Virus record (IMG/VR): IMGVR_UViG_3300036766_002181
Location: 1-64,000 of that record
Length of the DNA stretch: 64,000 nucleotides
Reading direction: 5' to 3' (one strand)
Under the pieces are notes generated by a model. That model saw only the letters and a program-made list of their open reading frames with translations. It ran no database searches and was not told the DNA's origin. How positions within the stretch are numbered: position 1 is the stretch's first letter; each line of letters opens with the position of its first letter. The position numbers and the translations under genes are program-made. Below are positions 1 to 64,000 of the stretch, piece after piece.

Positions 1-453
1 GTTGTCATTGGAACAAACGGGGGAGATGCCTATGCCTGTTTAGAAATGATGGATGCAATAAAAAGCTGTTCGGTGAAGGTTGCTACCATTGTTGAAGGCA
101 AGGCTTTTTCTGCTGGTGCCTTTTTGTTTTCCTGTGGAGCAGAGGGCCACAGATATATGGCCCCAAATGCAACTCTAATGATTCACCCACTTTCCATGGA
201 AAGTTTTGGATCAATTGGGGCTGTTAAAACCTCTACAGAAGAAGGCGACAGACTTAATGAAAAATTATTTAAGATGTTATCAAAGAATTGCAATAAACCA
301 GAAAGCTACTTTTTTGACAAATTAAAGTCAGACTATTTTAGTGCCGAATGGTACCTGGATCCAAAAGAGGCCGTTCGACACAATCTGACAAATCATATGA
401 AGGTACCCTTCTTTACAGTTGACGTTGGCATGACCTACAAATTTGGTCTATAA
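1..453 (+). CDS. clpP: ClpP-like serine protease, 5' end truncated by the window
   Basis: Frame is open from base 1 (VVIGTNGGDAYACLEMMDAI). ClpP motifs: GG loop, AFSAG (catalytic Ser), RYMAPNATLMIH (catalytic His), WYLDPKEA. Confidence 0.9.
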   Translation, partial: VVIGTNGGDAYACLEMMDAIKSCSVKVATIVEGKAFSAGAFLFSCGAEGHRYMAPNATLMIHPLSMESFGSIGAVKTSTEEGDRLNEKLFKMLSKNCNKPESYFFDKLKSDYFSAEWYLDPKEAVRHNLTNHMKVPFFTVDVGMTYKFGL

Positions 454-463
454 TCACAGGGGC

Positions 464-492
464 TTGACTATTTGAGCAATATCTGATATGAT
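464..492 (+). promoter_or_regulatory. sigma70-type promoter with extended -10
   Basis: TTGACT-N17-TATGAT with TGn before the -10; start codon GTG at 502 follows 9 nt after the -10. Confidence 0.75.
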
Positions 493-501
493 ACAATCAT
501 T

Positions 502-1275
502 GTGAACGACAACAGACCCTATCGGCAGGTTATTGTAGTGGGAGACACTCACGGGTGCTTGGTCGAGCTAAAGGAATTGCTTTATAGGGCAGAATACCGT
601 CCTGATGCTGATTTGGCAATCCTTGTTGGGGATATGACCGACCGTGGCCCGGATCCGGTCGGCATTATGCGATTTGCTCGTGAGAATAATATTAAGTCCG
701 TTCTTGGAAATCACGACAACAAGTACGTGAGATTCCGTAAGCATGAATTTAAGCGAATTGAATCTTCGGATGGGAAGTATAAGAATCCCATGAAGATGAG
801 CGAAAATAAAATGGCTGCCTATTTGCAAATGAATGAAGAAGATCACGTCTGGCTTGCCTCGCTGCCGAGTCGAATTCATCTTGAGGCCATCAATACCCTT
901 GTTGTGCATGCCGGAATTATTCCGAATAGGGATCCCTTTGACCAGGCAGACAACGTTTATCAATATTGCCGATATGTTTCCATGTCAGACAATTCCAAGC
1001 TTGTAAACTTGGGCCCCATGCTCGATCAACCAAAGAACAGTTGCTTTTGGGCAGACCGTTACGAGGGAGCCACGAATATTGTTTATGGCCACAATGTTCA
1101 TGGCATGGAAAATCCATATGTCAGAACCAATAGCCTTGGTGCCAAGACCTTTGGGATTGATACGGGATGTTGTTTTGGTGGACGTTTAACGGGAATTGTT
1201 TTCAAGGACTATCCCAACAGCGACAGACACGAATTTGTTCAGGTTCAGGCAGCCAGAGTCTATTATGGGCGGTGA
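502..1275 (+). CDS. PPP-family metallophosphoesterase (Ser/Thr phosphatase, PrpE or ApaH-like)
   Basis: Motifs GDTHG, GDMTDRGPD, GNHD, HAG, YGH, IDTGCCFGG. Confidence 0.9.
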   Translation: MNDNRPYRQVIVVGDTHGCLVELKELLYRAEYRPDADLAILVGDMTDRGPDPVGIMRFARENNIKSVLGNHDNKYVRFRKHEFKRIESSDGKYKNPMKMSENKMAAYLQMNEEDHVWLASLPSRIHLEAINTLVVHAGIIPNRDPFDQADNVYQYCRYVSMSDNSKLVNLGPMLDQPKNSCFWADRYEGATNIVYGHNVHGMENPYVRTNSLGAKTFGIDTGCCFGGRLTGIVFKDYPNSDRHEFVQVQAARVYYGR

Positions 1276-1823
1276 ACTATTTTCCCGTCAACCAATTCTG
1301 CGTCATTAAATACTTCATCAAAAAACGGAATAACAAATTTGTGTCCGTGATATTCGCTATAGAAGTCCTCTATATTCTTAACATTTGGTAGAACCACCCT
1401 AGAAGTGGCAATTGGTGCCCTGCCATTAAGAGTTATGAAACTGGCCAGCATGCCAGATCTGCTTCCTTCTACCTTCTTCACATAGATCACCGCCTCTTGC
1501 TCATACCCTTTTCCAAGGGCCAGCAAATCCCTTGCCCTAACATTTGGTACAACAAAGGGATGCTCTATATTTCCATAGCGTCCTGTAATTTGATAAAACC
1601 CATAACCCAATTCACGTAGATCCCTAGAGAGCTTAAGATTTCTGGTTCTGTTTTCTTTTGGTGATAATTCTTTGGCATTTGGATTTTCTGCTGTTAAAAT
1701 ACCAACGGAATTAATCTTTGGTTCCATACCGGCGAGGGAACGAATAAGCCTGGAATAACCACTTTCTTTTAATAGATAAGTTTTAATCTCATGCTCTACA
1801 AGAATTTTTAATGTATTTTGCAT
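1263..1823 (-). CDS. DUF3293-like protein
   Basis: ILTAENP...ENRTRNLKL...L...G...G.YG..E pattern typical of DUF3293; ATG at 1823 preferred over the TTG at 1835. Confidence 0.6.
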   Translation of the reverse strand: MQNTLKILVEHEIKTYLLKESGYSRLIRSLAGMEPKINSVGILTAENPNAKELSPKENRTRNLKLSRDLRELGYGFYQITGRYGNIEHPFVVPNVRARDLLALGKGYEQEAVIYVKKVEGSRSGMLASFITLNGRAPIATSRVVLPNVKNIEDFYSEYHGHKFVIPFFDEVFNDAELVDGKIVHRP

Positions 1824-1833
1824 TAATTGCGGC

Positions 1834-1847
1834 AATATTTAAATATT
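1834..1847. promoter_or_regulatory. Perfect 14-bp palindrome AATATTTAAATATT between divergent genes
   Basis: Self-complementary; gives the ATATTTA motif on both strands, directly before ATG 1848 (+) and 10 nt before ATG 1823 (-). Confidence 0.55.
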
Positions 1848-2363
1848 ATGATCAAAAGAAGACAGCCGAACAACGATTCTTTAATAGGCAATTTGGTTAA
1901 AATAAAACATAATAATGACAAAAAAGGAATGGATATTGTTATGACCGTGTTTAATGCCCTACCCAATATAAAAGACAAATGGGACAAGGAAGAGGCAGAA
2001 AGGGAAATATCCTCAGAAGAGATTACAAGCGGGATAGCAAGGGATCTTGCCACAATTGTTTATTTTTCAGCAATGCCAATTGATTTAATTAAAGAAGAAG
2101 ACCTGTTTTTTAATGATTTTTCTCGTGGACTAAGTTCAGAAGAATTAGAAAGATTTGAAAATATAAAAAAAGAATCCTATGCCATGATTGTCGGCGGCCC
2201 GATCAAAAAGATTTTACCATTTTTAAATTGGGAAACCGTTTTAAATTCTCTAGAGCAGCAACAACAAGAGAATAATGGGCCTGTTGTTTTTTATAAATTG
2301 CTTTTAAACAATAGGCTATATTGGGTTTGTGATACCTGTTTAATCTTCGATAATTTGAAATAG
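1848..2363 (+). CDS. Hypothetical protein
   Basis: Open frame with genome-like codon usage; ATG at 1848 directly after the palindrome. Confidence 0.7.
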   Translation: MIKRRQPNNDSLIGNLVKIKHNNDKKGMDIVMTVFNALPNIKDKWDKEEAEREISSEEITSGIARDLATIVYFSAMPIDLIKEEDLFFNDFSRGLSSEELERFENIKKESYAMIVGGPIKKILPFLNWETVLNSLEQQQQENNGPVVFYKLLLNNRLYWVCDTCLIFDNLK

Positions 2364-2837
2364 TTTAATTCCTGTAGAGGATGCAACCAAAAATGGCTCC
2401 CTATCCTCGTGAGCCTTAAGAAAGTAAATTTTCTTAATGCCGGAATTGGCAATAATCTTAAAACAATTCCAACATGGAGAAACCGTAACAAACATTTCTG
2501 CCTTATTGATGCTGGTTCCATTTCTTGCTGCCTGGGCAATGGCATTTTGTTCAGCATGCACGTCCCTGGAATAGGAAGAATTCTTACTCAGTTTATGACC
2601 ATGGGTGTTGCAATGAGGAAGACCTGAAATTGCTCCATTGTATCCTGTAGAAAGAATTGTTTTGTCTCTTACAATGACAGCACCCACTTGAAGCTTAGAG
2701 CAGGTAGATCTGGTAGAAATGACCCTTGCCAGATTCATGAAGTATTTTTCCCAAGAAATTCTCATTGGTGCAGGTGGTGGTGGTGGTGGTGGTGGTTGCT
2801 GCTGTTGAGCCCTTTTCTTTATTTTTGACACATTCAT
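2340..2837 (-). CDS. comEB: dCMP deaminase (ComEB-like); core probably starts at Met 2765
   Basis: SWEKYF, STCSKLQVGAVIV, GYNG, HAEQNAI, SPCWNC zinc-deaminase motifs. Confidence 0.92.
   Translation of the reverse strand: MNVSKIKKRAQQQQPPPPPPPPAPMRISWEKYFMNLARVISTRSTCSKLQVGAVIVRDKTILSTGYNGAISGLPHCNTHGHKLSKNSSYSRDVHAEQNAIAQAARNGTSINKAEMFVTVSPCWNCFKIIANSGIKKIYFLKAHEDREPFLVASSTGIKLFQIIED
2773..2796. repeat. (GGT)8 trinucleotide tract encoding poly-Pro, next to a CAG-rich poly-Gln stretch
   Basis: Eight perfect GGT units; reads QQQQPPPPPPPPAP on the minus strand. Confidence 0.95.
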
Positions 2838-2869
2838 ATATTAATATGGGTAAAATATAAAATAAACTG

Positions 2870-2877
2870 ATATTTAT
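2870..2877 (+). promoter_or_regulatory. Putative late-promoter motif ATATTTAT
   Basis: GATATTTATATG directly before ATG 2882; the same 12-mer precedes the terminase gene. Confidence 0.5.
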
Positions 2878-2881
2878 ATGC

Positions 2882-3424
2882 ATGGCAATAAAAACAAGAA
2901 TCACATCAAAGGGCATAATTCAAGAACATACTTCTGATATTTTATCAGAATTTGATATTGAGGTTAACCAAAAAGAGGGGCAGGCTCTTAGGCGCAGAAC
3001 CCTAGTCATAAGTCATGAAGATTTAACTGCCGATGACACCACCCAAACATTTTCGATGGGCGCGGCGTTCCCGGCGGGGGCGGTGGTTCAAGTCCTCGAT
3101 GTCGATGTAACGGCGGAGATTGTCGGGCTTACTAACCCGCACGTGAGGCTGGGAGTGCTGGGACAGCCGGGCGGCCCTGGCGAGTTTCTTGACTATGTGT
3201 TGGTCACTGACGGCGGCGTATTAGTCCAGCGAAAATCAATGCCGTACGACATTTCCGGGGATCCTCCAGGCAGCTCGAATAATGCTCTTCACGGCAGCAT
3301 CAGCGGCAGAGAGCCGACTGGCACCATCTCCGCCGACAACAACGTCAACAACGCCAGCGCCGGCAGCGTGACGGTGAACATCGTCTACATGCTTGCGGAT
3401 GATGTAACTCAAGACAATGGTTAA
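2882..3424 (+). CDS. Putative virion decoration protein with a GC-rich C-terminal beta-sandwich-like domain
   Basis: N-terminus MAIKTRITSKGII resembles that of 8232..9845; C-terminal FPAGAVV...V.V...VRLGV...GSVTVNIVY pattern resembles capsid cement/decoration folds (by eye). Confidence 0.5.
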   Translation: MAIKTRITSKGIIQEHTSDILSEFDIEVNQKEGQALRRRTLVISHEDLTADDTTQTFSMGAAFPAGAVVQVLDVDVTAEIVGLTNPHVRLGVLGQPGGPGEFLDYVLVTDGGVLVQRKSMPYDISGDPPGSSNNALHGSISGREPTGTISADNNVNNASAGSVTVNIVYMLADDVTQDNG

Positions 3425-3637
3425 TTGTCTTCTATCTCTTTAAAAAATCTATCTAAATTGGCTTCAATATAGCTGTCTATATCAAACGTAGACATGCGGC
3501 GGGGATGTATGGCCATCCCCCCGATAAGATCTCTTTTTGGTTTGGTTCAAACCAAGGTATATACAAATGCTTCCATATGGGCGCATTACACCGTTTTTAT
3601 CAATAGAAATATATAAGTTTCCAGGAACCAATGTCAT
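3421..3637 (-). pseudogene. Frameshifted small L-x-P-G-x-L-Y family gene (not in the ORF track)
   Basis: ATG 3637 gives MTLVPGNLYISIDK...GSICIYLG, which stops at 3482; the +1 frame continues GMAIHPRRMSTFDIDSYIEANLDRFFKEIEDN*, matching the C-terminus of neighbour 3634..3879. Removing one base from the G6 run (3517-3522) restores a 71-aa ORF. Confidence 0.8.
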
Positions 3638-3879
3638 GGTATTTCCTTAAAGGAAAGATTTAGATTATGTGCAGTATAGCTATCTGTTACAAACTCGGAT
3701 ACATACATTGTCTCAACAACAAGCATCCCATGCACAATTCTGTCATGACGTTGATCTTTATAAATTCCAAGATATAGACAAATGCAGCCCTTTGGTCTAT
3801 TAACATAATATCCAAACCTATCAATGGCAACATAGAGATTTCCAGGGATTAATTTTAAATCATTATTATTCATCGCCAT
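3634..3879 (-). CDS. Small hypothetical protein, L-x-P-G-x-L-Y family
   Basis: LKLIPGNLYVAID...GCICLYLG; overlaps both neighbours. Confidence 0.8.
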   Translation of the reverse strand: MAMNNNDLKLIPGNLYVAIDRFGYYVNRPKGCICLYLGIYKDQRHDRIVHGMLVVETMYVSEFVTDSYTAHNLNLSFKEIP

Positions 3880-4129
3880 TTATCTCCTTAAAGTATTTAT
3901 CAAGGTTTTTATTTGTTTGGCTGTTTTCAGCAAACTCAGAGATTTTCTGGGATTGGACAAGTAGCATTCTGTGAACAGATCCCTCGTGAAAGGTTAATTC
4001 AATTGGATTATTGAATAATCCAATATACATACAAACCGTTCCCGGAGATCTTCGAAGCATATAACCATGCCCCGCAAGACCGGGATTGGTGGCAGCATAT
4101 AATTTTCCTGGAATGAGTCTTTTAATCAT
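3866..4129 (-). CDS. Small hypothetical protein, L-x-P-G-x-L-Y family
   Basis: KRLIPGKLYAA...GTVCMYIG...NLDKYFKEI; paralog of the adjacent genes. Confidence 0.8.
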   Translation of the reverse strand: MIKRLIPGKLYAATNPGLAGHGYMLRRSPGTVCMYIGLFNNPIELTFHEGSVHRMLLVQSQKISEFAENSQTNKNLDKYFKEINGDE

Positions 4130-4371
4130 AACACTTTACTGTAAAATTTAGGAATATCCATTGGCGAAACAACCTTACGAAATGATCTGCCCTTGCAACA
4201 GTCATAAAAAACATATACATGCACAAGGTTGTTGAAATTACTAGGGCCTTTCAAAAGGCAAACTATAGTATTTGCGTTAATGCTTATGGTTTTGCCGTCC
4301 ATAGACCAACCATATAACAAATAATGAGTTCGATATAGATCGCCCTTAACAAGGGCCACTGTGTTTGTCAT
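4126..4371 (-). CDS. Small hypothetical protein, L-x-P-G-x-L-Y-like
   Basis: VALVKGDLYRT; 4-nt overlaps with both neighbours. Confidence 0.7.
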   Translation of the reverse strand: MTNTVALVKGDLYRTHYLLYGWSMDGKTISINANTIVCLLKGPSNFNNLVHVYVFYDCCKGRSFRKVVSPMDIPKFYSKVL

Positions 4372-4646
4372 AGTGAAATTATCTTGGCATTGTCAATAAG
4401 ATTTTGTTCTAACCAAGAACCTCTTACAACATAGTATATTTCTTTTTTGCCAATCAAATAAATCTTCCAACAACCATTGTGTTCGGTTGAATCAAACTCC
4501 TTGCCCAAAACAATAAAGGGTTCCTGGTTTCTAAACTTGTATCCTGCCGCCTCAGAATCCACAATTGTATAAATCTCACCAAGCTTAAACTTTATGGGAT
4601 TTGGTTGACTTGCGGGGCCTGTTTCAGGACGAAGAACCAAGGCCAT
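4368..4646 (-). CDS. Small hypothetical protein, related to the same family
   Basis: FKLGEIYTIV...FIVLG; coupled overlap with the downstream gene. Confidence 0.7.
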   Translation of the reverse strand: MALVLRPETGPASQPNPIKFKLGEIYTIVDSEAAGYKFRNQEPFIVLGKEFDSTEHNGCWKIYLIGKKEIYYVVRGSWLEQNLIDNAKIISL

Positions 4647-5664
4647 ATCCCCGTTCCCTTACAATTGCCTTAACCTGTTCAAGATACTCCTCATGAAATG
4701 CCCAGGTCTTTGTTGCAGGATTATAACGACGACCAGAATTGTCGGTAAGATTCTTAAACCTGTTAATCATGCCATACATCGCAGCATCAGGAGCATACCA
4801 GGGACAAAAAACCGTAAACCAGCTTCCAGCACGGGCCCCATAGACAGGAGCCTTGCTTTCAAGCGGCACAGTAAAGGTGGCAATTGGTTCACGACAAGAG
4901 AGAAGACGTTCAGGAGGAGGAGGAGCAGAGGCGGCAACATTGTCTGATAGTCCCTTTGTACGAGCCTCTTCTGCAATGGCCTCTATGTCTCCATCAATGA
5001 AGGGCCAGTAGCGCAAGGCAATCTCAATGAATCTGTCAGCATGCACAACCGAGGCCCTACAGGGCGTCCTGTCGCCACGATACCGGGGAGTGATGATGCC
5101 AGGAATGCTACGACGAAAGGCCCGCCAGCCATCCTTGGAGGACTTGCCAGACAAAACAATGTCGTTTCCTTCAATGGTCAATACGGCAGGAGTCATGCAA
5201 ACATCGCCCTTAAGAACACCGGCAAGGGCAGCATAACCAATGGCTTCGATAATATCGATTGCACGATTCCTAACAATCGTGGAGCAAGGAAAGGAAAGGG
5301 CACGATCAAACCAATCGGCAACAAAGCGCCAATCTCCACCACTAACCATGACACGAGTAATATCAGGATTCCGAGTCTGGGTTCGGGCAAGCTGGTGAAG
5401 AAACTTGATCTTAAGCCCCTCCTCAAATTCTGAGGCAACCTCAGAATGAAAATCTTGTTCAGGATCAAAAGACAAAAGCAGGGCAGCAGCCTTGGTCAGA
5501 TTGGCAGGCATCTGCCGAGCAAAGATTGCATTGTCCTTATGCCTGCAAACTGGACCCACCCCGTTCTCCCTAGAGGCAGCATCCGTCAATTCCTTACGAC
5601 AACGAGAACAGGCCCGGTAAACACTATCAGAAAACCGTCCAGCGGTGTTTTGATGAAAAGTCAT
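4624..5664 (-). CDS. DUF6011-like zinc finger plus C-terminal HARP-like domain protein
   Basis: N-terminal CSRCRKELTDAASRENGVGPVC; C-terminal PWY...INRFKNL...RRYNPATKTWAF resembles HARP domains. Confidence 0.65.
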   Translation of the reverse strand: MTFHQNTAGRFSDSVYRACSRCRKELTDAASRENGVGPVCRHKDNAIFARQMPANLTKAAALLLSFDPEQDFHSEVASEFEEGLKIKFLHQLARTQTRNPDITRVMVSGGDWRFVADWFDRALSFPCSTIVRNRAIDIIEAIGYAALAGVLKGDVCMTPAVLTIEGNDIVLSGKSSKDGWRAFRRSIPGIITPRYRGDRTPCRASVVHADRFIEIALRYWPFIDGDIEAIAEEARTKGLSDNVAASAPPPPERLLSCREPIATFTVPLESKAPVYGARAGSWFTVFCPWYAPDAAMYGMINRFKNLTDNSGRRYNPATKTWAFHEEYLEQVKAIVRERGYGLGSSS

Positions 5665-5668
5665 TATT

Positions 5669-5833
5669 TTAACCTCGGATCAAATAAGCAAGGGTCATAG
5701 AGAAGGCTGCCAGGCCAAGCTATGGGTTGCAAAGGCCGGCAGCAATACCAACGCCAGTGCCAATCGGCAGGGCAATGACAAGTCCAATCATGTCGTCCGG
5801 CAGAATCAGCTTTTTGCGGCTTTGAGTTGCCAT
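5669..5833 (-). pseudogene. 54-codon small membrane protein gene with an in-frame TAG (not in the ORF track)
   Basis: SD-like AGAGGG, ATG 5833, MATQSRKKLILPDDMIGLVIALPIGTGVGIAAGLCNP*LGLAAFSMTLAYLIRG*; TAG at 5720-5722; the final TAA lies 4 nt before the next gene's ATG. Confidence 0.6.
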
Positions 5834-5857
5834 GCATCCCTCTTCTTTCTGTCTCTC

Positions 5858-5885
5858 ATTATAGCAAATTCATTTGATTTGGCAA
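5858..5885 (-). promoter_or_regulatory. sigma70-type promoter with extended -10
   Basis: TTGCCA-N16-TATAAT with TGC before the -10, upstream of the 5833 to 3421 operon. Confidence 0.7.
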
Positions 5886-5936
5886 GATAAATCAGACCAT
5901 TTTATGCAAATAAATCTGGAAAGTCTGGAGAGACTT

Positions 5937-6347
5937 TTAAGGCCAATTTTTACCAGACAAACTGTCAGGACAGCCCTCTTCTTTCTCTTCCAACAACTCC
6001 CGAATTTTCTTATATTCCGCAGCATGGTGTTTTTCCCAGGTTCCCTGAAAGGCAAAGGATCTCCGAAGTGTAAGGGGCTTAAAAACGCCAGAAAGCCTGA
6101 CTCTTGCATCCTTGCAAGGAAAAACTGTAAGCTTTTGTAGGCATGGCCTCTTGTCAAGCCCATGAAACCGGGTCATGCCCTCTGTCTGTCCCAACCAGTC
6201 ACAGGGCTCAAGGGACAGCATGACAAGCATGGTACCAAAGGGAATATGCTCCATTTTGGAAAAGTCATCATTTCGGCCGGGAGGCGTATCAAGGATAACC
6301 CCTTGCCTTTTGGCCACAAACAAAAGTGTTCCAGGTACGTTTAACAT
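5937..6347 (-). CDS. Hypothetical protein
   Basis: 136-aa ORF directly downstream of a consensus promoter; VPGTLLFV start resembles the small PG family. Confidence 0.6.
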   Translation of the reverse strand: MLNVPGTLLFVAKRQGVILDTPPGRNDDFSKMEHIPFGTMLVMLSLEPCDWLGQTEGMTRFHGLDKRPCLQKLTVFPCKDARVRLSGVFKPLTLRRSFAFQGTWEKHHAAEYKKIRELLEEKEEGCPDSLSGKNWP

Positions 6348-6354
6348 GGCAAAG

Positions 6355-6383
6355 AATATAGCATATTCAAATTACTAAGTCAA
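6355..6383 (-). promoter_or_regulatory. sigma70-type promoter, predicted leaderless transcript
   Basis: TTGACT-N17-TATATT with TGC extension; ATG 6347 is 7 nt after the -10. Confidence 0.75.
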
Positions 6384-6513
6384 CAACAAGAAAAATAATA
6401 AAATATAATCGATTTAAGGCTTGACAAGACAAGTCCGTGTCAGGCTACCATTGGCCTGATTGGCTTGGCTCAGAATGGCGCACAGAGGCCGTAACAATGA
6501 AATTTATGAAGAC

Positions 6514-7053
6514 CTAGTGCCTTGTCTTTCGGCGGGTGTTCATTACCCAATCAAACCAGGGAAAGGAAACACACCAATTTTGATTTTGATTTCTTAGACA
6601 ATGATGCTCATAATGCCAGGGCATGAGAAATCCAAACTTATCATTGTTTGCATGGGACAGGGCATGGGCAATATAATAATACCAGGCAATCAGGAGATAG
6701 GCAATTCCAAGATACTTTGAGAAAAACAAGTAGGTAGGCAAGGCAATCAATAGATTTGAACCAAAGACAAGCCATAGCTCTTTTTTGATCATTCTGGAAA
6801 ACCTGCCGGATTTAAGCAATTGTTCATACTCAACATCTACATTGTCTCTTTTGTTTTCCTCTCTTTCTCGGCATCTCTTGTGATGCTCCCAGTGATAGTG
6901 AAAGAAGCTACCTTTTTTTGTGCCCAGCCTATGAAGAACATACTTGTGAAAGAACCATTCAGAGATATTTTGAGAAACAAGGGCAACAACCAATGCCCCC
7001 GAGAACATAATGATTTTATACAAGATCATTAAAGATATAATAAGCAAAGACAT
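6514..7053 (-). CDS. Fatty acid hydroxylase/sterol desaturase superfamily membrane di-iron enzyme
   Basis: His boxes HKYVLH, HWEHH, HALSH, HYEHH, terminal NWCVSFPWFDWVMNT, and hydrophobic segments. Confidence 0.85.
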   Translation of the reverse strand: MSLLIISLMILYKIIMFSGALVVALVSQNISEWFFHKYVLHRLGTKKGSFFHYHWEHHKRCREREENKRDNVDVEYEQLLKSGRFSRMIKKELWLVFGSNLLIALPTYLFFSKYLGIAYLLIAWYYYIAHALSHANNDKFGFLMPWHYEHHCLRNQNQNWCVSFPWFDWVMNTRRKTRH

Positions 7054-7054
7054 T

Positions 7055-7354
7055 TTATGTTGGATTTCCTCTTTTCATATCACGGCCAATACCTTCCCTT
7101 TTGAGTCTCATAATTCCTTTTATATTCATAGCAAGGGCCCAAACATTAACAATGTTCATAAATAGAAGGGCCATTTGTCCCGGAGCATTAAAGGCAACAA
7201 TAGTTTCGGTTATGAGATAGCCTGTGAAAATTATACAGTTAAGTCTATAGCTTAACCAAAGATTTCCATTTGAATATACCCAAAACTTAAAAAGCTGCAA
7301 GCATACAATGCATGCCGTTAAGATAGAAAGAACAACAGAGGTTTCTATAACCAT
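7055..7354 (-). CDS. Small membrane protein with about 3 TM segments
   Basis: 99 aa with three hydrophobic stretches; TATAAT 6 nt before its ATG; 1-nt gap to the hydroxylase gene. Confidence 0.7.
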   Translation of the reverse strand: MVIETSVVLSILTACIVCLQLFKFWVYSNGNLWLSYRLNCIIFTGYLITETIVAFNAPGQMALLFMNIVNVWALAMNIKGIMRLKREGIGRDMKRGNPT

Positions 7355-7384
7355 ATTATTATTATATGATAAAACTTGTTTGGT

Positions 7385-8185
7385 TTATACGAGTTTTTCT
7401 TTTAGGGATTTATAGAAATTTTCAGGGCCAATATCGGAAAGCCCACTCATATTTCCGTCATTAAGTTCGATCAAGATCCAGTCTCCATTTACTTTTCTGG
7501 CCACATCAAAAACCCAAAAACGAATATTCTTCGAAACCCTAGAAATAACTTTATCTATAAATTCTTTTGGCACTTCTTTAAAGGGATCATATTTTCTATC
7601 AAGTTCTTCTGTATGGGAAGACCAATAAAAGCCAGCATCAACAATCTGGCCATCCAAACAAAAAAATCTATATTCTTCAGAAATGGGAAGTTGATTTAAT
7701 CCCTCTGCTAATTTTACAAGCGGCTCGTATTGCCTAATATAAACTTGTTGCCAACCAACATAACCATCCTGAGAAAGTCTATGATAAACCTCTCCTGCCT
7801 CATAACGATCCCTGGCAAAAGCATGGGTATTCCACTGGTGCTTTTTGCTGTTGGTTTGACCCTTAAGAACAAATGGCCCTTCTTGCGGAATTTGGTCCAG
7901 GGCAAACCAGGTTCTTGGGGTTATGTCTTCTACGTCATAATACCAATTGCGGAGATCTGCCACATAACAATGCTCTTTATAGGAATTGATTATTGTGCTT
8001 CCAAGGGCCTCTATATCTTCACATAATTCTTTGTTATAGGGCAGCGCCGAATATCTTGGGATAACAAGTCTATTTGGTGGGATGGCCGTTCGCCTGTCCA
8101 CAACTTCAAAATAGTTTTTTGCTACTTCTCTTTCTTCTTCAAATTCTAAATTTGTAGAATTCCTAAAATATATTATTGGTTCCAT
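7385..8185 (-). CDS. ATP-grasp protein, R2K clade (DUF4343-like)
   Basis: FVLKG, YIRQY, EEYRFFCLDG, FWVFDVA, WILIELNDGNMSGL; ATG 8185 preferred. Confidence 0.85.
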   Translation of the reverse strand: MEPIIYFRNSTNLEFEEEREVAKNYFEVVDRRTAIPPNRLVIPRYSALPYNKELCEDIEALGSTIINSYKEHCYVADLRNWYYDVEDITPRTWFALDQIPQEGPFVLKGQTNSKKHQWNTHAFARDRYEAGEVYHRLSQDGYVGWQQVYIRQYEPLVKLAEGLNQLPISEEYRFFCLDGQIVDAGFYWSSHTEELDRKYDPFKEVPKEFIDKVISRVSKNIRFWVFDVARKVNGDWILIELNDGNMSGLSDIGPENFYKSLKEKLV

Positions 8186-8193
8186 AACAAACC

Positions 8194-8222
8194 AACGTAG
8201 CATAGAACTGGTATAAAATCAA
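8194..8222 (-). promoter_or_regulatory. sigma70-type promoter, near-leaderless
   Basis: TTGATT-N17-TACGTT with TGC extension; 8 nt to ATG 8185. Confidence 0.6.
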
Positions 8223-8231
8223 GCCTTGTTA

Positions 8232-9845
8232 TTAATCGTCAAAGAAGAAAGCCTTTGCATCATATTGGATATTCAGGGTATGCATATCATTATCAGCCGC
8301 CCCGGAAACCGCAAATGTCAATCCTGTTCCGCCTTCACCAATAGGCTCGATAATGTTAAATGCTTCCGGCGTATTTCCAAAAGAGGTACTAATAACCTGA
8401 ACAGGATTGTTGGCAAACATGTAAATTGTCCCAATAGAATCAAGATTCCCGATAGGGCCAGTAGCATGGGCATTATAATTTATTATTGCACCTTGATAAT
8501 CATCTGCATCAGATGATCCAAATAGCCTATCTGTTTCAAACCAGGCAACCAAGTCAGAACCCTTTACAGATAGGTTCTCACCGCCAGAGAAATTTTTAAT
8601 TTTTCTACCATTAAGATTAAACTTTGTTATATCTCCTTTGGCAGCCCCAACCTTAAAACTTGCCAGGCAATTGCTGCCATCATTGAGAGCCACGTTTCCT
8701 GAAGCCTCAATGGGATCTACCTCAAGGGTGAAATAATTTGGTTTTGTAAGATAATCAAGAGATTTAAAACCCTCTCCGTCAGCACCCATGTCGCCACGAA
8801 GATAAAAATTATTGGCACCACCATTATTAACAAACATCGCAAATATAGATCCGGTATAGGCAACAAGATATTGATTGCTATTTGGACCAAATGCAATGCT
8901 TCCTGTTACAAGGGTTCCAGAGGCATATGGAATTGCCTTAAGATATTCTGTATTTAGAATATTTCCGTTGTCGTATTGATCATCTCCACCATCATCAATA
9001 TTGTTTCGATTATAATCAGCATAAAGATCAAAATCAAAATTTTGATAAAGAGAGGATGTTAACGATGCAATAAGGGCCTCATAGGTTCCAGATAAATAAA
9101 ACTTGCTGGCGACCGATTCAAGATCTGTGTCAATTACAGGAGCCCCTCCATACAAAACATGATCAACATAGCTATGAAAAAATGAGGTTAATTGATCTGT
9201 CGAATAGGGGCTTGCACTTCCGGTTCCATAAAGAACAACATAATGAAATCCCCCTGTTCCTCTAAGACCCTCAATGCTCAGGTCATCTGAATTTGTATCC
9301 TGAGAAATCTTGGCAGGCAGACGCCTTGAATCAAAATACATAAAAAGCTGATTAACACTAGGATCATCGCCCCAGAATCTACAAGAAATCGCATTAACAC
9401 CTCGATACATATGATTGGAATCATTATCACATTCAATGGTTTTAACATCAAAAATTCCACCAATGGATTCATTATCGGCCTTATGAAGGTCTAGTTCATA
9501 TTTTGTGCCATTTTCAGCATTGCTTCTTAGGTTAAAGAAAAACTTTGATAAATCTTTTCCATCGGACGATTCGGCATTAAGTTTAATCTTCTCTATGTTA
9601 AAAAAATCAACACCATCCTGTTCGGGATTTTCTGAATAAACCTCGAATTCAACATTTCCTGTATTTCCTTCGCCAACAAGGCCTTGAGTCCAACTCTCTT
9701 GTTCAAACCCTGTACCGCCTATTTCTTCGCCGTCAATTGTGACAGGGCCCTCGATTTCTAAGATTGGAAGATTTGAACCTTCAGGAACCGTATCTGTAAC
9801 AACTCCACGATTTGCCGATATTCTTGTTCTTGTTTTGATAGACAT
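8232..9845 (-). CDS. Putative virion-associated protein (537 aa)
   Basis: Gly/Ser/Asn/Asp-rich, beta-type composition; N-terminus MSIKTRTRISANRGVV shared with 2882..3424; ATATTTAT motif upstream. Confidence 0.6.
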   Translation of the reverse strand: MSIKTRTRISANRGVVTDTVPEGSNLPILEIEGPVTIDGEEIGGTGFEQESWTQGLVGEGNTGNVEFEVYSENPEQDGVDFFNIEKIKLNAESSDGKDLSKFFFNLRSNAENGTKYELDLHKADNESIGGIFDVKTIECDNDSNHMYRGVNAISCRFWGDDPSVNQLFMYFDSRRLPAKISQDTNSDDLSIEGLRGTGGFHYVVLYGTGSASPYSTDQLTSFFHSYVDHVLYGGAPVIDTDLESVASKFYLSGTYEALIASLTSSLYQNFDFDLYADYNRNNIDDGGDDQYDNGNILNTEYLKAIPYASGTLVTGSIAFGPNSNQYLVAYTGSIFAMFVNNGGANNFYLRGDMGADGEGFKSLDYLTKPNYFTLEVDPIEASGNVALNDGSNCLASFKVGAAKGDITKFNLNGRKIKNFSGGENLSVKGSDLVAWFETDRLFGSSDADDYQGAIINYNAHATGPIGNLDSIGTIYMFANNPVQVISTSFGNTPEAFNIIEPIGEGGTGLTFAVSGAADNDMHTLNIQYDAKAFFFDD

Positions 9846-9877
9846 TGATTTTTAGTATCCAACTATTGCGAATATAC

Positions 9878-9885
9878 ATAAATAT
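9878..9885 (-). promoter_or_regulatory. Putative late-promoter motif ATATTTAT
   Basis: In the short intergenic gap, 32 nt upstream of ATG 9845. Confidence 0.45.
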
Positions 9886-9919
9886 TCACAAATTGCGATA
9901 TTCTGAGAATTAAACAAAT

Positions 9920-10246
9920 TTAACTTATTTTAATAAATAATTTGGCCGTTTTATTGGCCTTAACATACCATTTATTGGCTGGCATATTACAAACCTTGCC
10001 ATCAGACAAGTTTAATACCTTTATAAAGTACATGTCTTCAATTCTTCTAACTCCCAAATAAACCAGATAGATAGAAGAAGTGCCATGCTCGCCGGATAAC
10101 AGAGTAACCTTCTCGTTGCCGTAATAGTAATTGTTTAATACCTCTAGATCATCGCCGCAAATCAGAGTTACACGCTCCTGGCTTGGTATTTTATAGATTT
10201 CTCCCAAAACAAGATCTTTAAGAAACCTTGGTTTAAAAAATGTCAT
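9920..10246 (-). CDS. Small hypothetical protein, PG/LY family-like
   Basis: DLVLGEIYKIP...YLVYLG. Confidence 0.7.
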   Translation of the reverse strand: MTFFKPRFLKDLVLGEIYKIPSQERVTLICGDDLEVLNNYYYGNEKVTLLSGEHGTSSIYLVYLGVRRIEDMYFIKVLNLSDGKVCNMPANKWYVKANKTAKLFIKIS

Positions 10247-10250
10247 AAAC

Positions 10251-10472
10251 CTATCGGTCTGTTAATCTTGAAAATTGTTCTTTTATGTAGGCCTTGTTTG
10301 TTCTATATTTTGTATTGTTGGCAAAAAAGAGGACATCCTCAAATTTGTTATAAACTCCAATAAAAAGACAAATCTGACCTGCCTTACAGACTACATCAGA
10401 GGAAAACGAATCAATTGCCTCAAGGCCCTCGTAACGAATCAAATCTCCTGGTTTTAGGCTATCATGAATCAT
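10251..10472 (-). CDS. Small hypothetical protein, PG family (KOW/SH3-like start)
   Basis: SLKPGDLIRY...GQICLFIG. Confidence 0.7.
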   Translation of the reverse strand: MIHDSLKPGDLIRYEGLEAIDSFSSDVVCKAGQICLFIGVYNKFEDVLFFANNTKYRTNKAYIKEQFSRLTDR

Positions 10473-10483
10473 TGATTCTTCTC

Positions 10484-10897
10484 CTACAAAATTAGCCAGC
10501 AGTAGGTCAAAACAAGGGTGGCAATATGAATAAATTGATCAAAGCCAATGACCACAAAAAATTCATGACGCCTTTCCTTCTTCCACAGATAGCTTGTCAT
10601 TCTGCTTGTAACATAGTCTGTGGCTGTATGAGCCACGAAGTTAGCGACAAGAAAAGACAACATAACCGAAAAGGCCTTTGGCAGAATCGATGTACCAGAA
10701 AGAACATAAATTGGAAAATTGCATATACAAAGAAGAATTAAAAGCCACACGGTATATGAAATTGTATGAAAAAGAAGCCAGGAGTTTGACTTACTTTTGT
10801 TAATTGCCATCTTATCTGTTTGAAATACAAAGTCAGCAACAGTATGGGCAAAAAGTAACGAAAGAAGTGCTGAAATTCCAATTGTGGTTGTAATCAT
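10484..10897 (-). CDS. DUF3307 family membrane protein
   Basis: AHTVADFVFQT...K...LLFH...AHTATDY...GFDQFIH pattern. Confidence 0.85.
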   Translation of the reverse strand: MITTTIGISALLSLLFAHTVADFVFQTDKMAINKSKSNSWLLFHTISYTVWLLILLCICNFPIYVLSGTSILPKAFSVMLSFLVANFVAHTATDYVTSRMTSYLWKKERRHEFFVVIGFDQFIHIATLVLTYCWLIL

Positions 10898-10900
10898 GAT

Positions 10901-11455
10901 TTATTCTTCCTTTAGTTCGGCCAGCCAATATAAATAGGACCGCCAGGCATCAGGTGTTTTTGGAAAGTCAAAGTTAAATCTAATATAGGCTTCCTCAGAA
11001 GGAATGTTGGGTTTCTTTAAAAGAACCATCCCCGCCTGCTCTGGTGTTTTTTCGCCTTTTATAAAATTGCAACGGCGGCAACTGGATACAATATTGTGCC
11101 AATGGGTTGTTCCTCCCTGAACCTTGGGAACAACATGATCAAAGGTTAGCTCTTTCATGTTTGGCTTTTCACCACAGTACAGGCAAGAAAACTTGTCTCT
11201 CCTAAAAATGTTTAGACGAGAAAACTTTGGTCTAGATCTATAACCAACATGTTTAAGAAGCCTGATTACGGCAGGACACTTCATTGTAAATGAAATGGAA
11301 TTAAGATCAAAATCATCATATTCTTCCAGGATTTCAACCTTGTCAGAAAACCACATACAGATTGCTCTTTGCCAGGTCACAACCTTGAGGGGCTTAAAGT
11401 TAGAATTCAACAGAAGAGTCTGCTTGTGGTTTTCTAAATCTATAGTAGAAGACAT
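10901..11455 (-). CDS. HNH endonuclease (McrA-like)
   Basis: TLLLN..F.PL, IFRRDKFSCLYCG, TFDHVVPKVQGG...WHNIVSSCRRCNFIKG; ATG 11455 preferred. Confidence 0.92.
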   Translation of the reverse strand: MSSTIDLENHKQTLLLNSNFKPLKVVTWQRAICMWFSDKVEILEEYDDFDLNSISFTMKCPAVIRLLKHVGYRSRPKFSRLNIFRRDKFSCLYCGEKPNMKELTFDHVVPKVQGGTTHWHNIVSSCRRCNFIKGEKTPEQAGMVLLKKPNIPSEEAYIRFNFDFPKTPDAWRSYLYWLAELKEE

Positions 11456-11463
11456 TTGTGGCA

Positions 11464-11492
11464 AATATAACTTATTTTTGTTGTATTGTCAA
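11464..11492 (-). promoter_or_regulatory. sigma70-type promoter, near-leaderless
   Basis: TTGACA-N17-TATATT; 8 nt to ATG 11455. Confidence 0.75.
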
Positions 11493-11496
11493 GCTC

Positions 11497-11700
11497 TTAG
11501 CTGTTAAGCAGTATTCCAAACAAACATAAAAACACGGCCACAACACAAAAGCCTGAAGGAAGGAACAGGGCATGAATGTAGGTTTTATAACCAATTGCCG
11601 CAAATATAAGGCCAGCATATATCCAAAACTTTTTCATTAATTTGGGATTTTTAAAATGCCCAAAAAAATCTTCACAAAGTTCTTTTAACGTGTTAATCAT
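11497..11700 (-). CDS. Small two-TM membrane protein
   Basis: 67 aa with two hydrophobic segments; 4-nt overlap with the upstream gene. Confidence 0.6.
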   Translation of the reverse strand: MINTLKELCEDFFGHFKNPKLMKKFWIYAGLIFAAIGYKTYIHALFLPSGFCVVAVFLCLFGILLNS

Positions 11701-12080
11701 GGATTGTTTCCTCCGTTGCCACCACCGCCACTACCACCATTAGTTAAAAATCCCCAATAGGTAGGAATTCCTCCGTCCAGATCATCGGGATCAGGATCGC
11801 CTGATTTGTCAGGAGGATCTATTGCCAAGGGAATACCATATCCGGTTAACTGTCTACAAAGATCCTCTTCCAACCGCTTTGTTTCTTCTTCTTGAAGTCT
11901 CTTTTTTCTTCGGATTTGATCCTCATATTCAAAGTAGGCTTTTTGCTGTTTCTCTGAAAAAAACTTGCAAGACATGTTTGTGCATTCCACTTCATTAAAG
12001 CCAAAGTAGGCATTTGCGGTTTTGCAAATTGGGCAAGGACCATTTCCTGCCAATTCTATATCCTTGTCTTTTGTTGTCAT
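11697..12080 (-). CDS. Zinc-ribbon hypothetical protein
   Basis: CPIC...ECTNMSC, charged helix, and a D/P- and G-rich tail. Confidence 0.7.
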   Translation of the reverse strand: MTTKDKDIELAGNGPCPICKTANAYFGFNEVECTNMSCKFFSEKQQKAYFEYEDQIRRKKRLQEEETKRLEEDLCRQLTGYGIPLAIDPPDKSGDPDPDDLDGGIPTYWGFLTNGGSGGGGNGGNNP

Positions 12081-12088
12081 TATTATTA

Positions 12089-12631
12089 TTAGGGTAAGAA
12101 AGAGAAGGCTGCCTCTAATGGTTTAATTAGACAGGAAACAAATTTGGCATCAAATCCTTCAATAAGAGGATTTATTTTTAGGGCGGCCTTAAGATCTATG
12201 CTTGGAAGCTGTGGCAGCTTTTTCAGAATGCCAAGAAAAATATCAAACAGGGAAAGAAGAATGCTTAGAACGAAATCTTTGAGGGCCCCGATATTAAACA
12301 ACTTTGGATCTATTGTAATGTCGCCTAGTTTTGCAGTAATTCCACCTATGGAGATTGATATTGCCGGCATGCCCTTGGCCTGCAAATTGAACCCGTCAAG
12401 AATTACGCTTGGCAAATTGGCAATAAGATCTATAATCTTTTTTGGTAACTTTGGACTTTTAAGATCCAAGTCTAGAATAAGGCTTATTGGTCCAAGGGCG
12501 GCACCAATTGCTCCCATAATCACAGGATGGAAGCCCGGATTTCCAATTTCAAAAACAGGAGGATTGATACCAAGACAATCCCCAATTTTTGAACGAGATA
12601 CGAGATCTGCTGGTGTTGGTAAGGCGACCAT
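12089..12631 (-). CDS. Hydrophobic Pro/Leu/Ile-rich hypothetical protein
   Basis: 180-aa ORF co-directional with its neighbours; amphipathic composition. Confidence 0.65.
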   Translation of the reverse strand: MVALPTPADLVSRSKIGDCLGINPPVFEIGNPGFHPVIMGAIGAALGPISLILDLDLKSPKLPKKIIDLIANLPSVILDGFNLQAKGMPAISISIGGITAKLGDITIDPKLFNIGALKDFVLSILLSLFDIFLGILKKLPQLPSIDLKAALKINPLIEGFDAKFVSCLIKPLEAAFSFLP

Positions 12632-12737
12632 GGGGGGCTACTTTAGCAGTATTTAATTAAACCAATCAATTGTTTTGTTTTAAACAATTAGTTTACTTTT
12701 TTAAAATAATGAAATTCAATAATTCGCAAGTTATCAC

Positions 12738-12986
12738 TCATAAATAGACAAACTTGTCTCGTAGGAGAAATTGATACCAATAATAACTTTGCACAATGCC
12801 CTTGCCCGTAAAGATCACAATTTCATCTTTGGGCAGAAACCTTCCACCATTTGGTCCTTTATCAAAGGCTTTATGAGATTTAAAATTGAGGTTATAGCGA
12901 ACATAGGTATCAAGGTCTGAACGTAAGGCATAAGATTTATAAAGTTCTCCCCGAGCAAGATCTTGAATGTTTACACAATCTATCAT
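12738..12986 (-). CDS. Small hypothetical protein, PG/LY family-like
   Basis: DLARGELYKSY...IVIFTG. Confidence 0.65.
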   Translation of the reverse strand: MIDCVNIQDLARGELYKSYALRSDLDTYVRYNLNFKSHKAFDKGPNGGRFLPKDEIVIFTGKGIVQSYYWYQFLLRDKFVYL

Positions 12987-13006
12987 TTTAGAGTTTAATA
13001 AACTTT

Positions 13007-13366
13007 TTATATGGAAACCTTAGAAAATTTAAGGCATCTACCCGCACTGGAAGAGTAATTCTCGCCATAATACTCTATATAAATTTTTCTGCCGCACAAC
13101 ATAAATGACATGGAAAAAACTAATTGACCCGTGTAAAGAAAAGTTTCGCTTTGAATATAATATAGTATATTGTTTTCTATTAAAGTATCTGGTACTTTAT
13201 TAAGTAATATTTTTGTATTCTTTACAGAAGCATAATAATAAGCTCCGTAGCTATCCGTTACTTTCTCTGCTCTATATAATTCTCCTGGAATAGGCTCAAC
13301 ACTTTCTGGGATAAAATGCCGAGAATTGTTAGAGGTTTCCAAAGAAAAATTCCTTTTTATCTGCAT
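13007..13366 (-). CDS. Small hypothetical protein, PG/LY family-like
   Basis: EPIPGELYRAEK; start codon uncertain. Confidence 0.65.
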   Translation of the reverse strand: MQIKRNFSLETSNNSRHFIPESVEPIPGELYRAEKVTDSYGAYYYASVKNTKILLNKVPDTLIENNILYYIQSETFLYTGQLVFSMSFMLCGRKIYIEYYGENYSSSAGRCLKFSKVSI

Positions 13367-13808
13367 CCTCTAGAGAGGCTACACTCATAACCCCAAAGGT
13401 CTGATCATCGATCGTATAGAAGGCCTTCTTGATTCCATAGGAAGAAAGAATTTCTTGGCAAATCTTGCAAGGCCTTGCCAAACCAAGACCTCGACCTCCC
13501 TTGTTTGTGGTAGGAGTGGTAGGAGCCAGAATTCTTGCAATATACATCTTGGAGCCACGGAGATCAGTCTTGGCACGAGCCTGTACAATGGCATCCATTT
13601 CTGCATGGGTGCTAAGGCAGTAGGTTCTGTTTGCTCCACGAACCAAATCCGTATAGTGCTCTACAAAGGCATTTGTGTTTCTCTTATTGAAACCGACAGA
13701 AATAATGCTGCCGCCGCTAACGAGAACCGCACAAAGATGATAATCAAGAAATTCATCATAGTTGTTGGCCAGGGCATTCTTGACAGCAAGCTTAAAATAT
13801 CGATTCAT
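13329..13808 (-). CDS. Cytidine/deoxycytidylate deaminase superfamily protein (second, divergent)
   Basis: HLCAVLVSGGSIISVGFN, THAEMDAI, LARPCKIC. Confidence 0.88.
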   Translation of the reverse strand: MNRYFKLAVKNALANNYDEFLDYHLCAVLVSGGSIISVGFNKRNTNAFVEHYTDLVRGANRTYCLSTHAEMDAIVQARAKTDLRGSKMYIARILAPTTPTTNKGGRGLGLARPCKICQEILSSYGIKKAFYTIDDQTFGVMSVASLEDADKKEFFFGNL

Positions 13809-14149
13809 ATTACATTCTCAAATCCTTCTTTTCGTATCTGTCTATAAAAAACTCTTTTTCTTTCTTTCTCAAGATCCCTATCCACAAAATGAATAAGTCT
13901 TAAAAAATGATTCTGAACCTCTGAAGAGGAAAGAAAATTTTGTATCATGCCATCAGCTATTCTCAGGCAGCATACATTCAAATCATAGTGCTCCTCCTGT
14001 GCTCTCCTGGGCGTTACAGAGACTATCATAAGCAAGTTTTGTGGGATAGACACCCCGGCACTGGCGGCAACATCATTTCGAAAGCGTATCAGGGCTCCAG
14101 GCTTAAGAAGCCCGATGGTTTCCATTGTCTTGTGCCGTTGTCTACTCAT
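13805..14149 (-). CDS. Small hypothetical protein, PG family-like
   Basis: LLKPGALIRF; ATG 14149 is the first start downstream of the promoter. Confidence 0.65.
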   Translation of the reverse strand: MSRQRHKTMETIGLLKPGALIRFRNDVAASAGVSIPQNLLMIVSVTPRRAQEEHYDLNVCCLRIADGMIQNFLSSSEVQNHFLRLIHFVDRDLEKERKRVFYRQIRKEGFENVI

Positions 14150-14162
14150 TGCAATATTGACC

Positions 14163-14191
14163 ATTATCGCATATTTGTGTCGAGAAGTCAA
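14163..14191 (-). promoter_or_regulatory. sigma70-type promoter with extended -10
   Basis: TTGACT-N17-GATAAT with TGC extension; shares TTGACT...AATATGC with the 6355..6383 promoter. Confidence 0.7.
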
Positions 14192-14230
14192 GCAATTGAA
14201 CATATGGGCTTTTTGGCCTATATCAACCGT

Positions 14231-17200
14231 CTAGTCTCGACCAAACATCCATCTAAAAGGATCCCAGACCTGATTGTTGTAGTCGTGAACCTGGCGGCTA
14301 TTAAGCCCCCTGTGGGCCTCTGAGTCAAGATGCTTCCTATACTCGGTTGATCCAGGGGTTGCCCTTGTAACAGGCGAAGGAAGCGAGAAGAAGCCATCTG
14401 AAGTCTTTCCTGTAAGTGGATTTAAAACCCTTGTCTCGACAGACATACCCTTAACGAGAGCCCATTGAGCCTCTGTGTTTTGAAACTGGTTTCTACCAGA
14501 TGCCTCAAACAAGTCGCAGCCGATTGCAAGGCTATTTCCACTCCATACGGCTTTGCCATTTCTTTTTACAAAAAGAGTATGATTTTTATCCAGAATTAAA
14601 CAACCAACCTTTCCAGTATAAAACTGTTTTGTAGCCTGATTTTTTTCATGATGATTTATTCTTGGTTCGTTATGTCTTCGAGATATTGAAACAATATGAG
14701 TTTGATGTTTGCTACGAATTGTTCTTCCATTAATTGTTCCGCCAGTTTGTTTAAGATAGTTTGGGGGCGTAAGAACAATGGAGCTTAATCTAAGCTTTAA
14801 GACAAGCTCGACAACATCTGCTGCCAGGCCTGGGCTTGTTGTAACGTAGTTTGTTAATTCTCCCTTTTTGTTTCTACAACCATCACCTAAAAACAAACCT
14901 AAAAACAATTGTTCTAAAGCCGGGATGTCAAGATCAAGAAATTCTCTTGGTATTCTTTTCGTCGGGGCTATTCCCGGTACAAGGGCCTTTATAAACGTTG
15001 CCAGCCTTGTGTCCATTATTTCAAAACTATTATTTTGTGGCCTATATGCGTAACTGACACCAAGATCGCTTAATCTTTCCAAAAGCTCTTGCATGGGAAT
15101 ATATGCTTTTGATTTATAGCACTGACTTAAAAACAGACGATTTTTATTGCCACTTCCCTCAGATATAAAAAAACCTAAAAGCAACATAAAATCTTTCATT
15201 GGTAGTATTAGGTTTGGTTTTTTTCTTCCATTTTTGGAAGAAAAACCAGGAATTGTTATTGATTCTCTTTTATTACCTTGCCAATTATCTATATTTCTCT
15301 TTAAGCGAAAATGCTTTCCGGTAAGTTTTTCTGCTTCAACAAAGCTCCACGGACGATATGTGTTACCACCGGCACTAACTGAAACAAGCATTCTATGATT
15401 TTCGGTCACAAGCAAATCGACTTGTCTTGTATGGAAATTGATCATCGGCCGATCTACAACAAATTTGTCAACTGTTTCTAAATTGGTTGCCAATTCAAGG
15501 TTTCCAGTTTTTATGTTTAATGAATAAACCATGTCTCCTGACTTTACATCGGAGAAATACTTCCAGCCTTTTTCTGTTAAAACCTCTGTTTCTTGATCGT
15601 AACACATTACAAGATCATCATTTTTTCCTTTGATGGCCTGTGGCTTGTTTCTTTTCCAAATAAAGGTTTGAAGTTCTTCAAAAAGTCTTTTTGAATAAAC
15701 CTTAAGAAAACCATTTCTAAGATTATTTTCAAGCTTTGCCAAGATTTCTTCTCTTGTTCTTTGATTAACTGTTAGGCCAGGAAAATCATTTGGGCCCACC
15801 TCGTTAGAGACATAGGTCATATAAATGTTTTTTTGAAATTTCTCATAAAATAACTTTGGATAGGCGGCCTCTTTAAGTTTTTGGGCGCAGGCAACTCCAA
15901 CGCTGTTAAGTTCCTGACAAATCATGGCCGTGTTATATTGCCTGCCATATTGCATCAAAATTTCTGCAAATTCATCTGGTGGATTTTTTCCTTGAAAGTC
16001 TGCAACAACTTCTTCGGCGGTTGTATCAATAACATGAAATGCAGAAAAATCTTCTCCATCCCCTCTTGCAACGTCTCCAGAAACGATGTACTCGTGTCCT
16101 GGTTCAGGATACTTCCAAATCCACGTTTCATAACGTCCGTGTGCCCTTCTTTCTATTGGTTCCTTTACAGCCAACATAATTTTTTCAAGGGCCTCGCCTT
16201 TTAAAAATGTATCACCTGATGCTTGATAGAGGCAGTTGTGAACTATTAAACTATCTGCAATATAAGAATGATCGTCTTCGACTTCAAGATTATAAACCAT
16301 CTTGCCGCCCGCTTTAAGAGTAGCTTTTTGATATTGAAACCCACCAACAAAATATTCTTTTGGCAAAAGAAAGCTACGAGACGTTGGCCTGTCCAAAAAT
16401 TCTTTTGTATGTACCTGGTCTGTTAGTGTAAAAATATTTCTTTTTTTAGGATCTTTGATTTTTGTTAAACCATCAAATTCAAGATAAGATGGTTCATTAT
16501 TCCAGTAGCCAATTCTAGTGTAATGCCCAAATAACGAAAGAAAAGTTCTAAGCTGATAAAGCATTTTTTCAGACTTGCAAACAACTTTTAACTTATTGTC
16601 AAGATCGTGAAAAAATGGATGATCTCCATCTCCTTCAAAGTGACCAACGATTAGGCCTCGTATAAATTCTTTATTTGTTTTTATAATATTTTCCATATTA
16701 TAATGTTTTGTTCGAGCGTCACCATCATAAATAAAATGTCTTATAAGTGCTCTAGCAAACCTATTGCTACTCAAAATAACATAACATTTCGAATAGGATC
16801 TTTTACAATCAAAATAATTGTAACCAAGATTTGATAAATAATCTCGACAAAACTTACCAAGAGTATCGATTTCTTGGTGGTGGAAAGCCAGGCCGACTAC
16901 GTTATGTCTTACATGGCCTTCTGCGGCGCACAAACCAATAAACCGTCCCAAATTAAAATCAATTGGTATGTATCTTTTTGTTTTTAAACAACTCTTTTGC
17001 CTTGAATATTTTACAAAATTATCTGTTACGGTCTTATTGGCTACGTCGAATTGTGCTAAATCAATATATTTTTTCTTCCTTGAATTGTCTTCTAGTATGT
17101 TTTCAAATTGAAGATGTGGAAAAAGGCATCCGTAGATTACTCTTCGAGTGTGGTTTGTTTCATGCTTCCATAAAAGCAGGTCATCCAAAGATTCAAATTT

Positions 17201-18274
17201 ATTCTCAACCAAAAGATTTTTATGAAGTTTTCTAAAGTGCTTTTTATTGTTTTTTCCCTTTGGGACTTTAAAGGCATAGTTCAAAATTGGATGATTTCCT
17301 GTAATTAAAATATCGTTTTTTCTATTTCCTGGGGTTGAAACAGAATATAGGTTTTCATGTTCGCCAATTTGACGACAATAGGTTTTTTCAACTTTTTTAA
17401 ATCGTCCCTTGTGAGTTAAAACCAGATCCCCAATTTCAATATCCTTTATTTTTTTACAGCCATTTGAAGTTATTATGTTGGTATCTGGTCCCACACATAA
17501 TAATTCCTGCGCCACTCCCATCTCACCTTTTGCCTGGAGAAGGGCTTTTCTTTCTCTTTGAAACCACTTCTCATCTCGTTCAGGATGAACATGCCATGGA
17601 AGCTCAATTGAATGAAAACCATTCTCTCCCTGTTTGGCTCCTATCCATAGATCATAAAACAATCCTTGGGCTCCATTTGGTGTTGAAATAAAAATAACAG
17701 AGCCGCCGTTTGAAAGGGTTGGTTGCAAGCCAAGCCATAGGTCTGAAACGCCCTCAATATGTGCAGCCTCGTCAATAATCATAAGACTTAAGCTTTCAGA
17801 ACGACCTGCATCTGCCGAGGTTGGAATTGCCTTTATCTTTGAACCATTGCTAAAGCTTAAAGATTTTTTTGTATCCTCTGTAAGCTTTGGCATAACAAGC
17901 CAGTCGGGAAGATGATCAAGGGCTGTTCTTACTTTTCTTATGAAGTTCTGGGCCGTGTCTAGCTTGGTAGCAACAACAAGAATGTTTTTCTCTCTCTGAA
18001 ACAGTGCCAACCAGAGGGCATAGGCTGCTGAAGCCGTAGACAATCCAAGTTGTCTGCTTTTATTAACAATTACATACCTGTGTTTTTGAAATGCCTCTAG
18101 GCAGTCTTCCTGATAGGGAAAGGTATGAAACTTAACAAGGCCCTTTTTGGGATGGGATATTTTGACGTATTTGTTTGTGAAATACTTTACGTCAGTACCA
18201 CACTTATAAATCTCTTCGGTTTGTTCTTTCTTATTTGGCCAATAAGAACTTTCTTGGGATTTCAGCTTTGCCAT
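14231..18274 (-). CDS. terL: Terminase large subunit (T4 gp17-like) with two inteins; about 569 aa after splicing
   Basis: Walker A KSRQLGLST, Walker B LMIIDEAAH, motif III ISTPNG, nuclease SGDVARG and DDLVM/SLAI. Confidence 0.95.
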   Translation of the reverse strand: MAKLKSQESSYWPNKKEQTEEIYKCGTDVKYFTNKYVKISHPKKGLVKFHTFPYQEDCLEAFQKHRYVIVNKSRQLGLSTASAAYALWLALFQREKNILVVATKLDTAQNFIRKVRTALDHLPDWLVMPKLTEDTKKSLSFSNGSKIKAIPTSADAGRSESLSLMIIDEAAHIEGVSDLWLGLQPTLSNGGSVIFISTPNGAQGLFYDLWIGAKQGENGFHSIELPWHVHPERDEKWFQRERKALLQAKGEMGVAQELLCVGPDTNIITSNGCKKIKDIEIGDLVLTHKGRFKKVEKTYCRQIGEHENLYSVSTPGNRKNDILITGNHPILNYAFKVPKGKNNKKHFRKLHKNLLVENKFESLDDLLLWKHETNHTRRVIYGCLFPHLQFENILEDNSRKKKYIDLAQFDVANKTVTDNFVKYSRQKSCLKTKRYIPIDFNLGRFIGLCAAEGHVRHNVVGLAFHHQEIDTLGKFCRDYLSNLGYNYFDCKRSYSKCYVILSSNRFARALIRHFIYDGDARTKHYNMENIIKTNKEFIRGLIVGHFEGDGDHPFFHDLDNKLKVVCKSEKMLYQLRTFLSLFGHYTRIGYWNNEPSYLEFDGLTKIKDPKKRNIFTLTDQVHTKEFLDRPTSRSFLLPKEYFVGGFQYQKATLKAGGKMVYNLEVEDDHSYIADSLIVHNCLYQASGDTFLKGEALEKIMLAVKEPIERRAHGRYETWIWKYPEPGHEYIVSGDVARGDGEDFSAFHVIDTTAEEVVADFQGKNPPDEFAEILMQYGRQYNTAMICQELNSVGVACAQKLKEAAYPKLFYEKFQKNIYMTYVSNEVGPNDFPGLTVNQRTREEILAKLENNLRNGFLKVYSKRLFEELQTFIWKRNKPQAIKGKNDDLVMCYDQETEVLTEKGWKYFSDVKSGDMVYSLNIKTGNLELATNLETVDKFVVDRPMINFHTRQVDLLVTENHRMLVSVSAGGNTYRPWSFVEAEKLTGKHFRLKRNIDNWQGNKRESITIPGFSSKNGRKKPNLILPMKDFMLLLGFFISEGSGNKNRLFLSQCYKSKAYIPMQELLERLSDLGVSYAYRPQNNSFEIMDTRLATFIKALVPGIAPTKRIPREFLDLDIPALEQLFLGLFLGDGCRNKKGELTNYVTTSPGLAADVVELVLKLRLSSIVLTPPNYLKQTGGTINGRTIRSKHQTHIVSISRRHNEPRINHHEKNQATKQFYTGKVGCLILDKNHTLFVKRNGKAVWSGNSLAIGCDLFEASGRNQFQNTEAQWALVKGMSVETRVLNPLTGKTSDGFFSLPSPVTRATPGSTEYRKHLDSEAHRGLNSRQVHDYNNQVWDPFRWMFGRD
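14534..15604 (-). mobile_element. Intein 2 in TerL (357 aa) with LAGLIDADG homing endonuclease
   Basis: Begins CYDQETEVLT, ends VWSGN, +1 residue Ser; blocks LLGFFISEGS and FLGLFLGDGC; splicing restores NDDLVMSLAIG. Confidence 0.93.
16235..17497 (-). mobile_element. Intein 1 in TerL (421 aa) with LAGLIDADG homing endonuclease
   Basis: Begins CVGPDTNIIT, ends VYNLEVEDDHSYIADSLIVHN, +1 residue Cys; blocks FIGLCAAEGH and IVGHFEGDGD. Confidence 0.95.
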
Positions 18275-18281
18275 TACCCAT

Positions 18282-18289
18282 ATAAATAT
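18282..18289 (-). promoter_or_regulatory. Putative late-promoter motif ATATTTAT
   Basis: GATATTTATATGGGTAATG directly before the terminase start. Confidence 0.5.
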
Positions 18290-18298
18290 CTGAAAATA

Positions 18299-18745
18299 TT
18301 ATTTTATATCAGCAATTAGGCTTAGGCGATAAAACCCTCTCAGGGTTGGTCTGTGGTATGAAAATGAGATATTGCTGCCGGCATGAATAATCTCTATATT
18401 CTCATGCTCTGTTTCTGGCCTTATCTTAAATTCAATAGATTTTTCATCAGGGAAGGTTTCTTTAAAAAGCTTTGCGGCAGCCTTTAGACTTGCCTTAATT
18501 CGTTCGTGTGCCTCTTTGTTATAATCCTTCATAAAAGTTTCTGTAGAGGCCGTGGTAGGAATTGTTACGGCCATTTGAAACTTAATATTTACAAGCTCCT
18601 CGTTAAGAGCAACCAAGTTTACCTTGTGGGTAGTAACAGCAGGAGTATCTCCTGCGCCAGGACCAGGGGTTCCAAAGGTAAAGTTTAAAATCTGGGATAT
18701 CTGTGTAAATCTCTTGTAGTCTTTAACCGCTGCCATTTTTTGCAC
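18299..18745 (-). CDS. Hypothetical protein
   Basis: 148-aa ORF in the operon-like array upstream of terL. Confidence 0.7.
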   Translation of the reverse strand: MQKMAAVKDYKRFTQISQILNFTFGTPGPGAGDTPAVTTHKVNLVALNEELVNIKFQMAVTIPTTASTETFMKDYNKEAHERIKASLKAAAKLFKETFPDEKSIEFKIRPETEHENIEIIHAGSNISFSYHRPTLRGFYRLSLIADIK

Positions 18746-18748
18746 CCT

Positions 18749-19213
18749 CTATTTTAAATTAAATATGGGTCTGGCAGATATTGCACGTATTAACAGATAT
18801 TCGTGAAAGGATTTGTGCTTTTTAAGTTTTTCGACATTTTTAATAAGCCTTGATTTTTTCCATCTTTTTTCACAGTGTTCGCAGGCTCCAAGACTTCTAT
18901 ATGACATGCTGTCTTCCATTGTCTTCATTGGATATTCGCAAAGGGGACAAAATAGCGGAGTTCTTGTTTTCTCATAATCCTTTGGGGCGATTATAATAAT
19001 TTTCCCGCCTTCCAAAGACGACACCTGTCCGCCGCCGTCAACATCAGAAGAGAGGACTGTCCTTTCAGAAGATTGCTGTTCATCAACGAATATTGCCGGC
19101 ACCAAGGGTTTCAATGTTCGTTTAATGATTCCTTTATATCTTTTTAATCTGAGCTTTTTGCTTCTAAGATGTAGTTTTTTTCGTAGTTTCTTAAACTTGG
19201 TTGTATTGGCCAT
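18749..19213 (-). CDS. Basic hypothetical protein with a CxxC/CxxC zinc site
   Basis: FCPLC...ACEHC; Lys-rich N-terminus. Confidence 0.7.
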   Translation of the reverse strand: MANTTKFKKLRKKLHLRSKKLRLKRYKGIIKRTLKPLVPAIFVDEQQSSERTVLSSDVDGGGQVSSLEGGKIIIIAPKDYEKTRTPLFCPLCEYPMKTMEDSMSYRSLGACEHCEKRWKKSRLIKNVEKLKKHKSFHEYLLIRAISARPIFNLK

Positions 19214-19496
19214 TGGATTCTTCAGACAAAATATAGGACATTGTATTTTCTATATCATCACCTTCTAAAGCCAGAGTATAGCTATCTCTCCATAGATCCT
19301 CTAAAACTTTCAGGCTTTGCAAGGAAATCCTTTTTCTAATCTTAGAAACCTCCTCGTTTATTCTAAGAAAGTTGTCATGAGAATAGTTTGCATTCTCTAG
19401 CAGCCTAGAGATTTTGCCCAGTGACCTTTTTACAAGCATCAAGGTTGGTGCCGTTGTTATAGAGGGCATTGTGGTGGTATTATTTGATTTTGCCAT
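19191..19496 (-). CDS. Hypothetical protein
   Basis: 101-aa ORF tightly packed between co-directional genes. Confidence 0.6.
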   Translation of the reverse strand: MAKSNNTTTMPSITTAPTLMLVKRSLGKISRLLENANYSHDNFLRINEEVSKIRKRISLQSLKVLEDLWRDSYTLALEGDDIENTMSYILSEESNGQYNQV

Positions 19497-19501
19497 GATG
19501 A

Positions 19502-20065
19502 TTATAGTTTTACTCCATTTATTGTTAAGCTATCAAAAAGTATTTCACAAAAAACCTCTCTTGGTTGTTCTCGTAGCCCAAAGGTTATTTGGCCAAGGTC
19601 TATTGCCTTAATTCTTGCTCCTGCAAACTTCCATCTACTTTTAACCCTACCTTCTAACCTATCCTGTTTAAAGGCAATTTCAAAATTAAACTTTGGTTTT
19701 TTGGCTAGTTTTAATAAATTCTCACAACACTCGCCTATGTCGAACAGGCAAACAAAAAGATTTGTTTGCTCGTTTTTTGCATTGTTTGTTCCAAGACCAT
19801 TAAAGGCTGTTTTTGGCAACTCTATAAACTTAACATGTTTTGTGCTTATAAGATTGCCTTCAACCTTTAAGGCAAAGTTATCTCTAAAACGGGGCACATC
19901 CTCCATGCCTCCGTCCTCTTCGTTTGCGGCCTCAAATGCAAGGCGATCCTCTTCGTCCATAATTTTTTCTTTTATTAAATTTAATGCTGCTGGGTCGTCT
20001 TCCTCTGACTGCTGCTCAGAGGAATCTTTCTTTGCAAGAATTATACTTGGTCTTTTAACACTCAT
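19502..20065 (-). CDS. Hypothetical protein, possible tail-tube (gp19-like) fold
   Basis: C-terminal RWKFAGARIKAIDLGQITF...EVFCEILFD resembles the W.l.GA.......G.l......E....i.fD end of tail-tube proteins. Confidence 0.4.
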   Translation of the reverse strand: MSVKRPSIILAKKDSSEQQSEEDDPAALNLIKEKIMDEEDRLAFEAANEEDGGMEDVPRFRDNFALKVEGNLISTKHVKFIELPKTAFNGLGTNNAKNEQTNLFVCLFDIGECCENLLKLAKKPKFNFEIAFKQDRLEGRVKSRWKFAGARIKAIDLGQITFGLREQPREVFCEILFDSLTINGVKL

Positions 20066-23000
20066 AGTGATATAGAACTTTCTATTCCATTGTTCTTAAC
20101 CTCGATAATCTTATCGACAGCTTCTTTTATTACAGAGGAATGTGTTATAACAAAAATTGATTTGAAGTATTCTCTAAACATTGTTAACATCTTAATTCCT
20201 TTTTGAAGATTTTCATCATCCAAGAATCCAAAGGACTCGTCTAGAACAAAGATATCTGGTCTGGGCATTGATGAAAGATTACCAAGGGCAACTCTTATGG
20301 CCAGGCTACAAATGGTCTTTTCCATACCTGAACCAAGCTCGACTAGGCGCTTGCCCTTTCCATCATCAAGATAAATGTCCATAACATTGCCAGTCGTATC
20401 TGTTTCTAAAGAAATAGAGAAATCAACAAGGTTTCCTAAAATATTAGCAATTTCTGCATTTATGGCAGGCAACTGAGTTTTAAGCACCATAGCAGGGATG
20501 CCGTTCTTAGAAAAGGCAGATTGAATGCTATCAATAATTTTAAGCTTAGAAATTAAATCACGATTGTCTTCTTCTTGCTTGACAAGTTTTTGAAGAGTTT
20601 CCTTTCTTCTGCCAAACAAAACCAGACTATCATTTTTTTCTGCTGTCAATGCCGATAGGTCTATAACAATAGAAGCAAGCTGCCCCTGCTTCTTTTGGAA
20701 CTCCTCTCCTGCCACAAAATCAATAGAATCCTGAAGGGATTCTGTTTTGTTTGTTTTTTCTTTGATCTCTCTTTTAAGTGCATCAATTTTTGCTACCGTT
20801 TGTTCTATTGCTGATTTTAATTCTGAAATGGCAGATTTTTTAATAACGATGTTCATCGTTGTTTTTGTCTGTTCAGCCAATTGTTTTTCTATCTCTTCTG
20901 CAAAGTATTTCTTAAGAATCACATAATTTCCCTCATAGTCTGAAACGAGTTTGCCGACAAGTTCCTTTTGTATCTCAATGGTTTCTTTTGCCTTGTGACC
21001 ATCGATAATATAGGGACATTTAGGATATTCGTCACCGCAGGGGATTATTGTTAATTTTTTAACCGATCTTTCTTGAGACTTTAATTCTGATTTTTCCCTT
21101 TCTAGGGAAACCCGCAATTCTCCTACCGTGCTCTCAAGTTCCTTCATTTTTAGCTTATTATTGGTCAACTCGTCTATGTCAAATTTCTTTAATGCCTTTT
21201 CTAACAAACCAAGTTCTGAGATTTCATTTTTTAATTTGTCTTTCAAGTCTTTAAGTCTAACTTCAGCATCTTCCCACTCTCTTTGTGCTGTAAAGATATT
21301 CTGTCTTAACTCGTCTAGGTTTTTTAACTCAACCAAGTTTCCCTGCTGCTCATGGGAACGAAGCCAGACATTGAGGTCGTCTCTTTTGGTATTTAATAAG
21401 CCTAACTTCAATTCTAGCTTTTCTAGAGTTGCCTCTATCTTTGCAATTTCATTTTTGGTTCGTTCGGTTTCAGAGGTCCAATCATCAAGATCAAAGCCCT
21501 CATTTCTTCCATTTAACTTTGCAAAATCATCCTTTGCAAAATCATAAAGCTTGTCAAAGGCATCCAACTCAAGAAAACGATTAAGGGTTTCCTTTCTCTT
21601 TGTGGCCTTATTTTCAATAAACCTATTTAGATTTCCCTGAGAAGAAAAGGCCGTAAGAAGAAAGTCTTCGCCGGTGCCTATCATTTTCTTTATAATTTCA
21701 TCTGTTTCGTCTTTGGTAATCCCATTGATAGAAATCTTTAGCTCTGCTCCAACCTCATCCTTTTTTATTTTCCACAAATTTACCGAGGTAACAGACTTTT
21801 CCTTATCTTTCTTGTCTCTTTCGGTTCTTCGCTCAATCTCATAGTCTGCTCCGCCAACACTTATTCTCACAGCACCAGTGCAATAATCCTTATCTCTATT
21901 AATAATAAGAGCATTTTTAATCGATCCCCTGTCAGTCATATTAAAAAGCACATAGAGAATACCGGCGATTACTGAGCTTTTTCCCACCCTATTAGGACCA
22001 AGAATGCCAATAATACCACTAATCTTGCCGAAATCTAATTCGTTGTTCTCTCCATAGCCATAAAGATTATCAAATTTATAATCCTTAAGCGACCAAACAA
22101 CATTCTTTGCACTAGAGTTCTCTGGCGTTCTAAGAAGCTGCTGTAGATATTCGTGAATAAGTCTTGTGGCCTCAAGATATTGTTCCTCAGAAAGGCTATA
22201 AGAATCTCTGTTCTCGGCAACATAATCCAAGTATAGGCTAATAAGAGTATCAGGATCCTTCACCAGACTCTTTTTAAGAATCTTTATACCACCAGCATCA
22301 AAGAATTCCATCTTTGATGAAACGTCTGTTTTAAATGTAACTTCCGCAGCACCATTTTTTACAAGCTCCAGGGTGAGATTCTTTGCTTCGATCTGAGGAA
22401 TAAATTCTTTGGATATAATTCTAAATCTGGCTCCCTCAACAAATGATGTTTCTTTGTTATGCCAAATCTTTTTATATTCATCTATAGTTTCTTCTACAGA
22501 GCCCTTCCAATCAACCGAAACGAAAGGAGCAAAGTTTGGAATTTGCTTAAAAGTCACATCCCAATCATCTTTGGCTCTTAGATCCCATGTCAAATACCCC
22601 TTCTCTATAGACTCTCCATGATTCTGTTGAATTGTCGAGCCAACAAATCCAATCCAGGGCTTTTCTATTTTGTTTTTGTCAGGTCGATATCCCAAAAATT
22701 GTTTTTTATGGATATCGCCAAGTATGGTAAAGTCATAATCTTTAAAATAATCAACGCTTCTTTCTTCTTTTCCAAAACGCCAGTTTCCATCTGTTTCGCA
22801 ACCCGCCACAGGTCCATGATAAAGGGCTATATTGATTCGATTACTATTTTTATCTGGTTTAATGTCGTCCCAGGTTTCCTTGTCTAACAGGGAATAGGCA
22901 TAAAGATTGGTATTGCAAAAATCAATTTCATAAAGACCACTCTTTTCCATAAGAACCAGATTTGGATTCTTAAGAAGCCTGTGTACAGAAGAAACAAGGC

Positions 23001-23298
23001 TCTCTCTTGTTAAATTTCCAACAGAAATATCATGATTTCCTAAAAGTGTATAACAGGGAGCAATTTTTGCAAACTCCTCAAACATCCAGGCAAGTTCTTT
23101 GATGGACTCTGGCGTGATCCCCGCCATTTTGGTATGCCAAACATCACCACCATTGATTATTAGATCTGGCTTAACCTCTTCTCTTAGCTCTTGAAAAAGA
23201 TATTCAAAGGTTTTTCTGTATTCTCCATGACGAGCAATGCCACGCCAATGGATGTCGCTGATGTTGCAAATTTTTGGTCCCCTGTTGTTTTTAATCAT
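20062..23298 (-). CDS. sbcD-sbcC: Fused Mre11/SbcD nuclease and Rad50/SbcC ATPase (T4 gp47-gp46-like)
   Basis: SDIH, GGD, GNHD, YHG, GDIH phosphoesterase motifs, then Walker A GPNRVGKSS, coiled coil, hook PCGDEYPKC, signature GSGMEK, Walker B VLDESFG, H-loop ITHS, all in one 1078-aa ORF. Confidence 0.93.
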   Translation of the reverse strand: MIKNNRGPKICNISDIHWRGIARHGEYRKTFEYLFQELREEVKPDLIINGGDVWHTKMAGITPESIKELAWMFEEFAKIAPCYTLLGNHDISVGNLTRESLVSSVHRLLKNPNLVLMEKSGLYEIDFCNTNLYAYSLLDKETWDDIKPDKNSNRINIALYHGPVAGCETDGNWRFGKEERSVDYFKDYDFTILGDIHKKQFLGYRPDKNKIEKPWIGFVGSTIQQNHGESIEKGYLTWDLRAKDDWDVTFKQIPNFAPFVSVDWKGSVEETIDEYKKIWHNKETSFVEGARFRIISKEFIPQIEAKNLTLELVKNGAAEVTFKTDVSSKMEFFDAGGIKILKKSLVKDPDTLISLYLDYVAENRDSYSLSEEQYLEATRLIHEYLQQLLRTPENSSAKNVVWSLKDYKFDNLYGYGENNELDFGKISGIIGILGPNRVGKSSVIAGILYVLFNMTDRGSIKNALIINRDKDYCTGAVRISVGGADYEIERRTERDKKDKEKSVTSVNLWKIKKDEVGAELKISINGITKDETDEIIKKMIGTGEDFLLTAFSSQGNLNRFIENKATKRKETLNRFLELDAFDKLYDFAKDDFAKLNGRNEGFDLDDWTSETERTKNEIAKIEATLEKLELKLGLLNTKRDDLNVWLRSHEQQGNLVELKNLDELRQNIFTAQREWEDAEVRLKDLKDKLKNEISELGLLEKALKKFDIDELTNNKLKMKELESTVGELRVSLEREKSELKSQERSVKKLTIIPCGDEYPKCPYIIDGHKAKETIEIQKELVGKLVSDYEGNYVILKKYFAEEIEKQLAEQTKTTMNIVIKKSAISELKSAIEQTVAKIDALKREIKEKTNKTESLQDSIDFVAGEEFQKKQGQLASIVIDLSALTAEKNDSLVLFGRRKETLQKLVKQEEDNRDLISKLKIIDSIQSAFSKNGIPAMVLKTQLPAINAEIANILGNLVDFSISLETDTTGNVMDIYLDDGKGKRLVELGSGMEKTICSLAIRVALGNLSSMPRPDIFVLDESFGFLDDENLQKGIKMLTMFREYFKSIFVITHSSVIKEAVDKIIEVKNNGIESSISL

Positions 23299-23309
23299 TT
23301 ATTCTTTTT

Positions 23310-24353
23310 TTAAACAATTCCGTTTATTTGATTTTTCAGGAACCAGTCTTGATTGTAAACGATAGCATCCTTCAATAGGTTATTAAACTCAGTTTGATCC
23401 CTAAGACTTCCAATGTCTTTTTGATCATTACCAAGAAAAATTATCTTAACCGAAACTCCATTCTCAAAAAATTTCTTTGCAAGCCTGAAGGTACTTTTTT
23501 TGGCATCAGGATCCAGGGCAAGGACAACAGGAGTCTTGTTTGTTACAATTTCTTGAAAAAGTTTAAAATGAGTAGGCAACTCACAGCCAAGCAGGCAGGT
23601 GGCATTATCGGGGCATTTAAGAAGATCAAAGACGCCTTCTACAAGAATCAATTCTTCTTTCCAGTTTATGTTTAATTCATTAAAAACAATGTCATCTCTC
23701 CTAATATGAGGATTTTCATATTTGGGAGAAAGATTATCGCTAATTGCCCTGGCACTGTAGTAGTTAACTCGTCCCAGTTTGTCCAAGGAAGGCACGATTA
23801 CGCGCCCTGGGAGCCCTTCTGAGGCATTTGAGATGCCCAGCCGCCATCTCCATAGGGTTGACTCCTGGCTGGCTCCACGGTCTTTTAAATAATTCAGCGC
23901 AAAATCAACCCTTGGACTGTTTCTATCTGCCGTTGCCAATAAAATAAAGTCATCTGGCAGCTTAACAAACTGATCGCCCAACTGGGCTTCCTTGTCTTTG
24001 TTTCCGTTTATTAAGAGAATATCCTGCTCCAGAAAAGTCTTGGTATAGTGTACCAGAAATTCAGGCTTGTACTTCTTTATGAGAAATTTAAGATTCTTTC
24101 CTGAAAGACCACAAACCCAGCAATGAGAAACCTGAGAATCAATCATTATAGACAATTTCTTCTTAAAGTAAAAGTTTCCCTTTTCCTCCTTGCAGGCAGG
24201 ACAAACAACCTCTATATTCTTTCCGCCAGAAGTAAGTTTATAATCGCCAAAAACCTGATAGCAAAAATCAAGAAATTGACTTTCTGTATAGAGCGTTTGA
24301 TTATTAAATTTTTTGTTGTTATATGGCTTAGATACTATTGTTGTCATCGACAA
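23310..24353 (-). CDS. dnaG: DNA primase-like protein (zinc finger plus TOPRIM)
   Basis: CPAC...HCWVCG; LVEGVFD; LALDPDA; KDIG. Confidence 0.85.
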   Translation of the reverse strand: MSMTTIVSKPYNNKKFNNQTLYTESQFLDFCYQVFGDYKLTSGGKNIEVVCPACKEEKGNFYFKKKLSIMIDSQVSHCWVCGLSGKNLKFLIKKYKPEFLVHYTKTFLEQDILLINGNKDKEAQLGDQFVKLPDDFILLATADRNSPRVDFALNYLKDRGASQESTLWRWRLGISNASEGLPGRVIVPSLDKLGRVNYYSARAISDNLSPKYENPHIRRDDIVFNELNINWKEELILVEGVFDLLKCPDNATCLLGCELPTHFKLFQEIVTNKTPVVLALDPDAKKSTFRLAKKFFENGVSVKIIFLGNDQKDIGSLRDQTEFNNLLKDAIVYNQDWFLKNQINGIV

Positions 24354-24732
24354 TATCCGAAATTTGACCTATATGAATTATATAAATCTGATTTTCAATT
24401 AAAACCTCATACCAAACAAGGCCTGGTCTTTTTTTCCACCGGCCCAAAAGCATTCCAATCTTTGATGGTTCGAAAATTCTAAGAGCCTCAATTCGTTGGT
24501 AATAGTTTGGAAGACTGGCATCATCAACGGCACCAAGAGAAGAAGAAACAGGGCTGGCCGGTAAAGCGGCACCAACAAGAACCTCCTTCCAAACAAGAAA
24601 GCCTTCTAAGCCCGAAGACATGCTACCAGAAAGTAATGATGGCGAGGATAGTGAATCTTTGGTTTCCGGTTCATAGCCTACCCTTACCAGATCTCCTGGC
24701 TTCCATTTGATATTAAAAACGTCGTTATTCAT
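24328..24732 (-). CDS. Hypothetical protein with a KOW/SH3-like start
   Basis: WKPGDLVRV...IGMLLG...WYEVLIENQIYII; Ser-rich insertion. Confidence 0.65.
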   Translation of the reverse strand: MNNDVFNIKWKPGDLVRVGYEPETKDSLSSPSLLSGSMSSGLEGFLVWKEVLVGAALPASPVSSSLGAVDDASLPNYYQRIEALRIFEPSKIGMLLGRWKKRPGLVWYEVLIENQIYIIHIGQISDIVDDNNSI

Positions 24733-25330
24733 GTTTCTGTTTTAACATCTTTATTGTGGCAGCAGCAATCACCCAGGAATCGCATCTGTCTTCGTTGATT
24801 TTTGTTAGTCTTCTTGATTCTCCTTCTCCTTTATAAATCCATGGAAACTCTGGGTGTAAATTAACAACATGGTCAAGAACCTTCTGCTTGGTTCCCTTTG
24901 ACTTGTCTTTATAGTTTATCTTTATACCAAGTTGAGCCCTGGCAGACCTTACATTAATATAAGTTGGTTCTATGCCAAACTTAAGATACATAATATAGCA
25001 TAAAATGCCATTAAACTTGGCGAGGGTAAGAATTGTATCTGCGCTAGAAAGGCCAGGAGCAAATCTTTTTGCATTCTCTTCTACGGCAACAGTTTGTATC
25101 TGCCACAAATCATTAGTACAAACTCTTTCAAGGGCACTGCTCATATGATCTATTTTAGACCAAAAGCTTGGAAACTTCTTTTTGTTGTTCATTAATTCAT
25201 GGTGCATAACCAAAAGTTCTCCAGTATCGGCATCAACAACACATACCCCCGTGCATGTCGTCGAAATATCGAGCGAAACTAGTACGGGAGTTCTGCTTTT
25301 GCTTTTGTTTTCTTGTTGCTCTTGTGACAT
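24725..25330 (-). CDS. ruvC: RuvC-like Holliday junction resolvase
   Basis: SLDISTTCTG, VAVEE, DRCDSWVIA acidic triad of the RNase H fold. Confidence 0.8.
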   Translation of the reverse strand: MSQEQQENKSKSRTPVLVSLDISTTCTGVCVVDADTGELLVMHHELMNNKKKFPSFWSKIDHMSSALERVCTNDLWQIQTVAVEENAKRFAPGLSSADTILTLAKFNGILCYIMYLKFGIEPTYINVRSARAQLGIKINYKDKSKGTKQKVLDHVVNLHPEFPWIYKGEGESRRLTKINEDRCDSWVIAAATIKMLKQKHE

Positions 25331-25758
25331 TTTTCTCTAATTTTCTCAATTCCTTGAAGAGTTTTTATAATAGAATCTGTCCAAAATTCATAACTGGTAT
25401 TTTCCTGTTTGCTTGCCCATTCTCTTGCTGCTGTTGCTTTTTTAATTACCTTTTCTTGGTTTAGTGCAGAGGCTCTTTTTACTTCAATTAAAAGCTTCTT
25501 TCCGTTTTTGTAGGCAACCAAAAAATCTGGTATGTAGTTTCTTATTTTACCACTTCGAATATTTGATATATACGGAATTTTAAATGGCTCATAATAATAA
25601 CAGGCAACCTCGTTGTCAGAGTCTAGGAACCGTAAAACAGTCAATTCCCAGCTAGAGCGATATTTGATTGGCGAATTTAAACACTTATCACTTTTATGAA
25701 TACCAGTGATATACCCGCTCCGTCTCCTTCGTTTTCTTCTTCGTTTTTTTATAGCCAT
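25279..25758 (-). CDS. TnsA-like/T4 gp4-like head-completion nuclease
   Basis: YRSSWEL...LD, YEPFKIPY, YIPDFLV, LIEVK (PD-(D/E)xK); Arg-rich N-terminus. Confidence 0.85.
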   Translation of the reverse strand: MAIKKRRRKRRRRSGYITGIHKSDKCLNSPIKYRSSWELTVLRFLDSDNEVACYYYEPFKIPYISNIRSGKIRNYIPDFLVAYKNGKKLLIEVKRASALNQEKVIKKATAAREWASKQENTSYEFWTDSIIKTLQGIEKIREKCHKSNKKTKAKAELPY

Positions 25759-25762
25759 AAAA

Positions 25763-28213
25763 TCAAAAATCTATGCGTGTTTTAAACACAATCTTGTCTC
25801 CGCTGCGTTTCAAAACAGGCTGAGCAAGATTGCTTTTCATTATTACATTCATATTCTCATCGTGTATCAGAATTGATGAAATGTAGACAAATCTTTGATC
25901 CTGTTCGTTCTTTAAATCTGAATTTGCCTCAAGTGCCTCGTCAAAGGTTGGGTTTGAGGAAGAAACCAATTGTTGTGGTCTTGCATAAGCACTTATCGTA
26001 TATACGTGTATATTTTGAACCCCTCTAAAAGAAATATCAAAGCCTTCTTCACCAAAGAAGGATAGATTTGGGTGTTTAATCAAAACCAGGCCTTCATTAT
26101 AAAAGACATTGCCAACAGATGCCCAGGTTGCATGATCCTTATCAAGAGAATCTGCCCTATATAGATTTCCCATGCCATCATCCTTAAGGACCATCCCAAA
26201 CTTGTTGTCTGAACCTGACAAAATAGGATCTGTTAAAACAAGTGAGCCGGGCTTAATTTGTTTGCCATAAAAAAGATTGCTTATATCAAAAACAACAACC
26301 TGGTTAGAGGAGTTGTCTCTAAGTCTATGAAGAAGGGTTAAGGCCCCTGTAAATCCACGATTAAAATCTTCCGGGCTGGTTCCAAAAACATCATTTGTAA
26401 TATCGCTATTTTCAGATTGAATTGTTAGGGCAGAGGATACAAGGTTTCTTAAACTGACAAGCCCAAGAGAAGGATTGCCAAGATCATTTGAATATCTTCC
26501 ATTAAATGCCCCTGACATTTCTTCAAGAAACCCAAAATTTGGGATCCAGTTGCCGTGGTCACATGGAAGAACAGAATAAAGTCTTTTTTTGTTATTGCCG
26601 GCACATGAACTTGAGGTATATAGAAATTCATTTGCTGATGCCAACACAGAGTTTCCAGGAGAAAGCGTAGAACCTGTTAGGGCATATAGTCTAGGATAGT
26701 TCCCTGTAGCAAAGTCCCTAACATAATTCTCCAGGTTTGGATAAAGGCCGCCTACGCCAAAGGCCATATCTGCCGCATAGGGAGTCTCTGTGGAGCCATC
26801 TCTTTCTTCAAAGGGAGTAACAAACTCTCCACCATTTGAGCCAACGAAAGCCCTATAGGGAGACTCTGTTGTAAAGAAGGGAGGAATATATAACTTTAAG
26901 CCATCCAGGCTTGCGGGTGCCTTTTTGTTTAAAGAGGATATATCTTCAGAGGTTAAATATTTGTTATAGATTTTAAGATCATGAATCTCTGCATTAAGGG
27001 GATGATTAAAGGAAAAGCCAGTTGGTTCATCTGTATCGTCTGTCAGTTGCAATACTCCATCCCTGAGAGATGAATCTGGATTAAAGAATAGGTTTAACTC
27101 GTTATCTCCCTCAAAGAAGTTGCCAACACAAAGGGCAAAAGGCTCTAGAGTCTTTCCACTATCATAAAGTGCAAATCCAGGATCTGCCACAAAAAAGGTT
27201 CCTGCCCTCTGTCCATTTATGATAAAGGATCCAGAGCCATGGTTATAATCTGATCCGCCATAGCACAGGGCAACATGGTTCCATTCGTTTCGTTTTAAGG
27301 ATACACCAGCATCATCAGATGACAAAAAGACCCCGCTTAAAAGGTTCTCAGACAAGGGAAGCCTGCTTGGTCCCTTGCCAAGGGAGCCTGAACCAAGCTG
27401 AAGCATAATCCTAAATCTATCAGGCTTTCCATTTTCATCCTTTTGGGAACCGGAAACGACTGATATGGCATAGGCAGAAGAGAGATGAAGAACCGTGCCG
27501 GCCTTATATGGAACCTCTGAATATTTTGGATTTATCCAGAAATCAAAGGAAAAAGCCTCTCCTGACTTAAAGCCATAATTTGAATCATATTGCCCTGTTC
27601 CAACCTGTGAACCAGAAGGGTTGGGATAAACCAAGACAGAATCATTGGGTGTGGGAAAAGAGGTATCGGAGGTTGAGGCAGAAGAAAAGAAATGAAGAGA
27701 ATGATAGTTGGTATAGGCAAACTGTGCAGACAAGGGATAAGAGGTTCTATAGTAGGGTAAAAGATGGTCTACAACAAGATTCTTTCTTATCGTGTTTGAG
27801 GTAAAATTAAAGGTAGGAACAAATCGAATAATCTCTTGCTTTTTTTGCTTTCTTAGGCTTTCACTTGTATTTGTTACGGCAAGAAGGTAGGATTCAATTG
27901 GCGATTCTATATCTGTCAGGCTGGCGCTTAGATTAAGAATATTCTGTCTAAACTGTTCAAAGCCATGGTCTTCAAAAGCCGTTCTGTTTGTCGGCCCAAG
28001 AGGGTAGGTTTCTTTTTCAAATGGAGATCTTATGGCAAATACATTAACGGATCCTGTATTATCAAGAACCGCTTCAGGATTGCCAAAGGTTCCTGTGAAA
28101 TAAATCTTGGCACCAGAGCCGTCTCTTCTTGGTCTTGAAGAATAGGATCGAGAAGGATTTGTTTCTATTGAAAAAAATTCGGTGTTATCTGATGTTATTC
28201 TTTGAATGCTCAT
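25763..28213 (-). CDS. Virion structural protein with a LamG/concanavalin A-like domain
   Basis: FSFDFWINP, WNHVALCY, IINGQ, IHDLKIYNK; C-terminal YISSILIHDEN...SNLAQPVLK...FKTRIDF module. Confidence 0.75.
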   Translation of the reverse strand: MSIQRITSDNTEFFSIETNPSRSYSSRPRRDGSGAKIYFTGTFGNPEAVLDNTGSVNVFAIRSPFEKETYPLGPTNRTAFEDHGFEQFRQNILNLSASLTDIESPIESYLLAVTNTSESLRKQKKQEIIRFVPTFNFTSNTIRKNLVVDHLLPYYRTSYPLSAQFAYTNYHSLHFFSSASTSDTSFPTPNDSVLVYPNPSGSQVGTGQYDSNYGFKSGEAFSFDFWINPKYSEVPYKAGTVLHLSSAYAISVVSGSQKDENGKPDRFRIMLQLGSGSLGKGPSRLPLSENLLSGVFLSSDDAGVSLKRNEWNHVALCYGGSDYNHGSGSFIINGQRAGTFFVADPGFALYDSGKTLEPFALCVGNFFEGDNELNLFFNPDSSLRDGVLQLTDDTDEPTGFSFNHPLNAEIHDLKIYNKYLTSEDISSLNKKAPASLDGLKLYIPPFFTTESPYRAFVGSNGGEFVTPFEERDGSTETPYAADMAFGVGGLYPNLENYVRDFATGNYPRLYALTGSTLSPGNSVLASANEFLYTSSSCAGNNKKRLYSVLPCDHGNWIPNFGFLEEMSGAFNGRYSNDLGNPSLGLVSLRNLVSSALTIQSENSDITNDVFGTSPEDFNRGFTGALTLLHRLRDNSSNQVVVFDISNLFYGKQIKPGSLVLTDPILSGSDNKFGMVLKDDGMGNLYRADSLDKDHATWASVGNVFYNEGLVLIKHPNLSFFGEEGFDISFRGVQNIHVYTISAYARPQQLVSSSNPTFDEALEANSDLKNEQDQRFVYISSILIHDENMNVIMKSNLAQPVLKRSGDKIVFKTRIDF

Positions 28214-28234
28214 GATCTATGCCAGAATAACATT

Positions 28235-28241
28235 TAAATAT
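28235..28241 (-). promoter_or_regulatory. Putative late-promoter motif ATATTTA
   Basis: In the intergenic gap, 21 nt upstream of ATG 28213. Confidence 0.4.
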
Positions 28242-28304
28242 TTTCATTGCCAAATTTCTATAGACACCAAATTCAAATACAAACACATGAAATCATTTGG
28301 ATTT

Positions 28305-29468
28305 TTAAAAATCAAGACGAAGTTTTAGCGTGGTTTCACGATCATTTGCTTTCAAAATTGGTCGAGAAACCTTGGCCACGGCAAGCAGGTTATCATTGGC
28401 ATCATAAAGGCCAATTGAGGTAACAAAGGTAAAGGACTGCTGGGTTTCCTCTTGTCCCTCGTCAATAACAACAATTCTATTATCTGCATCTGTGTAGGTG
28501 GGATTACTTGAGTAGTTGAATTCGTCGGCTCCCAATCGAGCAAAGTAAATTGTTGAATTGATATTTGTAATATTTTGAAAGGTTATTGCCGTCTCGTCGC
28601 CTGAACCAGAGAATCTTGTTGAGGCCACATGGTCAACGATATCGTCAATGGAGGCAGAAACTAAAAGACTTCTAAAGGATCCTGTAAAATTTGGTTCAAA
28701 GCCATCGGCATTGACCGCATCGATAACCCCAGAAAGAGGCCCCTCAAAGTCAAGGCTTCTTGACATGTCAAGAACCAGGATTCCTCGATCAATAAATAAA
28801 AGACCAAGAGGGCTTGTAGTGTCGGCACTATTAACAACCGTCGAAACTTGCCCGCCAAAAGTATATAGCTTATTTGTGCTTGAGTTAATATCAGTTATAA
28901 TTTTGGTTGCAGGATCACCAAGAACGGCCAGGTTGCCACCTGTTGGACTGGCGCTGGCGCTTGGATTAAATCTAAGGGCAAAGGTTTCCCTCTTTATCTG
29001 ATCTCTTGCAAAGAGTCTCTTGAAACAAATAAATGCCGCTTCTTTAATTGGAAAGGTTGTTGAGTTATTGTTGGTGCTAAACACTTCATCGGCATCTCCC
29101 AGAAGATTTTGTGCCATCATGCGGTAGATATCCATCTTTTCGCGCATCATTAAGGTTTCTTGTGAAAAGAGATACTTTCCATTGGCATCAATTGTTGGAT
29201 TTTCTGCCGTGACAACCGAGCTTGAGGGAGACAGACCGACAGTCATATCAAAAACAGCATTTGCGGTTTGTAGTGTAAAGTCTTGATCAAAGACGGTTTG
29301 GAACAACGAGGATGTAACTCCGGGTCCAAGGCCGCCTGTTACAAAGACTTGATATTTTCTTCTGGAGGTTGATGAAGATATGTCTGTGTTAACAATATCA
29401 ATAAGCTGGTTTAGATAAGACTTACCTGTTTTAATGTCCTGTCCAGAAAATTCTTTAAATACGGACGT
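28305..29468 (-). CDS. Virion structural protein; probable start is ACG at 29468 (387 aa), 54 codons upstream of the ORF-track start
   Basis: Frame stays open upstream of 29306 (SVFKEFSGQDIKTGKSYLNQLIDIV...YQVFVTGGLGPGVTSSLFQ); AGGG lies 7 nt before the ACG; C-terminal TSIGLYDANDNLLAVAKVSRPILK...LRLDF. Confidence 0.75.
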   Translation of the reverse strand, partial: TSVFKEFSGQDIKTGKSYLNQLIDIVNTDISSSTSRRKYQVFVTGGLGPGVTSSLFQTVFDQDFTLQTANAVFDMTVGLSPSSSVVTAENPTIDANGKYLFSQETLMMREKMDIYRMMAQNLLGDADEVFSTNNNSTTFPIKEAAFICFKRLFARDQIKRETFALRFNPSASASPTGGNLAVLGDPATKIITDINSSTNKLYTFGGQVSTVVNSADTTSPLGLLFIDRGILVLDMSRSLDFEGPLSGVIDAVNADGFEPNFTGSFRSLLVSASIDDIVDHVASTRFSGSGDETAITFQNITNINSTIYFARLGADEFNYSSNPTYTDADNRIVVIDEGQEETQQSFTFVTSIGLYDANDNLLAVAKVSRPILKANDRETTLKLRLDF

Positions 29469-29491
29469 ATTGTTACCCTGTCTTTCTTTTT

Positions 29492-30205
29492 TTATGCCGT
29501 TTGATCTATTGTAACCTGAAACTCAATAACCGCTCCGCTTTGCACTCCCGAGACACGAACAAAGGTATTAATCTTTGATTTGTCTGCCACGGAACCATAT
29601 ATGCTAAATTGAGACTGTGAAATTGCCTTTGTTGCTATTGAAAAGGTTAGCTGAGAACCGCCATTGCTGGTTTCTGCCGAGTCTCTAATAAGAATATAGG
29701 TTGCCCTTTGTTGCCCATCAACGGAGTCTGGATGGGCCTGGCCAATAACCGAAAGAAACATGTTTGACATTTCAACAATGAAGGCTTGATCCCTAAGCTC
29801 AGGATCAATGGGTCCGCCATTGTTTTGAATTTCCTGAGAAAGCGTAAGTTGTCTTTGTCTAACCGTGGTATTTCCTATTGAAACCACATTGTTTGTTATA
29901 CCTGAACCGGCAAGGGTAAGAGAGGGCAAACGAATTAGACTTTGATCAGACACGCTAATAAGGCGATATTTTTGGCTAAGAGATCCATTGGTAAGGGCCT
30001 CAAAAATTGGAGTGTTTTTTTCGATCTTCTCCTTGCCCACGGTTCTGCCAAACTTTTGAATTATAGTATAATCGACCTCATCATCTCCAGGAGCAAACTT
30101 TACAATGGAAAAGCTTCCATCATTCTTTGCAAGTAACTGCCTGCCCTTATCTGTCAAAACGCAGTCTAAAATTATTGAATTTGTGTCATTTTGAAGGAAT
30201 GCCAA
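29492..30205 (-). CDS. Virion structural protein, tail-collar-like N-terminus
   Basis: DCVLTDKGRQLLA...IVKFAPGDDEVDY; TTG start; position in the structural block. Confidence 0.7.
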   Translation of the reverse strand: MAFLQNDTNSIILDCVLTDKGRQLLAKNDGSFSIVKFAPGDDEVDYTIIQKFGRTVGKEKIEKNTPIFEALTNGSLSQKYRLISVSDQSLIRLPSLTLAGSGITNNVVSIGNTTVRQRQLTLSQEIQNNGGPIDPELRDQAFIVEMSNMFLSVIGQAHPDSVDGQQRATYILIRDSAETSNGGSQLTFSIATKAISQSQFSIYGSVADKSKINTFVRVSGVQSGAVIEFQVTIDQTA

Positions 30206-30236
30206 TTTGTCTTATTCTCTTTCTTGTCTTCCTTGC

Positions 30237-30243
30237 TAAATAT
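30237..30243 (-). promoter_or_regulatory. Putative late-promoter motif ATATTTA(GCAA)
   Basis: Intergenic; the 11-mer ATATTTAGCAA also occurs upstream of 43911. Confidence 0.45.
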
Positions 30244-30285
30244 TTGGTTCATTTAAATTATTGGCCATGACTCTTTTATTGTATA

Positions 30286-32193
30286 TTATTTTCTCAGTCT
30301 AAATCGGCCGGCCTTGCTTTCAAGTCTGGTCTTAAACCTTGAAAGGGTTCTGTTTTGTAAAAGCTTGTTTTCTGTTCTATTCTCCTGGTCTATGTCCTGG
30401 CTAAATCTTTGTTCCACTAGATTTATTGATATATTCTGTTGTTCTTGCAAGTCTATGTTTATAACGTTTATTTGATAATCGGCATTATCCTTTGTCTTTA
30501 AAAGCTCCAAATCATTCTGGCTGGAGTCCACAACCCTCAAATATTCTGGATTAAAGACCACCCTGAGCCTGTTGTGGCCCGAATCTCTGATGGTGTCTAC
30601 AAAGGTATCCTGCTGAAGAAAGAAGTTAGGATAGGCTTTGGGAGCCCCTGAAAGGGATACCAGGGTCTTCTTTAGGATGTTTTTATATCGATCAAACTCT
30701 ACTTCAAACTGTGTACTATAGTTTGAGGACAATCCTCTCGCATCAGTTGAACAAACCGCATAAATACATTTTTTATCTTTATTAAAAGCATAGTCTAAAT
30801 AATAGCTTTTTGGAGAAGTCAGAGTTTCAATTAAAAAGCTTTCTGGAGCCTCAGATCCTTGATCCTTTTCTTTTATAATGCTGTCATCAAAATCATAAAC
30901 CTGAACAAGCTCAAACGGCTCATTAATTGAATTTCTCTTAAAAATTTGAAAGCCCTTAATATCCCTCTGCTTGTTTACGGGAAAATTCCATTCCAACATG
31001 GCGGCCCTTTCTTTTCCATGCCAACGAATATTAAAATCAGCAGGTGGAGGTGGAGGAATGGTTTCTATGCACTTGACCCTTGAAGCCGGGGAGGGTTTTG
31101 AGGTAACAAGGTATCTTAACAGTATCGAAAGGTTTCCTCTTTCTTTATCATGGGCAAAGGTTTTTGTTTCGAACATGGCTACAGATCTTATCGTGTACTG
31201 ATATACCGATCCATATTTGACCCTAAGATCTACAAACGAATCCCTTTTTGCTGATTCAAAAATTATTGGCTCATGAACAATCTCTTGCCCATTAGATGAT
31301 ATTTCTGTCTTCTCTATATAATAACCAAGAACCTTAAACTTTGGATCATAGGCAGTTGATGGATTTATCTCAGAATAACCAACATAGTCTTCAATATCCA
31401 ATTCATATTCTTTGCTATTGATTATAGAAGAATTGCTAGATCTTTTGGCCGATTGTTCTATTTCTTTCACCTGTCCGACAAGATCATTAATTTCATCAGC
31501 AAAGGCAGTAAAACTGTTTTCTTTTAAAGTAGAAAGACACTTGGTTAAAAACTTGTTATTAATCTGTGTATAAAACTTTGTTGAAGAAAGCCCCTCAAGA
31601 AGAGAAGGATTTTTTATTAGCTTTTCACCCTCTGTAAAAACAAACCCCTGATTATTTGAGTTAATTAATATCTCGGCCAACAGGGCAGAAGAAATCTCTC
31701 CCTCGCTATTATCTTCATTTTTTATAAGCTCCTTTGTTAGATCCATTAAAGAACCATTTTGATTAATTGAAGAGCCTACACCTGCTGATAAAAGCTTATT
31801 AACTGCATGGGTTAATTTGCCGTCTAGACCAGTGTCCTGAAACACAACCCCTGTAAAATCATCACTAACAAAGTCTTCTTCTTCATAAAGCTTTTCTATG
31901 TTATTGGCAATTTTAAAACTGGGATAACTGAAATTTTTCCCAAGTTCAAAAACTGGCGACCAGGAGATTCTGATATACCTGGATGTAAATCTGTTAAATT
32001 CGTCGGTTGTCGAAAATGGTACATCTAATCCTTCAGAAGATGATTTTTTTTGTATAAACTTGGCAGAAGGCACCCCAGAATCATTTGTCCTTTCGTCTGG
32101 TTGAAAAAAGTTATAAACAAACTCTGCATGAAGATTTTTTACTTCAGGCACGTCTGCTATTATTGTTTTTTTTGATGGTAAGGAAAGCGCCAT
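30286..32193 (-). CDS. Structural protein with fibronectin type III-like repeats
   Basis: VKYGSVYQYTIRSVA, PPPPPADF..W, YAVCSTD..G.SS patterns. Confidence 0.65.
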   Translation of the reverse strand: MALSLPSKKTIIADVPEVKNLHAEFVYNFFQPDERTNDSGVPSAKFIQKKSSSEGLDVPFSTTDEFNRFTSRYIRISWSPVFELGKNFSYPSFKIANNIEKLYEEEDFVSDDFTGVVFQDTGLDGKLTHAVNKLLSAGVGSSINQNGSLMDLTKELIKNEDNSEGEISSALLAEILINSNNQGFVFTEGEKLIKNPSLLEGLSSTKFYTQINNKFLTKCLSTLKENSFTAFADEINDLVGQVKEIEQSAKRSSNSSIINSKEYELDIEDYVGYSEINPSTAYDPKFKVLGYYIEKTEISSNGQEIVHEPIIFESAKRDSFVDLRVKYGSVYQYTIRSVAMFETKTFAHDKERGNLSILLRYLVTSKPSPASRVKCIETIPPPPPADFNIRWHGKERAAMLEWNFPVNKQRDIKGFQIFKRNSINEPFELVQVYDFDDSIIKEKDQGSEAPESFLIETLTSPKSYYLDYAFNKDKKCIYAVCSTDARGLSSNYSTQFEVEFDRYKNILKKTLVSLSGAPKAYPNFFLQQDTFVDTIRDSGHNRLRVVFNPEYLRVVDSSQNDLELLKTKDNADYQINVINIDLQEQQNISINLVEQRFSQDIDQENRTENKLLQNRTLSRFKTRLESKAGRFRLRK

Positions 32194-32202
32194 GATGAGT
32201 TG

Positions 32203-35200
32203 CTATTTTCTATTTTCTATTGTTATAAAAAACTGTTCAAACAAAATGTTTCTGTCGGTTCTTGGTTTAAAGAAAACTGCCCCATCTATCTTTCTTGTTT
32301 CCAATACGTCCCTATAGGTATAGGCATCAGTCGTAGATTGGTTTATCTCAAAACCATCAACATCAAGTGGTATATGAAAGACTCTATCGAAGATTTTTGG
32401 GCTTAGAATCTTATCCTTTAGATAGTTGGGCGCAAAAATAACATTGCCAGACTTAAAGTCAAAAATAAGGTCTTTGATGCTTTGCTTTGTGTTTGGACTA
32501 GCAAGAATCTCTTCTAGGGCTTGGTTTCCGGGAATATTTTCTTTTAATATTTTTCTTATGTAAGAAATCAAAAGCCTATCTAATCTGGGATCTGTTGCCC
32601 TTGTAATCCTTGTTTCTTCATTGACAATAAAGGTTTCTTCGTTTATTTTCATTCCTGTAGAAAGCCTAATATAGTTTTCTAACAAAAAACTAACAACGTG
32701 ATTTGAAAAGAGATGTTGTTTTTCTGAAGAGGCTAAGAAAGCATATTTCTCTTGCGACACCAGTTGGGATTTGGTATATTTTATTGGATTATTGGAATTT
32801 GCATAATCTACAAGAACATCTTGCTTTAAGATATCATTCCAGTCCTCTTCAGCATCTAGGTTTTTTACCATTTCAGATTCAAGCTGATATAGGCTTAAGT
32901 CAAAGATATATTTTCTTGGTTTAAAATTAATCCCCTCATAGGCAAGATTTTTTCTATATACATTTATGGTAATTACATCGGTTTCTTTTTGATTAAATGC
33001 ATTTGTTTGATTCTTTTCTGCCTCAGACAAGGAAACCCTGTCTAGTAGGTTTCTTGAAAATCCGGTAGGCAAACCGACTGAAAGAACCTTTACTCTTGTT
33101 TCTGCCTCATTTGCCGTCTGATACTTTGGCTCCATTAATAGGGTATAAAGAGCTTTTTTAACCTTTGCATGAACGGCATTTGTGATAAAGATATTCTCTT
33201 TTTTAATCTCTTTTGAGCTTATATCAAGTGCCGATCTGTTTAGGGTATTGGCAACCTTCCATCTAACATCCCTTAAGGCAACCTGGCTGTTTCTTATCTG
33301 AGATTCGTTTTTAAGAATTCTAAGATCATTTATGGTATGTTGATCTTCCAAAAAGGCCTGTAGAGTATTTGGATTATATGCATTTAAAGCCTTTGATTTT
33401 GCCTGCATTAGGCCCTCTTTAATTTTTGACAAAGAAAACAAGATGTTTTCTACTATGTGCCGTTCTTCAGATAGCTTTTTAGCAATCGAAACCAGATCTT
33501 CTACTATGGATTTTTGTGCAGCATTGTCCCCAATAGAGGCTATTGTTTTTTCTGGGGTTCTATTAATATGGCCTACAATTACCTCTCTTTCTTCCTTTTT
33601 TGATTTTTTGTTATTATCATCCTTGCCATTGTCAAGTTCGTCTACCCAGGATATAGAACCTATCATTTCATCAATGGCGCTATCCACCAACTCTGTATTT
33701 TTTATATTTGTTTTAATCGTTATGTTACCCTTTTCAGTATGAAATTCTGAAAAGGTAAAAGCCTTGGTTAGGCTTGTAAAAATTTCAAACATAATCAAAA
33801 GTTGTGTACTCGTGCTTAACAGATTAAATCTTGTTCTACCAGAATCATCATTAAGCAAATAATTTCTTTCGCCTGAAGATGAGGCAAGATTAGAAATCTT
33901 ATTAACAAAAAGAATATATTCCTCAATTAAATTGGTCTTGGTATCAGTTAGGGTTCCATTTACAATCTTTGTTAACACGGTTTTAATAAGAGAATCTGGA
34001 ATAAAGTGCTGAACCAACTCGCCCTGAACAACTTGTCTCAACGAGGATAGTGGTCCATTTTTAGCATCATCAATAATTTTTTTAGCATTTTTATCAGGCA
34101 AAAGAAGAATCTTTACTCTTAAATCTATTGCATCGATAACTTGTGAAATTACAGGCTTAACAATCCTTGCCGGATTCTTTCCAAAAATAGGAGAAAAGAC
34201 TTCAGACAAATCTCCACCAACCTGTCTAACAAAGGTTTTGATTGCTGGAAATTCTTCCAAGGATTTAAGTTCCTTTACAAGATCTGACCAAACGTTATTG
34301 TCGCCGTCTGAATTTAAGGTGATCCCCACCAATAAACAATATTGAAAAAGTAAACTTTTTAATTCTAAATCTTTATTTGCCAATTTTAATAGAGCAGCGG
34401 CCAAGACTTGTTCGGCTTCCATTTTTTTAATCTTAGTCTTGTTTATATTTTTAATTGAAACACTTTTATTATTATCCAAAACAGAAGATACTGTTGTCTT
34501 GAAAAGAGAACTCATTGTTCTAAAATAAAGCAAGTCAGAATCCAAAGAGTGCATTTTGGCATTCTTTCCCTTGGACAAGCTAAAAAATTCATAGGCAGAG
34601 TCTAATTTTGTAAAAGAATCAGAAAAAGAATTAACGTATTGCACAAGGGGGCCCGTATTAAAATCTTGTCTGTTTCCTTGTTGCTGTGTTCCTACTGTGG
34701 ACAAGTCAAATATCGTGTTAATATAATAGGATTTTCCAGGAATAAAGATTCTTCTACCGTTCTTGTCATTAACGGTATCGTCTATATGCTTGGATTCAAA
34801 GGGCAAAACTGTTAAATTAAAACTACGATTTTGGGCATCAGGTATATTTGGAATGCCGCCAACAATGGGCTGATGAATTAATCTCGCAAAAGAATTTTCT
34901 CCCTTAACCGGAATGAAAATAGAATTGCCAATAACTCCTATGAGATTGTCAAATGGAGTTCCAAAGGCGTCTTGTATGTCGAAGTTGTCTTGCAAGAAGC
35001 CAATAGTGTCCTTGGTCCCAAGCGCATTTGAGATTTTGTATTCTTTGCCTATAAGATTGAACAACAGCTTTAATCTGTTCTTCGCATTTCCTGGAAGGGA
35101 GTTTTGGAAGGAGTTGAAAAAGTCACGTTGTAGCGCATTTTTCGGAGCCTGAGTTGATCGAATTTTATCCACTTTAAATGTAAACCCATCTCTAAGGGTA

Positions 35201-35934
35201 TAGGTTGTATCTATGCCGGATGCGCTTTTATCACTTTTTCTATCAGAATCAATCAGGTCTAAAAGCTGAAAAGAGTAATTTTCACTTATGTTTTTAAAAT
35301 CTGTTAAAAGCTGTAAAAGAATTTTGCTATCTGTAAAAAGATTATATTGGGCCTCTGTGTAACCCATATATCTGATGAAAACGTCTTTTAGTGACAGATG
35401 GTTTGTTTTATCGCTTCTGCCGGCGGGGATATTCTTAATATTGAAAAATGAATTAATTTCACCAATATTGAATAGGGCGTTTTCATAAAAGCCAACCGTG
35501 CTAGAAGCCTCATCTAAAGACTTTGCAAAATTCTTTCTTATATGCTCAAACTCGGCCAAGGCCTGTCCCCTGTCTTCGGCCGCTTCTAATATATTTTTAA
35601 AGACAGTAGTAAGGGTTTCTTGTCTAATCAAAGAAGCCTGATGGGAAACTTCTATAAATTTTCCAGTAGAAGTGAAATCCTTTCTTTTTGGATCACCTGA
35701 AAAAATTGGACTAAAGCCTGTTATTGCAATAATCTCTGGTCTTGAAATGGATATGTCTGATATGGGCTCTGGTTGAAAATTTTTGTTTATTAATTCGTTG
35801 GTGGTCAGATCTAAAACATCATCAGAGTAAGCTGGGGTCTTTGCTTTCTTTTTTTTGTTTTGTTTTAATCTAAAGGCAGTCTTTTGAAGAGACTCTGTTA
35901 TGTCTTTAAGACCTGGAATCGTGATCAATGGCAT
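32203..35934 (-). CDS. Large hypothetical protein (1243 aa), probably structural
   Basis: Uninterrupted long ORF in the baseplate/tail block; no recognised motif. Confidence 0.8.
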   Translation of the reverse strand: MPLITIPGLKDITESLQKTAFRLKQNKKKKAKTPAYSDDVLDLTTNELINKNFQPEPISDISISRPEIIAITGFSPIFSGDPKRKDFTSTGKFIEVSHQASLIRQETLTTVFKNILEAAEDRGQALAEFEHIRKNFAKSLDEASSTVGFYENALFNIGEINSFFNIKNIPAGRSDKTNHLSLKDVFIRYMGYTEAQYNLFTDSKILLQLLTDFKNISENYSFQLLDLIDSDRKSDKSASGIDTTYTLRDGFTFKVDKIRSTQAPKNALQRDFFNSFQNSLPGNAKNRLKLLFNLIGKEYKISNALGTKDTIGFLQDNFDIQDAFGTPFDNLIGVIGNSIFIPVKGENSFARLIHQPIVGGIPNIPDAQNRSFNLTVLPFESKHIDDTVNDKNGRRIFIPGKSYYINTIFDLSTVGTQQQGNRQDFNTGPLVQYVNSFSDSFTKLDSAYEFFSLSKGKNAKMHSLDSDLLYFRTMSSLFKTTVSSVLDNNKSVSIKNINKTKIKKMEAEQVLAAALLKLANKDLELKSLLFQYCLLVGITLNSDGDNNVWSDLVKELKSLEEFPAIKTFVRQVGGDLSEVFSPIFGKNPARIVKPVISQVIDAIDLRVKILLLPDKNAKKIIDDAKNGPLSSLRQVVQGELVQHFIPDSLIKTVLTKIVNGTLTDTKTNLIEEYILFVNKISNLASSSGERNYLLNDDSGRTRFNLLSTSTQLLIMFEIFTSLTKAFTFSEFHTEKGNITIKTNIKNTELVDSAIDEMIGSISWVDELDNGKDDNNKKSKKEEREVIVGHINRTPEKTIASIGDNAAQKSIVEDLVSIAKKLSEERHIVENILFSLSKIKEGLMQAKSKALNAYNPNTLQAFLEDQHTINDLRILKNESQIRNSQVALRDVRWKVANTLNRSALDISSKEIKKENIFITNAVHAKVKKALYTLLMEPKYQTANEAETRVKVLSVGLPTGFSRNLLDRVSLSEAEKNQTNAFNQKETDVITINVYRKNLAYEGINFKPRKYIFDLSLYQLESEMVKNLDAEEDWNDILKQDVLVDYANSNNPIKYTKSQLVSQEKYAFLASSEKQHLFSNHVVSFLLENYIRLSTGMKINEETFIVNEETRITRATDPRLDRLLISYIRKILKENIPGNQALEEILASPNTKQSIKDLIFDFKSGNVIFAPNYLKDKILSPKIFDRVFHIPLDVDGFEINQSTTDAYTYRDVLETRKIDGAVFFKPRTDRNILFEQFFITIENRK

Positions 35935-35939
35935 GGCTT

Positions 35940-38417
35940 TTAGATAACTATCGGGGCAGCAGCTTCTTCGGGCCCTCTATTAAAATCATAAAATACTGGT
36001 ATTACGACGTACTTTAATTGGCCATGTTCACCATTGTCCAAAGTGTCAATAAACTTAAACTCGTTTGTTTCGCCTATGGCATGTGTTTTGCCAACAATCG
36101 TTCTCATTCCATTTATTTCCAAAAGAATCAAAAAATGATCAATTTTAGTAGAATTCCCTATAACCTTCCATTTGATAAGAATTGATTTTTCATTTAAGGA
36201 TCTGGCCCTTACTTCGCCTAGAACAGGAATGGATTTATTGAACTTAACATCCAGATATTTGATATCAGAAACCGCTCCCATTGTAAAAATAGAATTGGCG
36301 TGATTTCTCAATAGAGATTCATCTGACACAATGTTTCCTTCAGAAAGCGTAATTGGATGAAGAAACTTAGATGGTTTTAGTGTATAGGTTTGATTAAGAC
36401 CAGCTTGTACTTCTCTGGTTACAGTCGAAATCATCGACTCCGCAGTTCTGGCATAGGCGGTAATTGCGTATTTATAAGACGAGCCCGATCTCAGAGAAAG
36501 AACATTTTTTACAGCTCCCAAAGTCTTATCTGAAAAGCTCGTTCCATCTATTACTCCAAAATCTTCTATATCGCCAGACAACAGGTTAAACCTAAGAACT
36601 CTTATAAAGAATAGACTCTGTAGAAGCTCCTTGTTGTCTTTTATGTCGTCATCGTATTCCGTAATACCCTGAGAGGCTAAAACAGACTTAACAATATCCA
36701 AATCCCCAAGGGCAACGTTCTTAACAATATCAAAGGTTACATCTGGATTTTCTGAACCATTTTCATTTATTATCAGATTTTTAATCTCAATAGAGACGAC
36801 ATTTTTTATTATAGGAGTATATTCCACATGCAAGACGTTTCCGGCCGAGGACTTCGAGCCGTCTGCATATAAAAGCTCGCACCTATACTCGTAAATTCTT
36901 CTGGGTTTAACCAGGGTATCCACCACCTCCAAGGGCCGCTCTGTTGCAGATTTTAACAGAATTGTCTTTCCGCCAATTAGATCAAAACTCGATTGCCCAA
37001 TTGTCAAGTCTCTTTTTAAGATATCTAAACCAATTGGTCCATTTGGAAGATTATCAACAAATAGAACAACTCCATTTTCTCTAATTTCGTAAGATAGAGT
37101 CAAATAGCTTTGTCTTTTTAGATAGTTTCCACCAAGGGCCAATTTTTTATTGTTTCCACCAGAGATAACTGTTCCAGAAAAACATCCACCAAGCTCTCCA
37201 TCGGTTCCGACAGGAATGACCCTATAGAGCGTAGAGATGGCACTTGAGCCAAAATCTTCATATCTTGTTTCAGGATCTCCTGCCGAGGCATTAAGGGAGG
37301 CTACAAACTCATAGGGTGTGTCTAAAGAAAAAACACCTGATTTAATCTTCTTTCTATAAAGATCTAGCTTATGGGCATTTAAGTCTTCTTGCTTTAATTT
37401 GATTATATTTTTTCCAAACTCAGCAAAGGAAGCGCCTGAAATTCTTGGTGGCCTATTTGGTATTTTAAAGGCAGAAGAAATTTCTGCATGATTAACCAGC
37501 AGCTTTAAAATCTGAACCGTAAGACCTTGAAGATTCTTAAGCCTTAATTCTATATCAAAAACCGTTTGTCCTCTAAGCGTATCAACAGGAATTAGCAAGT
37601 CTTCGGATATTTCTATGAAAAGAGTCTGCTCTTTTACCGGAGCATTAATATAATGGATTGATTCATTTAAGTCTTGTTGACTCGTTGGTGCCTTCCCCGT
37701 CAGAAGAGATTTTCTTAGCACAACAGAATACTTGTCTTCTCGATCGGGTGTTGGTGCCCCTGATATGACTCCTGCAAATTGTTTCTTGGCAGGGACAATT
37801 GTATTACTTAAACTCCCGACAAATTCGCCAGGATCTATTCCTTCTAAAAACAAAAGATCCAAGGCAGCCTTTTGTAGGTCTTTGTCATCAGAACTTACTT
37901 CGTTTTCTTGTATTTTGTTATTGTTGATTTCAAAAACAGAGGCCACTCCATCTATTTCATTTATAGGCACGGCCTTAACGGTTATGGTTGTATTTGTTCC
38001 GGCGAGACTGGCCACGGAAGAATTAAATCCAGACTGTCTTGCCAGAGTCGAGGCCGCTTCATTCGAAATCTTTTTGGTTATATCGGAATTCTTTCTAAGA
38101 ATTAAATCATTTTCTTTTTTGTTTATTATGGCCTGTTCATTTTTTGCTCTATTAAGAATGTTTTCAACGACTTGCTCAGGTTGCTGTGAGGCTTCTTTAT
38201 CAAATATCTTGGCTTCTGTTTCTCTTGAGTTGCTCTTGAACACGGCAATTTCAACTTGTGTTCCGCCAAGATTTTTATCAAATATTTTTGCCAAGTTAGC
38301 CAAATACTTTAATCGATAATGAAATCTATGGCCTTTATTATCAATAAAAGATAGGCCAATAAAATTGGCCGGATCAACACTAATGGCATCTGAAGTTTTT
38401 GCCAAAACAACCTTCAT
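35940..38417 (-). CDS. Structural protein with Fn3/Ig-like domains
   Basis: YRVIPV, IYEYRCELLY, SYKYAITAY, LKYVVIPV strand patterns. Confidence 0.7.
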   Translation of the reverse strand: MKVVLAKTSDAISVDPANFIGLSFIDNKGHRFHYRLKYLANLAKIFDKNLGGTQVEIAVFKSNSRETEAKIFDKEASQQPEQVVENILNRAKNEQAIINKKENDLILRKNSDITKKISNEAASTLARQSGFNSSVASLAGTNTTITVKAVPINEIDGVASVFEINNNKIQENEVSSDDKDLQKAALDLLFLEGIDPGEFVGSLSNTIVPAKKQFAGVISGAPTPDREDKYSVVLRKSLLTGKAPTSQQDLNESIHYINAPVKEQTLFIEISEDLLIPVDTLRGQTVFDIELRLKNLQGLTVQILKLLVNHAEISSAFKIPNRPPRISGASFAEFGKNIIKLKQEDLNAHKLDLYRKKIKSGVFSLDTPYEFVASLNASAGDPETRYEDFGSSAISTLYRVIPVGTDGELGGCFSGTVISGGNNKKLALGGNYLKRQSYLTLSYEIRENGVVLFVDNLPNGPIGLDILKRDLTIGQSSFDLIGGKTILLKSATERPLEVVDTLVKPRRIYEYRCELLYADGSKSSAGNVLHVEYTPIIKNVVSIEIKNLIINENGSENPDVTFDIVKNVALGDLDIVKSVLASQGITEYDDDIKDNKELLQSLFFIRVLRFNLLSGDIEDFGVIDGTSFSDKTLGAVKNVLSLRSGSSYKYAITAYARTAESMISTVTREVQAGLNQTYTLKPSKFLHPITLSEGNIVSDESLLRNHANSIFTMGAVSDIKYLDVKFNKSIPVLGEVRARSLNEKSILIKWKVIGNSTKIDHFLILLEINGMRTIVGKTHAIGETNEFKFIDTLDNGEHGQLKYVVIPVFYDFNRGPEEAAAPIVI

Positions 38418-39361
38418 GTGCCCGTTCCATTTTCAAAAATCAAAGTAAACATGTTAACGAACGTTGGCTGGCTAAAGCCGTCTACAAAAACCTTGCCAAC
38501 AAAAAAGATATGTTTGGTAAATCCTGTTTTCTTTTCTGTAAAGTTGCCAAAATCTATAACATCTAGCTTTTTCAACGAATCATCTGCCTTCTCAAAAAAC
38601 TGACACATAACATTGTTTTGATTAGAGGTTTCTGTAAAAAGTACAGTTTTGGATTCGAACAGACTCAATTCTTTTTCGAGGTCTTCTAAGTTTTGAATTG
38701 GGGCCTGATTAAAGTTCACGTAGTTCCCAAGTTGAGTTCGCTCGGTTGCTCCGGCTTTTGCCCTGTTCACTGGTGGCAAGAACTTAAAGTTTGGAATGTG
38801 GCCTAATCTCTTATCCTGATAAAAGCTTTCAATATGATCAATTTTTGCCGTGCTTATTTCTTTCTTAGACAGTGGTTTATTATCATTAGTTGTAAATTCT
38901 ATTTCAGATCGATCCAGAATAAACTCTCTTGACTTATTATCAATTGGATCTGGGCTTTTTAAGATATACTGATTTTTAAAGGCATCTATAGAGTTGCTTA
39001 AAATTGTACCAGCAAGACTATTAAACTGAGAAGAAAGCATGGCGTTGCCTTCTGCATCAAATATCTTTCCATTTAAAACAACAATGTTTTGTGAATTTGT
39101 TCCACCAAAAAAGCCAACAAGCTTTCCGCTATCGTCTGCCTTAAAGGTAATTTGATCTTGCGGCAGATTGCCAGCCTCTAGCATGATTCGATATGTTGAA
39201 TCCAACCCGCCAGAAATAATGGTATCTTCATTATAAATCATTCCAAGGTCTGAAAATGAATAATAGGCAGCCTTAAGCTTTCCCTTTGAAAGCTGGCTTC
39301 TACCCTCTTGTGTAAGAATGGTGTCAAATATACGTGATTTAGATGAAAGTATGCCACTCAT
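38414..39361 (-). CDS. Structural protein, N-terminal paralog of 29492..30205
   Basis: DTILTQEGRSQLS versus DCVLTDKGRQLLA. Confidence 0.7.
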   Translation of the reverse strand: MSGILSSKSRIFDTILTQEGRSQLSKGKLKAAYYSFSDLGMIYNEDTIISGGLDSTYRIMLEAGNLPQDQITFKADDSGKLVGFFGGTNSQNIVVLNGKIFDAEGNAMLSSQFNSLAGTILSNSIDAFKNQYILKSPDPIDNKSREFILDRSEIEFTTNDNKPLSKKEISTAKIDHIESFYQDKRLGHIPNFKFLPPVNRAKAGATERTQLGNYVNFNQAPIQNLEDLEKELSLFESKTVLFTETSNQNNVMCQFFEKADDSLKKLDVIDFGNFTEKKTGFTKHIFFVGKVFVDGFSQPTFVNMFTLIFENGTGT

Positions 39362-39367
39362 ATTATT

Positions 39368-40996
39368 TTAGTCTTCATTTGTCCTATCGTTAAACGGCTT
39401 GCCAGATTTGCCTTCAAAGTCATAAATACCAGAATCATTAACGTTTAATAGATAGTTGGAGGCCGTTACGTGGGCCTGTGTGCCAGAGACGAAGGTTATA
39501 CTCACTGGTGTATAAGATCCGGCAGGTTCATTTAAATTTGGCTTTTCTATGTAAAATTTAGAAATTGGTCGCTGCTCAAGCATGTCTCTGAATTGACCAA
39601 ATTTAGATCTTCTCCAACAACAGAAGGAATAAGATGGATCGGCGTGGTAAACGCCATATTTCCATCCACTTGTTCTCAAAAAGAAATTATTAAAATCTAT
39701 AACCGCATATTGACTAACCGTGGCAGTAATCTTGTCGTCAACAGAAGAAAATAGTTCTACTCCACCATCTGGTGCAAAGCCATTACATGTAGGATGGACG
39801 GGAAATTTTCCACCATTTAATAATTGATTTTCTGGGAAAAATCTACCAAAACCATTATGCTTTAATTTTCTTGTTACGTTTGCAAACTCGCTTCCAGTAA
39901 AACCGGCAGAGGAACTTGGCGTTGTTCCTTCGGTTATGGAATCTCCTGGCAAGCCTGTTGACCATGGCGCAACCCCTTCCCCGTCAATACTAAGCATATA
40001 GGGGGGCGAGGCTCCTAGCTCTTTATAAAATCCATAAAATCCTTTATAAATAAAAGAAATATCTGGATAAAGATTGTTGTATATTGGTTTAAAAATACCA
40101 TTAGATGCAGAGGTTGGTGTTTTTAATAATGTTATATGTCTTTTGCGATTTGGCCATGGTTCCTTTATTCCTTTTGTGGCAAAGCAATATTGCAAGGTAT
40201 ACATTGAAGACTTAAAAGGAGAAGGATGATTAATACAAGACAGATCTAATCCACCAGAGGTTACAAACGCTACGCCTTCTGAGCCAGTTAAACTTTGAGA
40301 TAGGGCAATTATATATTTTTTATCAAACGAGGGCTTAAACAGCGGCGAAAGATGCCTATATTTTGATTCAAAGGGGAACGAATATGCCCAAACATCATCG
40401 GAAACTGCCAGGCCATCATCGCTGCTTGTTAGCGAACATTCGTGGCTGCCAAGCGTTAGGTTAAACATTCTTGGTTGCCTTTCAACTGCGCCAGATACAG
40501 GCGTTACTTCAAAAAATGAACCAACAAAGCTAAGCTGTTGCCCGTTTGGATATAAAAATTCGCCTATGCCTTCAGAAAACCTGGCTCCATTAACTCTCGA
40601 AATATCGGGCGGGCGAGGCAAAACCGTATCTGCAAACCTTTCTGTTGGGGAGAAAAGTTTTAATAATAAATTTTTAGAGGGTGAGGGTATGTTTTCTGGC
40701 AGCAGTATATGACTTCCTATAACTTCTGCAAAAACATTTACATTATTTATCGCATCTCTATAATTTATATCCGTTAATCCAATATGCAACCCCCTTCCAA
40801 ACAAAGGAGCCAAGTAGGTTAATGAGCCAAGCTTAAAGCCATTTTTAAAACTAGAAGTGACAGCAGGACTTGCATTGGACATAAAAATATTTCGGGTACC
40901 ATCAAAAATGCTTCCTGGCGTGAAAATGCCATCTGTATAAGAGCCCGAGTAATTATCTAAAGCTTCTACTTCAAATTGATCTGAAACATAAACCAT
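39368..40996 (-). CDS. Hypothetical structural protein
   Basis: 542-aa ORF in the structural block; Ser/Gly-rich. Confidence 0.75.
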   Translation of the reverse strand: MVYVSDQFEVEALDNYSGSYTDGIFTPGSIFDGTRNIFMSNASPAVTSSFKNGFKLGSLTYLAPLFGRGLHIGLTDINYRDAINNVNVFAEVIGSHILLPENIPSPSKNLLLKLFSPTERFADTVLPRPPDISRVNGARFSEGIGEFLYPNGQQLSFVGSFFEVTPVSGAVERQPRMFNLTLGSHECSLTSSDDGLAVSDDVWAYSFPFESKYRHLSPLFKPSFDKKYIIALSQSLTGSEGVAFVTSGGLDLSCINHPSPFKSSMYTLQYCFATKGIKEPWPNRKRHITLLKTPTSASNGIFKPIYNNLYPDISFIYKGFYGFYKELGASPPYMLSIDGEGVAPWSTGLPGDSITEGTTPSSSAGFTGSEFANVTRKLKHNGFGRFFPENQLLNGGKFPVHPTCNGFAPDGGVELFSSVDDKITATVSQYAVIDFNNFFLRTSGWKYGVYHADPSYSFCCWRRSKFGQFRDMLEQRPISKFYIEKPNLNEPAGSYTPVSITFVSGTQAHVTASNYLLNVNDSGIYDFEGKSGKPFNDRTNED

Positions 40997-40999
40997 AAA

Positions 41000-43009
41000 C
41001 TAGGTCTCGTCCTCTTCAGAAATGCTTCTGTTTGTAATAGAATCAGCGCCCTCAATTGCTTCGCCAACATTAATGCTCGTTAGCAATTGATTTAGAGTAT
41101 CGTGTTTTTCTTTCCCCTCTACTAAAATAGAGCCATAAAGTGTAAGTCTGGCAGGGGCAGCAGGAAAACTAAGCTCTGGTCCTTTTCCGGCATACACATT
41201 TTCAGAACCACTATTAACAAAGATCATAGAATCCAAACCCAAGTCTAATGGCACCTGCCACCCAAGAATCAAATTGTCTGTTGGTAATAGCAAATAGGGA
41301 TTATCTTTTGAATGACTTATTGGCAATACAAAAGTATCTCCAGGAACAAGGGCATTGTCTATACTTGAACTGATCCCAGGATTTCCATATGGATTAACAT
41401 AGTTTCTGCCATTTGAAATATCAAAGCCATTTCTTCCAAATGCATTTATTTTTGTTTTAACAAAAGTACGAACACCGGAAGTTAGGACGCCGGCTGGATC
41501 TGTATTTCCTCCAGCGGCCACATGAAACATGCTATAGTTGTCAACTCCATAAAGAGACTTTGCCGTAGCGGCCATAGTAAAATTGCCACGCCATATAGAC
41601 TCATTTGGCATCAGGGCTTCATCGACAACGACAAACCCCTCTCTACCAACCATTGTTTCTTTAAGATATTCGAAGACAAGCTCTGGCTGATAATCAAATA
41701 TACTAGTGTATGCCGGCCTTATTTCTGTAAATAAATTTATTGCAGCAATTTGCATATAGGTTAAAAGATCTCGACTATCTGACTTTCTCAAAGAACTACT
41801 TGGGATACTAAAACCAACATTATAATCAAAAAGAGTTGGCCCGTCAGTTTGAGAAGAGTGGTCTTCTATTGCCGAAACTGTCTGTTTAATTTCTCTGTTA
41901 AATGGGCCTCTTTGATTAAGAATAAAAAAAGTTGCTATATTTGTAAGAGTGCCATATTCGGGAGGTCTATTGCTGATAGATTGATTTAGGTTACATCCAC
42001 AGCTAACTTCAAGAACTGCCTTCTCAAAAAGAAAGGGTCTATCAATTAGGTCGCACATTGAAATCATATTTGAAGAAGAGGCATGAAACTTTTCGTGATA
42101 AGGAAAACCAAAAGTCGTTGTTGGTCTGGCAAATTGAGTTATGTTGTATCTTGTTGAATCAAATTCCAAAAGCTCAAAGCTGGCTCCTGCATCCATAGAT
42201 TTGCCAAAACCAATTGGCAGGTTATCCAGCATTGCCCTTAAAACCTTTTCTCTTTTTGGGGTGCCACCTGAGCCAAAAATTGTTTGATAATAATCGCCAA
42301 AGTTTATCCCGGACCCAACTCCTTCAAATCTCTTGGTTTCTTTGTTCCAATATGCCATTGGATAGTTTTGGTTGTCTGTTGGTGTGCCTTCATCTCCATA
42401 AACATAAAAAGAATGGGCCTCTGCTGGCGTTAGGTCGATTTCTATTTTTGTTTTTGCCCAAACTGGTTCATCTAAAAACTCGCCAAATTCTTCTGGCCTG
42501 CTTCCTGTTGCAAAAAATCTTGTAAGCTTATTTTTTTGTACGGCCTCAAGATGAGGAAACATTGTAAAAATATTTGTTAGGTCCAATGTGGGCTCTTCTA
42601 CGATCTCTCTGCTCTTTCCCATTGCGGCAGGCTGATGATGATCCCTGAAGGCCCCCAGAGGCTGTCTTGGCGAGACAATGGACACGAACTCGTCTACAAC
42701 TCCCTTGACAGACCTGGCTCCCAGGGAAGAGGAAAGACCAGTTATTATGTCGGCTCCCAACTCCTGATAGGCAAGAGATGAAGTAAGTGAATTTGGCACA
42801 TTTGCCCCCAAAATCACTTGTTCATTTCCATCCTCTGCAAAAAATGGAATTGAATTTAAATCATCAAAAAAAACAGGATATTTGCCTGTTCTTCCATCTG
42901 AGGCAATTCTGCTTATTGTTGGAAGAGATCCCCCCTTATCGCCCTTTATTCCCAACAATACCCTTGGTGGCAGTCCACGGATCCTGGTTTTCTTATTTTG
43001 TCTTGGCAT
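41000..43009 (-). CDS. Hypothetical structural protein
   Basis: 669-aa ORF in the structural block. Confidence 0.75.
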   Translation of the reverse strand: MPRQNKKTRIRGLPPRVLLGIKGDKGGSLPTISRIASDGRTGKYPVFFDDLNSIPFFAEDGNEQVILGANVPNSLTSSLAYQELGADIITGLSSSLGARSVKGVVDEFVSIVSPRQPLGAFRDHHQPAAMGKSREIVEEPTLDLTNIFTMFPHLEAVQKNKLTRFFATGSRPEEFGEFLDEPVWAKTKIEIDLTPAEAHSFYVYGDEGTPTDNQNYPMAYWNKETKRFEGVGSGINFGDYYQTIFGSGGTPKREKVLRAMLDNLPIGFGKSMDAGASFELLEFDSTRYNITQFARPTTTFGFPYHEKFHASSSNMISMCDLIDRPFLFEKAVLEVSCGCNLNQSISNRPPEYGTLTNIATFFILNQRGPFNREIKQTVSAIEDHSSQTDGPTLFDYNVGFSIPSSSLRKSDSRDLLTYMQIAAINLFTEIRPAYTSIFDYQPELVFEYLKETMVGREGFVVVDEALMPNESIWRGNFTMAATAKSLYGVDNYSMFHVAAGGNTDPAGVLTSGVRTFVKTKINAFGRNGFDISNGRNYVNPYGNPGISSSIDNALVPGDTFVLPISHSKDNPYLLLPTDNLILGWQVPLDLGLDSMIFVNSGSENVYAGKGPELSFPAAPARLTLYGSILVEGKEKHDTLNQLLTSINVGEAIEGADSITNRSISEEDET

Positions 43010-43017
43010 GTTTTTGT

Positions 43018-43911
43018 TTATCCGCCACGAACAATTCCGAGATATGCCAGGCTGTCTGTTCCATATATTCTTTGATTTGGTCCATAAGAATCCCAGCCTG
43101 CCGGCATAGAGGCAATCTCGTTAATTTCTCTTATGTCTTCATCAAGATTAAAAGACAAAGAAACCCTTGCCAGACTTAATAAAGTATTGTTTGTTGTTTG
43201 AATTTTGCTTATTATTTTTTCATTTCCAAGATCATCATATGGAGGAATTGTTGATATTCCTTCATTTAAAAACCCTGGAGTTATAATATCGTTCAAAATG
43301 CTGCCGTTGCCAATATAGGAAACCCCATCATCTAAAAAGGGAACAAAGTCTCGCTTGTCTCTAAAGTTAATAAATTGACTTATTCTGTCTGAATGTCCGC
43401 CAAGAAACCTCGTGTCCTGATTTCCCTCTTCCAGGGAAGCCCTTATATCATGAGCCGACTCCAAGTCTGTGCTTCTTTCCAGGAAGGGGATACTAAGCGG
43501 CCTGACAATGGCTTCTTGAGCCTGCGAAGGACCGTCATTAAACACAATTGGAAAGTTATAATTTTCTCCAAGCTCTATAAAGGCAACGGGATTAAACTTG
43601 TCATTTTCTTCCCAGGCCATACTATTTTCAAATTCTGTAAATGAAACAGGCTGGCCATATGTTATAACCCTGGTAATTCCCTTAAGCTGCCCAGACCAAA
43701 TCTTGTATAGGCCCTTAAATCTATAAGATTGCGTTGATATTTCAACACCTTGCCTAAATTGATCAACTTCTGATGTATTAATGGCTGGATTGCCAAGGGA
43801 CAATTCACTGTCTGTGGCTGCCTTGGATAGAGAAGAGCTTTTGGAGTCATCAAAAGGAAAGAACTCTGAGCTATCTGCGGTTGAAGCCTCGTCTAGAATT
43901 GAAACGGCCAT
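43018..43911 (-). CDS. Hypothetical structural protein
   Basis: 297-aa ORF; ATATTTA motif 5 nt before its ATG. Confidence 0.75.
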   Translation of the reverse strand: MAVSILDEASTADSSEFFPFDDSKSSSLSKAATDSELSLGNPAINTSEVDQFRQGVEISTQSYRFKGLYKIWSGQLKGITRVITYGQPVSFTEFENSMAWEENDKFNPVAFIELGENYNFPIVFNDGPSQAQEAIVRPLSIPFLERSTDLESAHDIRASLEEGNQDTRFLGGHSDRISQFINFRDKRDFVPFLDDGVSYIGNGSILNDIITPGFLNEGISTIPPYDDLGNEKIISKIQTTNNTLLSLARVSLSFNLDEDIREINEIASMPAGWDSYGPNQRIYGTDSLAYLGIVRGG

Positions 43912-43916
43912 GTTGC

Positions 43917-43923
43917 TAAATAT
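43917..43923 (-). promoter_or_regulatory. Putative late-promoter motif ATATTTA(GCAA)
   Basis: TATATTTAGCAACATG directly before the start of 43018..43911. Confidence 0.5.
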
Positions 43924-43957
43924 AATTGAACAACAATATGGGAATTTGTCTTATTTG

Positions 43958-46900
43958 TTAATATCGATTGAAATGGCCTTCAATCAATTGGAGAAGCAGG
44001 CTGTCTCGCAATCCGCTTCTTATATCTTCTCCAAGATATATGTCTTCAAACTTATAATCATATTTTGCCCTTTCGCAGATTGAGCTTTCTATAATATAGT
44101 TGCAGCCCAAAAATCTGGTCTTTCTTGGAATAAGTTGTGCAACAAAGGTTCCCATGTTTGTGTCGAACCACTTGTAAAACTCAAAGAAGCCCTTTAAATT
44201 AATTTTATCTTTAAGTTTGTTAAAATAAAGGTCACGAATTATATCAAGTTCTTTATATCCACAGGCAAACTGAAGTTCTGGATTTCCCAGAACATTGTTT
44301 AGTTCGTCAAGACTAGAAAATATTGTAATAATGTCCTGATCAAGACTATCAACAATAGAAAAGTCTATCGATAGCTTTGGACTGTCGGTTGCCTCTTCAT
44401 TTGGATTTATCTCATAAACTGGAGATGTTTCAATCCAGGGAGAAAGAGCTTGGGTAATCGTATCAAGGGATTGAAGGCCTCTAATGCGAACCTTGTTTTC
44501 TGTTGTTCCTTCATCAATTTTCGGAGACAAATAAGAGAAATAAAAATGCTCTGGCAAAATAGTCTCTTGACTTATTGGAAATCCTGTGCCAGATAGATGA
44601 AATTCATTTTGTGAGAAATCAGTAATTTCTATGCTGCCTGAAGAGTCTGAACTTAACACTATCTGGTCGGTTGAGGCATCTATACGAAGCCTTTCATAAG
44701 ATCCTGATACATCTACTGAGGCAAAGTTAAAATTCTTCTTGGGATCCCTTACGCCAACCGATCTATAGTTTAAGACATGCTCTAACCAGTCTTCTTCTGT
44801 AAGATACTTGGACCAAAATCTTATTTGTCCAATTCTGCCCTTAAAACTTCTCGTTTGCTCATCAGAGCCAGAGAGATGATCAGAAGGTGCCAGGGTAAGG
44901 CTAGAAGAACCCACGACCAACATGGGGCCAACTATTGAGCCTGTGGCATTTTGCCACCTAGAAGTAGATGGAAAATCTGCAAAATAAGAAGAGGTGGTAT
45001 ATGCCTCAAGTATTTCTCCATTATTCTGCTTTGCAGCCCGTAGAAAGTAGGACGAAGAAACATCTGAGTTTAGGCCAGGATAATCATTTCTTTGACGACC
45101 AAAAGAAATGTGCCATTGTTTTCCATCAAAAATATCTACCCCTGTTATTGGGAGCATGAAGGTTCTTGCTGCTGAAGAATCAGGGGCCGTATAAAGCTTT
45201 ATAGAAGAATCCTCAGAAGATGCAACAAGATTTGCCAGAATGTTTATTCCCGAGCTGCTGCTTAATTCTAGTCTGGCAAGACTTTGAGATGCAGGATATT
45301 CCATACTTGGAATAAAGCGATAAATTCCCTCTACAGAAAAAGAACCAGAGGTTAAAAGCGCATTGCTTGCCTGCGATGGACCAGCCAGAGGAACACCCGG
45401 CTCTACTCTGGAAGAAGATAGATATGGAGAGGTTATAAGCCCGCCCGAAACAAAATCCAACATGGTAGATACTTCAAATCTGTGCTCTCTATTAAAGCTT
45501 AGTGGTCTTTTTGTCGGGCCGCCATATTCTCTTATTCTGAAGTTTGAATCGGGATCTATGCCGGCAGAACGAATAAATGATTTGATCGAATGGATTGTTC
45601 CTTTTGACTTAAGAACATCTTGTAAATTAATCAAAATTCTGCGCCAGATTTGATTTTGAATATTTTGTAGACCAAGGATATTTGTCGAAAACCCTGTATC
45701 TAAATTTTCACCTTCAATGAATTGCTCAATGGTTGTTCCAACAAACAAAGATGGCAATTGAATTCCTTCCCTTCTTGCAAAGGCACTTAAAAAATCATTG
45801 GGTACTGTATCTGTTTCATCATATCCAATTTTGTTTAAGAACCCAAAATTTTGTATATAAAGCTTCATTTCATCAAAGAATTTTGCCCAGGTATAAAGCA
45901 GGGAAAGAAGAACCTGGGTAGAGCCCATCGTCGTATTTCTTGGCTCACTACCTGACATTGTTGTTACAATTTCTCCTTCTTCGGTAGATAGGCTATCCTG
46001 ATATTGACCTTCTTCAAGGTAGTGTCTAGGAATTAGCTTAGAAATCAAATTGGGATTGGCTTCGTCATAAATTGAGGCGCTTAATAAAAGATTTTCTCGC
46101 AAAGCCGCATTTCCTTCTACCCCTAAGAACAAAACAGGAGAAAACTCCAGGCGCTCAAGAAACATGGGAGTATCTCCTGAAGCAGAAAGAATCTCTCTAA
46201 CCCCAAGAGTCAATGCCCTGGTATTCAATCTTCCATGCAAAGAATTTTTTGAATAATCTAAAACAAGATTCGTATTACTACCAGAAGGCTCATTAAATCT
46301 GTAGTAAAGCTTTAAATTATCATCTGCAAAAATTGATTTTGTTTTAAATTCTTCTATTTGCTTTTTTGTTCTTAGACTGTGCCATATACGCAACTCGTCA
46401 ATTGAGCCAGAAAATGTACTATTCGGAGTATAAAGGGCTCCTAGCGAGCTTCCGCTGCCAATCAACATATCGCTTTGACCAGTTCCAAGCGAGCCAAACT
46501 CTATGGGCATCGAACTTGAAGTTTCTAACTTGCCATTTAAATAGCCATAAACAGTATGGGTTCCGGGAGATCTATCCCATGCCCAATGAATGTGATTCCA
46601 GGCTTCCCTTTCCAGATTTAACGTTACCTTGTCTTCATAGGCACCAGAGACGGCCAAAAAAGAAACTCCTGCCAGACTTGATCCTGTTAGTGATTCCAAG
46701 ACAACCGCAAATCCATTGTTTGATCCTGATTGTTTTGTTATAATTGATTGAGAAAGATTGCCGAGAGATTGACTTGGCACATATAGCTGCATCTCTATAG
46801 TCATTGAAGATAGCCCCGGATCTAGAACGGTTTCTCCTGTTTTTAATCTTGAGAGTTCTAAAAACTGACTGCCAGCAGAATCCTTAACAACAACCATGGT

Positions 46901-47344
46901 TCCGTCATCAGAGCCGACACCAGGAGCTGAACCTGAAAAAAATAAATATCCTTTGTTTTTTAAGAATTGATCATAAACGTATTTTTCAAAGCCCGTTAAT
47001 CCACCAAAGAATAACTCGTGTTCATTTTTTGTTCCATCAAATGGAAAATTATTGACTATCTTGTCAAAGGCAACATTGGTTTTTACTTGAGCACTATTAA
47101 AAAAGGTATGATTTGAAAACTCGCCGTAATTGACATTTAGCTGTTGAGTAGACTGTAGTCCTGTTCCTTGAATATTATATTTAAAGGAGCCTGTAGATCC
47201 TATCGATAGACCTTCCTCTTGGCTTGAATCTGAAAAATTAAGTCCTGGACTTTCTTCTATCTCCTGCTGTCCTCTAACGACGGTTGGTATAAAAAGCGGA
47301 GGTCTAAGCGTTCTAAGCCTTTCTATATTGCTACCAAAAGCCAT
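43958..47344 (-). CDS. Large baseplate-associated protein with two LamG domains
   Basis: WNHIHWAW...YLNGK...FSGSIDELRIW and WHISF...FKGRIGQIRFW; lies next to the gp6/gp25-like genes. Confidence 0.8.
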   Translation of the reverse strand: MAFGSNIERLRTLRPPLFIPTVVRGQQEIEESPGLNFSDSSQEEGLSIGSTGSFKYNIQGTGLQSTQQLNVNYGEFSNHTFFNSAQVKTNVAFDKIVNNFPFDGTKNEHELFFGGLTGFEKYVYDQFLKNKGYLFFSGSAPGVGSDDGTMVVVKDSAGSQFLELSRLKTGETVLDPGLSSMTIEMQLYVPSQSLGNLSQSIITKQSGSNNGFAVVLESLTGSSLAGVSFLAVSGAYEDKVTLNLEREAWNHIHWAWDRSPGTHTVYGYLNGKLETSSSMPIEFGSLGTGQSDMLIGSGSSLGALYTPNSTFSGSIDELRIWHSLRTKKQIEEFKTKSIFADDNLKLYYRFNEPSGSNTNLVLDYSKNSLHGRLNTRALTLGVREILSASGDTPMFLERLEFSPVLFLGVEGNAALRENLLLSASIYDEANPNLISKLIPRHYLEEGQYQDSLSTEEGEIVTTMSGSEPRNTTMGSTQVLLSLLYTWAKFFDEMKLYIQNFGFLNKIGYDETDTVPNDFLSAFARREGIQLPSLFVGTTIEQFIEGENLDTGFSTNILGLQNIQNQIWRRILINLQDVLKSKGTIHSIKSFIRSAGIDPDSNFRIREYGGPTKRPLSFNREHRFEVSTMLDFVSGGLITSPYLSSSRVEPGVPLAGPSQASNALLTSGSFSVEGIYRFIPSMEYPASQSLARLELSSSSGINILANLVASSEDSSIKLYTAPDSSAARTFMLPITGVDIFDGKQWHISFGRQRNDYPGLNSDVSSSYFLRAAKQNNGEILEAYTTSSYFADFPSTSRWQNATGSIVGPMLVVGSSSLTLAPSDHLSGSDEQTRSFKGRIGQIRFWSKYLTEEDWLEHVLNYRSVGVRDPKKNFNFASVDVSGSYERLRIDASTDQIVLSSDSSGSIEITDFSQNEFHLSGTGFPISQETILPEHFYFSYLSPKIDEGTTENKVRIRGLQSLDTITQALSPWIETSPVYEINPNEEATDSPKLSIDFSIVDSLDQDIITIFSSLDELNNVLGNPELQFACGYKELDIIRDLYFNKLKDKINLKGFFEFYKWFDTNMGTFVAQLIPRKTRFLGCNYIIESSICERAKYDYKFEDIYLGEDIRSGLRDSLLLQLIEGHFNRY

Positions 47345-47349
47345 TGATA

Positions 47350-48900
47350 CTATTTGGTTACCTTAAAAATAAAGCCCTTATTGTTAACGACAAAATCTTT
47401 TCCTTGATCATTTTTGATAATAAACTCTAGCTCATAAACTTCATTAATGTCTAGATCGCACGGAAATAGATCAAAATACATGCCATCGGAGTCTGTTGAT
47501 AGCCTTGTGTTTATAGAGAATGGAATAACTTCTTCATGCTTGGAATATGCCTTAATCAATCTCCATCTCATGTCTGGAACAATTAGTGGCCTTGTTGGTA
47601 CAGGATATCTTGTTGCAACCTGGCTTAAATCTCTGTCTTGCGCAAAAACTCTAATTCTTGCCTGCTCTTCCTTCTTATAGGATTGTTTAAGGTTGGTCGC
47701 ATTTACAACGTAGTTTTTTTCAAACGAGTTATTGTAGCCACCAAGAAGTTTTTTAAACTTAAAATAGTTTGTCGCAAGCGTCACCAGCCCAGAGGCATTC
47801 TTCCAGGTTCCTTTTAACTCGACTTCATTTCTGTTGGCGATGAAATTGTTAAGTTCAGAATCCGTTGTGGGGTCTAATATAAAATTTGAATAGTAAATAC
47901 CCATATCTAGTAATGAGCCAGAAAAGGATTGAGAGTAATAAACAACGCTTCTTGTAAGATGGTTTATACTTGCACTAAAGTTTGGCTGAAAACTGGAGGT
48001 CATAAATTCGATGCTTTTACTAGCGGCAAATTCAAGCTCAACACAATTTGCTCCTGTTATATCTGCGCCGCCAGAAACAAAGTTAATAAGATTTCCTTGA
48101 ACCTGGTTATAAACGAAAAAACTTTGACTTAAAGAAAATCTTGGATCACCAGAAGTGTCTGCAAGTCTGTCATCATCAAACTCGACAACAAGTCTTGGTC
48201 TTAGTGTGGAATTCATTGCCTGCCGTGAGCCAAATCTTTTAACAAATCTTGTTATTCCGTCTTGCTCTTGAGAATCTATAAAAGAAATTCTAAATCCATT
48301 GTTATCAACGATTCCAACAATCGAAGCAGAGACAAGCTTGGTTACATTGAAAAAGGCATCTTCATCGCCACGTTCAAATTGTTGAACAATGCCGAGACTT
48401 TCTGACCCAAATCCAAGATCACCAGAAACAAATATATCAATATTAGAATCTCCTATGTTTCCTTGGGCAGATGCTCCAGAAAGGCTCCAGGCAACGCCAT
48501 AGCTGGCAGATTCAAAATTTGCCGTATCTAAGTCTCTATAGGCTACAACATCAAATCCCCTGCCTTCGTCAAATGCTTTTGCTAGTGGATAGGCCACTAA
48601 GTCATAGTTTGAAGGAACGGTTTGCCCACCGTATACATCCTTCAATCTCAAAGAAGCCGTAAAGCTTGGATGAGAAACTCTCTCTATTGTTAAAAAATCT
48701 TCAGGATAATCGAATTTAAGCAAAAGTCTTGACAACTCTACGACAGGACCAGAAGAACCTGACAATGTAGACTCGTTATAAAGTTTATAGGCATCTAAGG
48801 TTCCAGCCTGGCCCGTATTGCTTGTAGAGGCTCGTTTGCCTGCAATAATTTTGTCTTGCAAATATGCGTCTTTAGAGGCACTTAAAAGTCTGTAGGTCAT
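47350..48900 (-). CDS. Structural protein, DNRLRE-like N-terminal domain
   Basis: ASKDAYLQD...SNTG...SRLLLKFD...ASLRL...RPRLVVEF pattern. Confidence 0.6.
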   Translation of the reverse strand: MTYRLLSASKDAYLQDKIIAGKRASTSNTGQAGTLDAYKLYNESTLSGSSGPVVELSRLLLKFDYPEDFLTIERVSHPSFTASLRLKDVYGGQTVPSNYDLVAYPLAKAFDEGRGFDVVAYRDLDTANFESASYGVAWSLSGASAQGNIGDSNIDIFVSGDLGFGSESLGIVQQFERGDEDAFFNVTKLVSASIVGIVDNNGFRISFIDSQEQDGITRFVKRFGSRQAMNSTLRPRLVVEFDDDRLADTSGDPRFSLSQSFFVYNQVQGNLINFVSGGADITGANCVELEFAASKSIEFMTSSFQPNFSASINHLTRSVVYYSQSFSGSLLDMGIYYSNFILDPTTDSELNNFIANRNEVELKGTWKNASGLVTLATNYFKFKKLLGGYNNSFEKNYVVNATNLKQSYKKEEQARIRVFAQDRDLSQVATRYPVPTRPLIVPDMRWRLIKAYSKHEEVIPFSINTRLSTDSDGMYFDLFPCDLDINEVYELEFIIKNDQGKDFVVNNKGFIFKVTK

Positions 48901-48902
48901 TG

Positions 48903-50795
48903 TTAAATGATTGATCCCTTTATATCAAATTCTGGGAATCTAAGTTCAAAAATTCCACCAGGAGGGGTAAACAGAATTCTGTTTTCTGTATTTGTTTTAA
49001 TATCATACTGCACATCGGAGTACATTCTTATTGCCGCATTCTTTTCATCGCCGGCAGAAGATATTTGTCCATAAATGTTTTCGATTCTTAAATCAGAAAT
49101 AGTAGCAACTCCTGCCGTATTGAAGATAATGTTTTCAATATCATTTAGGTAAACCGGCTGATCAATCTCGAAATTCTTGATATTAAAATACGTTTTTAGT
49201 TTGCTTATGATATTTTGCTTAACAAGGTTTTTGTTTAATCCAGGTTGGGCTGTTATTGAAAAATAAACAACAAAATTAATAACCCTTGCATCTAAAATAT
49301 CGATAGCATCATTTGACATTCTATATTTGTTCAAATAGGTAGAAAGGTTCTTTTTTAAACTGTCAGGCGAAACAATCAATTGACTATTTCTATTTCTAGA
49401 GATAATAAAAACATTTGAAGCCAATGGGTTATTGGCACTTGGTCTGACGCTGGCTCTGAAAACTCTGCCAAAATTGGCCGGCATCGTATAGATCCTTGCC
49501 AAGAGATCCTCTCTTGAGGCAATTCTAGACTGTGCTGCCTTTACGGCAGGAATACGAAGTTTTAGCTCATCTGAAGAAGGGGCATCTTCCCCGCCTGAAG
49601 ATTCCGTTTGATTAACAGTATCTATAGAAGCCCTGATAAACTGTGAAACTTCAGCAGTAGGATTCCCTGGAAAGCTCATTAAGAGAGTTGAAATATTTCT
49701 TATTGTTCGGGGGCCAACATTGTGTGTCAGACCGCCGCCGTGACGGAAGGCAACCGTTATTAAACTATTTGGAGCAATTACACCAAGGGTTGTTGAGCGA
49801 AGAAGATTGTTTGGGTTTAACGTAAATCTGGAGAAGTTTCTTTTTCCATAAAGCGGAATTGCAAATTCGCTTGGATCAGGAACAATATCATCATCTAGGG
49901 ATTGCGCCGAGCCACCACCGAATGTTAAGATTGTCAATCTGGTATTAAGCTGCATCTCAGAAATAAATCTATAGGGAGCTGGTACTATAGCCAAGGAATC
50001 CTTAACCAGCTCATTGTCTTCGTTTTTGTTTAAAATTGCCTGAAATATAGAATCTTGCGTAAGGTGGCCGACCTGATAATATTCGTTACCAAGGTTATCA
50101 TTTACTGAAATAATCTCTGTTACATTTTCTCTGCCAAGAGTATGGCGTTTAAATTGTTCAAAAGAACCAACAGAGATAGACTCTTCGGTTCTAAAACCAG
50201 AAATGCAAATACCTTTATTTAATTCTGGAGGATTAGAAAGAATAAACGTGGTTGGCTCACTATTTGCATTTGTTCTGCCTACGGCAATATTGCAAACAAG
50301 TTTGCCTGCTTTGTTTGTTTCTGAAAAATCAATATCCTCAACAAGCTCAAACTGGGTACCATTGCCAGATTGAACAACCGATCCTGCAAGAACAACTGGT
50401 AGGGCAACTGGACTTGGTACTAACTCTCCTGTTAGTACGTCTCTTGCTGCAGGAATCTCTACGTAGAAGGTTTGTTCCACAACCGCAGGAGAAGCACCAA
50501 CAATATCAACACCTGCCTGGCGTAAATGATTTTCTATATTTGCTACCTCTCTGGCCGTTTCAGGATTAAGTTCATGAAACATATGATCAAGGTAAAAAGA
50601 ATCTACATCCCCAACATAGGCAGCAAAGTCCAAAAGAAGGCCGCCGAGGCTTGTTTCTGAAAAGTCTTTTATATTGTTTGGAAAATGGATTCTTGCATAC
50701 TCTAAAAGGTCTGCCCTAAATCCATCGAAGTCTTTGTTAAGGTACTTTCTTTGTCTAACAGACTTTAAAATATCCTTCTTTGATGCAGTGCTCAT
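48903..50795 (-). CDS. Baseplate wedge subunit (T4 gp6/baseplate J-like)
   Basis: YLNKDFDGFRADL...DFSE.S.GG.LLD..AY.GD...FY.D; SGGEDAPS.DELK; R.ASREDL. Confidence 0.9.
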   Translation of the reverse strand: MSTASKKDILKSVRQRKYLNKDFDGFRADLLEYARIHFPNNIKDFSETSLGGLLLDFAAYVGDVDSFYLDHMFHELNPETAREVANIENHLRQAGVDIVGASPAVVEQTFYVEIPAARDVLTGELVPSPVALPVVLAGSVVQSGNGTQFELVEDIDFSETNKAGKLVCNIAVGRTNANSEPTTFILSNPPELNKGICISGFRTEESISVGSFEQFKRHTLGRENVTEIISVNDNLGNEYYQVGHLTQDSIFQAILNKNEDNELVKDSLAIVPAPYRFISEMQLNTRLTILTFGGGSAQSLDDDIVPDPSEFAIPLYGKRNFSRFTLNPNNLLRSTTLGVIAPNSLITVAFRHGGGLTHNVGPRTIRNISTLLMSFPGNPTAEVSQFIRASIDTVNQTESSGGEDAPSSDELKLRIPAVKAAQSRIASREDLLARIYTMPANFGRVFRASVRPSANNPLASNVFIISRNRNSQLIVSPDSLKKNLSTYLNKYRMSNDAIDILDARVINFVVYFSITAQPGLNKNLVKQNIISKLKTYFNIKNFEIDQPVYLNDIENIIFNTAGVATISDLRIENIYGQISSAGDEKNAAIRMYSDVQYDIKTNTENRILFTPPGGIFELRFPEFDIKGSII

Positions 50796-51271
50796 AATAC
50801 TGTTAGTACCAATTCTATTTGGTCCCTTTCGATATTTAGAGACTGAGAAGCATAAACAACTAGAATTTTAATTCTTCTCAGGGCGCTAAGATCCTCTTGT
50901 TTATCTAGAGTTGAATCAAACTCAAGTGGAACAACATAGGGCATAAACTTTGAAATTGCCGTATTAATCCTAATCATTGCCTCGGCATCAAAGTCATCCT
51001 TGTTGTTGTATTCTGCCATAAGTGGCAAAAGGTTTGCCCCAAGGTCAAATTGATTAATTCTTTCCCCATGATTTGTTAAAAGAAGATTTTTGATATTGTC
51101 CTTAATTTCGTCCTTGACGTTGTAATGCATTGTGAATATTTCTTTTTCAGTAGAATCAAGTGCCAATGGAGTCTTTATTCCTATTGGGGTTAGGGATTGG
51201 TTCTTTGTAATAACATCGTTTCTTCTAGAGTCTTCTCTTATGCCCACATTTTTAAAGCTAAGGGTTGTCAT
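50792..51271 (-). CDS. Baseplate wedge protein, gp25/GPW-like
   Basis: IKDNIKNLLLTNHGER...DLGANL...INTAISKFMP. Confidence 0.88.
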   Translation of the reverse strand: MTTLSFKNVGIREDSRRNDVITKNQSLTPIGIKTPLALDSTEKEIFTMHYNVKDEIKDNIKNLLLTNHGERINQFDLGANLLPLMAEYNNKDDFDAEAMIRINTAISKFMPYVVPLEFDSTLDKQEDLSALRRIKILVVYASQSLNIERDQIELVLTVL

Positions 51272-51337
51272 ATATATGATTAATGTTAATTAGAAATCTC
51301 TCAGATATTTGAATATAAGAAATTGGCGAATAGTTGA

Positions 51338-52939
51338 CTAGGTTCCAAAAATCTTCGTACTGCGCGAATCTAGGACGCTTGTAGACGTTTGTTCTTTAAG
51401 GGCATCCAAGGGCTTTAGATTCTTGGGAACGGCCTGTAGAGGTGCCAGGGCAGCCAGAAGGCTAGGAATGGGGGCTCCCAGATTTCCCCTTGCATTGCTA
51501 AAGGCAACATGTACGGTTTCGCTGGCAAGCTTGGTTAATTGATCTCTTAATAGGTCTATTTGATCCTGAAGTTTTTGAACCGTTGCCTGAAATTTGGTCC
51601 ACCTTATATAGGGTTCAATTTCCCCTGTGCTTTTGCCCAAATAGATCTTTTTGCTTTCGATTTGTATTAGGCCATTTTCGTCTATAAAAAAGTAACCAAG
51701 ATCCTCGTCGGGATCTCCTTCTCGAACAAGAAGAACGGTTCCCTTTATCCCAAATTCAGAATCTCTTCTGGCAATGAGACGAATATGATCAGATTTTTCA
51801 ACAATATGGGCCTTATTAAAGGTACCTGTTTTTCCGTCAACTGCTGGCAAAGAAAGGGAATCTTCCGGGTTAAGTTTTAGGTTAAAGTTCTTGTCTCCCT
51901 CTGTTTGCATTGAAACATAGATTCTTGAGGCATCATTTTCAAAGTCAGGATCTCCTTCTTTTGGGTTATCCTTTTTCGAGAATCCTTTGCGATGAGGCGA
52001 TTTATCTGTTTCTAGGTCGCCTCTTGTATTTTTTGCAATTCGTGGATCTGTTCTTTCAGGAGCGGAGTTGCCTTCTGTTTCCTTAAGTGGAGCCTTTCTG
52101 CTTCTACCAACAACGCAGTCTACTGTTCCGGCCTTTCCCTTGGCATCGTTTGGGTTACTAACCTGTCCGGTTCTATCTTCGCCTAGTGAAATAAGAGTAT
52201 TGTTTTTTCCTTGAATAACGAAATCTTGCGGGCGCTTCTTCCACCTTGGAACAGATTCTTGAGTTGTTAGAGGATAAGCTTTAGAGTTTTTCTTTATTTG
52301 CTCGTAGGGTTCAATTTTTTGAGCAGTATCTTGATCAAAATTTAATGTTAGGGTCTGCTTGGTATTGCCACCATTTGGAAAGCTCGGAGCCGGAACGTCC
52401 TTGCCGCCATTGGCTTCTATTTTTGCCCTTTCTTCAGTTGAATAGTTTCCAGGATTGATAGAAGGATCATATCTTCTATCAAAATGTGTGTAATTAACAT
52501 CCTCAATTGTTCTTTGGCTTGCTATTCTCGTAAACCAAAAACCCTGTGGACCATTGGTTTCCTGGTATGCCTCGTAGATTACATAAACAGTTTCACCAGG
52601 AGTTATTGGTAACATTATGTGACTTGAGAAAAAAGGAAACAATATTGTATTGTTTAGTGGACTTGTTCCACCTGCCTGACTAACAATTCTGGCGATTATA
52701 GAATTAATCGGCATTACGTCAACAATGTCGGCGTTGTCTACGGTGGAGGCAATTGCATCTAATTCTTCGTCTGTTAAAAGACCCGGATCTGAAATCACAT
52801 CTAAAACAACTGCTCGTTGAAGAGTTGGGATTTGGTTTCCGCCAAACTGCCTTACCTTCTCTAGGTCGTCACTAATATGGTTTGATGCCCTGCCTCCAAG
52901 AAGACTTCTCTGAACATTTTCTCCGATTCTTCTTGCCAT
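51338..52939 (-). CDS. Putative baseplate hub/central spike protein (gp5/VgrG-like N-terminal OB fold)
   Basis: VVLDV, FPFF...LPITPGETVYV, DFVIQGKNNTLISLG; adjacent to the gp25-like gene. Confidence 0.55.
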   Translation of the reverse strand: MARRIGENVQRSLLGGRASNHISDDLEKVRQFGGNQIPTLQRAVVLDVISDPGLLTDEELDAIASTVDNADIVDVMPINSIIARIVSQAGGTSPLNNTILFPFFSSHIMLPITPGETVYVIYEAYQETNGPQGFWFTRIASQRTIEDVNYTHFDRRYDPSINPGNYSTEERAKIEANGGKDVPAPSFPNGGNTKQTLTLNFDQDTAQKIEPYEQIKKNSKAYPLTTQESVPRWKKRPQDFVIQGKNNTLISLGEDRTGQVSNPNDAKGKAGTVDCVVGRSRKAPLKETEGNSAPERTDPRIAKNTRGDLETDKSPHRKGFSKKDNPKEGDPDFENDASRIYVSMQTEGDKNFNLKLNPEDSLSLPAVDGKTGTFNKAHIVEKSDHIRLIARRDSEFGIKGTVLLVREGDPDEDLGYFFIDENGLIQIESKKIYLGKSTGEIEPYIRWTKFQATVQKLQDQIDLLRDQLTKLASETVHVAFSNARGNLGAPIPSLLAALAPLQAVPKNLKPLDALKEQTSTSVLDSRSTKIFGT

Positions 52940-52945
52940 GTTTTT

Positions 52946-53470
52946 TTACTTATCTAGATTATCTATATTGCCCGTGATGTAATCTTCCTCTTCCTCTTCT
53001 TCCCCTTTGCTTTCGTCTTCTTTTGATTCTTCGTCGTCGTCTTCGATAACGGCACTAGAGGCCTCTATATCTTCCCTAACCAGATCATTCATTTTTTCTA
53101 GACGTTCATACATGCTTCCTTCGCTTGTTAATTCATTCTCGTCCTGTGAAACGGCCTCATCTAGAATGTTGGCCAACTGAATCAGTTGTTCATTTGACTT
53201 ATTAAGTCTTTCAAGATATTTCGCAAGAGTCGTTCCGTGGATTGCATGCTCTGTTGGATTTCCATGAACCTTTTCATATAGGTCATAAAACATAATGTAG
53301 GCATTTCTTCGATCAATTACAGAATTTTCATAAATCTGTTGCCAAAGCTGTTTCTTCTTGTCATGAAGGCTTGAAAGGCTATTTAAAACGCTATTAAATG
53401 CCCTGATTTTTTCCTTTGTTTCCTTGTCAAGATTTTTTACGTCATATTCATTGTTTTCTTTTTGTGCCAT
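52946..53470 (-). CDS. Helical hypothetical protein with an acidic tail
   Basis: 174 aa; C-terminal DDDEESKEDESKGEEEEEEDY. Confidence 0.75.
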   Translation of the reverse strand: MAQKENNEYDVKNLDKETKEKIRAFNSVLNSLSSLHDKKKQLWQQIYENSVIDRRNAYIMFYDLYEKVHGNPTEHAIHGTTLAKYLERLNKSNEQLIQLANILDEAVSQDENELTSEGSMYERLEKMNDLVREDIEASSAVIEDDDEESKEDESKGEEEEEEDYITGNIDNLDK

Positions 53471-54780
53471 TAGTATTTCTCGCTTGTTAGTTTTAAGTTA
53501 ATTTTATTCTCGGCTTCTTCTTTTGTTATATTCGGGTTATTGTACCAAAGCTCTTTTTGATAAATAAGAAGCTTGCCAAGTATTGGTCCTGGCTTAAGGC
53601 CATACTTTGCCATCAATTCTTCAGAAGAAAAATGAATAATGGGTCCGATAGAGAAAAAAGACTCTAATTCAGAAACCCTGCTGTTCAGTGGCTTTAAAAG
53701 ATCTATGTATCGTTTGTTATTGGATCTAAAAAGATCGGTTCCTGCCCTAAGAATGCTGGTATCAGAATAACTTTCTTTTTTAATTCTTTGAATTGCAATA
53801 ACAATTGCTCTTATTACCCCAAGCTCCTCGTTTGAGAATTTCAATTTAGAACCAATTTTTGATATACCTGTTATGGGATCTAAATGCTCAAACATTAAGG
53901 CCAATTTGCCAAGGTAGTCTTTTCCGGCATTAACTGCCAGTAAAGTACCCTGTTTGTCATTGGCGATTTGTGGAATCACATACGGCATCAATCCAAGATC
54001 ATAAAGATATGACATGCCAACCTCTGGATTTTTGCCTGTTAAAATCTTTTCCAGTTCTTCACGAATTCTTTCTCCTGAAATCAATTGCAGTTCTTTGGCA
54101 TTTTTCTTAATTGAGTCTTTCATAAAATCAGGAACAAAGTAGTTGTATCTTCCTGCAAATCTAGCGGCTCTAAGAAGACGAAGAGGATCCTCTTTAAAAA
54201 TCTTGTCTGGATCTGAAGGAGTCCTGATAATGCCGTTTGCTATGTCTTCTTTTCCATGGCCCGTAAGATCAAGTATCTCACCAGACATAAGATCCATCAA
54301 TAATGCGTTGATTGAAAGATCTCTTCTGGCCACATCACTAAAAATTGATCCAAATTTTGTTGTAGGCTTTCTGGAGCCAGGGTCATACTCCTCCTCTCGG
54401 GTATTGACCACTTCTATATCCACGCCGTCTAGTTTTATTCCGTTATGAACAACTTTATCCAAAGATACCTTTGCCGTTCCAAATTTGGGAAAGATTACAG
54501 GATTTGAATTGGGTCTATAAATTCCTAGATTTCTGGCAAGAAACTCTGCAAACTTAATGCCTCCATCCTCTAACTCAACAACCACATCTACATCCTTTGG
54601 GTCAACTCCCATAACCATGTCTCTAACCGCACCACCGGCCAAATATACCTTGCCAGCAAAAAGCTTGCTGTTTTTAACCGTTTTCTTTAAAAGATCAAGC
54701 GTTGCTGTAATCTGTTCTTTTGTCGGATCTTTGCCGGGTTGGCCTTCCTGAAGCAGAATTACGTCTTTCCAAATGCTCAT
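53470..54780 (-). CDS. cca: CCA-adding tRNA nucleotidyltransferase (class II, no HD domain)
   Basis: YLAGGAVRD...KDVD, REEEY...SRKP loop, RRDLSINAL, EDPLRLLRAARF, ISGERIREEL. Confidence 0.92.
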   Translation of the reverse strand: MSIWKDVILLQEGQPGKDPTKEQITATLDLLKKTVKNSKLFAGKVYLAGGAVRDMVMGVDPKDVDVVVELEDGGIKFAEFLARNLGIYRPNSNPVIFPKFGTAKVSLDKVVHNGIKLDGVDIEVVNTREEEYDPGSRKPTTKFGSIFSDVARRDLSINALLMDLMSGEILDLTGHGKEDIANGIIRTPSDPDKIFKEDPLRLLRAARFAGRYNYFVPDFMKDSIKKNAKELQLISGERIREELEKILTGKNPEVGMSYLYDLGLMPYVIPQIANDKQGTLLAVNAGKDYLGKLALMFEHLDPITGISKIGSKLKFSNEELGVIRAIVIAIQRIKKESYSDTSILRAGTDLFRSNNKRYIDLLKPLNSRVSELESFFSIGPIIHFSSEELMAKYGLKPGPILGKLLIYQKELWYNNPNITKEEAENKINLKLTSEKY

Positions 54781-54788
54781 ACTTCACA

Positions 54789-54803
54789 TTAAATATTGCC
54801 GCA
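54789..54803 (-). promoter_or_regulatory. Putative late-promoter element TGCGGCAATATTTAA
   Basis: Exact 15-mer also at 1828-1842 (+); lies 8 nt before ATG 54780. Confidence 0.55.
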
Positions 54804-54843
54804 TTGTATCTATTTTGAGGGCGGGCTTTGTTAAGAGTTTTTT

Positions 54844-55953
54844 CTAGTGGAGTTCTTTGGACTTTTTAATGTCTTTGTAGTGTTTTTTCAAACTTGACAA
54901 ACAAGTCGAAAGTTGCTTCCCGCTCAGGCCGCTGAGTTCTTTAATATATATCAAAATTGCCCTTTTATTAAGCAAATCAATATTGTCCAAATTGTCTGCA
55001 ATTTGTTTTATTGCACCTACACACAGAATCTCATTCTCTGTTTTAACCTTATGCGTAAGCTCGCCAATAACCTCATGAAGAAGTTTGTTTTGTTCGACCT
55101 TTGCAAGCATGTCCTCATAAGAAGGCACGACATTAAATGATTCAAACTGGTCTATATCATTTTTGGAAAAGGATTCTCTGTCGTCTGCGCTTATATAGGT
55201 CTTAATTCTTTTAACGTTTTGTTTGGATTTTATGGTTAACCAGTTTTTGCCAACAACATTAAAATAGGAAAAGGCCTTTGTTCCCTTTGTTGCATCAAAC
55301 TTATTAACCGTTGTATAGAGAAACTCAAGACATTCTGCCTTAAGATTTTTCTTTGATTCATAAAGAACCTTAAAGCCATAAACGTTTATTAGATTTTCTA
55401 CAAGAGAATCAAAGGCAGGGAGAATGTGCTTGACATATAACTCTTCTTTTTTTGCAGGGGTTTCTGCTTTTTGGTATTCAACTATATGCTCCTGGGTTTG
55501 CATATCGAAATAATTGTTTGACTTGGTGCCCGGCTTTCTTTTTATTATTCTTCTTTCTTTTTTATTATTGGCCACGCCCACCAGGACAGTTGGGCCTGCT
55601 GGCACAACGACGCTGTGTGCCATCGATAAGGATGCCTCTATGACTGGTAGTGGCGGCGTGGATTGTGCCTTGGAAGAAGCTTTAATTTTTTTGTTAGTAA
55701 TAGTGACAGTAGGCTTGCTTGTTTTTGTTTCTTGCCTAACAAGCTTAAAAGAAGAAGAGGGAGAGGAATGTGCTCTCTTTTTTGTGGCTTGTTTTTTGCT
55801 TGATAACCTTTTTGTTAATCTCTTTTTAACGGCCTTGATCTGATGATGGTGGCGGCGGCGGCGTTGTCTTGATTGATGCCTCTTGCCTTTTCCGGCACTT
55901 CTGGTGCCAGTCGTGTTGCTGTTGCCTTTTTTATTATTGGTTTTTTTCAACAC
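54844..55953 (-). CDS. RNA polymerase sigma-like factor with a long basic N-terminal extension; start uncertain (GTG 55953 or ATG 55623)
   Basis: Region 2-like ECLEFLYTTVNKFDATKGTKAFSYFNVVGKNWL; C-terminal helix-turn-helix-like KRAILIYIKELSGLSGKQLS. Confidence 0.7.
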   Translation of the reverse strand: MLKKTNNKKGNSNTTGTRSAGKGKRHQSRQRRRRHHHQIKAVKKRLTKRLSSKKQATKKRAHSSPSSSFKLVRQETKTSKPTVTITNKKIKASSKAQSTPPLPVIEASLSMAHSVVVPAGPTVLVGVANNKKERRIIKRKPGTKSNNYFDMQTQEHIVEYQKAETPAKKEELYVKHILPAFDSLVENLINVYGFKVLYESKKNLKAECLEFLYTTVNKFDATKGTKAFSYFNVVGKNWLTIKSKQNVKRIKTYISADDRESFSKNDIDQFESFNVVPSYEDMLAKVEQNKLLHEVIGELTHKVKTENEILCVGAIKQIADNLDNIDLLNKRAILIYIKELSGLSGKQLSTCLSSLKKHYKDIKKSKELH

Positions 55954-56413
55954 TATTGCCGCCTTTTTCTTTTTCTCTGTCCTCTGCCTGTTTGCGTAAC
56001 ATGGCCAGCTCTTCCTGCTCTTCGTCCTCTTCAATTATAATGTATTTCTGCTTGCTTCTATCAACAAACTTTTTGATCATGGTATTAAGATCAAATTTGG
56101 CCATTCTAACAGAATCCATAACCCCTCTGACAAGGTGCTGAACTTCTGGGGTATCGAAGAACATTTTCATCTCCAAGACTCCATTAACAGAATTCTCTAC
56201 ATTATTAAGGGAGTCAATAACCTGAGAAAAGTCATCTTCCAATATCATGATAATCATAACGAATCTATATAGATAAAAACAAGCCACGCCAAGTAGTGAT
56301 AGCAATACAACGATGGTTGCGATTAGGGGATAAAAATAAAATGAAAAGCCAAGTAGTCCAAGACAAAAGGTGGTTGAGGCAAAATAAAGAACATAATCAA
56401 AAAATCGTTTCAT
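55934..56413 (-). CDS. Membrane-anchored coiled-coil protein
   Basis: Two N-terminal hydrophobic segments followed by a charged helical region. Confidence 0.75.
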   Translation of the reverse strand: MKRFFDYVLYFASTTFCLGLLGFSFYFYPLIATIVVLLSLLGVACFYLYRFVMIIMILEDDFSQVIDSLNNVENSVNGVLEMKMFFDTPEVQHLVRGVMDSVRMAKFDLNTMIKKFVDRSKQKYIIIEEDEEQEELAMLRKQAEDREKEKGGNSVEKNQ

Positions 56414-56427
56414 AAAATCCGATTGGC

Positions 56428-57633
56428 CTATTCTTTGGCAATCAATTCATTAAAGAAATCATTATATTGTTTTTCAATTGCTTCTGGGCTATGAGAAATG
56501 AGAAGTTTCTCTTTTAATTCTTTTGCCCATCCTGCCGGTACAGAAGGGCTTTCAAAGAATTTTCTCATTTTTCTCTTGGCATCTGCCTCTACCGGATAGG
56601 CCCATCTTGCATCTTTAATAAAGATACTGTTGTCAATTCTACTTTGATGAATTGGTTTTAATTCGTAATCAACCTTAATATACTTTCCCTGCCTAAGAAA
56701 TTCTGTCTGGGCAGACCAATCTGTAACGATTACAGGCAAGCCACAGGTTGCTGCCTCTAGAGTTGGAAGTGAAAAACCTTCTCCGCGAGTAAGGTTTAAA
56801 AGGGCCTTTATCTTTGGATTGGTGTATAAGCTTACGACCTCTGTATCTTCCATGTGGCCATGAAGAAGATATACTTTTGCCTTGCTTTGAATCAATTTCT
56901 GACACTCTGCCACAATGGCGGCCAGGGTTCTCACAGAGGCGGCCTTGTCTGCCGTTGTGTTACGACCGAAGTTTGTTTTAACAACAAGTCCAACGGAAGG
57001 ATTATCCTTAAACTCTTCTAGGAACCACTTGATGGTATATGCAATATTTTTTCTATCATTTTCAGGATTGTTTCCTGTAAATTGAGAAACTACCAAAAAA
57101 TTAAAATCTGCCTCTGTTAAAAGGGATGTTAATTCTTGATTTTCTTTGGTTTCTGAGCCTGCTCGACAAGCCTCAAACCAGGATTCAGGAATAACCTTTA
57201 GAGGCACTTTAATTTGGCCAGAATTTTCAAGAGTTCTTTTTATGTGTTCTGAAGGCACAAGAACGGCACTCATTCTATTAATGCAATCAATCCACACGGG
57301 ATTGCATCTGTCTGTTTCAACCGCAGCAGTCAGACCAATATTGGCCTTTGCCAAAAATGGATCCCATTCATTTGGAAGCTGCAATTGAAAACTATAATCA
57401 TATATCGCATCTTTATTTTTGTTGCTATTTTGAATAATCTGACCAATTAAGCCATTACAGGCCTTTGGATCGACGAACCAGGGAGTTGTTCCCCAGGGAA
57501 CCGGATCAAAGACAACCTGAATATCTCGCTCTTGATTTTCTTGTCTATTTAAAAACCATCTAGCAATCTGTCGGGCGTGAACCCCATAACCTGCACCTGT
57601 GAGCACTGGTGCTCTGAAAATTATAGTTTTCAC
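56428..57633 (-). CDS. GT-B (GT4-like) glycosyltransferase
   Basis: RGEGFSLPTLEAATCGLPVIVT (EX7E motif). Confidence 0.92.
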   Translation of the reverse strand: MKTIIFRAPVLTGAGYGVHARQIARWFLNRQENQERDIQVVFDPVPWGTTPWFVDPKACNGLIGQIIQNSNKNKDAIYDYSFQLQLPNEWDPFLAKANIGLTAAVETDRCNPVWIDCINRMSAVLVPSEHIKRTLENSGQIKVPLKVIPESWFEACRAGSETKENQELTSLLTEADFNFLVVSQFTGNNPENDRKNIAYTIKWFLEEFKDNPSVGLVVKTNFGRNTTADKAASVRTLAAIVAECQKLIQSKAKVYLLHGHMEDTEVVSLYTNPKIKALLNLTRGEGFSLPTLEAATCGLPVIVTDWSAQTEFLRQGKYIKVDYELKPIHQSRIDNSIFIKDARWAYPVEADAKRKMRKFFESPSVPAGWAKELKEKLLISHSPEAIEKQYNDFFNELIAKE

Positions 57634-59036
57634 TTATGTTGCTCCCCTTCTTCGATGGCCTTTAGATTTATGGGAGTCAAAGTCCAATTGCCTCTCCCGG
57701 CCTTTTTCTTTTCTTTAAAGTCACCAATGCAGCCATCAAGAGTCTTGTCCCAATCTTTAATCATATTGTCATAGTTGAAGGCATAGTCGGCATAGTCTAT
57801 AACCTTGTTTTTCATTTTTTCTTTTTCTTCAAAAGTCATTTCAAACAGCCTCAAAAGTCCATTGGCAACGTCTTCGTCTGCTGCAAAGTCCTCGTAAATG
57901 TAAGGCACCAATTGCGAACCCACGAGAGATCTCTTAACAGGCTTAAGGGCAACTCCATTTTCAGAGCCATCTCTTGGATCAATTGCCTTGCTTGTTTCTC
58001 CGCCCGTGCAAAGAGCAACTACTGGCTTTCCACACTGTAATGCTATCAGGCCCTGAAGTCCATAACCCTCTGCCTTAGAAATGTTAATTGTTGCATCAAC
58101 CGAGTTTTGTAAAAGATTCATTTTGTCAAACTGAAGCTTCTCTGTAGAGAACCAAACGGTATCCTGAAGACCAAGAAGTTCGGTTATTGCAAATAGATTT
58201 GGGCCTTCTTTATCCTTTGGGTCTGTATGCATAATCAACAATGCGTTGTTATGTCCGTGCTTTGCCTGAAGCTTTTCTAAAAACTTCTTCCAGCATACAA
58301 GCAAGTCTCCTGGCATTTTTCTATGAGCATTTCTATTAACCCACAAAACCTTAAACCAATCTTTTTTATCTTCACCAAAATTTTCTGCCTTTGTCCTATC
58401 AAGATCTTCTGGTGGAATTGGAAAATAAACATTTTTTGGAAAGGTATGAGGAATATAGTGAGTTTTATCTGGAAAGTTTGGCTTAATAAGATCATAGGTT
58501 TTCTGTGCCAAGCAATTGATTAAATCAGTTGCCTCATACCAGGGATTATTAAATGCAGGATAGGGATCGTTATCCCAGACATGCCAATATGCAATAGGAC
58601 AAACCTGATGAATTTCGTCTTCCATTTCCCACAGCCAAACAAACTGTCTGGGATCTGTAAATATAACAATTGCATCTGGTCTTTCTGTAACCAACAGGCT
58701 TCTTAAAAGCTCCTTGGACCCAAAGCCATCAACAGGCTTTATTATAAAATCAGGATTGATGGCAACCGTATCATATTTTTCATGTTTTATTGCCCCGCCC
58801 AAACAACGAAAGGTATATCTTCCTGTTTTGATTAAGCCCTCAATAAGAAACCTAGACTGTACGCCAACCCCAGAAACACAAACCTGCATATCGGATATAA
58901 AGATGATTTTGTGTTTTTTTATTGGTCTAATAAACAAGTCATCATCATCATTGTCTTTTAAGATTGTATGCTGAGTATTTGATGTAATCAAAAGAGGTAA
59001 CTCGCCGCCGCTGTCTTCTGCCGGTGATATGGTCAT
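57630..59036 (-). CDS. GT-B (GT4-like) glycosyltransferase, degenerate EX7E
   Basis: SGVGVQ, VNRNAHRK, AEGYGLQGLIALQCGKPVV. Confidence 0.88.
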   Translation of the reverse strand: MTISPAEDSGGELPLLITSNTQHTILKDNDDDDLFIRPIKKHKIIFISDMQVCVSGVGVQSRFLIEGLIKTGRYTFRCLGGAIKHEKYDTVAINPDFIIKPVDGFGSKELLRSLLVTERPDAIVIFTDPRQFVWLWEMEDEIHQVCPIAYWHVWDNDPYPAFNNPWYEATDLINCLAQKTYDLIKPNFPDKTHYIPHTFPKNVYFPIPPEDLDRTKAENFGEDKKDWFKVLWVNRNAHRKMPGDLLVCWKKFLEKLQAKHGHNNALLIMHTDPKDKEGPNLFAITELLGLQDTVWFSTEKLQFDKMNLLQNSVDATINISKAEGYGLQGLIALQCGKPVVALCTGGETSKAIDPRDGSENGVALKPVKRSLVGSQLVPYIYEDFAADEDVANGLLRLFEMTFEEKEKMKNKVIDYADYAFNYDNMIKDWDKTLDGCIGDFKEKKKAGRGNWTLTPINLKAIEEGEQHK

Positions 59037-59091
59037 TATTTATCTCTCGCCCTTTATAATATGCTTTTTAAACTTGAAATTGTTTGCCTTT

Positions 59092-60246
59092 TTACCAGCG
59101 CTGCTCCCAAAAAGAATCTCCTGAGAGATTGTTTAATCTCTCCTTCTCTAAAACCTCTCGATAAATTCTTTCTATCTTGTTAATATTGGTTTCCAAGGAA
59201 AGATATTCGTTATATCTTTTTTTGGCATTAACACTTAATTCTTCTCTATACTCTGGGCTGTTTTTTAGCCTTAACATTTCAGCAATATAGTCTCCTTCTG
59301 TTTCCACAACATTACCGGCATTGCCAATAGTCTCTTTATGGCCCATTGCCGGGGCTACGTGGCTGATTACGGGCAGGCCGTGGTACATGGCCTCTGCTAT
59401 GGCCAACCCCATTGTCTCGCCGTCAGAACGCCCGTGGGCGAAGACATCGAGGGTTTCTAGAAAATCATTTTGGTCCTTCTCGTCGCCGGAATGAGAAATA
59501 TGATGAAAATTCTTTAAACCAAGCTCTTGTGCCTGTTTTTGATATTTGTCTCCCCCGCCCATTAAGACAAAGTGGGTATCTTCATTTTCGATTTTGCCAT
59601 AAGCCTGCAATGGAACAGGAGACATAATTCCATCATCTGCCCTTTGGTGCATCCCATAAACAAAGTCTGTTTTTGATATACCAAGTTTTTCTCTAAAACT
59701 TGATGCCTTATCAATTTCAGGAACCTCAGAACATATGGGAACAATTTCTATAAGACTAGAATTGCCGCCTGCCCTTACCCAAGAGTCTGCCTGCCACTGG
59801 CTTATATGAATTGATTTCTTTATAAGGGGATTTTTGTCTGCCATTCCTGGCAGGGTAATAATATCAATAATTGGAGTTTTCTTTATTTCGGTAAAGGGAT
59901 ATTCGGGATGACCAGCACGGCCTGTTTGGATTATGTCGTAATCCTCTTCTTTAAAAAGCGACCAAAAATTTGTATTAATCCAAGGATGGTGAGGCTTTGT
60001 TATATCCTTGGCTTCCAAATCAAACTTAACAAGTTTAACATTAGAATTTTCAACATAGGCCTTTCTGAAGGAATCCGTGTCAGGATGTTTCCAACTTGAT
60101 CCAACATAGGGGACAGAATCGCAATAAAAACAGGTTACATCGAAGTCCTCTTTTTTCTTGGCTAGATTTACGGCAATAGTCTGAAGAAACCTTTCTGTGC
60201 CGCCAGTGGCAAGAGCACAAAATTTCACTACTGCAACTTTAATCAT
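59092..60246 (-). CDS. GT-B (GT4-like) glycosyltransferase
   Basis: GGTER, DVFAH...GETMGLAIAEAMYHGLPVI. Confidence 0.92.
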   Translation of the reverse strand: MIKVAVVKFCALATGGTERFLQTIAVNLAKKKEDFDVTCFYCDSVPYVGSSWKHPDTDSFRKAYVENSNVKLVKFDLEAKDITKPHHPWINTNFWSLFKEEDYDIIQTGRAGHPEYPFTEIKKTPIIDIITLPGMADKNPLIKKSIHISQWQADSWVRAGGNSSLIEIVPICSEVPEIDKASSFREKLGISKTDFVYGMHQRADDGIMSPVPLQAYGKIENEDTHFVLMGGGDKYQKQAQELGLKNFHHISHSGDEKDQNDFLETLDVFAHGRSDGETMGLAIAEAMYHGLPVISHVAPAMGHKETIGNAGNVVETEGDYIAEMLRLKNSPEYREELSVNAKKRYNEYLSLETNINKIERIYREVLEKERLNNLSGDSFWEQRW

Positions 60247-60302
60247 TGTTGGCCACCATCACCAAATTGCTGAATAAAATCAATTTTGTATAACTTATAT
60301 CT

Positions 60303-60310
60303 ATATTTAT
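60303..60310 (+). promoter_or_regulatory. Putative late-promoter motif ATATTTAT
   Basis: 4 nt before ATG 60315 of the sulfotransferase. Confidence 0.45.
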
Positions 60311-60314
60311 TTTT

Positions 60315-61019
60315 ATGAACATTTTGGTTGCCGGAATGATGAGATCAGGAAGCACTTTGCTTTTTAACATGATTGTAAAAATCTATAAAACACAAATGCC
60401 AGCCAAGAAACTTCATATAAAAAGATTTGAGTGGCTAAAACAAAAGGCTGCCTCTGAGCCGACGAACGATATCGTTTGTACAAAGACGCACATGCCAAGT
60501 GAGCCTGGATTAAAATGGGCAAATCTTATATTCACAACAAAAAGAGATATTAGAGATTCTTGTGCCTCTGGTTGGCGAAGGCGAGAAAATGATTATAAAA
60601 AAAGAAAAACAAGAACTCTGGGTAAAAAAGATGAAGTTTTACAAACGCTATGCAAGCAAAATATAGCCTATTTTAATGAATGGAAAAAACATACAAGCTA
60701 TGAACTTGTTTATGAAAGATATATGACCGAGCCATTAGTGGTAATTGAAGAGGTTTCAAAAGTGCTTAATCTACCAATTAATGATCCGATAGCGCTTAAA
60801 TCAATTTATGATTATTTAGAATTCCTACCAACTGATAAAAATTTAAATGACAAAAAAGAACATCCTGAAACCTTATTATCAAAGGATCATAAAACAAACA
60901 ATGGAGAAATTGGTGGCTATAAAAAAACTCTAAACAAACAAGAAATAAAAGACTTACAGGCTCTTTGCAAAGATTGGCTTATAGAAAATGGCTATCCTCC
61001 TTCAGAAGACAATTCTTGA
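60315..61019 (+). CDS. PAPS-dependent sulfotransferase-like protein
   Basis: 5'-PSB loop AGMMRSGSTLL, KTH, 3'-PB motif KRDIRD...S, YERY. Confidence 0.8.
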   Translation: MNILVAGMMRSGSTLLFNMIVKIYKTQMPAKKLHIKRFEWLKQKAASEPTNDIVCTKTHMPSEPGLKWANLIFTTKRDIRDSCASGWRRRENDYKKRKTRTLGKKDEVLQTLCKQNIAYFNEWKKHTSYELVYERYMTEPLVVIEEVSKVLNLPINDPIALKSIYDYLEFLPTDKNLNDKKEHPETLLSKDHKTNNGEIGGYKKTLNKQEIKDLQALCKDWLIENGYPPSEDNS

Positions 61020-61915
61020 ATTTCTAAAATATGCCAGATCTGAAGACCTTTGAACTTTTCTACTCCGTGCTGTTTAATCATTTTTCTTATTTCTTGTAAG
61101 TGCCAATTATTCTTTCGATGATCTTCATAAAGATTTAAACTCGGAAGACAATTGGATTTTGACCGCCATTCTTCAGGTATGGCGGTCACTAGAGCATTCG
61201 GATCCTCCATGGTAATCTTATATGTTTGATTTATCGAATCATCCGACTTGTTGCTCAGGGTTTTTTCTATACATCTATACCAGGCTTGTTTTATTTGAAA
61301 GGATTTCCAATCAGAAAATTGATAATGAAATACTGCTCCATATTTTGGATTTAGGCGTATCAGCATATCTTCAGAATTGTTTCCTGGGGTTCTTCCTTTA
61401 TGGATTAGTCCCTCTTCTGCGGAAATTTTTCCATCATCACAAACAATAAAGTCTTTAAAATTGTTGCTCCATACACTTTTGTCATCTCTATAATGGTCCA
61501 GAGACTTCCACATGGCCAGCCATTGCATTGTTATTTTTTGTCCTGGCAAAAGAGTTTCCATAACCTTTTTTGCCTTGAGATGAAAATTGGCAGTAAAGGC
61601 CTCATCTGCATCAAGACAAACAAAGTGCGTTCCATTCCTCTGTCTTCCAAGCTCTAGGAGTTTTTGTCTAAGTTTCTCAACAGGATAATCTTTCTTTTCT
61701 GCGATTCCTGGACTTATAAGGATTGGAATTTTAAACTCTCTGCTTGCCTTTTCTAAAACTTCTACACTTCTATCTGTAGAAAAATCATCAATCGCAACAA
61801 TCTCGTCAACGACGCCTGTCAAAGAAGAAACAAGTGATTTAAGAAATTTCTCTTCATTTTTGAAGGCAAATAACGCAACTGGTCTAAATTTGTTCATCAT
61901 TTCCAATTTTGTCAA
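60992..61915 (-). CDS. GT-A (GT2-like) glycosyltransferase
   Basis: FKNEE, IVAIDDFSTDRS, CLDADE, FHYQ. Confidence 0.9.
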   Translation of the reverse strand: MTKLEMMNKFRPVALFAFKNEEKFLKSLVSSLTGVVDEIVAIDDFSTDRSVEVLEKASREFKIPILISPGIAEKKDYPVEKLRQKLLELGRQRNGTHFVCLDADEAFTANFHLKAKKVMETLLPGQKITMQWLAMWKSLDHYRDDKSVWSNNFKDFIVCDDGKISAEEGLIHKGRTPGNNSEDMLIRLNPKYGAVFHYQFSDWKSFQIKQAWYRCIEKTLSNKSDDSINQTYKITMEDPNALVTAIPEEWRSKSNCLPSLNLYEDHRKNNWHLQEIRKMIKQHGVEKFKGLQIWHILEIQELSSEGG

Positions 61916-62103
61916 GTATAAGGGGTGACTTTAACATCAACATCAGAAACGCACTGTAGAGGTGCTACCACCGATATCAAATAACATTTAGAATCACACG
62001 ATTGAATATAGTTTACAGCATCTTCTTTTGATTCATATGAAGTTGAATAAAGATCCTCGCTCTCGGTTAGCTCAATAACAACAAATTCGCCACCAACCCT
62101 CAA
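61912..62103 (-). CDS. Small acidic hypothetical protein
   Basis: 63 aa filling the gap between two GT genes, with an overlap on one side. Confidence 0.5.
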   Translation of the reverse strand: MRVGGEFVVIELTESEDLYSTSYESKEDAVNYIQSCDSKCYLISVVAPLQCVSDVDVKVTPYT

Positions 62104-62105
62104 AC

Positions 62106-62957
62106 CTAACCAACCTCCTTTGCATCACCAAAATTTATCATATGCCTTACATCATATCCTCTCTCTGCGACAGAAGCCACATATTGTTGAGATATTTTGT
62201 CTAAAATATTATATCTCAGTTCAATCATTGTTCTTTCAATGGGCTGAACACCATCTCCCCTGGTACTTAAGCCTTTTTGTTCATCAAGATAATATCCTAA
62301 AATTCCTGGGACCATTCCTATTTTATAGTTTTTTGCAAGTCTAATGGCAAAATCAAAGTCTGCTCCTGATTTTAGTTGCTCATCAAAATAACCAATTTTA
62401 TTAATTACTTCTTTTTTAAACATAAAAAATGGACCAAGATGCATTCCTCTTTCAAGCTCTTTTGGATTTTCAATTGTAAAAGAATGGTCTACAAGCTTGC
62501 CGGTTTTCAATCCTGGCTTATTCACGATAACAAAATTTCCATGAACCACATCATAATCCCTTTTATTAAACAAAAATTCTATTTGTTTAAAAATGCTATC
62601 AGGGGTTCTTAAATCATCCACATTCCAAATAGCCAAATATTCGCCTGAAGCCTCTTGAATACACCTATTCATAGAAACCCCAATTGGGTCCACAGGAGAT
62701 GCTATAATATGTCTGATTCTATTTGGATATTTTTCTTGAAATTCTTTAACCAACAAAATTTCTTCTTCAGAGGGTTCATTGTGATCAAGAACGACTTCTA
62801 GGTATTCGAAACAATGTTGCCTTGGAAGCTCTTCTAAGAAGAGCTTAAGATAATTCTTCATTTTATAACAGGGCGTAATTGTGCTTACTTTTATTCCCCT
62901 GTTATCATCTATTAAAACTTGTGTCATAATATGATAAGGCCTCCTTAACTCCAACAT
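62106..62957 (-). CDS. GT-A (GT2-like) glycosyltransferase
   Basis: VSTITPCY, N..IQEASGEYLAIWNVDD, IGYFDEQLKSGADFDFAIR. Confidence 0.92.
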   Translation of the reverse strand: MLELRRPYHIMTQVLIDDNRGIKVSTITPCYKMKNYLKLFLEELPRQHCFEYLEVVLDHNEPSEEEILLVKEFQEKYPNRIRHIIASPVDPIGVSMNRCIQEASGEYLAIWNVDDLRTPDSIFKQIEFLFNKRDYDVVHGNFVIVNKPGLKTGKLVDHSFTIENPKELERGMHLGPFFMFKKEVINKIGYFDEQLKSGADFDFAIRLAKNYKIGMVPGILGYYLDEQKGLSTRGDGVQPIERTMIELRYNILDKISQQYVASVAERGYDVRHMINFGDAKEVG

Positions 62958-63813
62958 CTAAAGATATGGTTGGTTTCCAGTCTGTAAAGGCCTTAAGGGC
63001 AAACCCCGGCTCTATCTTGGCATCCTTTTGAACTCTGTCTTTCTTTTGTGCAAATATCAGCTTGCACTTTGTTGCCTTTTCAAACATTTTAGCAAGGTCT
63101 TTTATTTTAACCCATTCTCCTGAAGAAATCTCAAAGGCTGATAAGTTGTTTGTTTTTAACCAGGTTTTTACATGCCTCTGCTTGTTGGCAAGTCTGATTA
63201 AGGCAGAGCAGGCATCTTTAACGTGCAAAAACTGTCTAGACTCTTCTCCGTCGGTTCTCGTTTCTATTTTGCCATTTTTTAAAGCAGAGATTGCAAAATC
63301 ATTCATAACATGATTTTTTTCTTTCTCATCAGGATGTTTATAGTTTATTCCATAAATGTTCCAAAATTGAACAGAGATCCCATCAACAGAGCCAACATAT
63401 CTTTCTCCAAGCAGTTTTAAAAGACCGTATGTTGACTTTGGAATTTTTGTCATCATGGTAGAAGTAAAAATAACAAGCTTATTTTGTTTCTTAATTTCAG
63501 CAAAAACGTTTTTCATTATTGAAATATTGTTTTCAATAAAGGCATATTCGTGTTCGTGCTTCTCAAGATAGTTTGCCCCGCCTACATCAAAGGCCAAGAA
63601 ATAAACCACGTCTGACTTTTTCATTAGACTTCGTAGAAGTTTTTTTGATGATTCCTTGGAAAGGTCTTGCCTAGTTTTATTATTTCTAATATCAAACTCA
63701 TGTACATTAAAGCCTTTTAGCCCAAGTTCCTGAACCAGATGTGAGCCAATTAGACCTTCGGAACCCAGGACAAGGGCAGAAGGTTTTTTTACTTTGTTTC
63801 TTTTGTGCTTCAT
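62905..63813 (-). CDS. NAD-dependent NDP-sugar epimerase/dehydratase (extended SDR)
   Basis: LGSEGLIG, YFLA, YGLLK (YxxxK), NIYG, RQFLHVKD. Confidence 0.9.
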   Translation of the reverse strand: MKHKRNKVKKPSALVLGSEGLIGSHLVQELGLKGFNVHEFDIRNNKTRQDLSKESSKKLLRSLMKKSDVVYFLAFDVGGANYLEKHEHEYAFIENNISIMKNVFAEIKKQNKLVIFTSTMMTKIPKSTYGLLKLLGERYVGSVDGISVQFWNIYGINYKHPDEKEKNHVMNDFAISALKNGKIETRTDGEESRQFLHVKDACSALIRLANKQRHVKTWLKTNNLSAFEISSGEWVKIKDLAKMFEKATKCKLIFAQKKDRVQKDAKIEPGFALKAFTDWKPTISLDVGVKEALSYYDTSFNR

Positions 63814-64000
63814 GACTCTTTTGACAAGATGTTAAGGTAATTTTCAGCGCCCTGTTTTAGGGTATGATTCTTTAAAATATAGTCTCTTGGAGAATATGTT
63901 TTTAAATTTGATAAAAAGAAGTCAAATTTTTCTTGCCGAAAAGAGGAGCGAATTGGTTCTTCGTCAAAAACATAGCCACAAAATTTATCGTCAAAATAGG
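63810..64000 (-). CDS. 3' end of a probable glycosyltransferase-like gene, truncated by the window
   Basis: CGYVF...FDFFLSNLKTYSPRDYILKNHTLKQGAENYLNILSKES*, with the stop overlapping the next ATG (ATGA); possible frameshift near 63980. Confidence 0.45.
   Translation of the reverse strand, partial: YFDDKFCGYVFDEEPIRSSFRQEKFDFFLSNLKTYSPRDYILKNHTLKQGAENYLNILSKES

What the first reader, a model, noticed from the sequence alone, without database searches (positions are those of the whole stretch)
2870..60310. Recurrent ATATTTA motif upstream of late-type genes, candidate target of the phage sigma factor
Seen: ATATTTA(T/A/G) lies 0-35 nt before the starts at 1823, 1848, 2882, 9845, 18274 (terL), 28213, 30205, 43911, 54780 (cca) and 60315 (sulfotransferase), with longer exact sharing between pairs (GATATTTATATG, ATATTTAGCAA, TGCGGCAATATTTAA). 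None has an obvious -35. Established: T4 late promoters are a single AT-rich -10-type element (TATAAATA) read by gp55. Inference: a distinct late promoter read by the sigma-like protein at 54844, defining a regulon that links structural genes with cca and the sulfotransferase. Caveat: an AT-rich 7-mer is common by chance in this genome.
Basis: partly seen in the sequence, partly recalled or inferred. Interest (0 to 1): 0.65.

Follow-up and report, generated by a model that had tools for sequence, protein, structure and literature searches.

The report
Phage-specific promoter box ATANTTA, often leaderless
A short DNA word, (A/C)TANTTA, sits just upstream of many genes of this large uncultivated phage and its relatives and is avoided elsewhere, as expected of a phage-specific promoter without a -35 element, often so close to the ATG that the mRNA would have no leader.

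Summary
ATATTTA is not over-represented in the window (17 copies, 21.5 expected). Its placement is not random: 10-11 copies lie within 45 nt upstream of an ORF start, in gene orientation, against 1.4 expected. In the whole 244.7-kb record it is the 7-mer most concentrated upstream of genes.

The element is (A/C)-T-A-N-T-T-A-(A/T), a single box with no -35. Inside ORFs it is 4-5 fold depleted on both strands. It stands before TerL, the major capsid, tail tube, both sheath and baseplate genes, and is nearly absent from two clusters of small genes. The same words top the list in 83 related contigs and in a complete 305-kb relative, and are kept before orthologous genes.

In the relatives the box ends exactly 5-6 nt before an ATG. 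With T4 geometry this puts the transcription start on the A, giving leaderless mRNAs.

The ORF at 54844-55623 does fold as a sigma factor (T4 gp55 Z 10.6). It has no Pfam or PHROG match and no significant profile match to gp55. A second, canonical sigma-70-family gene lies at 203.9 kb. No RNA data exist.

The parts
1835..1841 (+). ATATTTA box, 6 nt before ATG 1848. It overlaps the box of the divergent gene in the palindrome ATATTTAAATAT.
1840..1846 (-). ATATTTA box, 16 nt before ATG 1823
2870..2876 (+). ATATTTA box, 5 nt before ATG 2882 (180-aa ORF); leaderless geometry
9879..9885 (-). ATATTTA box, 33 nt before ATG 9845 (537-aa ORF)
10931..10937 (-). CTATTTA box, 33 nt before ATG 10897 (137-aa membrane-protein PHROG)
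12124..12130 (-). CTAATTA variant, 43 nt before start 12080
18283..18289 (-). ATATTTA box, 8 nt before ATG 18274 of the intein-bearing large terminase. The TerL orthologue of the complete relative G001 carries ATATTTA 4 nt before its start.
18760..18766 (-). It lies 14 nt before GTG 18745, or 23 nt before ATG 18736 with an AGAGGG Shine-Dalgarno-like stretch in between.
28235..28241 (-). ATATTTA box, 21 nt before ATG 28213 (816-aa Laminin_G_3 protein, fibre-like)
30237..30243 (-). ATATTTA box, 31 nt before start 30205. The 237-aa product has a homologue in the tail/baseplate module of Mel-JY01.
35945..35951 (-). ATAGTTA variant, 10 nt before ATG 35934 (1243-aa ORF)
43917..43923 (-). ATATTTA box, 5 nt before ATG 43911 (297-aa ORF); leaderless geometry
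51287..51293 (-). CTAATTA variant, 15 nt before ATG 51271 (gp25-like baseplate wedge subunit)
54790..54796 (-). ATATTTA box, 9 nt before ATG 54780 (CCA-adding enzyme / poly(A) polymerase family)
60303..60309 (+). ATATTTA box, 5 nt before ATG 60315 (sulfotransferase); leaderless geometry
54844..55623 (-). Gene of the 259-aa sigma-fold protein (P0002), the candidate reader of the box. The 396-codon ORF that reaches 56034 only adds a low-complexity extension.

Best explanation
(A/C)TANTTA(A/T) is the -10-type element of a phage-specific promoter class. It is a single 8-bp box with no -35, and it is read by host RNA polymerase carrying a phage-encoded specificity factor. The most likely factor is the divergent sigma-fold protein encoded at 54844-55623.

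The class drives the virion genes: terminase, capsid, tube, sheaths, baseplate and fibre-like proteins. It also drives a few others, such as cca and the sulfotransferase. It most likely acts late in infection, while TTGACA-N17-TAnnnT promoters serve clusters of small, early-type genes.

Many boxes end 5-12 nt before the ATG (exactly 5-6 nt in relatives). With T4 geometry (box at -13 to -6), transcription would then start on or within a few bases of the A of the ATG. These mRNAs would be leaderless. The most abundant structural genes instead keep 30-50 nt leaders with a Shine-Dalgarno-like AGGA.

Shown: the motif, its orientation, its spacing, its avoidance elsewhere, its conservation in relatives, and the sigma fold.
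For: 1. Position and orientation. ATATTTA is the 7-mer most concentrated upstream of genes in the genome (z 14.9), and CTATTTA is second. Counts are 23 sense against 5 antisense, with 6.0 +/- 2.3 in shuffles. Of 128 copies of [AC]TANTTA, 54 lie within 60 nt upstream in sense orientation.

2. Specificity. Single-base variants keep only 0-5% of their copies upstream, except a C at position 1 and any base at position 4. Information is confined to 8 positions and there is no -35.

3. Avoidance. Synonymous-codon shuffles give, inside ORFs, 28 against 155.5 on the sense strand and 27 against 111.3 on the antisense strand. The control with the last base changed has a ratio of 0.89. The complete relative G001 repeats this: 37 against 107 and 20 against 84.6. 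Avoidance on both strands points to a signal in DNA, not in RNA.

4. Gene classes. The box stands before TerL, the capsid gene (ATAATTA), tube (ATACTTA), sheath 1 (ATAGTTA), sheath 2 (CTATTTA), the gp25-like gene and others. There are 21 sites in the 80-140 kb structural region, against 0-1 in the small-gene clusters at 60-80 and 200-220 kb. The strict box shares no intergenic gap with a sigma-70-like promoter (29 against 17 gaps); with wider upstream windows one gene has both.

5. Conservation. In 83 contigs that encode a P0002 homologue, ATATTTA ranks first (57 upstream in sense orientation, 15 antisense, 276 in all). ATAATTA, ATAGTTA and ATACTTA rank 5, 7 and 8. In G001 the top words are CTACTTA, ATAGTTA and ATATTTA. 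Orthologous genes share the box: 9 of 82 pairs have it in both genomes, odds ratio 6.9, p 0.003.

6. Spacing. In relatives the distance to the start is 5 nt in 39 cases, 6 nt in 20 and 7 nt in 10, out of 221. Of the 92 starts at 4-9 nt, 88 are ATG. Control words give flat distributions. Without any annotation, 27 of 128 copies in this genome are followed at 5-12 nt by an ATG that opens an ORF of at least 60 codons. The T4 late box lies at -13 to -6 and also has no -35 (PMC2988020). A -10 element directly next to the ORF marks leaderless genes in Deinococcus (PMC4007540, PMC12340547).

7. The factor. The P0002 model has pLDDT 80. All 50 best Foldseek matches are sigma factors. T4 gp55 (7d7c_F) gives Z 10.6 over 120 residues, and sigma-2 domains superpose at 2.4-2.8 A over about 96 residues. 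No RNA polymerase beta or T7-type polymerase domain was found in this record or in two near-complete relatives.
Against: - No transcript 5' ends or expression data exist. The only runs that hold this DNA are sediment DNA metagenomes.
- A second, canonical sigma-70-family gene (203911-204957) lies in the same record and in complete relatives. Co-occurrence therefore cannot single out P0002.
- In G001 the P0002 orthologue itself has ATATTTA 45 nt upstream. That would fit another factor reading the box, or autoregulation.
- P0002 seems to carry a sigma-4-like C-terminal helix-turn-helix, yet no -35 is conserved.
- P0002 has no Pfam or PHROG hit, and the profile comparison with gp55 is not significant.
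- Mel-JY01 has a distant P0002 homologue (26-33% identity) and does not show the motif.
- In this genome the spacing is broader (4-15 nt, mode 8) than in relatives. Many leaders would be 1-6 nt rather than zero.
- Some motif-bearing genes are small ORFs of unknown function in regions that look early. PHROG annotation of the motif-bearing genes was almost blank.
Confidence: 0.6

Rival explanations
1. The element is the same promoter, but it is read by the other phage sigma, the Sigma70_r2-bearing 348-aa protein at 203911-204957. That gene is itself behind a host-type TTGACA promoter. Alternatively the host sigma reads the box after retargeting by a phage factor. P0002 would then be a member of the regulon, or would read another class of promoters.
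For: - It is a true sigma-70-family protein by sequence.
- It is expressed from a sigma-70-like promoter, as an early regulator should be.
- It is present in the complete relatives that also show the motif.
- The P0002 orthologue of G001 has the box upstream.
- Mel-JY01 lacks both this sigma (no hit) and the motif.
Against: - Its region 2 resembles primary sigmas (SigA, RpoD), which read TAnnnT with a T at -7. The box has an A where T-7 would fall, and it has no -35.
- A canonical sigma fits the TTGACA/TAnnnT class better.
- Promoters without a -35 are the hallmark of gp55-type factors, and P0002 matches gp55 in fold.
Confidence: 0.22
2. The word acts in RNA, not DNA. AUANUUA next to the start codon would be a translation-initiation enhancer, the binding site of a RegA-like translational regulator, or a processing site that frees cistrons.
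For: - The box lies 4-15 nt before the start codon, where ribosome-binding signals lie.
- Shine-Dalgarno use is low in this genome: 22% of genes, against 12.5% in a control window.
- It occurs only in the sense orientation.
Against: - It is depleted equally on the antisense strand of ORFs, which an RNA signal would not require.
- The most highly expressed structural genes carry it 31-50 nt upstream, with a separate AGGA next to the ATG.
- ATG starts are nearly exclusive at 4-9 nt spacing, as leaderless translation requires.
- The word has no complementarity to the 3' end of 16S rRNA (from general knowledge, not tested here).
Confidence: 0.08
3. The signal is a by-product of composition. AT-rich intergenic DNA before genes would contain such words by chance.
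For: - The total count in the window is at or below chance.
- Upstream regions are 68% A+T.
Against: - Shuffles of the upstream regions themselves give 6.0 +/- 2.3 against 23 observed.
- The sense to antisense ratio is 23:5.
- One-base neighbours of equal composition are not concentrated upstream.
- The result is repeated in 83 independent contigs and in a complete relative.
- Orthologous genes keep the box, and the spacing peaks sharply at 5-6 nt.
Confidence: 0.02
4. The box is a promoter of the phage-specific class, but it is not late. It could be a middle or constitutive class.
For: - The box also stands before cca, a sulfotransferase, a membrane protein and small ORFs in the 150-230 kb region.
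- A primase and a helicase lie downstream of the box at 28235, on the same strand, without promoters of their own.
- No timing data exist.
Against: - Every identifiable major virion gene has the box.
- It is nearly absent from the dense small-gene clusters.
- It never shares a gap with host-type promoters.
Confidence: 0.25

Closest known systems
Bacteriophage T4 late promoters (TATAAATA, read by gp55 with gp33 and the gp45 sliding clamp)
   Same: - A single AT-rich 8-bp box with no -35.
- Some tens of copies per genome (about 50 in T4; 54 upstream copies here).
- Found on both strands, before virion genes.
- The phage has a T4-type large terminase, capsid, sheath, tube and baseplate genes.
- The candidate factor superposes on gp55, Z 10.6.
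- The geometry fits a box at -13 to -6 (PMC2988020).
   Different: - The sequence differs: (A/C)TANTTA. TATAAATA is not enriched (4 sense against 9 antisense; ranks 752-1603 in relatives).
- The factor is 259 aa with an extra C-terminal helix-turn-helix-like domain, and it has no significant sequence match to gp55.
- No gp45 or clamp-loader (gp44/62) homologue was found, though this record is only about 57% complete; gp33 was not searched for.
- Most boxes abut the ATG, so many transcripts would be leaderless. That is not the rule in T4.
Leaderless genes with the -10 element next to the ORF (Deinococcus-Thermus, Actinobacteria)
   Same: - A -10-type element ends 5-7 nt before the start codon.
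- The start codon is almost always ATG.
- There is no room for a Shine-Dalgarno sequence (PMC4007540, PMC12340547).
   Different: - Here the element belongs to a phage-specific class rather than to the host's housekeeping TAnnnT.
- It has no -35.
- It coexists with leadered versions before the most abundant virion genes.
Other phage-encoded sigma systems (SPO1 gp28 and gp33/34; phiEco32 gp36)
   Same: A phage-encoded sigma-fold protein redirects host RNA polymerase to a phage-specific consensus.
   Different: From my own knowledge, not tested here: those sigmas are recognisable sigma-70-family members, and the SPO1 ones use bipartite -35/-10 promoters. P0002 matches no Pfam or PHROG model, and its putative promoters have no -35.

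Membership tests
T4-type late promoter | A single -10-region box of about 8 bp, with no conserved -35 | tested here: met
   Information is confined to 8 positions among 55 sites of this genome and 215 sites of relatives. Nothing is conserved from -45 to -1.
T4-type late promoter | Consensus TATAAATA | tested here: not met
   TATAAATA occurs 4 times in sense and 9 times in antisense orientation upstream of genes. TATAAAT and ATAAATA are not enriched in relatives. The consensus here is (A/C)TANTTA(A/T).
T4-type late promoter | Read by a gp55 homologue | tested here: inconclusive
   The fold matches gp55: 7d7c_F, Z 10.6, rmsd 4.4 A over 120 of 137 residues. The hhalign probability is below 1%, tblastn with gp55 finds nothing, and there is no PHROG or Pfam hit. 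Binding to the box was not tested.
T4-type late promoter | Activation by the sliding clamp (gp45) and co-activator gp33, coupled to replication | not testable with these tools
   There is no gp45-slide_C hit and no tblastn hit for gp45 or gp44/62. The record is only about 57% complete. gp33 was not searched for.
T4-type late promoter | Late, replication-dependent expression, with the transcription start about 6 nt after the box | not testable with these tools
   No RNA run holds this sequence. Supporting only: the sixth base after the box is a purine-rich position (A 55% in this genome, A+G 69% in relatives), but this partly reflects ATG starts 5 nt after the box.
Sigma-70 family (for the protein at 54844-55623) | Sigma-2 domain fold | tested here: met
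   All 50 best Foldseek matches are sigma factors. Sigma-2 domains superpose at 2.4-2.8 A over 95-98 residues, Z about 9.
Sigma-70 family (for the protein at 54844-55623) | Match to the Sigma70_r2 or r4 sequence models | tested here: not met
   No Pfam hit even at E = 10 and no PDB sequence hit at E = 10. By eye, a block KFD-x3-G-x-K-x-F-S-Y resembles region 2.2.
Leaderless-gene promoters (-10 element next to the ORF) | The -10 element ends 5-7 nt before an ATG, with no Shine-Dalgarno sequence | tested here: met
   In relatives the distance is 5 nt in 39 cases, 6 nt in 20 and 7 nt in 10, out of 221; 88 of 92 starts are ATG; none of 112 has a Shine-Dalgarno-like sequence. In this genome 8 sites lie at 5-7 nt and 18 at 8-12 nt.
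Leaderless-gene promoters (-10 element next to the ORF) | Transcript 5' end on the start codon | not testable with these tools
   No RNA data.
Bacteroidota housekeeping promoter (TTTG ... TAnnTTTG) | A -7 element TAnnTTTG with a -33 TTTG | tested here: not met
   The box is TANTTA. ATATTTG is not concentrated upstream: 1 of 116 copies. No upstream TTTG is conserved. The genome does show TTGACA-type -35 elements, 13 in sense and 1 in antisense orientation.

The most novel reading that the evidence does not exclude
A whole clade of uncultivated large phages encodes a previously unrecognised sigma family: about 1000 homologues of P0002 in contigs up to 500 kb, none with a Pfam domain. In this reading the family reads an 8-bp, -35-less box, (A/C)TANTTA. 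These phages would express much of their late programme as leaderless mRNAs that start on the A of the ATG. The system would be gp55-like, with a new specificity and a sigma-4-like domain, and perhaps without dependence on a sliding clamp.
Probability: 0.4. Interest if true: 0.7.

Novelty: new variant of a known kind. Interest (0 to 1): 0.6.

Why it matters
If correct, this gives a directly testable promoter code for a large group of environmental jumbo phages that have no cultured member. It would allow:
- sorting their mostly unannotated genes into temporal classes from sequence alone;
- fixing start codons, since the box followed by 5-6 nt and an ATG marks the true start;
- assigning a function to a sigma-fold family of about 1000 members with no Pfam domain.

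It would also extend the T4 idea of late promoters without a -35 to a different consensus. And it would show large-scale use of leaderless mRNAs by a phage, which bears on how such phages translate their genes in hosts that make little use of Shine-Dalgarno sequences.

Tried and rejected
- PHROG scans of 30 motif-bearing genes gave almost nothing: one peptidase, one membrane protein, a weak portal fragment and hits to three families of unknown function. Functional classes therefore come from tblastn against Mel-JY01 and from Pfam and PHROG hits in the window.
- A home-made EM motif search drifted to a degenerate T-rich pattern and was discarded. Exhaustive word statistics were used instead.
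- RNA evidence: the look-up of sequencing runs returned only two sediment DNA runs. Read laying was not used, because contigs of DNA runs cannot show transcript ends.
- Microcystis phage Mel-JY01 has a distant P0002 homologue but does not show the motif. Its top words belong to a repeated leader of a family of small paralogous genes.
- The loci first taken from relatives (L001-L004) had too few sites to judge one by one. Pooling 83 loci resolved this.
- Terminator-like hairpins in window 1-20000 are not above chance: 20 against 17.5. No terminator-then-promoter pattern could be claimed.
- T4 gp55, gp45, gp44, gp62, regA and rpbA find nothing significant by tblastn in this record. The Pfam model gp45-slide_C finds nothing either.
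- Models for RNA polymerase beta and T7-type polymerase find nothing. The T7 model also matched none of the control genomes, so that negative result is weak.
- Literature searches found no earlier description of an ATATTTA or ATANTTA phage promoter. The library is incomplete, so this is not proof of novelty.
- I considered that the box is a T4-like ATAAATA read on the opposite strand, since the reverse complement of ATATTTAT is ATAAATAT. I rejected this because of the gene-oriented bias and because the A, C and G forms at position 4 do not fit.

Full report
**Setting**

The window is the first 64 kb of a single 244,715-bp virus record with 38.9% G+C. CheckV rates the record about 57% complete. 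It is a large myovirus distantly related to T4:
- a T4-type large terminase interrupted by two Hint/LAGLIDADG inserts (14231-18274);
- gp6-like and gp25-like baseplate genes;
- outside the window, a T4-like capsid gene, a tail tube, two sheath paralogues and a portal.

The nearest phages on record are Microcystis phage Mel-JY01, an uncultured 484-kb phage and the Flavobacterium 'immuto' phages, at about 40% TerL identity. The only sequencing runs that hold this DNA are sediment metagenomes. No RNA run holds it.

One more site exists at 18760-18766.

The word is not over-represented in the window: 17 copies against 21.5 expected. Its placement is far from random:
- In the window, 10 sense copies lie in the 45 nt before ORF starts, against 1.4 expected and 2 antisense copies.
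- In the whole record, 23 of 50 copies are upstream in sense orientation and 5 antisense. Shuffles of the upstream regions give 6.0 +/- 2.3.
- ATATTTA is the 7-mer most concentrated upstream of genes in the genome (z 14.9), and CTATTTA is second.

**Refining the motif**

Scanning all single-base variants shows that only two positions are free. The first base may be A or C. The fourth base may be any base, with T most common. All other changes abolish the upstream concentration. The base after the box is A or T, sometimes G, almost never C.

The consensus is therefore (A/C)-T-A-N-T-T-A-(A/T). Of 128 copies of [AC]TANTTA, 54 lie within 60 nt upstream of a start in sense orientation. No other position between -45 and +25 carries information, so there is no -35. 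The same holds for 215 sites in relatives.

The variants matter. The capsid gene carries ATAATTA, the tube ATACTTA, sheath 1 ATAGTTA and sheath 2 CTATTTA. These lie 31-50 nt upstream, with an AGGA-type Shine-Dalgarno-like sequence next to the ATG.

**Avoidance elsewhere**

I shuffled synonymous codons within each ORF, leaving out the last 60 nt of each ORF.
- [AC]TANTTA is found 28 times on the sense strand of ORFs against 155.5 expected, and 27 times on the antisense strand against 111.3 expected.
- The control with the last base changed has a ratio of 0.89.

Depletion of similar strength on both strands is what a double-stranded DNA signal such as a promoter predicts. An RNA signal would not predict it.

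**Two promoter classes**

TTGACA is also concentrated upstream: 13 copies in sense and 1 in antisense orientation.
- Sigma-70-like TTGAC[AT]-N15-19-TAnnnT sites occupy 17 intergenic gaps. The box (in the form [AC]TANTTA followed by A, T or G) occupies 29. No gap has both; with wider upstream windows one gene has both.
- The box is frequent in the structural regions: 13 sites in 0-60 kb and 21 in 80-140 kb.
- It is nearly absent from two dense clusters of small genes at 60-80 kb and 200-220 kb, with 1 of 38 and 0 of 42 genes.
- Genes with the box are larger than average, median 231 aa against 140 aa.

This fits temporal classes, but it is indirect. The box also precedes cca (54780), the sulfotransferase (60315), a membrane protein and several small ORFs.

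**Conservation**

The protein at 54844-55623 has 957 relatives in metagenomic contigs up to 508 kb. None has a Pfam domain on record.
- I took 80 viral contigs and 3 metagenome loci that encode such a relative (42-68% identity in the viral contigs). The unbiased ranking again puts ATATTTA first: 57 upstream in sense orientation, 15 antisense, 276 in all, z 15.7. ATAATTA, ATAGTTA and ATACTTA rank fifth, seventh and eighth. T4's TATAAAT is not enriched.
- In a complete 305-kb relative with terminal repeats (G001) the top words are CTACTTA, ATAGTTA and ATATTTA. Coding-region depletion is repeated there.
- Among 82 reciprocal-best gene pairs, 9 carry the box in both genomes, including TerL and sheath 2 (odds ratio 6.9, p 0.003). 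The free position or the spacing often differs between the two.
- The capsid gene of G001 has ATAGTTA 33 nt upstream.
- Mel-JY01, whose homologue is only 26-33% identical, does not show the motif.

**Spacing and leaderless mRNAs**

In the relatives, the distance from the last A of the box to the start codon is 5 nt in 39 cases, 6 nt in 20 and 7 nt in 10, out of 221. Of the 92 starts at 4-9 nt, 88 are ATG. None of the 112 sites at 4-9 nt (relatives and this genome together) has a Shine-Dalgarno-like sequence. Control words give flat distributions. A second group at 15-22 nt has Shine-Dalgarno-like sequences in 40% of cases.

In this genome the peak is broader: 4-15 nt, with a mode at 8. Without using any annotation, 27 of 128 copies are followed at 5-12 nt by an ATG that opens an ORF of at least 60 codons.

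The T4 late box lies at -13 to -6 (PMC2988020). With that geometry a spacing of 5 nt puts +1 on the A of the ATG. The same arrangement marks leaderless genes in Deinococcus (PMC4007540, PMC12340547). I therefore read the sites at 2870, 43917 and 60303 (5 nt) and 1835 (6 nt) as promoters of leaderless mRNAs. Those at 18283 (TerL, 8 nt), 54790 (cca, 9 nt) and 35945 (10 nt) would give leaders of a few bases. This is inference: no 5' ends are available.

**The sigma-like protein**

The 396-codon ORF is over-extended. Its first 137 codons encode a low-complexity Lys/Arg/Ser-rich run. Gene callers and homologues start at 55623, giving 259 aa.

Sequence methods fail: no hit in PHROG, Pfam or the PDB sequences. 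A model built on 40 homologues has pLDDT 80. It matches only sigma factors among the best 50 Foldseek rows. With VIA-align, T4 gp55 gives Z 10.6 over 120 of 137 residues, and sigma-2 domains superpose at 2.4-2.8 A. These Z values are below the level at which helical folds can be trusted on Z alone. What counts is that every top match is a sigma factor.

A profile comparison with gp55 is not significant, with probability below 1%. It does align a KFD..G.K..S.Y block that looks like region 2.2. The last two helices look like a sigma-4.2 helix-turn-helix, which gp55 lacks.

The sigma fold is therefore supported. Membership of the gp55 family is not established.

**Who reads the box?**

The record holds a second sigma gene at 203911-204957. 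It has a true Sigma70_r2 match and similarity to SigA and RpoD region 2. It lies behind a host-type promoter. Homologues exist in the complete relatives as well. Co-occurrence therefore cannot separate the two candidates.

I favour P0002, for three reasons:
- A sigma close to primary sigmas should read TAnnnT with a -35, which fits the TTGACA class.
- Promoters without a -35 are the hallmark of gp55-type factors.
- The motif is found wherever P0002 homologues of 42% identity or more were sampled.

Against this, the P0002 orthologue of G001 carries the box itself, and Mel-JY01 lacks both the second sigma and the motif.

No phage RNA polymerase was detected. No T4 clamp, clamp-loader or gp55 homologue was found, but this record is incomplete; gp33 was not searched for.

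**Verdict**

The promoter reading is well supported by sequence statistics and comparative genomics. The system works like T4 late promoters but has a different consensus and a different, unclassified sigma-fold factor. It also has an arrangement next to the start codon that implies widespread leaderless transcripts. I rate it a new variant of a known kind.

Noticed in passing
genome 203911-204957 (+), outside the window (L098:1219-2265): A second phage sigma factor of 348 aa, with a true Sigma70_r2 match and similarity to SigA/RpoD region 2. A TTGACA-type promoter precedes it. Homologues are present in complete relatives.
   Followed up: partly
window 14231-18274 (-): The large terminase is 1347 aa because of two Hint/intein inserts, one with a LAGLIDADG domain. 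The portal homologue outside the window (139629-146714) is 2361 aa and may be interrupted in the same way.
   Followed up: no
window 55624-56034 (-): An A-rich stretch of about 400 nt lies in frame upstream of the sigma-like gene. It encodes a Lys/Arg/Ser/His-rich low-complexity run. In relatives the 158-aa upstream gene abuts the sigma gene directly, so this looks like an insertion or an N-terminal extension of unknown meaning.
   Followed up: no
window 1835-1846: The palindrome ATATTTAAATAT forms two overlapping boxes that point to the divergent genes starting at 1848 (+) and 1823 (-). Only one polymerase could occupy the site at a time.
   Followed up: partly
whole genome, coding regions: Other words are absent from ORFs against codon-shuffle expectation: AGAGACC/GAGACCA (0 against 21 and 17; contains GAGACC, the complement of GGTCTC) and AGGACCT (0 against 13.6). 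This looks like avoidance of restriction sites.
   Followed up: no
genome 105646-108624 and 108677-111727 (-): Two adjacent tail-sheath paralogues of about 1000 aa each, both similar to the single sheath gene of Mel-JY01. Both are also present in the complete relative G001.
   Followed up: no
window 56428-61019 and related loci L001, L003, L004: A cluster of glycosyltransferase, methyltransferase, sulfotransferase and sugar-nucleotide genes lies next to the sigma-like gene in this phage. In the three relatives examined it lies in the same place.
   Followed up: no
related loci L048-L097: In the more distant relatives another word, AAGCACT, is the one most concentrated upstream of genes (30 of 146 copies, 3 antisense). 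It may mark a further promoter or leader class.
   Followed up: no
Mel-JY01 (L014-L017), e.g. record 68.8-69.9 kb and 129.4-131.4 kb: A repeated leader of about 50 nt stands before a family of small genes. It contains TTAGAGA, then AACAACCTAACAGGAACACTACG directly before the ATG. This explains that genome's top upstream words.
   Followed up: partly

What the first reader, a model, noticed from the sequence alone, without database searches (positions are those of the whole stretch)
2882..3424. Conserved AT-rich N-terminal module fused to a recently swapped high-GC domain
Seen: 60-nt spot counts give about 32% GC at 2881-2940 but about 65-67% at 3061-3120 and 3301-3360, a switch inside one ORF. 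The N-terminus (MAIKTRITSKGII) matches that of the otherwise unrelated 537-aa protein at 8232..9845 (MSIKTRTRISANRGVV), and both genes have ATATTTAT upstream. Inference: a modular virion display system in which a short anchor peptide carries interchangeable passenger domains, one captured from a GC-rich donor.
Basis: partly seen in the sequence, partly recalled or inferred. Interest (0 to 1): 0.62.

Follow-up and report, generated by a model that had tools for sequence, protein, structure and literature searches.

The report
Mosaic capsid-cement gene in giant phage
The odd gene is a full-length copy of a phage capsid "cement" (decoration) protein whose GC-rich core looks imported from a GC-rich phage into an AT-rich giant T4-like phage; the supposed shared N-terminal anchor peptide is a chance resemblance.

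Summary
The composition switch is real. ORF 2882-3424 (+, 180 aa) is 28% GC over codons 1-31, 59% over 2975-3398 and 31% in the last codons, in a 38.9% GC genome. This is the strongest 5'-versus-rest contrast of 236 genes.

The GC-rich core is a jelly-roll domain of a large unannotated viral family (162 profile hits). In five head-gene clusters on 51-71% GC contigs its members lie near the protease or capsid gene; others are fused to a cement-type domain. The best solved matches are trimeric capsid cement proteins (Pam1 gp6, KHP30/KHP40, GP4), and a homotrimer is predicted.

The "conserved N-terminal module" fails. MAIKTR/MSIKTR is one of 32 equally good N-terminal pairs and ranks 1160th of 56,953. 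Residues 13-31, still in the AT-rich part, align co-linearly with the family's own N-terminal arm. The gene is therefore a full-length family member with mosaic composition, not an anchor plus passenger.

ATATTTAT is a real sense-strand upstream motif, but 11 genes have it, including the terminase.

Elsewhere in the genome, nine unrelated proteins do share a cleavable-looking 17-aa leader beside the T4-like protease and capsid genes.

Verdict: an ordinary horizontally acquired structural gene with an unusual intragenic mosaic.

The parts
2882..3424 (+). 180-aa ORF: a full-length standalone member of an unannotated viral jelly-roll family related to trimeric capsid cement (decoration) proteins. 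It is a lone plus-strand gene between minus-strand genes.
   Evidence: ORF listing. No Pfam or PHROG match. Nine homologs by exhaustive phmmer and 162 by profile search. Family HMM built without the target aligns residues 13-175. AF2 model pLDDT 75.7. Fold matches to cement proteins. The ATG at 2882 is the only in-frame ATG/GTG/TTG upstream of the conserved residue-37 strand (codon listing).
2882..2974 (+). AT-rich 5' segment (28% GC, GC3 about 0.2; residues 1-31). Residues 1-12 have no counterpart in the family. Residues 13-31 align co-linearly with the family's N-terminal arm (motif [AS]E.DI...[QE]).
   Evidence: for composition. Searches (PSSM p=0.022, best hit at residues 19-30; the 31 residues alone give E=0.02 at co-linear HMM positions) for homology. 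pLDDT is low over 1-35, and these residues are outside the predicted trimer interface.
2975..3398 (+). GC-rich core (58.7% GC, GC3 about 0.7; residues 32-172): the jelly-roll domain, with the conserved motifs DLT, (L/F)PAGA and NV..ASAG.VTV..Y.
   Evidence: Profile against PDB: 7EEL_H E=6.7e-4 and 7DN2 E=0.027. VIA-align Z 8.1 to 7dou_4 and 7eel_H. Predicted homotrimer interface uses residues 34-180.
3399..3424 (+). AT-rich 3' tail (31% GC; the last 10 codons have GC3 of 0.2) and the stop codon.
2870..2877 (+). ATATTTAT, a sense-strand upstream motif 4 nt before the ATG. It lies in the 44-nt divergent spacer shared with the dCMP deaminase gene.
8232..9845 (-). The 537-aa comparator protein. 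It is unrelated to the 180-aa protein and is possibly a fibre or baseplate-type virion protein (weak evidence).
   Evidence: No Pfam or PHROG match. One distant relative, a 1426-aa protein on L001 with a different N-terminus. The Atlas gives only weak fibre-like leads. BLASTP against the 180-aa protein finds nothing.
9878..9885 (-). ATATTTAT 32 nt upstream of the 537-aa gene.

Best explanation
ORF 2882-3424 encodes a standalone jelly-roll protein of the trimeric capsid cement/decoration type. It was acquired horizontally by an AT-rich (38.9% GC), T4-like giant phage from a phage lineage of high GC content.

The gene is a compositional mosaic. The core (codons about 32-172) keeps donor-like GC at synonymous sites. 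The first 31 codons and the last 10 or so have the resident AT-rich composition. The AT-rich 5' part still aligns with the family's own N-terminal arm. The most likely mechanism is therefore recombination inside a homologous gene: a GC-rich patch laid into an AT-rich copy, or AT-rich ends replacing the ends of an imported gene. An unrelated anchor peptide fused to a passenger domain is not the likely origin.

Shown here: the composition pattern, family membership, the fold, the head-module context of the homologs, and a predicted trimer.

Inferred: the direction and mechanism of the recombination, and that the product decorates this phage's capsid. If it does, it would sit as trimers at three-fold and quasi-three-fold positions between capsomers, as Pam1 gp6 and KHP30 gp15 do.
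For: Composition.

Amino-acid make-up is chimeric too. Residues 1-31 are GARP 0.10 / FYMINK 0.39. Residues 32-172 are 0.30 / 0.17, like the homologs (0.34 / 0.17) and unlike the genome's proteome (0.21 / 0.31).

Family: phmmer gives 9 hits covering query residues 29-175; the profile search gives 162 hits. An HMM built without the target aligns residues 13-175 at 87 bits.

Homolog loci are 51-71% GC and lack AT-rich starts.

Head context of homologs: next to a Mu-like prohead protease and Phage_cement_2 (L002), directly after the protease (L003), and downstream of the presumed or Pfam-matched capsid gene (L015, L018). Others are fused to phrog_1731 'virion structural protein', PF09956 or PF22758 cement domains.

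Solved relatives: profile E=6.7e-4 to Pam1 gp6 (7EEL_H) over nearly the whole domain and 0.027 to KHP30 gp15. Foldseek's top hits are 7dou, 7eel_H, 8h89_J and 7dn2. VIA-align gives Z 8.1 (117 residues aligned, rmsd 3.1) to 7eel_H and Z 8.1 to 7dou_4. These proteins are described as jelly-roll trimers at capsomer interfaces (PMC13730344).

Homotrimer: ipSAE 0.72 against a best control of 0.00; the mark was reached by 20 of 30 solved pairs and 1 of 23 single chains; contact agreement at least 61%; partner pLDDT at least 62.

The other GC-rich genes of this genome do not have AT-rich starts, so a general 5' AT preference does not explain the pattern.
Against: - The link to solved cement proteins is modest. 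Foldseek E-values are only 7e-3 to 5e-2. Z 8 is near the typical best score for unrelated models. The sequence hit disappears with the larger profile A3.
- Jelly rolls also occur in tail-fibre tips, and some BFVD and PDB hits are fibre proteins.
- The gene lies about 127 kb from the capsid gene, among nucleotide-metabolism and small multicopy genes. A capsid role in this phage is therefore unproven.
- No AT-rich homolog that could be the resident allele was found.
- The arm homology inside the AT-rich part is only p about 0.02 when tested on its own.
- No donor is identified. The nearest relative is 38-40% identical and the terminal branch is 1.64.
- Read-level confirmation of the two junctions could not be obtained.
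Confidence: 0.6

Rival explanations
1. A short native N-terminal anchor or targeting peptide, shared with the 537-aa protein, carries interchangeable passenger domains, and this one was captured from a GC-rich donor.
For: The composition boundary at residue 32 is close to where most homolog alignments begin (residues 26-37). Residues 1-12 have no family counterpart. The genome does use a shared leader on other proteins. T4-type (I/L)-x-E motifs occur at residues 13-15 and 21-23 (read from the sequence).
Against: The two N-termini are no more alike than chance. The leader HMM does not place either protein in its top 30. Residues 13-31 are co-linear with the family's own arm. (I/L)-x-E is expected by chance in about a quarter of 30-residue stretches (own estimate).
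Confidence: 0.08
2. The whole gene was imported from a GC-rich phage. Only its ends were then remodelled by mutation, under selection for an A/U-rich, unstructured translation start in a genome that lacks Shine-Dalgarno sites. No second recombination took place.
For: The genome shows no SD signal and has A-rich regions around starts. The N-arm is homologous to that of GC-rich relatives. No AT-rich allele is known.
Against: The AT-rich stretch is 93 nt, far longer than an initiation region. It is as AT-rich as, or more AT-rich than, the genome (GC3 0.2 against 0.34). The 3' tail is AT-rich too. The other GC-rich genes keep 46-52% GC in their first 90 nt.
Confidence: 0.2
3. It is a tail-fibre or receptor-binding tip domain, or another jelly-roll adhesin, rather than a capsid cement protein.
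For: Fold hits include the Agrobacterium phage 7-7-1 tail fibre (Z 6.9), a vB_DshS-R4C baseplate-tail chain, and BFVD proteins named tail fibre.
Against: The top two matches by both aligners, and the only sequence-profile matches, are cement proteins. All five homolog contexts examined are head modules next to the protease or capsid gene, or fusions to cement domains.
Confidence: 0.1
4. Assembly chimera. The metagenomic contig wrongly joins pieces of two different phages' homologous genes.
For: The record is a metagenome-derived IMG/VR contig.
Against: Two in-frame junctions 420 nt apart would be needed inside one ORF, with co-linear homology across the 5' junction. The segments differ by 30 points of GC, so shared k-mers are unlikely. 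The flanks on both sides belong to the same AT-rich genome.
Confidence: 0.04

Closest known systems
Cyanophage Pam1 gp6 cement protein (PDB 7EEL chain H)
   Same: Jelly roll of about 140 aa. The family profile aligns over nearly its whole length (E=6.7e-4), including the LP.GA.V.GV and GSV.V.V.Y motifs. VIA-align Z 8.1, 117 residues aligned, rmsd 3.1. Described as a trimeric protein at capsomer interfaces (PMC13730344).
   Different: 13-14% identity. The target has a longer N-terminal arm (32 residues against 17) and a longer loop at residues 100-140. Pam1 is a short-tailed phage, whereas here the host genome is T4-like and far larger.
Helicobacter phage KHP30 gp15 / KHP40 trimeric cement protein (PDB 7DN2, 7DOU)
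   Same: Top Foldseek hit (7dou_4, E 7e-3, probability 1.00) and VIA-align Z 8.1. Profile E=0.027 to 7DN2. A trimer, as predicted here.
   Different: 10-12% identity and a shorter protein (124-126 aa). The sequence link is below the usual significance level.
Ralstonia phage GP4 capsid auxiliary chain (PDB 8H89 chain J)
   Same: Fold match: Z 6.5, 122 residues aligned; Foldseek probability 0.85.
   Different: No sequence-profile hit.
T4 Soc (small outer capsid protein)
   Same: A functional analogue in the phage group to which this genome belongs: trimers that clamp adjacent capsomers (own knowledge; PMC3012670 reviews the T4 head).
   Different: An unrelated fold and family. No Soc (PF16855) was found in the held 57% of this genome, but that search rang nowhere, the control genomes included, so it shows nothing.
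T4 capsid targeting sequence (CTS) of internal proteins
   Same: The genome has a look-alike leader, MKITKxQLKxxIKEE, on 9 unrelated proteins.
   Different: The 180-aa and 537-aa proteins do not carry that leader.

Membership tests
Trimeric jelly-roll capsid cement/decoration proteins (Pam1 gp6, KHP30 gp15, GP4, BPP-1 type) | Single jelly-roll beta-sandwich of about 125-155 residues | tested here: met
   AF2 model with 8 strands over residues 37-171 and pLDDT of 87-97 in the core blocks. The best matches by both aligners are cement proteins.
Trimeric jelly-roll capsid cement/decoration proteins (Pam1 gp6, KHP30 gp15, GP4, BPP-1 type) | Detectable sequence relationship to a solved cement protein | tested here: inconclusive
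   Profile A2 gives 7EEL_H at E=6.7e-4 and 7DN2 at E=0.027. The larger profile A3 loses both. There are no Pfam cement-family hits on the target.
Trimeric jelly-roll capsid cement/decoration proteins (Pam1 gp6, KHP30 gp15, GP4, BPP-1 type) | Homotrimer | tested here: met
   Prediction only. ipSAE 0.72 against a best control of 0.00 (the mark was reached by 20 of 30 solved pairs and 1 of 23 single chains). Contacts agree in at least 61%, and partner pLDDT is at least 62. The pass may partly reflect likeness to solved trimers.
Trimeric jelly-roll capsid cement/decoration proteins (Pam1 gp6, KHP30 gp15, GP4, BPP-1 type) | Gene lies in the head-morphogenesis module beside the protease or major capsid gene | tested here: not met
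   Met for the homologs (L002, L003, L015/L016, L018). The target itself lies about 127 kb from the gp23-like gene, between a dCMP deaminase gene and small multicopy genes.
Trimeric jelly-roll capsid cement/decoration proteins (Pam1 gp6, KHP30 gp15, GP4, BPP-1 type) | Bound on the capsid surface at three-fold or quasi-three-fold positions | not testable with these tools
   Needs virion proteomics or cryo-EM.
   32 pairs have at least 4 of 6 identities. This pair ranks 1160th of 56,953. BLASTP gives no N-terminal alignment.
CTS-like leader family MKITKxQLKxxIKEE of this genome | Match to an HMM of the 9 leaders | tested here: not met
   The nine members score 28-39 bits. Neither the 2882 protein nor the 8232 protein is among the top 30.
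Diversity-generating retroelement variable region | A near-identical template repeat elsewhere in the genome | tested here: not met
   blastn and tblastn of the region against the whole record find only the region itself.

The most novel reading that the evidence does not exclude
A giant T4-like phage has taken up a Pam1/KHP30-type trimeric cement protein through intragenic recombination between alleles that differ by about 30 points of GC. A resident AT-rich copy would have kept its own start, N-terminal arm and tail while its whole jelly-roll core was exchanged. That would show that capsid-decoration genes are swapped as sub-gene patches between phages with very different genome composition. 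It would also show that this cement fold can serve on a T4-type (gp23) lattice in place of Soc.
Probability: 0.2. Interest if true: 0.55.

Novelty: new member of a known kind. Interest (0 to 1): 0.33.

Why it matters
It assigns a probable role (capsid cement/decoration) to an ORFan and to a large unannotated viral family: 162 profile hits, no Pfam model of its own, and Atlas clusters of 59-334 members. It also gives a clean example of a gene whose base composition changes twice within one reading frame. That is useful as a marker of sub-gene recombination in phage mosaicism and as a caution for composition-based HGT calls. The by-product may matter more. The same genome carries a T4-CTS-like leader on nine unrelated proteins clustered around the prohead protease, which is a testable set of candidate packaged (injected) proteins in an uncultured giant phage.

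Tried and rejected
- Pfam and PHROGs on the 180-aa and 537-aa proteins: no match.
- Word search with the single protein: only itself.
- tblastn of both proteins against 50,697 phage records: no match.
- megablast of 12 kb against the phage records: no match.
- IMG/VR scans with the 180-aa protein and with the neighbouring 178-aa protein: no relatives.
- The dCMP deaminase gene found only a distant locus, so no syntenic relative was available to date the mosaic.
- Profile scan of IMG/VR: A2 was too variable to use; A5 gave a single locus.
- Self-similarity and DGR-type template repeat: none.
- Rfam over 2300-4000: nothing.
- Sigma-70 promoter and terminator scan: at background level.
- Flanking repeats: one 12-nt perfect inverted repeat whose left arm lies on the change point. 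The arms are not nested with the second pair, and the right arm lies inside the next gene, so it was judged chance.
- Local alignment of the N-terminal 36 residues against the homologs' arms: not significant (p about 0.1). The motif PSSM and the HMM gave p about 0.02.
- Soc search: uninformative.
No other route was tried and read laying was not used.
- Other GC-rich genes of the genome (amidoligase, DUF2201 and others) gave no clue to host or donor.

Full report
**Setting.** The window is the first 64 kb of a single 244,715-bp virus record with 38.9% GC. It is classed as linear, and CheckV estimates it to be 57% complete. The genome is T4-like:
- a gp23-family major capsid gene at about 130.4-132.3 kb and a gp21-family (Peptidase_S77) prohead protease at about 136.8-138.6 kb;
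- a T4-type large terminase at 14231-18274(-) that carries Hint/LAGLIDADG intein parts.

The terminase's nearest relative among deposited phages is Microcystis phage Mel-JY01, at 47% identity. No close relative of the genome was found. Start regions are A-rich and show no Shine-Dalgarno signal.

**The observation: composition.** The composition switch is real and exceptional.
- Change points fall at 2975 and 3398. GC is 58.7% inside, against 34% and 38% outside.
- The highest 300-nt GC value of the whole record lies here.
- The contrast between the first 90 nt and the rest of the gene is the largest of 236 genes: 0.278 against 0.013 +/- 0.066.
- The pattern is strongest at synonymous sites. 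GC3 per ten codons runs 0.3, 0.1, 0.2 | 0.6, 0.2, 0.6, 0.8, 0.6, 0.8, 0.7, 0.6, 0.5, 0.6, 0.6, 0.8, 1.0, 1.0 | 0.2. Both ends of the gene are therefore resident-like, and only the core is GC-rich.
- The GC1 > GC2 < GC3 pattern shows that this frame is the coding one.
- Amino-acid make-up is chimeric in the same way.

**The observation: the N-terminal match.** MAIKTRITSKGII against MSIKTRTRISANRGVV is correctly read but is not more than chance. Among 338 crude genes, 32 pairs share at least 4 of 6 residues at positions 2-7. Several of those pairs are plainly unrelated. This pair's local alignment ranks 1160th of 56,953. BLASTP between the two proteins does not align the N-termini (7.4 is the best E-value, elsewhere in the proteins).

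**The observation: the upstream motif.** ATATTTAT does precede both genes, at 4 nt and at 32 nt from the start. It is a genuine strand-specific upstream signal:
- 11 of its 24 copies lie within 60 nt upstream of a gene in the sense orientation;
- the reverse-complement orientation is not enriched;
- shuffled upstream regions give 2.6 +/- 1.6 such copies.

The genes that have it include the terminase and one of the leader-family genes described below. The motif says something about regulation of a class of genes. It says nothing about a special link between these two.

**What the protein is: the family.** Pfam, PHROGs, the word search and tblastn against phage records all left the protein open, so the exhaustive search was used. 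It found nine distant homologs (E from 1e-9 to 5e-4, 32-44% identity) covering query residues about 29-175. A profile of these found 162 proteins. They are either standalone (141-193 aa) or sit C-terminal to a domain that matches phrog_1731 'virion structural protein', PF09956 Phage_cement_2 or PF22758 Phage_cement. The architecture has changed at least seven times on the tree.

**What the protein is: genomic context of the homologs.** All five contexts examined are head modules.
- L002: the homolog lies between a 669-aa gene and a Mu-like prohead protease, followed by Phage_cement_2.
- L003: the order is Mu F, Mu-like protease, then the homolog.
- L015 and L016: the order is portal-MuF, protease, Phage_cement, a 347-aa gene (probably the capsid gene), then the homolog.
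- L018: the order is portal, protease, Phage_capsid, a 110-aa gene, then the homolog.

**What the protein is: structure.**
- The A2 profile matches the cement protein gp6 of cyanophage Pam1 (7EEL_H, E=6.7e-4, nearly full length) and gp15 of KHP30 (7DN2, E=0.027). The larger A3 profile loses these hits.
- The AlphaFold model (pLDDT 75.7) is a jelly roll over residues 37-175, with a poorly defined N-terminal 35 residues.
- Foldseek and the Foldseek-independent aligner both put cement proteins on top: KHP40 7dou and Pam1 7eel_H at Z 8.1, then GP4 8h89_J at Z 6.5. The scores are modest.
- These proteins are described as jelly-roll trimers at hexon-hexon and penton-hexon interfaces that reinforce the capsid (PMC13730344).
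- A homotrimer of the target is supported in silico. ipSAE is 0.72 against a best control of 0.00. The mark was reached by 20 of 30 solved pairs and 1 of 23 single chains. Contact agreement is at least 61% and partner pLDDT at least 62. The interface uses residues 34-180 only.
- The Atlas places the protein among large unannotated viral clusters.

**Is the N-terminus a separate module?** No. BLASTP against P0111 runs from residue 13. The closest standalone homologs carry an arm motif, AEADIVTLQ-G.RVRK, directly before the domain. The target has SEFDIEVNQ-KEGQALRRR in the same place. Three tests bear on this:
- a PSSM of that motif, built without the target, finds its best hit at residues 19-30 (p=0.022 by shuffling; rank 6 of 338 N-termini);
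- an HMM of 13 standalone homologs, also built without the target, aligns residues 13-175;
- the first 31 residues alone hit the co-linear HMM positions at E=0.02.

The composition boundary therefore lies inside the homologous gene. Only residues 1-12 are without counterpart. The ATG at 2882 is the only in-frame start that keeps the conserved first strand.

**How it most likely arose.** The homolog loci have 51-71% GC, and their genes have no AT-rich start. The other GC-rich genes of this genome also lack AT-rich starts. A general preference for AT-rich 5' ends cannot explain a 93-nt block at GC3 of 0.2 together with an AT-rich tail.

The best reading is sub-gene recombination within a homologous gene. 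This phage would have acquired a GC-rich core from a high-GC phage while retaining, or later regaining, resident ends. I cannot tell the order of events. I found no AT-rich allele and no donor: the nearest relative is 38-40% identical and the target's branch is long. 'Recent' therefore rests on lack of amelioration alone.

An assembly chimera is unlikely, because it would need two in-frame junctions with co-linear homology across the first.

**Function here.** A capsid-decoration role in this phage is an inference. The gene is a lone plus-strand gene among minus-strand genes, far from the head module.

**By-product.** Nine proteins of 89-384 aa begin with MKITKxQLKxxIKEE, always with [ILV]-x-E at residues 12-14. 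They show no similarity to one another after residue 22. Five of them flank the gp21-like protease and the gp23-like capsid gene. This resembles the T4 capsid targeting sequence, by which otherwise diverse internal proteins are taken into the scaffolding core (PMC3012670). That the T4 protease cuts after (L/I)-x-E is my own knowledge.

**Verdict.** This is an ordinary kind of element: a horizontally acquired virion decoration gene and a new member of a cement-like family. It has an unusually clear intragenic composition mosaic. The proposed anchor-peptide display system is not supported for this gene.

Noticed in passing
Outside the window, genome coordinates: 126639-127007(-), 127055-128209(-), 135616-136125(-), 136147-136473(-), 136470-136832(-), 166714-167454(+), 183350-183658(-), 224039-224308(+), 224314-224775(+); loci L006, L007, L008: Nine otherwise unrelated proteins share a 17-aa N-terminal leader, MKITKxQLKxxIKEE, always with [ILV]-x-E at residues 12-14. 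Five of them flank the gp21-like protease and gp23-like capsid genes. This is a T4 capsid-targeting-sequence look-alike, so these are candidate packaged internal proteins.
   Followed up: partly
window 3482-4646(-) and 9920-10472(-); at least 27 genes genome-wide: A multigene family of small (50-150 aa) proteins with an N-terminal (L/F)(I/V)PG.LY motif, arranged in tandem arrays. Five copies sit directly next to the target gene. None has a Pfam match.
   Followed up: partly
window 2870-2877(+), 9878-9885(-), 18282-18289(-), 60303-60310(+), and 7 more sites outside the window: ATATTTAT (extended form: AATATTTAT[AG]T) is a strand-specific motif 4-32 nt upstream of 11 genes, including the large terminase. 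It is too close to many start codons for a normal leader, so it may mark a promoter or start for short-leader mRNAs.
   Followed up: partly
window 14231-18274(-): The large terminase is 1347 aa and carries Hint, Intein_splicing and LAGLIDADG matches, which points to one or two inteins interrupting a T4-type TerL.
   Followed up: partly
whole genome (start regions of 337 crude genes): There is no Shine-Dalgarno enrichment upstream of starts. G stays at or below 0.23 at every position from -30 to -1, and A is 0.4-0.5. This suggests a host or phage system with SD-independent initiation.
   Followed up: partly
window 4624-5664(-): A second GC-elevated gene (50% GC, 346 aa) has a DUF6011 zinc-ribbon-like motif at residues 18-43. 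Other GC-rich genes lie at 157.7, 190.1, 193.3 and 218.1 kb (an amidoligase among them). The genome therefore holds several probably imported genes.
   Followed up: partly
window 2766-2798 (inside the dCMP deaminase gene 2340-2837, minus strand): A (TGG)n trinucleotide run encodes a QQQQPPPPPPPPPP stretch at the N-terminus of the dCMP deaminase.
   Followed up: no
window 2966-2977 and 3531-3542: A perfect 12-nt inverted repeat (AACCAAAAAGAG / CTCTTTTTGGTT). Its left arm lies exactly on the GC change point, and its right arm lies inside the next gene. Probably chance.
   Followed up: partly
genome 128218-130272(-) and 136829-138556(-): The ORF just downstream of the capsid gene starts with a GIY-YIG-like motif (KKGIYKIVNKENGKFYVGSS). 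The gp21-like protease and the gp23-like capsid ORFs match their Pfam models in two separated pieces, which suggests insertions.
   Followed up: no
window 1-453(+): A ClpP-family protease gene is cut by the start of the record. It is present in addition to the T4-type gp21-like prohead protease.
   Followed up: no

What the first reader, a model, noticed from the sequence alone, without database searches (positions are those of the whole stretch)
25763..48900. Strong [ST]-[GA]-S tripeptide enrichment in a subset of baseplate/tail proteins: candidate glycosylation sequon
Seen (manual counts of SGS/TGS/SAS/TAS): about 15 in 43958..47344 (1128 aa), 9 in 25763..28213 (816 aa), 7 in 47350..48900 (516 aa), 5 in 28305..29306, 5 in 39368..40996 and 4 in 8232..9845, versus about 1 each in the 1347-aa terminase and the 1243-aa protein at 32203, and none noticed in SbcD-SbcC. 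Sites often follow a hydrophobic residue (FSGS, LTGS, VSAS, LSGS). Inference: acceptor sites for the phage glycosyltransferases encoded at 56-64 kb. Alternative: ordinary beta-turns in beta-rich folds.
Basis: partly seen in the sequence, partly recalled or inferred. Interest (0 to 1): 0.75.

Follow-up and report, generated by a model that had tools for sequence, protein, structure and literature searches.

The report
Ser-Gly-Ser motif on phage virion proteins
A short serine motif, [Ser/Thr]-[Gly/Ala]-Ser, is four to six times over-represented in the exposed tail, baseplate, sheath and capsid proteins of this jumbo phage and hundreds of relatives that share a pair of phage-specific sugar-transferase genes, so it may mark where the virus coats itself with sugars, but no chemical evidence exists yet.

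Summary
All six counts are exact (15, 9, 7, 5, 5, 4). The six proteins carry 45 sites against 11.9±3.3 after shuffling within 10-residue blocks, and 7-14 for other orders of the same residues. The window is the start of a 245-kb jumbo myovirus. Genome-wide, the excess sits in about 15 virion proteins, including the insertion domains of both sheaths and of the major capsid protein.

The same protein families are enriched in about 80 metagenomic relatives and in three cultured phages (Flavobacterium immuto, Microcystis Mel-JY01, Rhodothermus RM378). All carry a homologous GT4 pair. T4, P-HM2 and LR756511 lack the pair and the enrichment, so "ordinary beta-turns" fails as a generic explanation.

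The glycosylation reading stays unproven. One 92%-complete relative (G005) is the most enriched of all yet has only a remote GT. LR756508 has one GT of the pair and no enrichment. In fibres the motif is a periodic hexad, which suggests a structural repeat.

Verdict: a genuine, lineage-specific, selected motif. An acceptor sequon is the best single explanation (about 0.4) and a purely structural motif is close behind (about 0.35). It can be tested directly in the cultured phages.

The parts
43958..47344 (-). 1128-aa baseplate or tail protein with two ConA-like/LamG beta-sandwich domains. It carries 15 [ST][GA]S sites.
   Evidence: Pfam Laminin_G_3. The AF2 model and Foldseek hits are to pentraxin, LamG and neurexin folds. 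There are 15 sites against 3.1 expected. 119 homologues average 13.1 against 2.8.
47350..48900 (-). 516-aa protein made of a chain of beta-sandwich (Ig/CBM-like) domains, directly downstream of the gp6/J-like wedge gene. It carries 7 sites.
   Evidence: 7 sites against 1.1 expected. 79 homologues average 8.15 against 1.5. The AF2 model has pLDDT 89.3. Foldseek hits are to macroglobulin/CBM folds. Sites lie in strands, strand starts, a helix and a loop.
25763..28213 (-). 816-aa LamG-containing virion protein with 9 sites.
   Evidence: Weak Pfam Laminin_G_3 match. 9 sites against 2.2 expected. The G002 orthologue has 10 against 1.75.
28305..29306 (-). 333-aa protein with 5 sites.
   Evidence: 5 sites against 0.8 expected. 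The G002 orthologue has 6 against 1.2.
39368..40996 (-). 542-aa protein with 5 sites.
   Evidence: 5 sites against 1.4 expected. The best G002 match, a 1422-aa protein at 43% identity over part of its length, has 11 against 3.2.
8232..9845 (-). 537-aa protein with 4 sites. This is the weakest of the six.
   Evidence: 4 sites against 1.15 expected, p about 0.02.
41000..43009 (-). 669-aa protein. It has only 2 sites here, but its family is enriched in relatives.
   Evidence: 2 sites against 1.3 expected here. 32 homologues average 6.9 against 2.3.
48903..50795 (-). gp6/Baseplate_J-like wedge protein. This is a non-enriched virion control.
   Evidence: Pfam Baseplate_J. 1 site against 0.97 expected. 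79 homologues average 0.41 against 0.94.
50792..51271 (-). gp25-like wedge protein with no sites.
   Evidence: Pfam GPW_gp25. 0 sites.
56428..57633 (-). GT401: a GT4-family glycosyltransferase with an intact EX7E motif, the second gene of the conserved pair.
   Evidence: Pfam Glycos_transf_1. EX7E is invariant in 32 of 33 family members. It is syntenic in relatives. Homologues occur in immuto, Mel-JY01 and RM378 p014.
57630..59036 (-). GT468: a phage-specific GT4-family glycosyltransferase, the first gene of the pair.
   Evidence: Pfam match. Its ESM Atlas clusters are 90-100% viral. Homologues occur in immuto, Mel-JY01, RM378 and LR756508.
59092..63813 (.). The variable glycan-tailoring part of the cluster: a third GT4 (59092..60246, -), a sulfotransferase (60315..61019, +), two GT2 (60992..61915 and 62106..62957, -) and an NAD epimerase/dehydratase (62905..63813, -).
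   Evidence: Pfam and NCBIfam matches. The cluster continues beyond the window with GT2 genes at genome 67710..68462 and 69749..70747.
14231..18274 (-). Large terminase interrupted by intein sequence. This is a non-enriched control.
   Evidence: Pfam Terminase_6N, Hint, Intein_splicing and LAGLIDADG. 1 site against 1.0 expected.
20062..23298 (-). Fused SbcD-SbcC nuclease. This is a non-enriched control.
   Evidence: Pfam Metallophos, AAA_23 and SMC_N. 0 sites against 0.9 expected.

Best explanation
[ST]-[GA]-S, usually flanked by a hydrophobic residue on each side, is a selected, lineage-specific surface motif of virion proteins. It most likely serves as the acceptor site for O-glycosylation of serine in the host cytoplasm by the phage's own GT4 enzymes (GT468 and GT401). 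The variable downstream enzymes (further GT4 and GT2, a sulfotransferase, an epimerase/dehydratase) would then extend and decorate the sugar. The result would be a glycan coat, possibly sulfated, on the outward-facing parts of sheath, capsid, baseplate and fibres.

Shown: the motif's specificity, its restriction to virion proteins and to the non-core domains of sheath and capsid, its maintenance across deep divergence and across GC 31-56%, its absence from phages lacking the GT family, and the conservation of the GT pair.

Inferred: that the GTs act on protein, that the motif is what they recognise, which serine is modified, and that the sites are solvent-exposed.
For: Specificity:
- SGS is 5.4x, TGS 5.0x, SAS 3.2x and TAS 3.0x over expectation.
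- SGT, TGT, SAT, GGS and AGS are near 1.
- Order-permuted controls give 7-14 against 45.

Restriction:
- 15 virion proteins hold 98 sites against 23 expected.
- The other 275 ORFs hold 51 against 71.
- All 18 sites in the two sheaths and the MCP lie outside the conserved core matched by Pfam/PHROG.
- gp6-like, gp25-like, terminase and nuclease are not enriched here. Tube, hub, tape measure and portal are not enriched in immuto.

Selection:
- The same orthologue families are enriched in 78-79 relatives at 40-50% identity.
- They are also enriched in G002, whose GC is 55.6% against 38% here (Spearman 0.62, p=8e-5).
- 80 of 80 sheath relatives carry 3-12 sites.
- In the 1128-aa family only 4 columns are fixed, while 14 polymorphic hot-spot columns supply 6.4 sites per sequence.

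Structure alone does not require the motif:
- Homologous LR756508 sheaths have NGN, PGS, SSA, NSS and VLS at the hot spots.
- In the confident 516-aa model the sites occupy strands, strand starts, a helix and a loop.

GT link:
- The pair is syntenic upstream of the baseplate module in relatives.
- It is present in immuto, Mel-JY01, RM378, G006 and G007. The first three are enriched genome-wide or in a tail block. For G006 and G007 only the sheath was counted (6 and 9 sites).
- T4, P-HM2 and LR756511 have neither the pair nor the enrichment.
- No Bac_transf or Wzy_C/ligase gene was found in the contig, which fits direct cytoplasmic transfer.
Against: There is no chemical evidence of any modification.

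G005 (92% complete) has the strongest enrichment (376 against 118 expected). It has no GT401-family gene, no GT2, and only a remote GT468-like ORF.

LR756508 has a clear GT468 homologue but no enrichment.

All phages that carry the pair are related, so the co-occurrence may reflect shared ancestry rather than function.

In fibres the motif recurs with spacings of 6 and 14 residues, as in SVTGSLQVSGSLTVTGSV. That is what a structural beta-helix-like repeat looks like.

Most excess sites sit at fixed structural positions, namely hairpin turns and strand ends.

Outside this clade the GT pair is not next to structural genes. It sits next to a PD-(D/E)XK nuclease and IMPDH/GMP reductase, so a role on DNA or on host polysaccharide is not excluded.

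The own contig is rated only 57% complete, so gene absences are weak evidence.
Confidence: 0.4

Rival explanations
1. The motif is purely structural and is never modified. In this reading h-[ST]-[GA]-S-h is a lineage-specific building block of beta structure. It forms the corner of a hexad beta-helix-like repeat in fibres, and a tight turn or strand start in beta-sandwich domains. The small G/A faces inward and the two hydroxyls face the solvent. It spread through duplication and common descent of virion modules. The GT cluster does something else, such as modifying host surface polysaccharide or DNA.
For: Spacings of 6 and 14 residues are periodic in the fibres of G005, immuto and Mel-JY01. 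Hydrophobic residues flank the motif. In the 1128-aa model most sites sit at hairpin turns or strand ends. Most of the excess comes from about 18 recurrent alignment columns. G005 keeps the motif with almost no GT genes. LR756508 keeps a GT without the motif.
Against: Beta-rich virion proteins of T4 and P-HM2, including Ig-like and fibre proteins, show no enrichment. Homologous sheath domains in LR756508 use other turn sequences, so the fold does not demand the motif. The sites occur in several kinds of secondary structure. The motif appears in unrelated folds (LamG sandwiches, sheath and capsid insertions, fibres) but not in buried or core parts. It is maintained from GC 31% to 56%.
Confidence: 0.35
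2. The motif is functional but is not a glycosylation site. It could be the target of another modification, such as phosphorylation, acylation or ADP-ribosylation. It could also be an unmodified hydroxyl-rich surface feature selected for a physical property, such as hydration, low stickiness to particles, or weak polysaccharide binding.
For: The evidence for selection is the same as above. It does not require the GT pair, so G005 is no longer discordant. Several carriers are lectin-like or CBM-like folds.
Against: No candidate enzyme for another modification was identified, although no systematic search was made. The association with the GT468 family across lineages would then be coincidental.
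Confidence: 0.12
3. The enrichment is a statistical or compositional artefact of Ser/Gly-rich, low-complexity proteins.
For: The enriched proteins are Ser-rich, at 8-12%.
Against: The enrichment survives whole-protein and 10-residue-block shuffles and same-composition permutations. Very Ser/Gly-rich P-HM2 fibres reach only 1.4x. Codon usage at the sites is diverse. The signal replicates in hundreds of homologues.
Confidence: 0.02

Closest known systems
Mycobacteriophage virion O-glycosylation (Freeman et al. 2023, Cell Host Microbe). Known to me through its citation in PMC12619734 and from my own knowledge; the paper itself is not held in the library.
   Same: Phage-encoded cytoplasmic glycosyltransferases are proposed to decorate structural proteins of the phage's own virion. 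In this clade the GT genes lie close to the structural module.
   Different: In mycobacteriophages the glycans sit on C-terminal extensions of the capsid and tail-tube subunits. Here the candidate sites are scattered [ST][GA]S tripeptides in insertion domains of sheath and capsid and in baseplate and fibre proteins. The tube is not enriched in immuto. The hosts are Bacteroidota, a cyanobacterium and Rhodothermus rather than actinobacteria. There is a sulfotransferase and a large tailoring cluster. Nothing has been shown chemically here.
Aah/TibC (BAHT) heptosylation of AIDA-I, TibA and Ag43 autotransporters (own knowledge: Charbonneau et al. 2012, Mol Microbiol).
   Same: It is a cytoplasmic O-glycosylation of many Ser/Thr in a repetitive beta-helix. 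The enzyme recognises a short strand - acceptor loop - short strand element rather than a strict sequon. That resembles h-[ST]-G-S-h at turns and at hexad repeats.
   Different: Those enzymes are heptosyltransferases related to LPS heptosyltransferases, whereas the enzymes here are GT4. The substrates are secreted adhesins, not virions. No homology to them was tested or found here.
GtfA/GtfB O-GlcNAcylation of serine-rich repeat adhesins in streptococci and staphylococci (own knowledge).
   Same: Two adjacent GT4-type genes act in the cytoplasm on Ser in S-[A/V/E]-S type repeats, and further GTs extend the sugar.
   Different: No detectable sequence similarity to solved GtfA/GtfB chains. The acceptors there are long disordered repeats, whereas here they are folded beta domains. 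GT401 keeps EX7E, and GT468 keeps it in about half of its family, so there is no clear active/inactive division.
General O-glycosylation of Bacteroidota, motif D-(S/T)-(A/I/L/V/M/T) (own knowledge: Fletcher et al. 2009, Coyne et al. 2013).
   Same: The probable host phylum matches for this phage's nearest cultured relative, a Flavobacterium phage. It also involves a three-residue serine/threonine motif.
   Different: That system is periplasmic, lipid-carrier based and host-encoded, while virions assemble in the cytoplasm. The motif is different. No Wzy_C/ligase-type or Bac_transf gene is present in the contig.
"Moraphages", aquatic jumbo phages of Bacteroidota (PMC12619734).
   Same: They are large aquatic phages with predicted Bacteroidota hosts and have four glycosyltransferase orthogroups in the core genome, whose role was left open.
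   Different: Membership of this phage in that lineage was not tested. That paper reports no protein motif.

Membership tests
Phage virion O-glycosylation system (mycobacteriophage type) | Phage-encoded glycosyltransferase genes next to the virion structural genes | tested here: met
   The GT pair lies about 5 kb upstream of the gp25/gp6 baseplate genes here and is syntenic in relatives. It is not adjacent to them in immuto, Mel-JY01 or RM378.
Phage virion O-glycosylation system (mycobacteriophage type) | Glycans on C-terminal Ser/Thr-rich extensions of the capsid and tail-tube subunits | tested here: not met
   Candidate sites in the MCP are at 163-342, in the insertion and not at the C terminus. 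The immuto tube has 0 sites.
Phage virion O-glycosylation system (mycobacteriophage type) | Covalent glycan on virion proteins shown by mass spectrometry or staining | not testable with these tools
   This needs purified virions. immuto, Mel-JY01 and RM378 are cultured.
Protein glycosylation sequon (general) | Over-representation that is order-specific and survives composition correction | tested here: met
   45 sites against 11.9±3.3 in local shuffles. Permuted orders give 7-14. T[GA]S outnumbers S[GA]T 38 to 7.
Protein glycosylation sequon (general) | Sites are solvent-exposed on the assembled particle | tested here: inconclusive
   All sheath and MCP sites are in non-core insertion domains. 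In the 1128-aa model 13 of 15 sites are coil by DSSP, many of them beside strands. Three sites in the 516-aa model lie inside strands.
Protein glycosylation sequon (general) | Co-occurrence of the motif with the transferase across genomes | tested here: inconclusive
   Concordant: this clade, immuto, Mel-JY01 and RM378 (pair present, enriched); G006 and G007 (pair present, sheath counted only); T4, P-HM2 and LR756511 (neither). Discordant: G005 (enriched, remote GT only, 92% complete) and LR756508 (GT468 only, not enriched). The comparison is not phylogenetically independent.
GT4 (Glycos_transf_1, retaining GT-B) glycosyltransferases | Pfam Glycos_transf_1 match and an EX7E motif in the C-terminal domain | tested here: met
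   GT401 scores 32.7 bits (over the cut-off) and has EX7E in 32 of 33 family members. GT468 scores 26.0 bits (just under the cut-off of 26.4); its first E is invariant and its second is E in 6 and I in 5 of 11 members.
GtfA/GtfB serine-rich-repeat glycosylation | Sequence homology of the GT pair to GtfA/GtfB | tested here: not met
   phmmer against all PDB chains returns only weak generic GT4 hits (E>=0.1) and no GtfA/GtfB.
Bacteroidota general O-glycosylation | The D-(S/T)-(A/I/L/V/M/T) motif and a periplasmic, lipid-linked pathway | tested here: not met
   The motif is different. No Bac_transf or Wzy_C family gene is present in the 245-kb contig, although the contig is rated 57% complete.
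Concanavalin A-like lectin/LamG fold (1128-aa protein) | A LamG/pentraxin-type beta sandwich | tested here: met
   Pfam Laminin_G_3 at 2.2e-13. Foldseek hits to pentraxins, neurexin LNS and laminin LG domains at E 1e-6 to 1e-8.

The most novel reading that the evidence does not exclude
A large, mostly uncultured clade of aquatic myoviruses uses a three-residue serine sequon, [ST]-[GA]-S. The clade includes jumbo phages of Bacteroidota, the Flavobacterium phage immuto, the Microcystis phage Mel-JY01 and Rhodothermus phage RM378. The sequon would be read in the cytoplasm by a phage-specific GT4 enzyme pair. The phages would use it to cover the exposed surfaces of sheath, capsid, baseplate and fibres with phage-built glycans that vary from lineage to lineage and are sulfated in this phage. 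This would be a virion glycan coat encoded entirely by the phage, with a sequon that can be predicted from sequence.
Probability: 0.35. Interest if true: 0.85.

Novelty: new variant of a known kind. Interest (0 to 1): 0.62.

Why it matters
Protein glycosylation of phage particles has so far been shown only for some actinobacteriophages, and without a predictive sequon. If [ST]-[GA]-S is a sequon, three things follow.

- Glycosylated virion surfaces could be read directly from sequence in hundreds of environmental phage genomes.
- The long-unexplained core glycosyltransferase clusters of aquatic jumbo phages would get a function.
- A compact, cytoplasmic, Ser-directed glycosylation system with a short tag would be of interest for glyco-engineering.

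It would also bear on how phages mask or tune their surfaces in water, for example in adsorption, aggregation and grazing. Even if the motif is only structural, it is a clean, lineage-specific signature that flags virion proteins in genomes where homology searches fail. PHROGs found nothing for 10 of 10 window proteins.

Tried and rejected
- **DNA-level cause.** Rejected, because codons at the sites are diverse.
- **Compositional artefact.** Rejected.
- **Generic beta-turn usage.** Rejected as a general cause by T4 and P-HM2.
- **LamG-domain consensus as the sole source.** Rejected. Only a few sites match LamG motifs, and the sheath, MCP and 516-aa proteins have no LamG.
- **An active/inactive GT pair like GtfA/GtfB.** Suggested by the I replacing the second E of EX7E in GT468. 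Dropped because half of the family keeps the E.
- **T4-type late promoter TATAAATA upstream of the GT genes.** This motif is not used in this genome. A different upstream motif, ATATTTA[TA], precedes many genes but did not resolve when the GTs are expressed.
- **tblastn of the 1128-aa, the 704-aa and the immuto fibre proteins against GenBank phages.** This gave nothing useful.
- **PDB sequence search and ESM Atlas for the GTs.** These showed only generic or virus-specific GT4.
- **Search for a ThyA-type hydroxymethylase, to test the DNA-glycosylation rival.** None was found in the contig, but the contig is incomplete.
- **The search for related loci with an 8-sequence sheath alignment.** Failed for lack of conserved stretches. 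A 3-sequence alignment worked.
- **The Freeman et al. paper.** It could not be read because it is not held.

Full report
**What the window is.** The 64-kb window is the first quarter of a single 244,715-bp viral contig. CheckV rates the contig 57% complete. It is a myovirus.
- It has a gp23-type major capsid protein and two tail-sheath paralogues outside the window.
- Inside the window are a gp25-like and a gp6/Baseplate_J-like wedge pair, a large terminase interrupted by intein sequence, and a fused SbcD-SbcC nuclease.
- The nearest capsid proteins in GenBank belong to Flavobacterium phage immuto, the huge uncultured phages LR756508 and LR756511, Microcystis phage Mel-JY01 and Rhodothermus phage RM378.

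**Checking the observation.** The terminase and the 1243-aa protein have 1 each and the nuclease has 0.
- Shuffling within 10-, 20- or 40-residue blocks preserves local composition. It gives 10.7-11.9 sites for the six proteins together (sd about 3.2, maximum 24 of 2000) against 45 observed.
- Other orders of the same residues give 7-14.
- The motif is sharply defined. SGS, TGS, SAS and TAS are 3-5.4x enriched, while SGT, TGT, SAT, GGS, AGS and SGG are near or below 1. T[GA]S outnumbers S[GA]T 38 to 7.
- Codons are diverse, so this is a protein-level signal.
- A hydrophobic residue precedes the motif in 49% of sites and follows it in 44%, against a 32% background.

**Extent in the genome.**
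- Across 290 ORFs there are 149 sites against 94 expected.
- About 15 proteins hold 98 sites against 23 expected. The other 275 hold 51 against 71.
- Outside the window the enriched set includes a 704-aa protein (13 sites), both sheath paralogues (9 and 5), the capsid protein (4) and a neck-like protein (4).
- All 18 sites in the sheaths and the capsid protein lie in the regions not matched by the conserved sheath or gp23 cores, that is, in the insertion domains. By homology with T4 gp18 and gp23 these insertions face outward. This last point is an inference from established structures.

**Conservation.**
- 119 homologues of the 1128-aa protein (about 50% identity) average 13.1 sites against 2.8 expected, with a range of 4-20.
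- In 80 IMG/VR loci, enrichment is a property of the orthologue family. It is high for the 1128-aa family (4.4x), the 516-aa family (5.4x), the 669-aa family (3.0x) and the 315-aa family (3.6x). It is low for the gp6-like (0.43x), the 825-aa (0.5x), the gp25-like and the GT families.
- A 309-kb relative with GC 55.6%, against 38% here, has the same families enriched (Spearman 0.62, p=8e-5).
- In the 1128-aa family only four columns keep the motif in at least 80% of sequences. Fourteen columns carry it in 20-80% and supply 6.4 sites per sequence. Rare columns supply about the chance number. The excess therefore comes from recurrent hot spots that toggle between the motif and near-motifs such as SGT, SGA and TSS.

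**Structure.**
- AF2 of the 1128-aa protein has mean pLDDT 66.7. The regions 90-385 and 620-940 are mostly confident. The model shows two ConA-like/LamG/pentraxin sandwiches. Thirteen of its 15 sites are coil by DSSP, many of them at hairpin turns or strand ends; one starts a strand and one lies in a helix.
- AF2 of the 516-aa protein (pLDDT 89.3) shows a chain of beta-sandwich domains. Its seven sites lie inside strands (3), at strand starts (2), in a helix (1) and in a loop (1).
- So there is no single structural context. Accessibility could not be computed because the tools give no coordinates.

**Controls from other phages.**
- T4 virion proteins, including sheath, gp23, Hoc, baseplate and fibres, show no enrichment (about 13 observed against 25 expected).
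- In cyanophage P-HM2, 21 proteins of the structural region give 52 against 43, even in very Ser/Gly-rich fibres.

**The glycosyltransferases.**
- The cluster is real: three GT4, a sulfotransferase on the opposite strand, two GT2 and an epimerase/dehydratase in the window. Two more GT2 lie just beyond it.
- Two adjacent GT4 genes form a conserved pair: GT468 at 57630..59036 and GT401 at 56428..57633.
- The pair is syntenic upstream of the baseplate module in nearly every relative with enough flank and in four of four long contigs.
- The pair recurs in immuto (gp181/gp180), Mel-JY01 and RM378 (p013/p014).
- GT468 belongs to clusters that are 90-100% viral.
- In each lineage the pair is followed by a different set of sugar-tailoring genes.

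**Co-occurrence test.** Pair-bearing phages are enriched:
- immuto: 162 against 74 over the first 147 kb; gp101 53 against 12; gp056 13 against 1.75; sheath 8 against 2.6. Tube, hub, tape measure and portal are not enriched.
- Mel-JY01: a 508-aa structural protein 14 against 3.2; sheath 7 against 2.0; MCP 4 against 1.4.
- RM378: six tail-block proteins 27 against 4.2. Its sheath and MCP are not enriched.
- G006 and G007 carry the pair. Only their sheaths were counted; they have 6 and 9 sites.

LR756511 has no homologue of either GT and is not enriched (20 against 18.5).

Two genomes are discordant:
- LR756508 has a clear GT468 homologue but no GT401. It is not enriched (56 against 42 over 150 kb; its sheaths have 0 and 1 site).
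- G005 is a 176-kb contig rated 92% complete. It has the strongest enrichment seen (376 against 118; a 2188-aa fibre has 95 against 21). It has no GT401-family gene, no GT2, and only a remote GT468-like ORF (hhalign 91%, E 9e-7).

All pair-bearing phages are related, so the association is not phylogenetically independent.

**Evidence that the fold does not demand the motif.**
- 80 of 80 IMG/VR sheath relatives carry 3-12 sites (mean 7.0 against 2.1).
- At the six recurrent hot-spot columns, the equally related LR756508 sheath has SSA, NGN, VLS, NSS and PGS.
- At one column shared with this phage, pair-bearing phages read VITASFD, IVTASLD and AFSASID. LR756508 and RM378 read SHNLSFD, TYVLSLN and THSLTIN.
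- The structure therefore tolerates other small or polar turns. The convergence on [ST][GA]S in most lineages suggests selection for the motif itself.

**Evidence for a structural reading.**
- In fibre proteins the motif is periodic. Examples are SGSFSGSFTGDGSGLTGITASFFTGS and TSASYASTASY in immuto gp101, FLTGSLSTSGSLGVTGSIYY in gp056, FTGSIYISGSII in Mel-JY01, and SVTGSLQVSGSLTVTGSV in G005, where spacings of 6 and 14 dominate.
- This looks like a hexad beta-helix-type repeat with the G at a corner and the two hydroxyls outside.
- With G005, it makes a purely structural explanation a serious rival.
- The two readings are not exclusive. In AIDA-type autotransporters a repetitive strand-loop-strand element is both structural and the acceptor for cytoplasmic O-glycosylation (own knowledge).

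**Other points bearing on the GT role.**
- No Bac_transf, Wzy_C/ligase or ThyA-type hydroxymethylase gene is present in the contig. This fits direct protein glycosylation better than lipid-linked polysaccharide synthesis or glycosylation of hydroxymethylated DNA. The contig is incomplete, so this is weak evidence.
- In Mel-JY01, immuto and this phage the cluster lies next to a PD-(D/E)XK nuclease, and next to an IMPDH/GMP reductase in two of the three. That keeps a nucleic-acid role open.
- Expression timing could not be inferred.

**Literature.**
- No paper in the library describes such a motif.
- A 2025 study of aquatic jumbo "moraphages" of Bacteroidota notes four GT orthogroups in the core genome and leaves their role open, citing mycobacteriophage virion glycosylation as one possibility (PMC12619734).

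**Verdict.** The glycosylation-sequon reading is the best single explanation at about 0.4. An unmodified structural motif is close behind at about 0.35. Another function or modification is at about 0.12. The question can be settled by glycoproteomics on three phages that are already in culture.

Noticed in passing
window 14231-18274 (-): The 1347-aa large terminase carries intein sequence. Pfam finds Hint/Intein_splicing matches around residues 260-680, a second Hint match at 889-985, and a LAGLIDADG homing-endonuclease domain at 1124-1169. This suggests two inteins.
   Followed up: partly
window 20062-23298 (-): SbcD (Metallophos, residues 9-198) and SbcC (AAA_23/SMC, 413-1069) are fused in one 1078-aa ORF. 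The usual arrangement is two genes.
   Followed up: no
window 53470-54780 (-): A CCA-adding/poly(A) polymerase-type nucleotidyltransferase lies between the GT pair and the baseplate genes. RM378 also encodes a 'probable poly A polymerase'.
   Followed up: no
window 7385-8203 (-): An R2K-clade ATP-grasp protein. G005 starts with a RimK-like ATP-grasp gene. These enzymes add amino acids to proteins or small molecules and could be another source of protein modification.
   Followed up: no
whole genome, e.g. window 9846-9880, 18275-18290, 28214-28240: The motif ATATTTA[TA] is 11-fold enriched in upstream regions. It sits 5-35 nt before the start codons of many genes, including the terminase, the 816-aa protein, the 704-aa protein and the sulfotransferase. 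It is a candidate promoter element. T4-type TATAAATA is not used.
   Followed up: partly
window 60315-61019 (+): A PAPS-type sulfotransferase is the only plus-strand gene inside the minus-strand GT cluster. It is not part of the conserved pair and may be a lineage-specific addition that sulfates the glycan.
   Followed up: no
genome 71951-74001 (L001:7951-10001); Mel-JY01 81375-83368; immuto 48008-48949: A PD-(D/E)XK nuclease lies beside the GT cluster in this phage, Mel-JY01 and immuto. In this phage and Mel-JY01 an IMPDH/GMP reductase lies there too. This synteny spans very distant lineages and hints at a link to nucleotide or DNA metabolism.
   Followed up: no
genome 104385-130272 (L003, L004): Several GIY-YIG/HNH homing-endonuclease genes are interspersed among the sheath, neck and capsid genes (PHROG hits for 104385-105620, 115560-116645 and 128218-130272). 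None carries the motif.
   Followed up: no
G002 (L115-L130): A 309-kb relative with syntenic, 40-47% identical virion proteins has GC 55.6%, against 38% here and 31% in G005. This is an unusually wide GC range inside one phage clade.
   Followed up: no
L111 1108-2886 (LR756508 304970-306748): Similarity to the GT468 family in LR756508 begins upstream of an in-frame TGA that separates a 152-aa ORF from the 438-aa GT ORF. This could be a recoded stop, a later start, or damage to the gene.
   Followed up: no
L213 2822-4249 (G005): Next to the remote GT-like ORF, G005 encodes a 475-aa protein with a signal-like N terminus, long Ala/Ser and Ser/Lys/Glu low-complexity runs, and a beta-rich C-terminal part. 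Its function is unknown.
   Followed up: no
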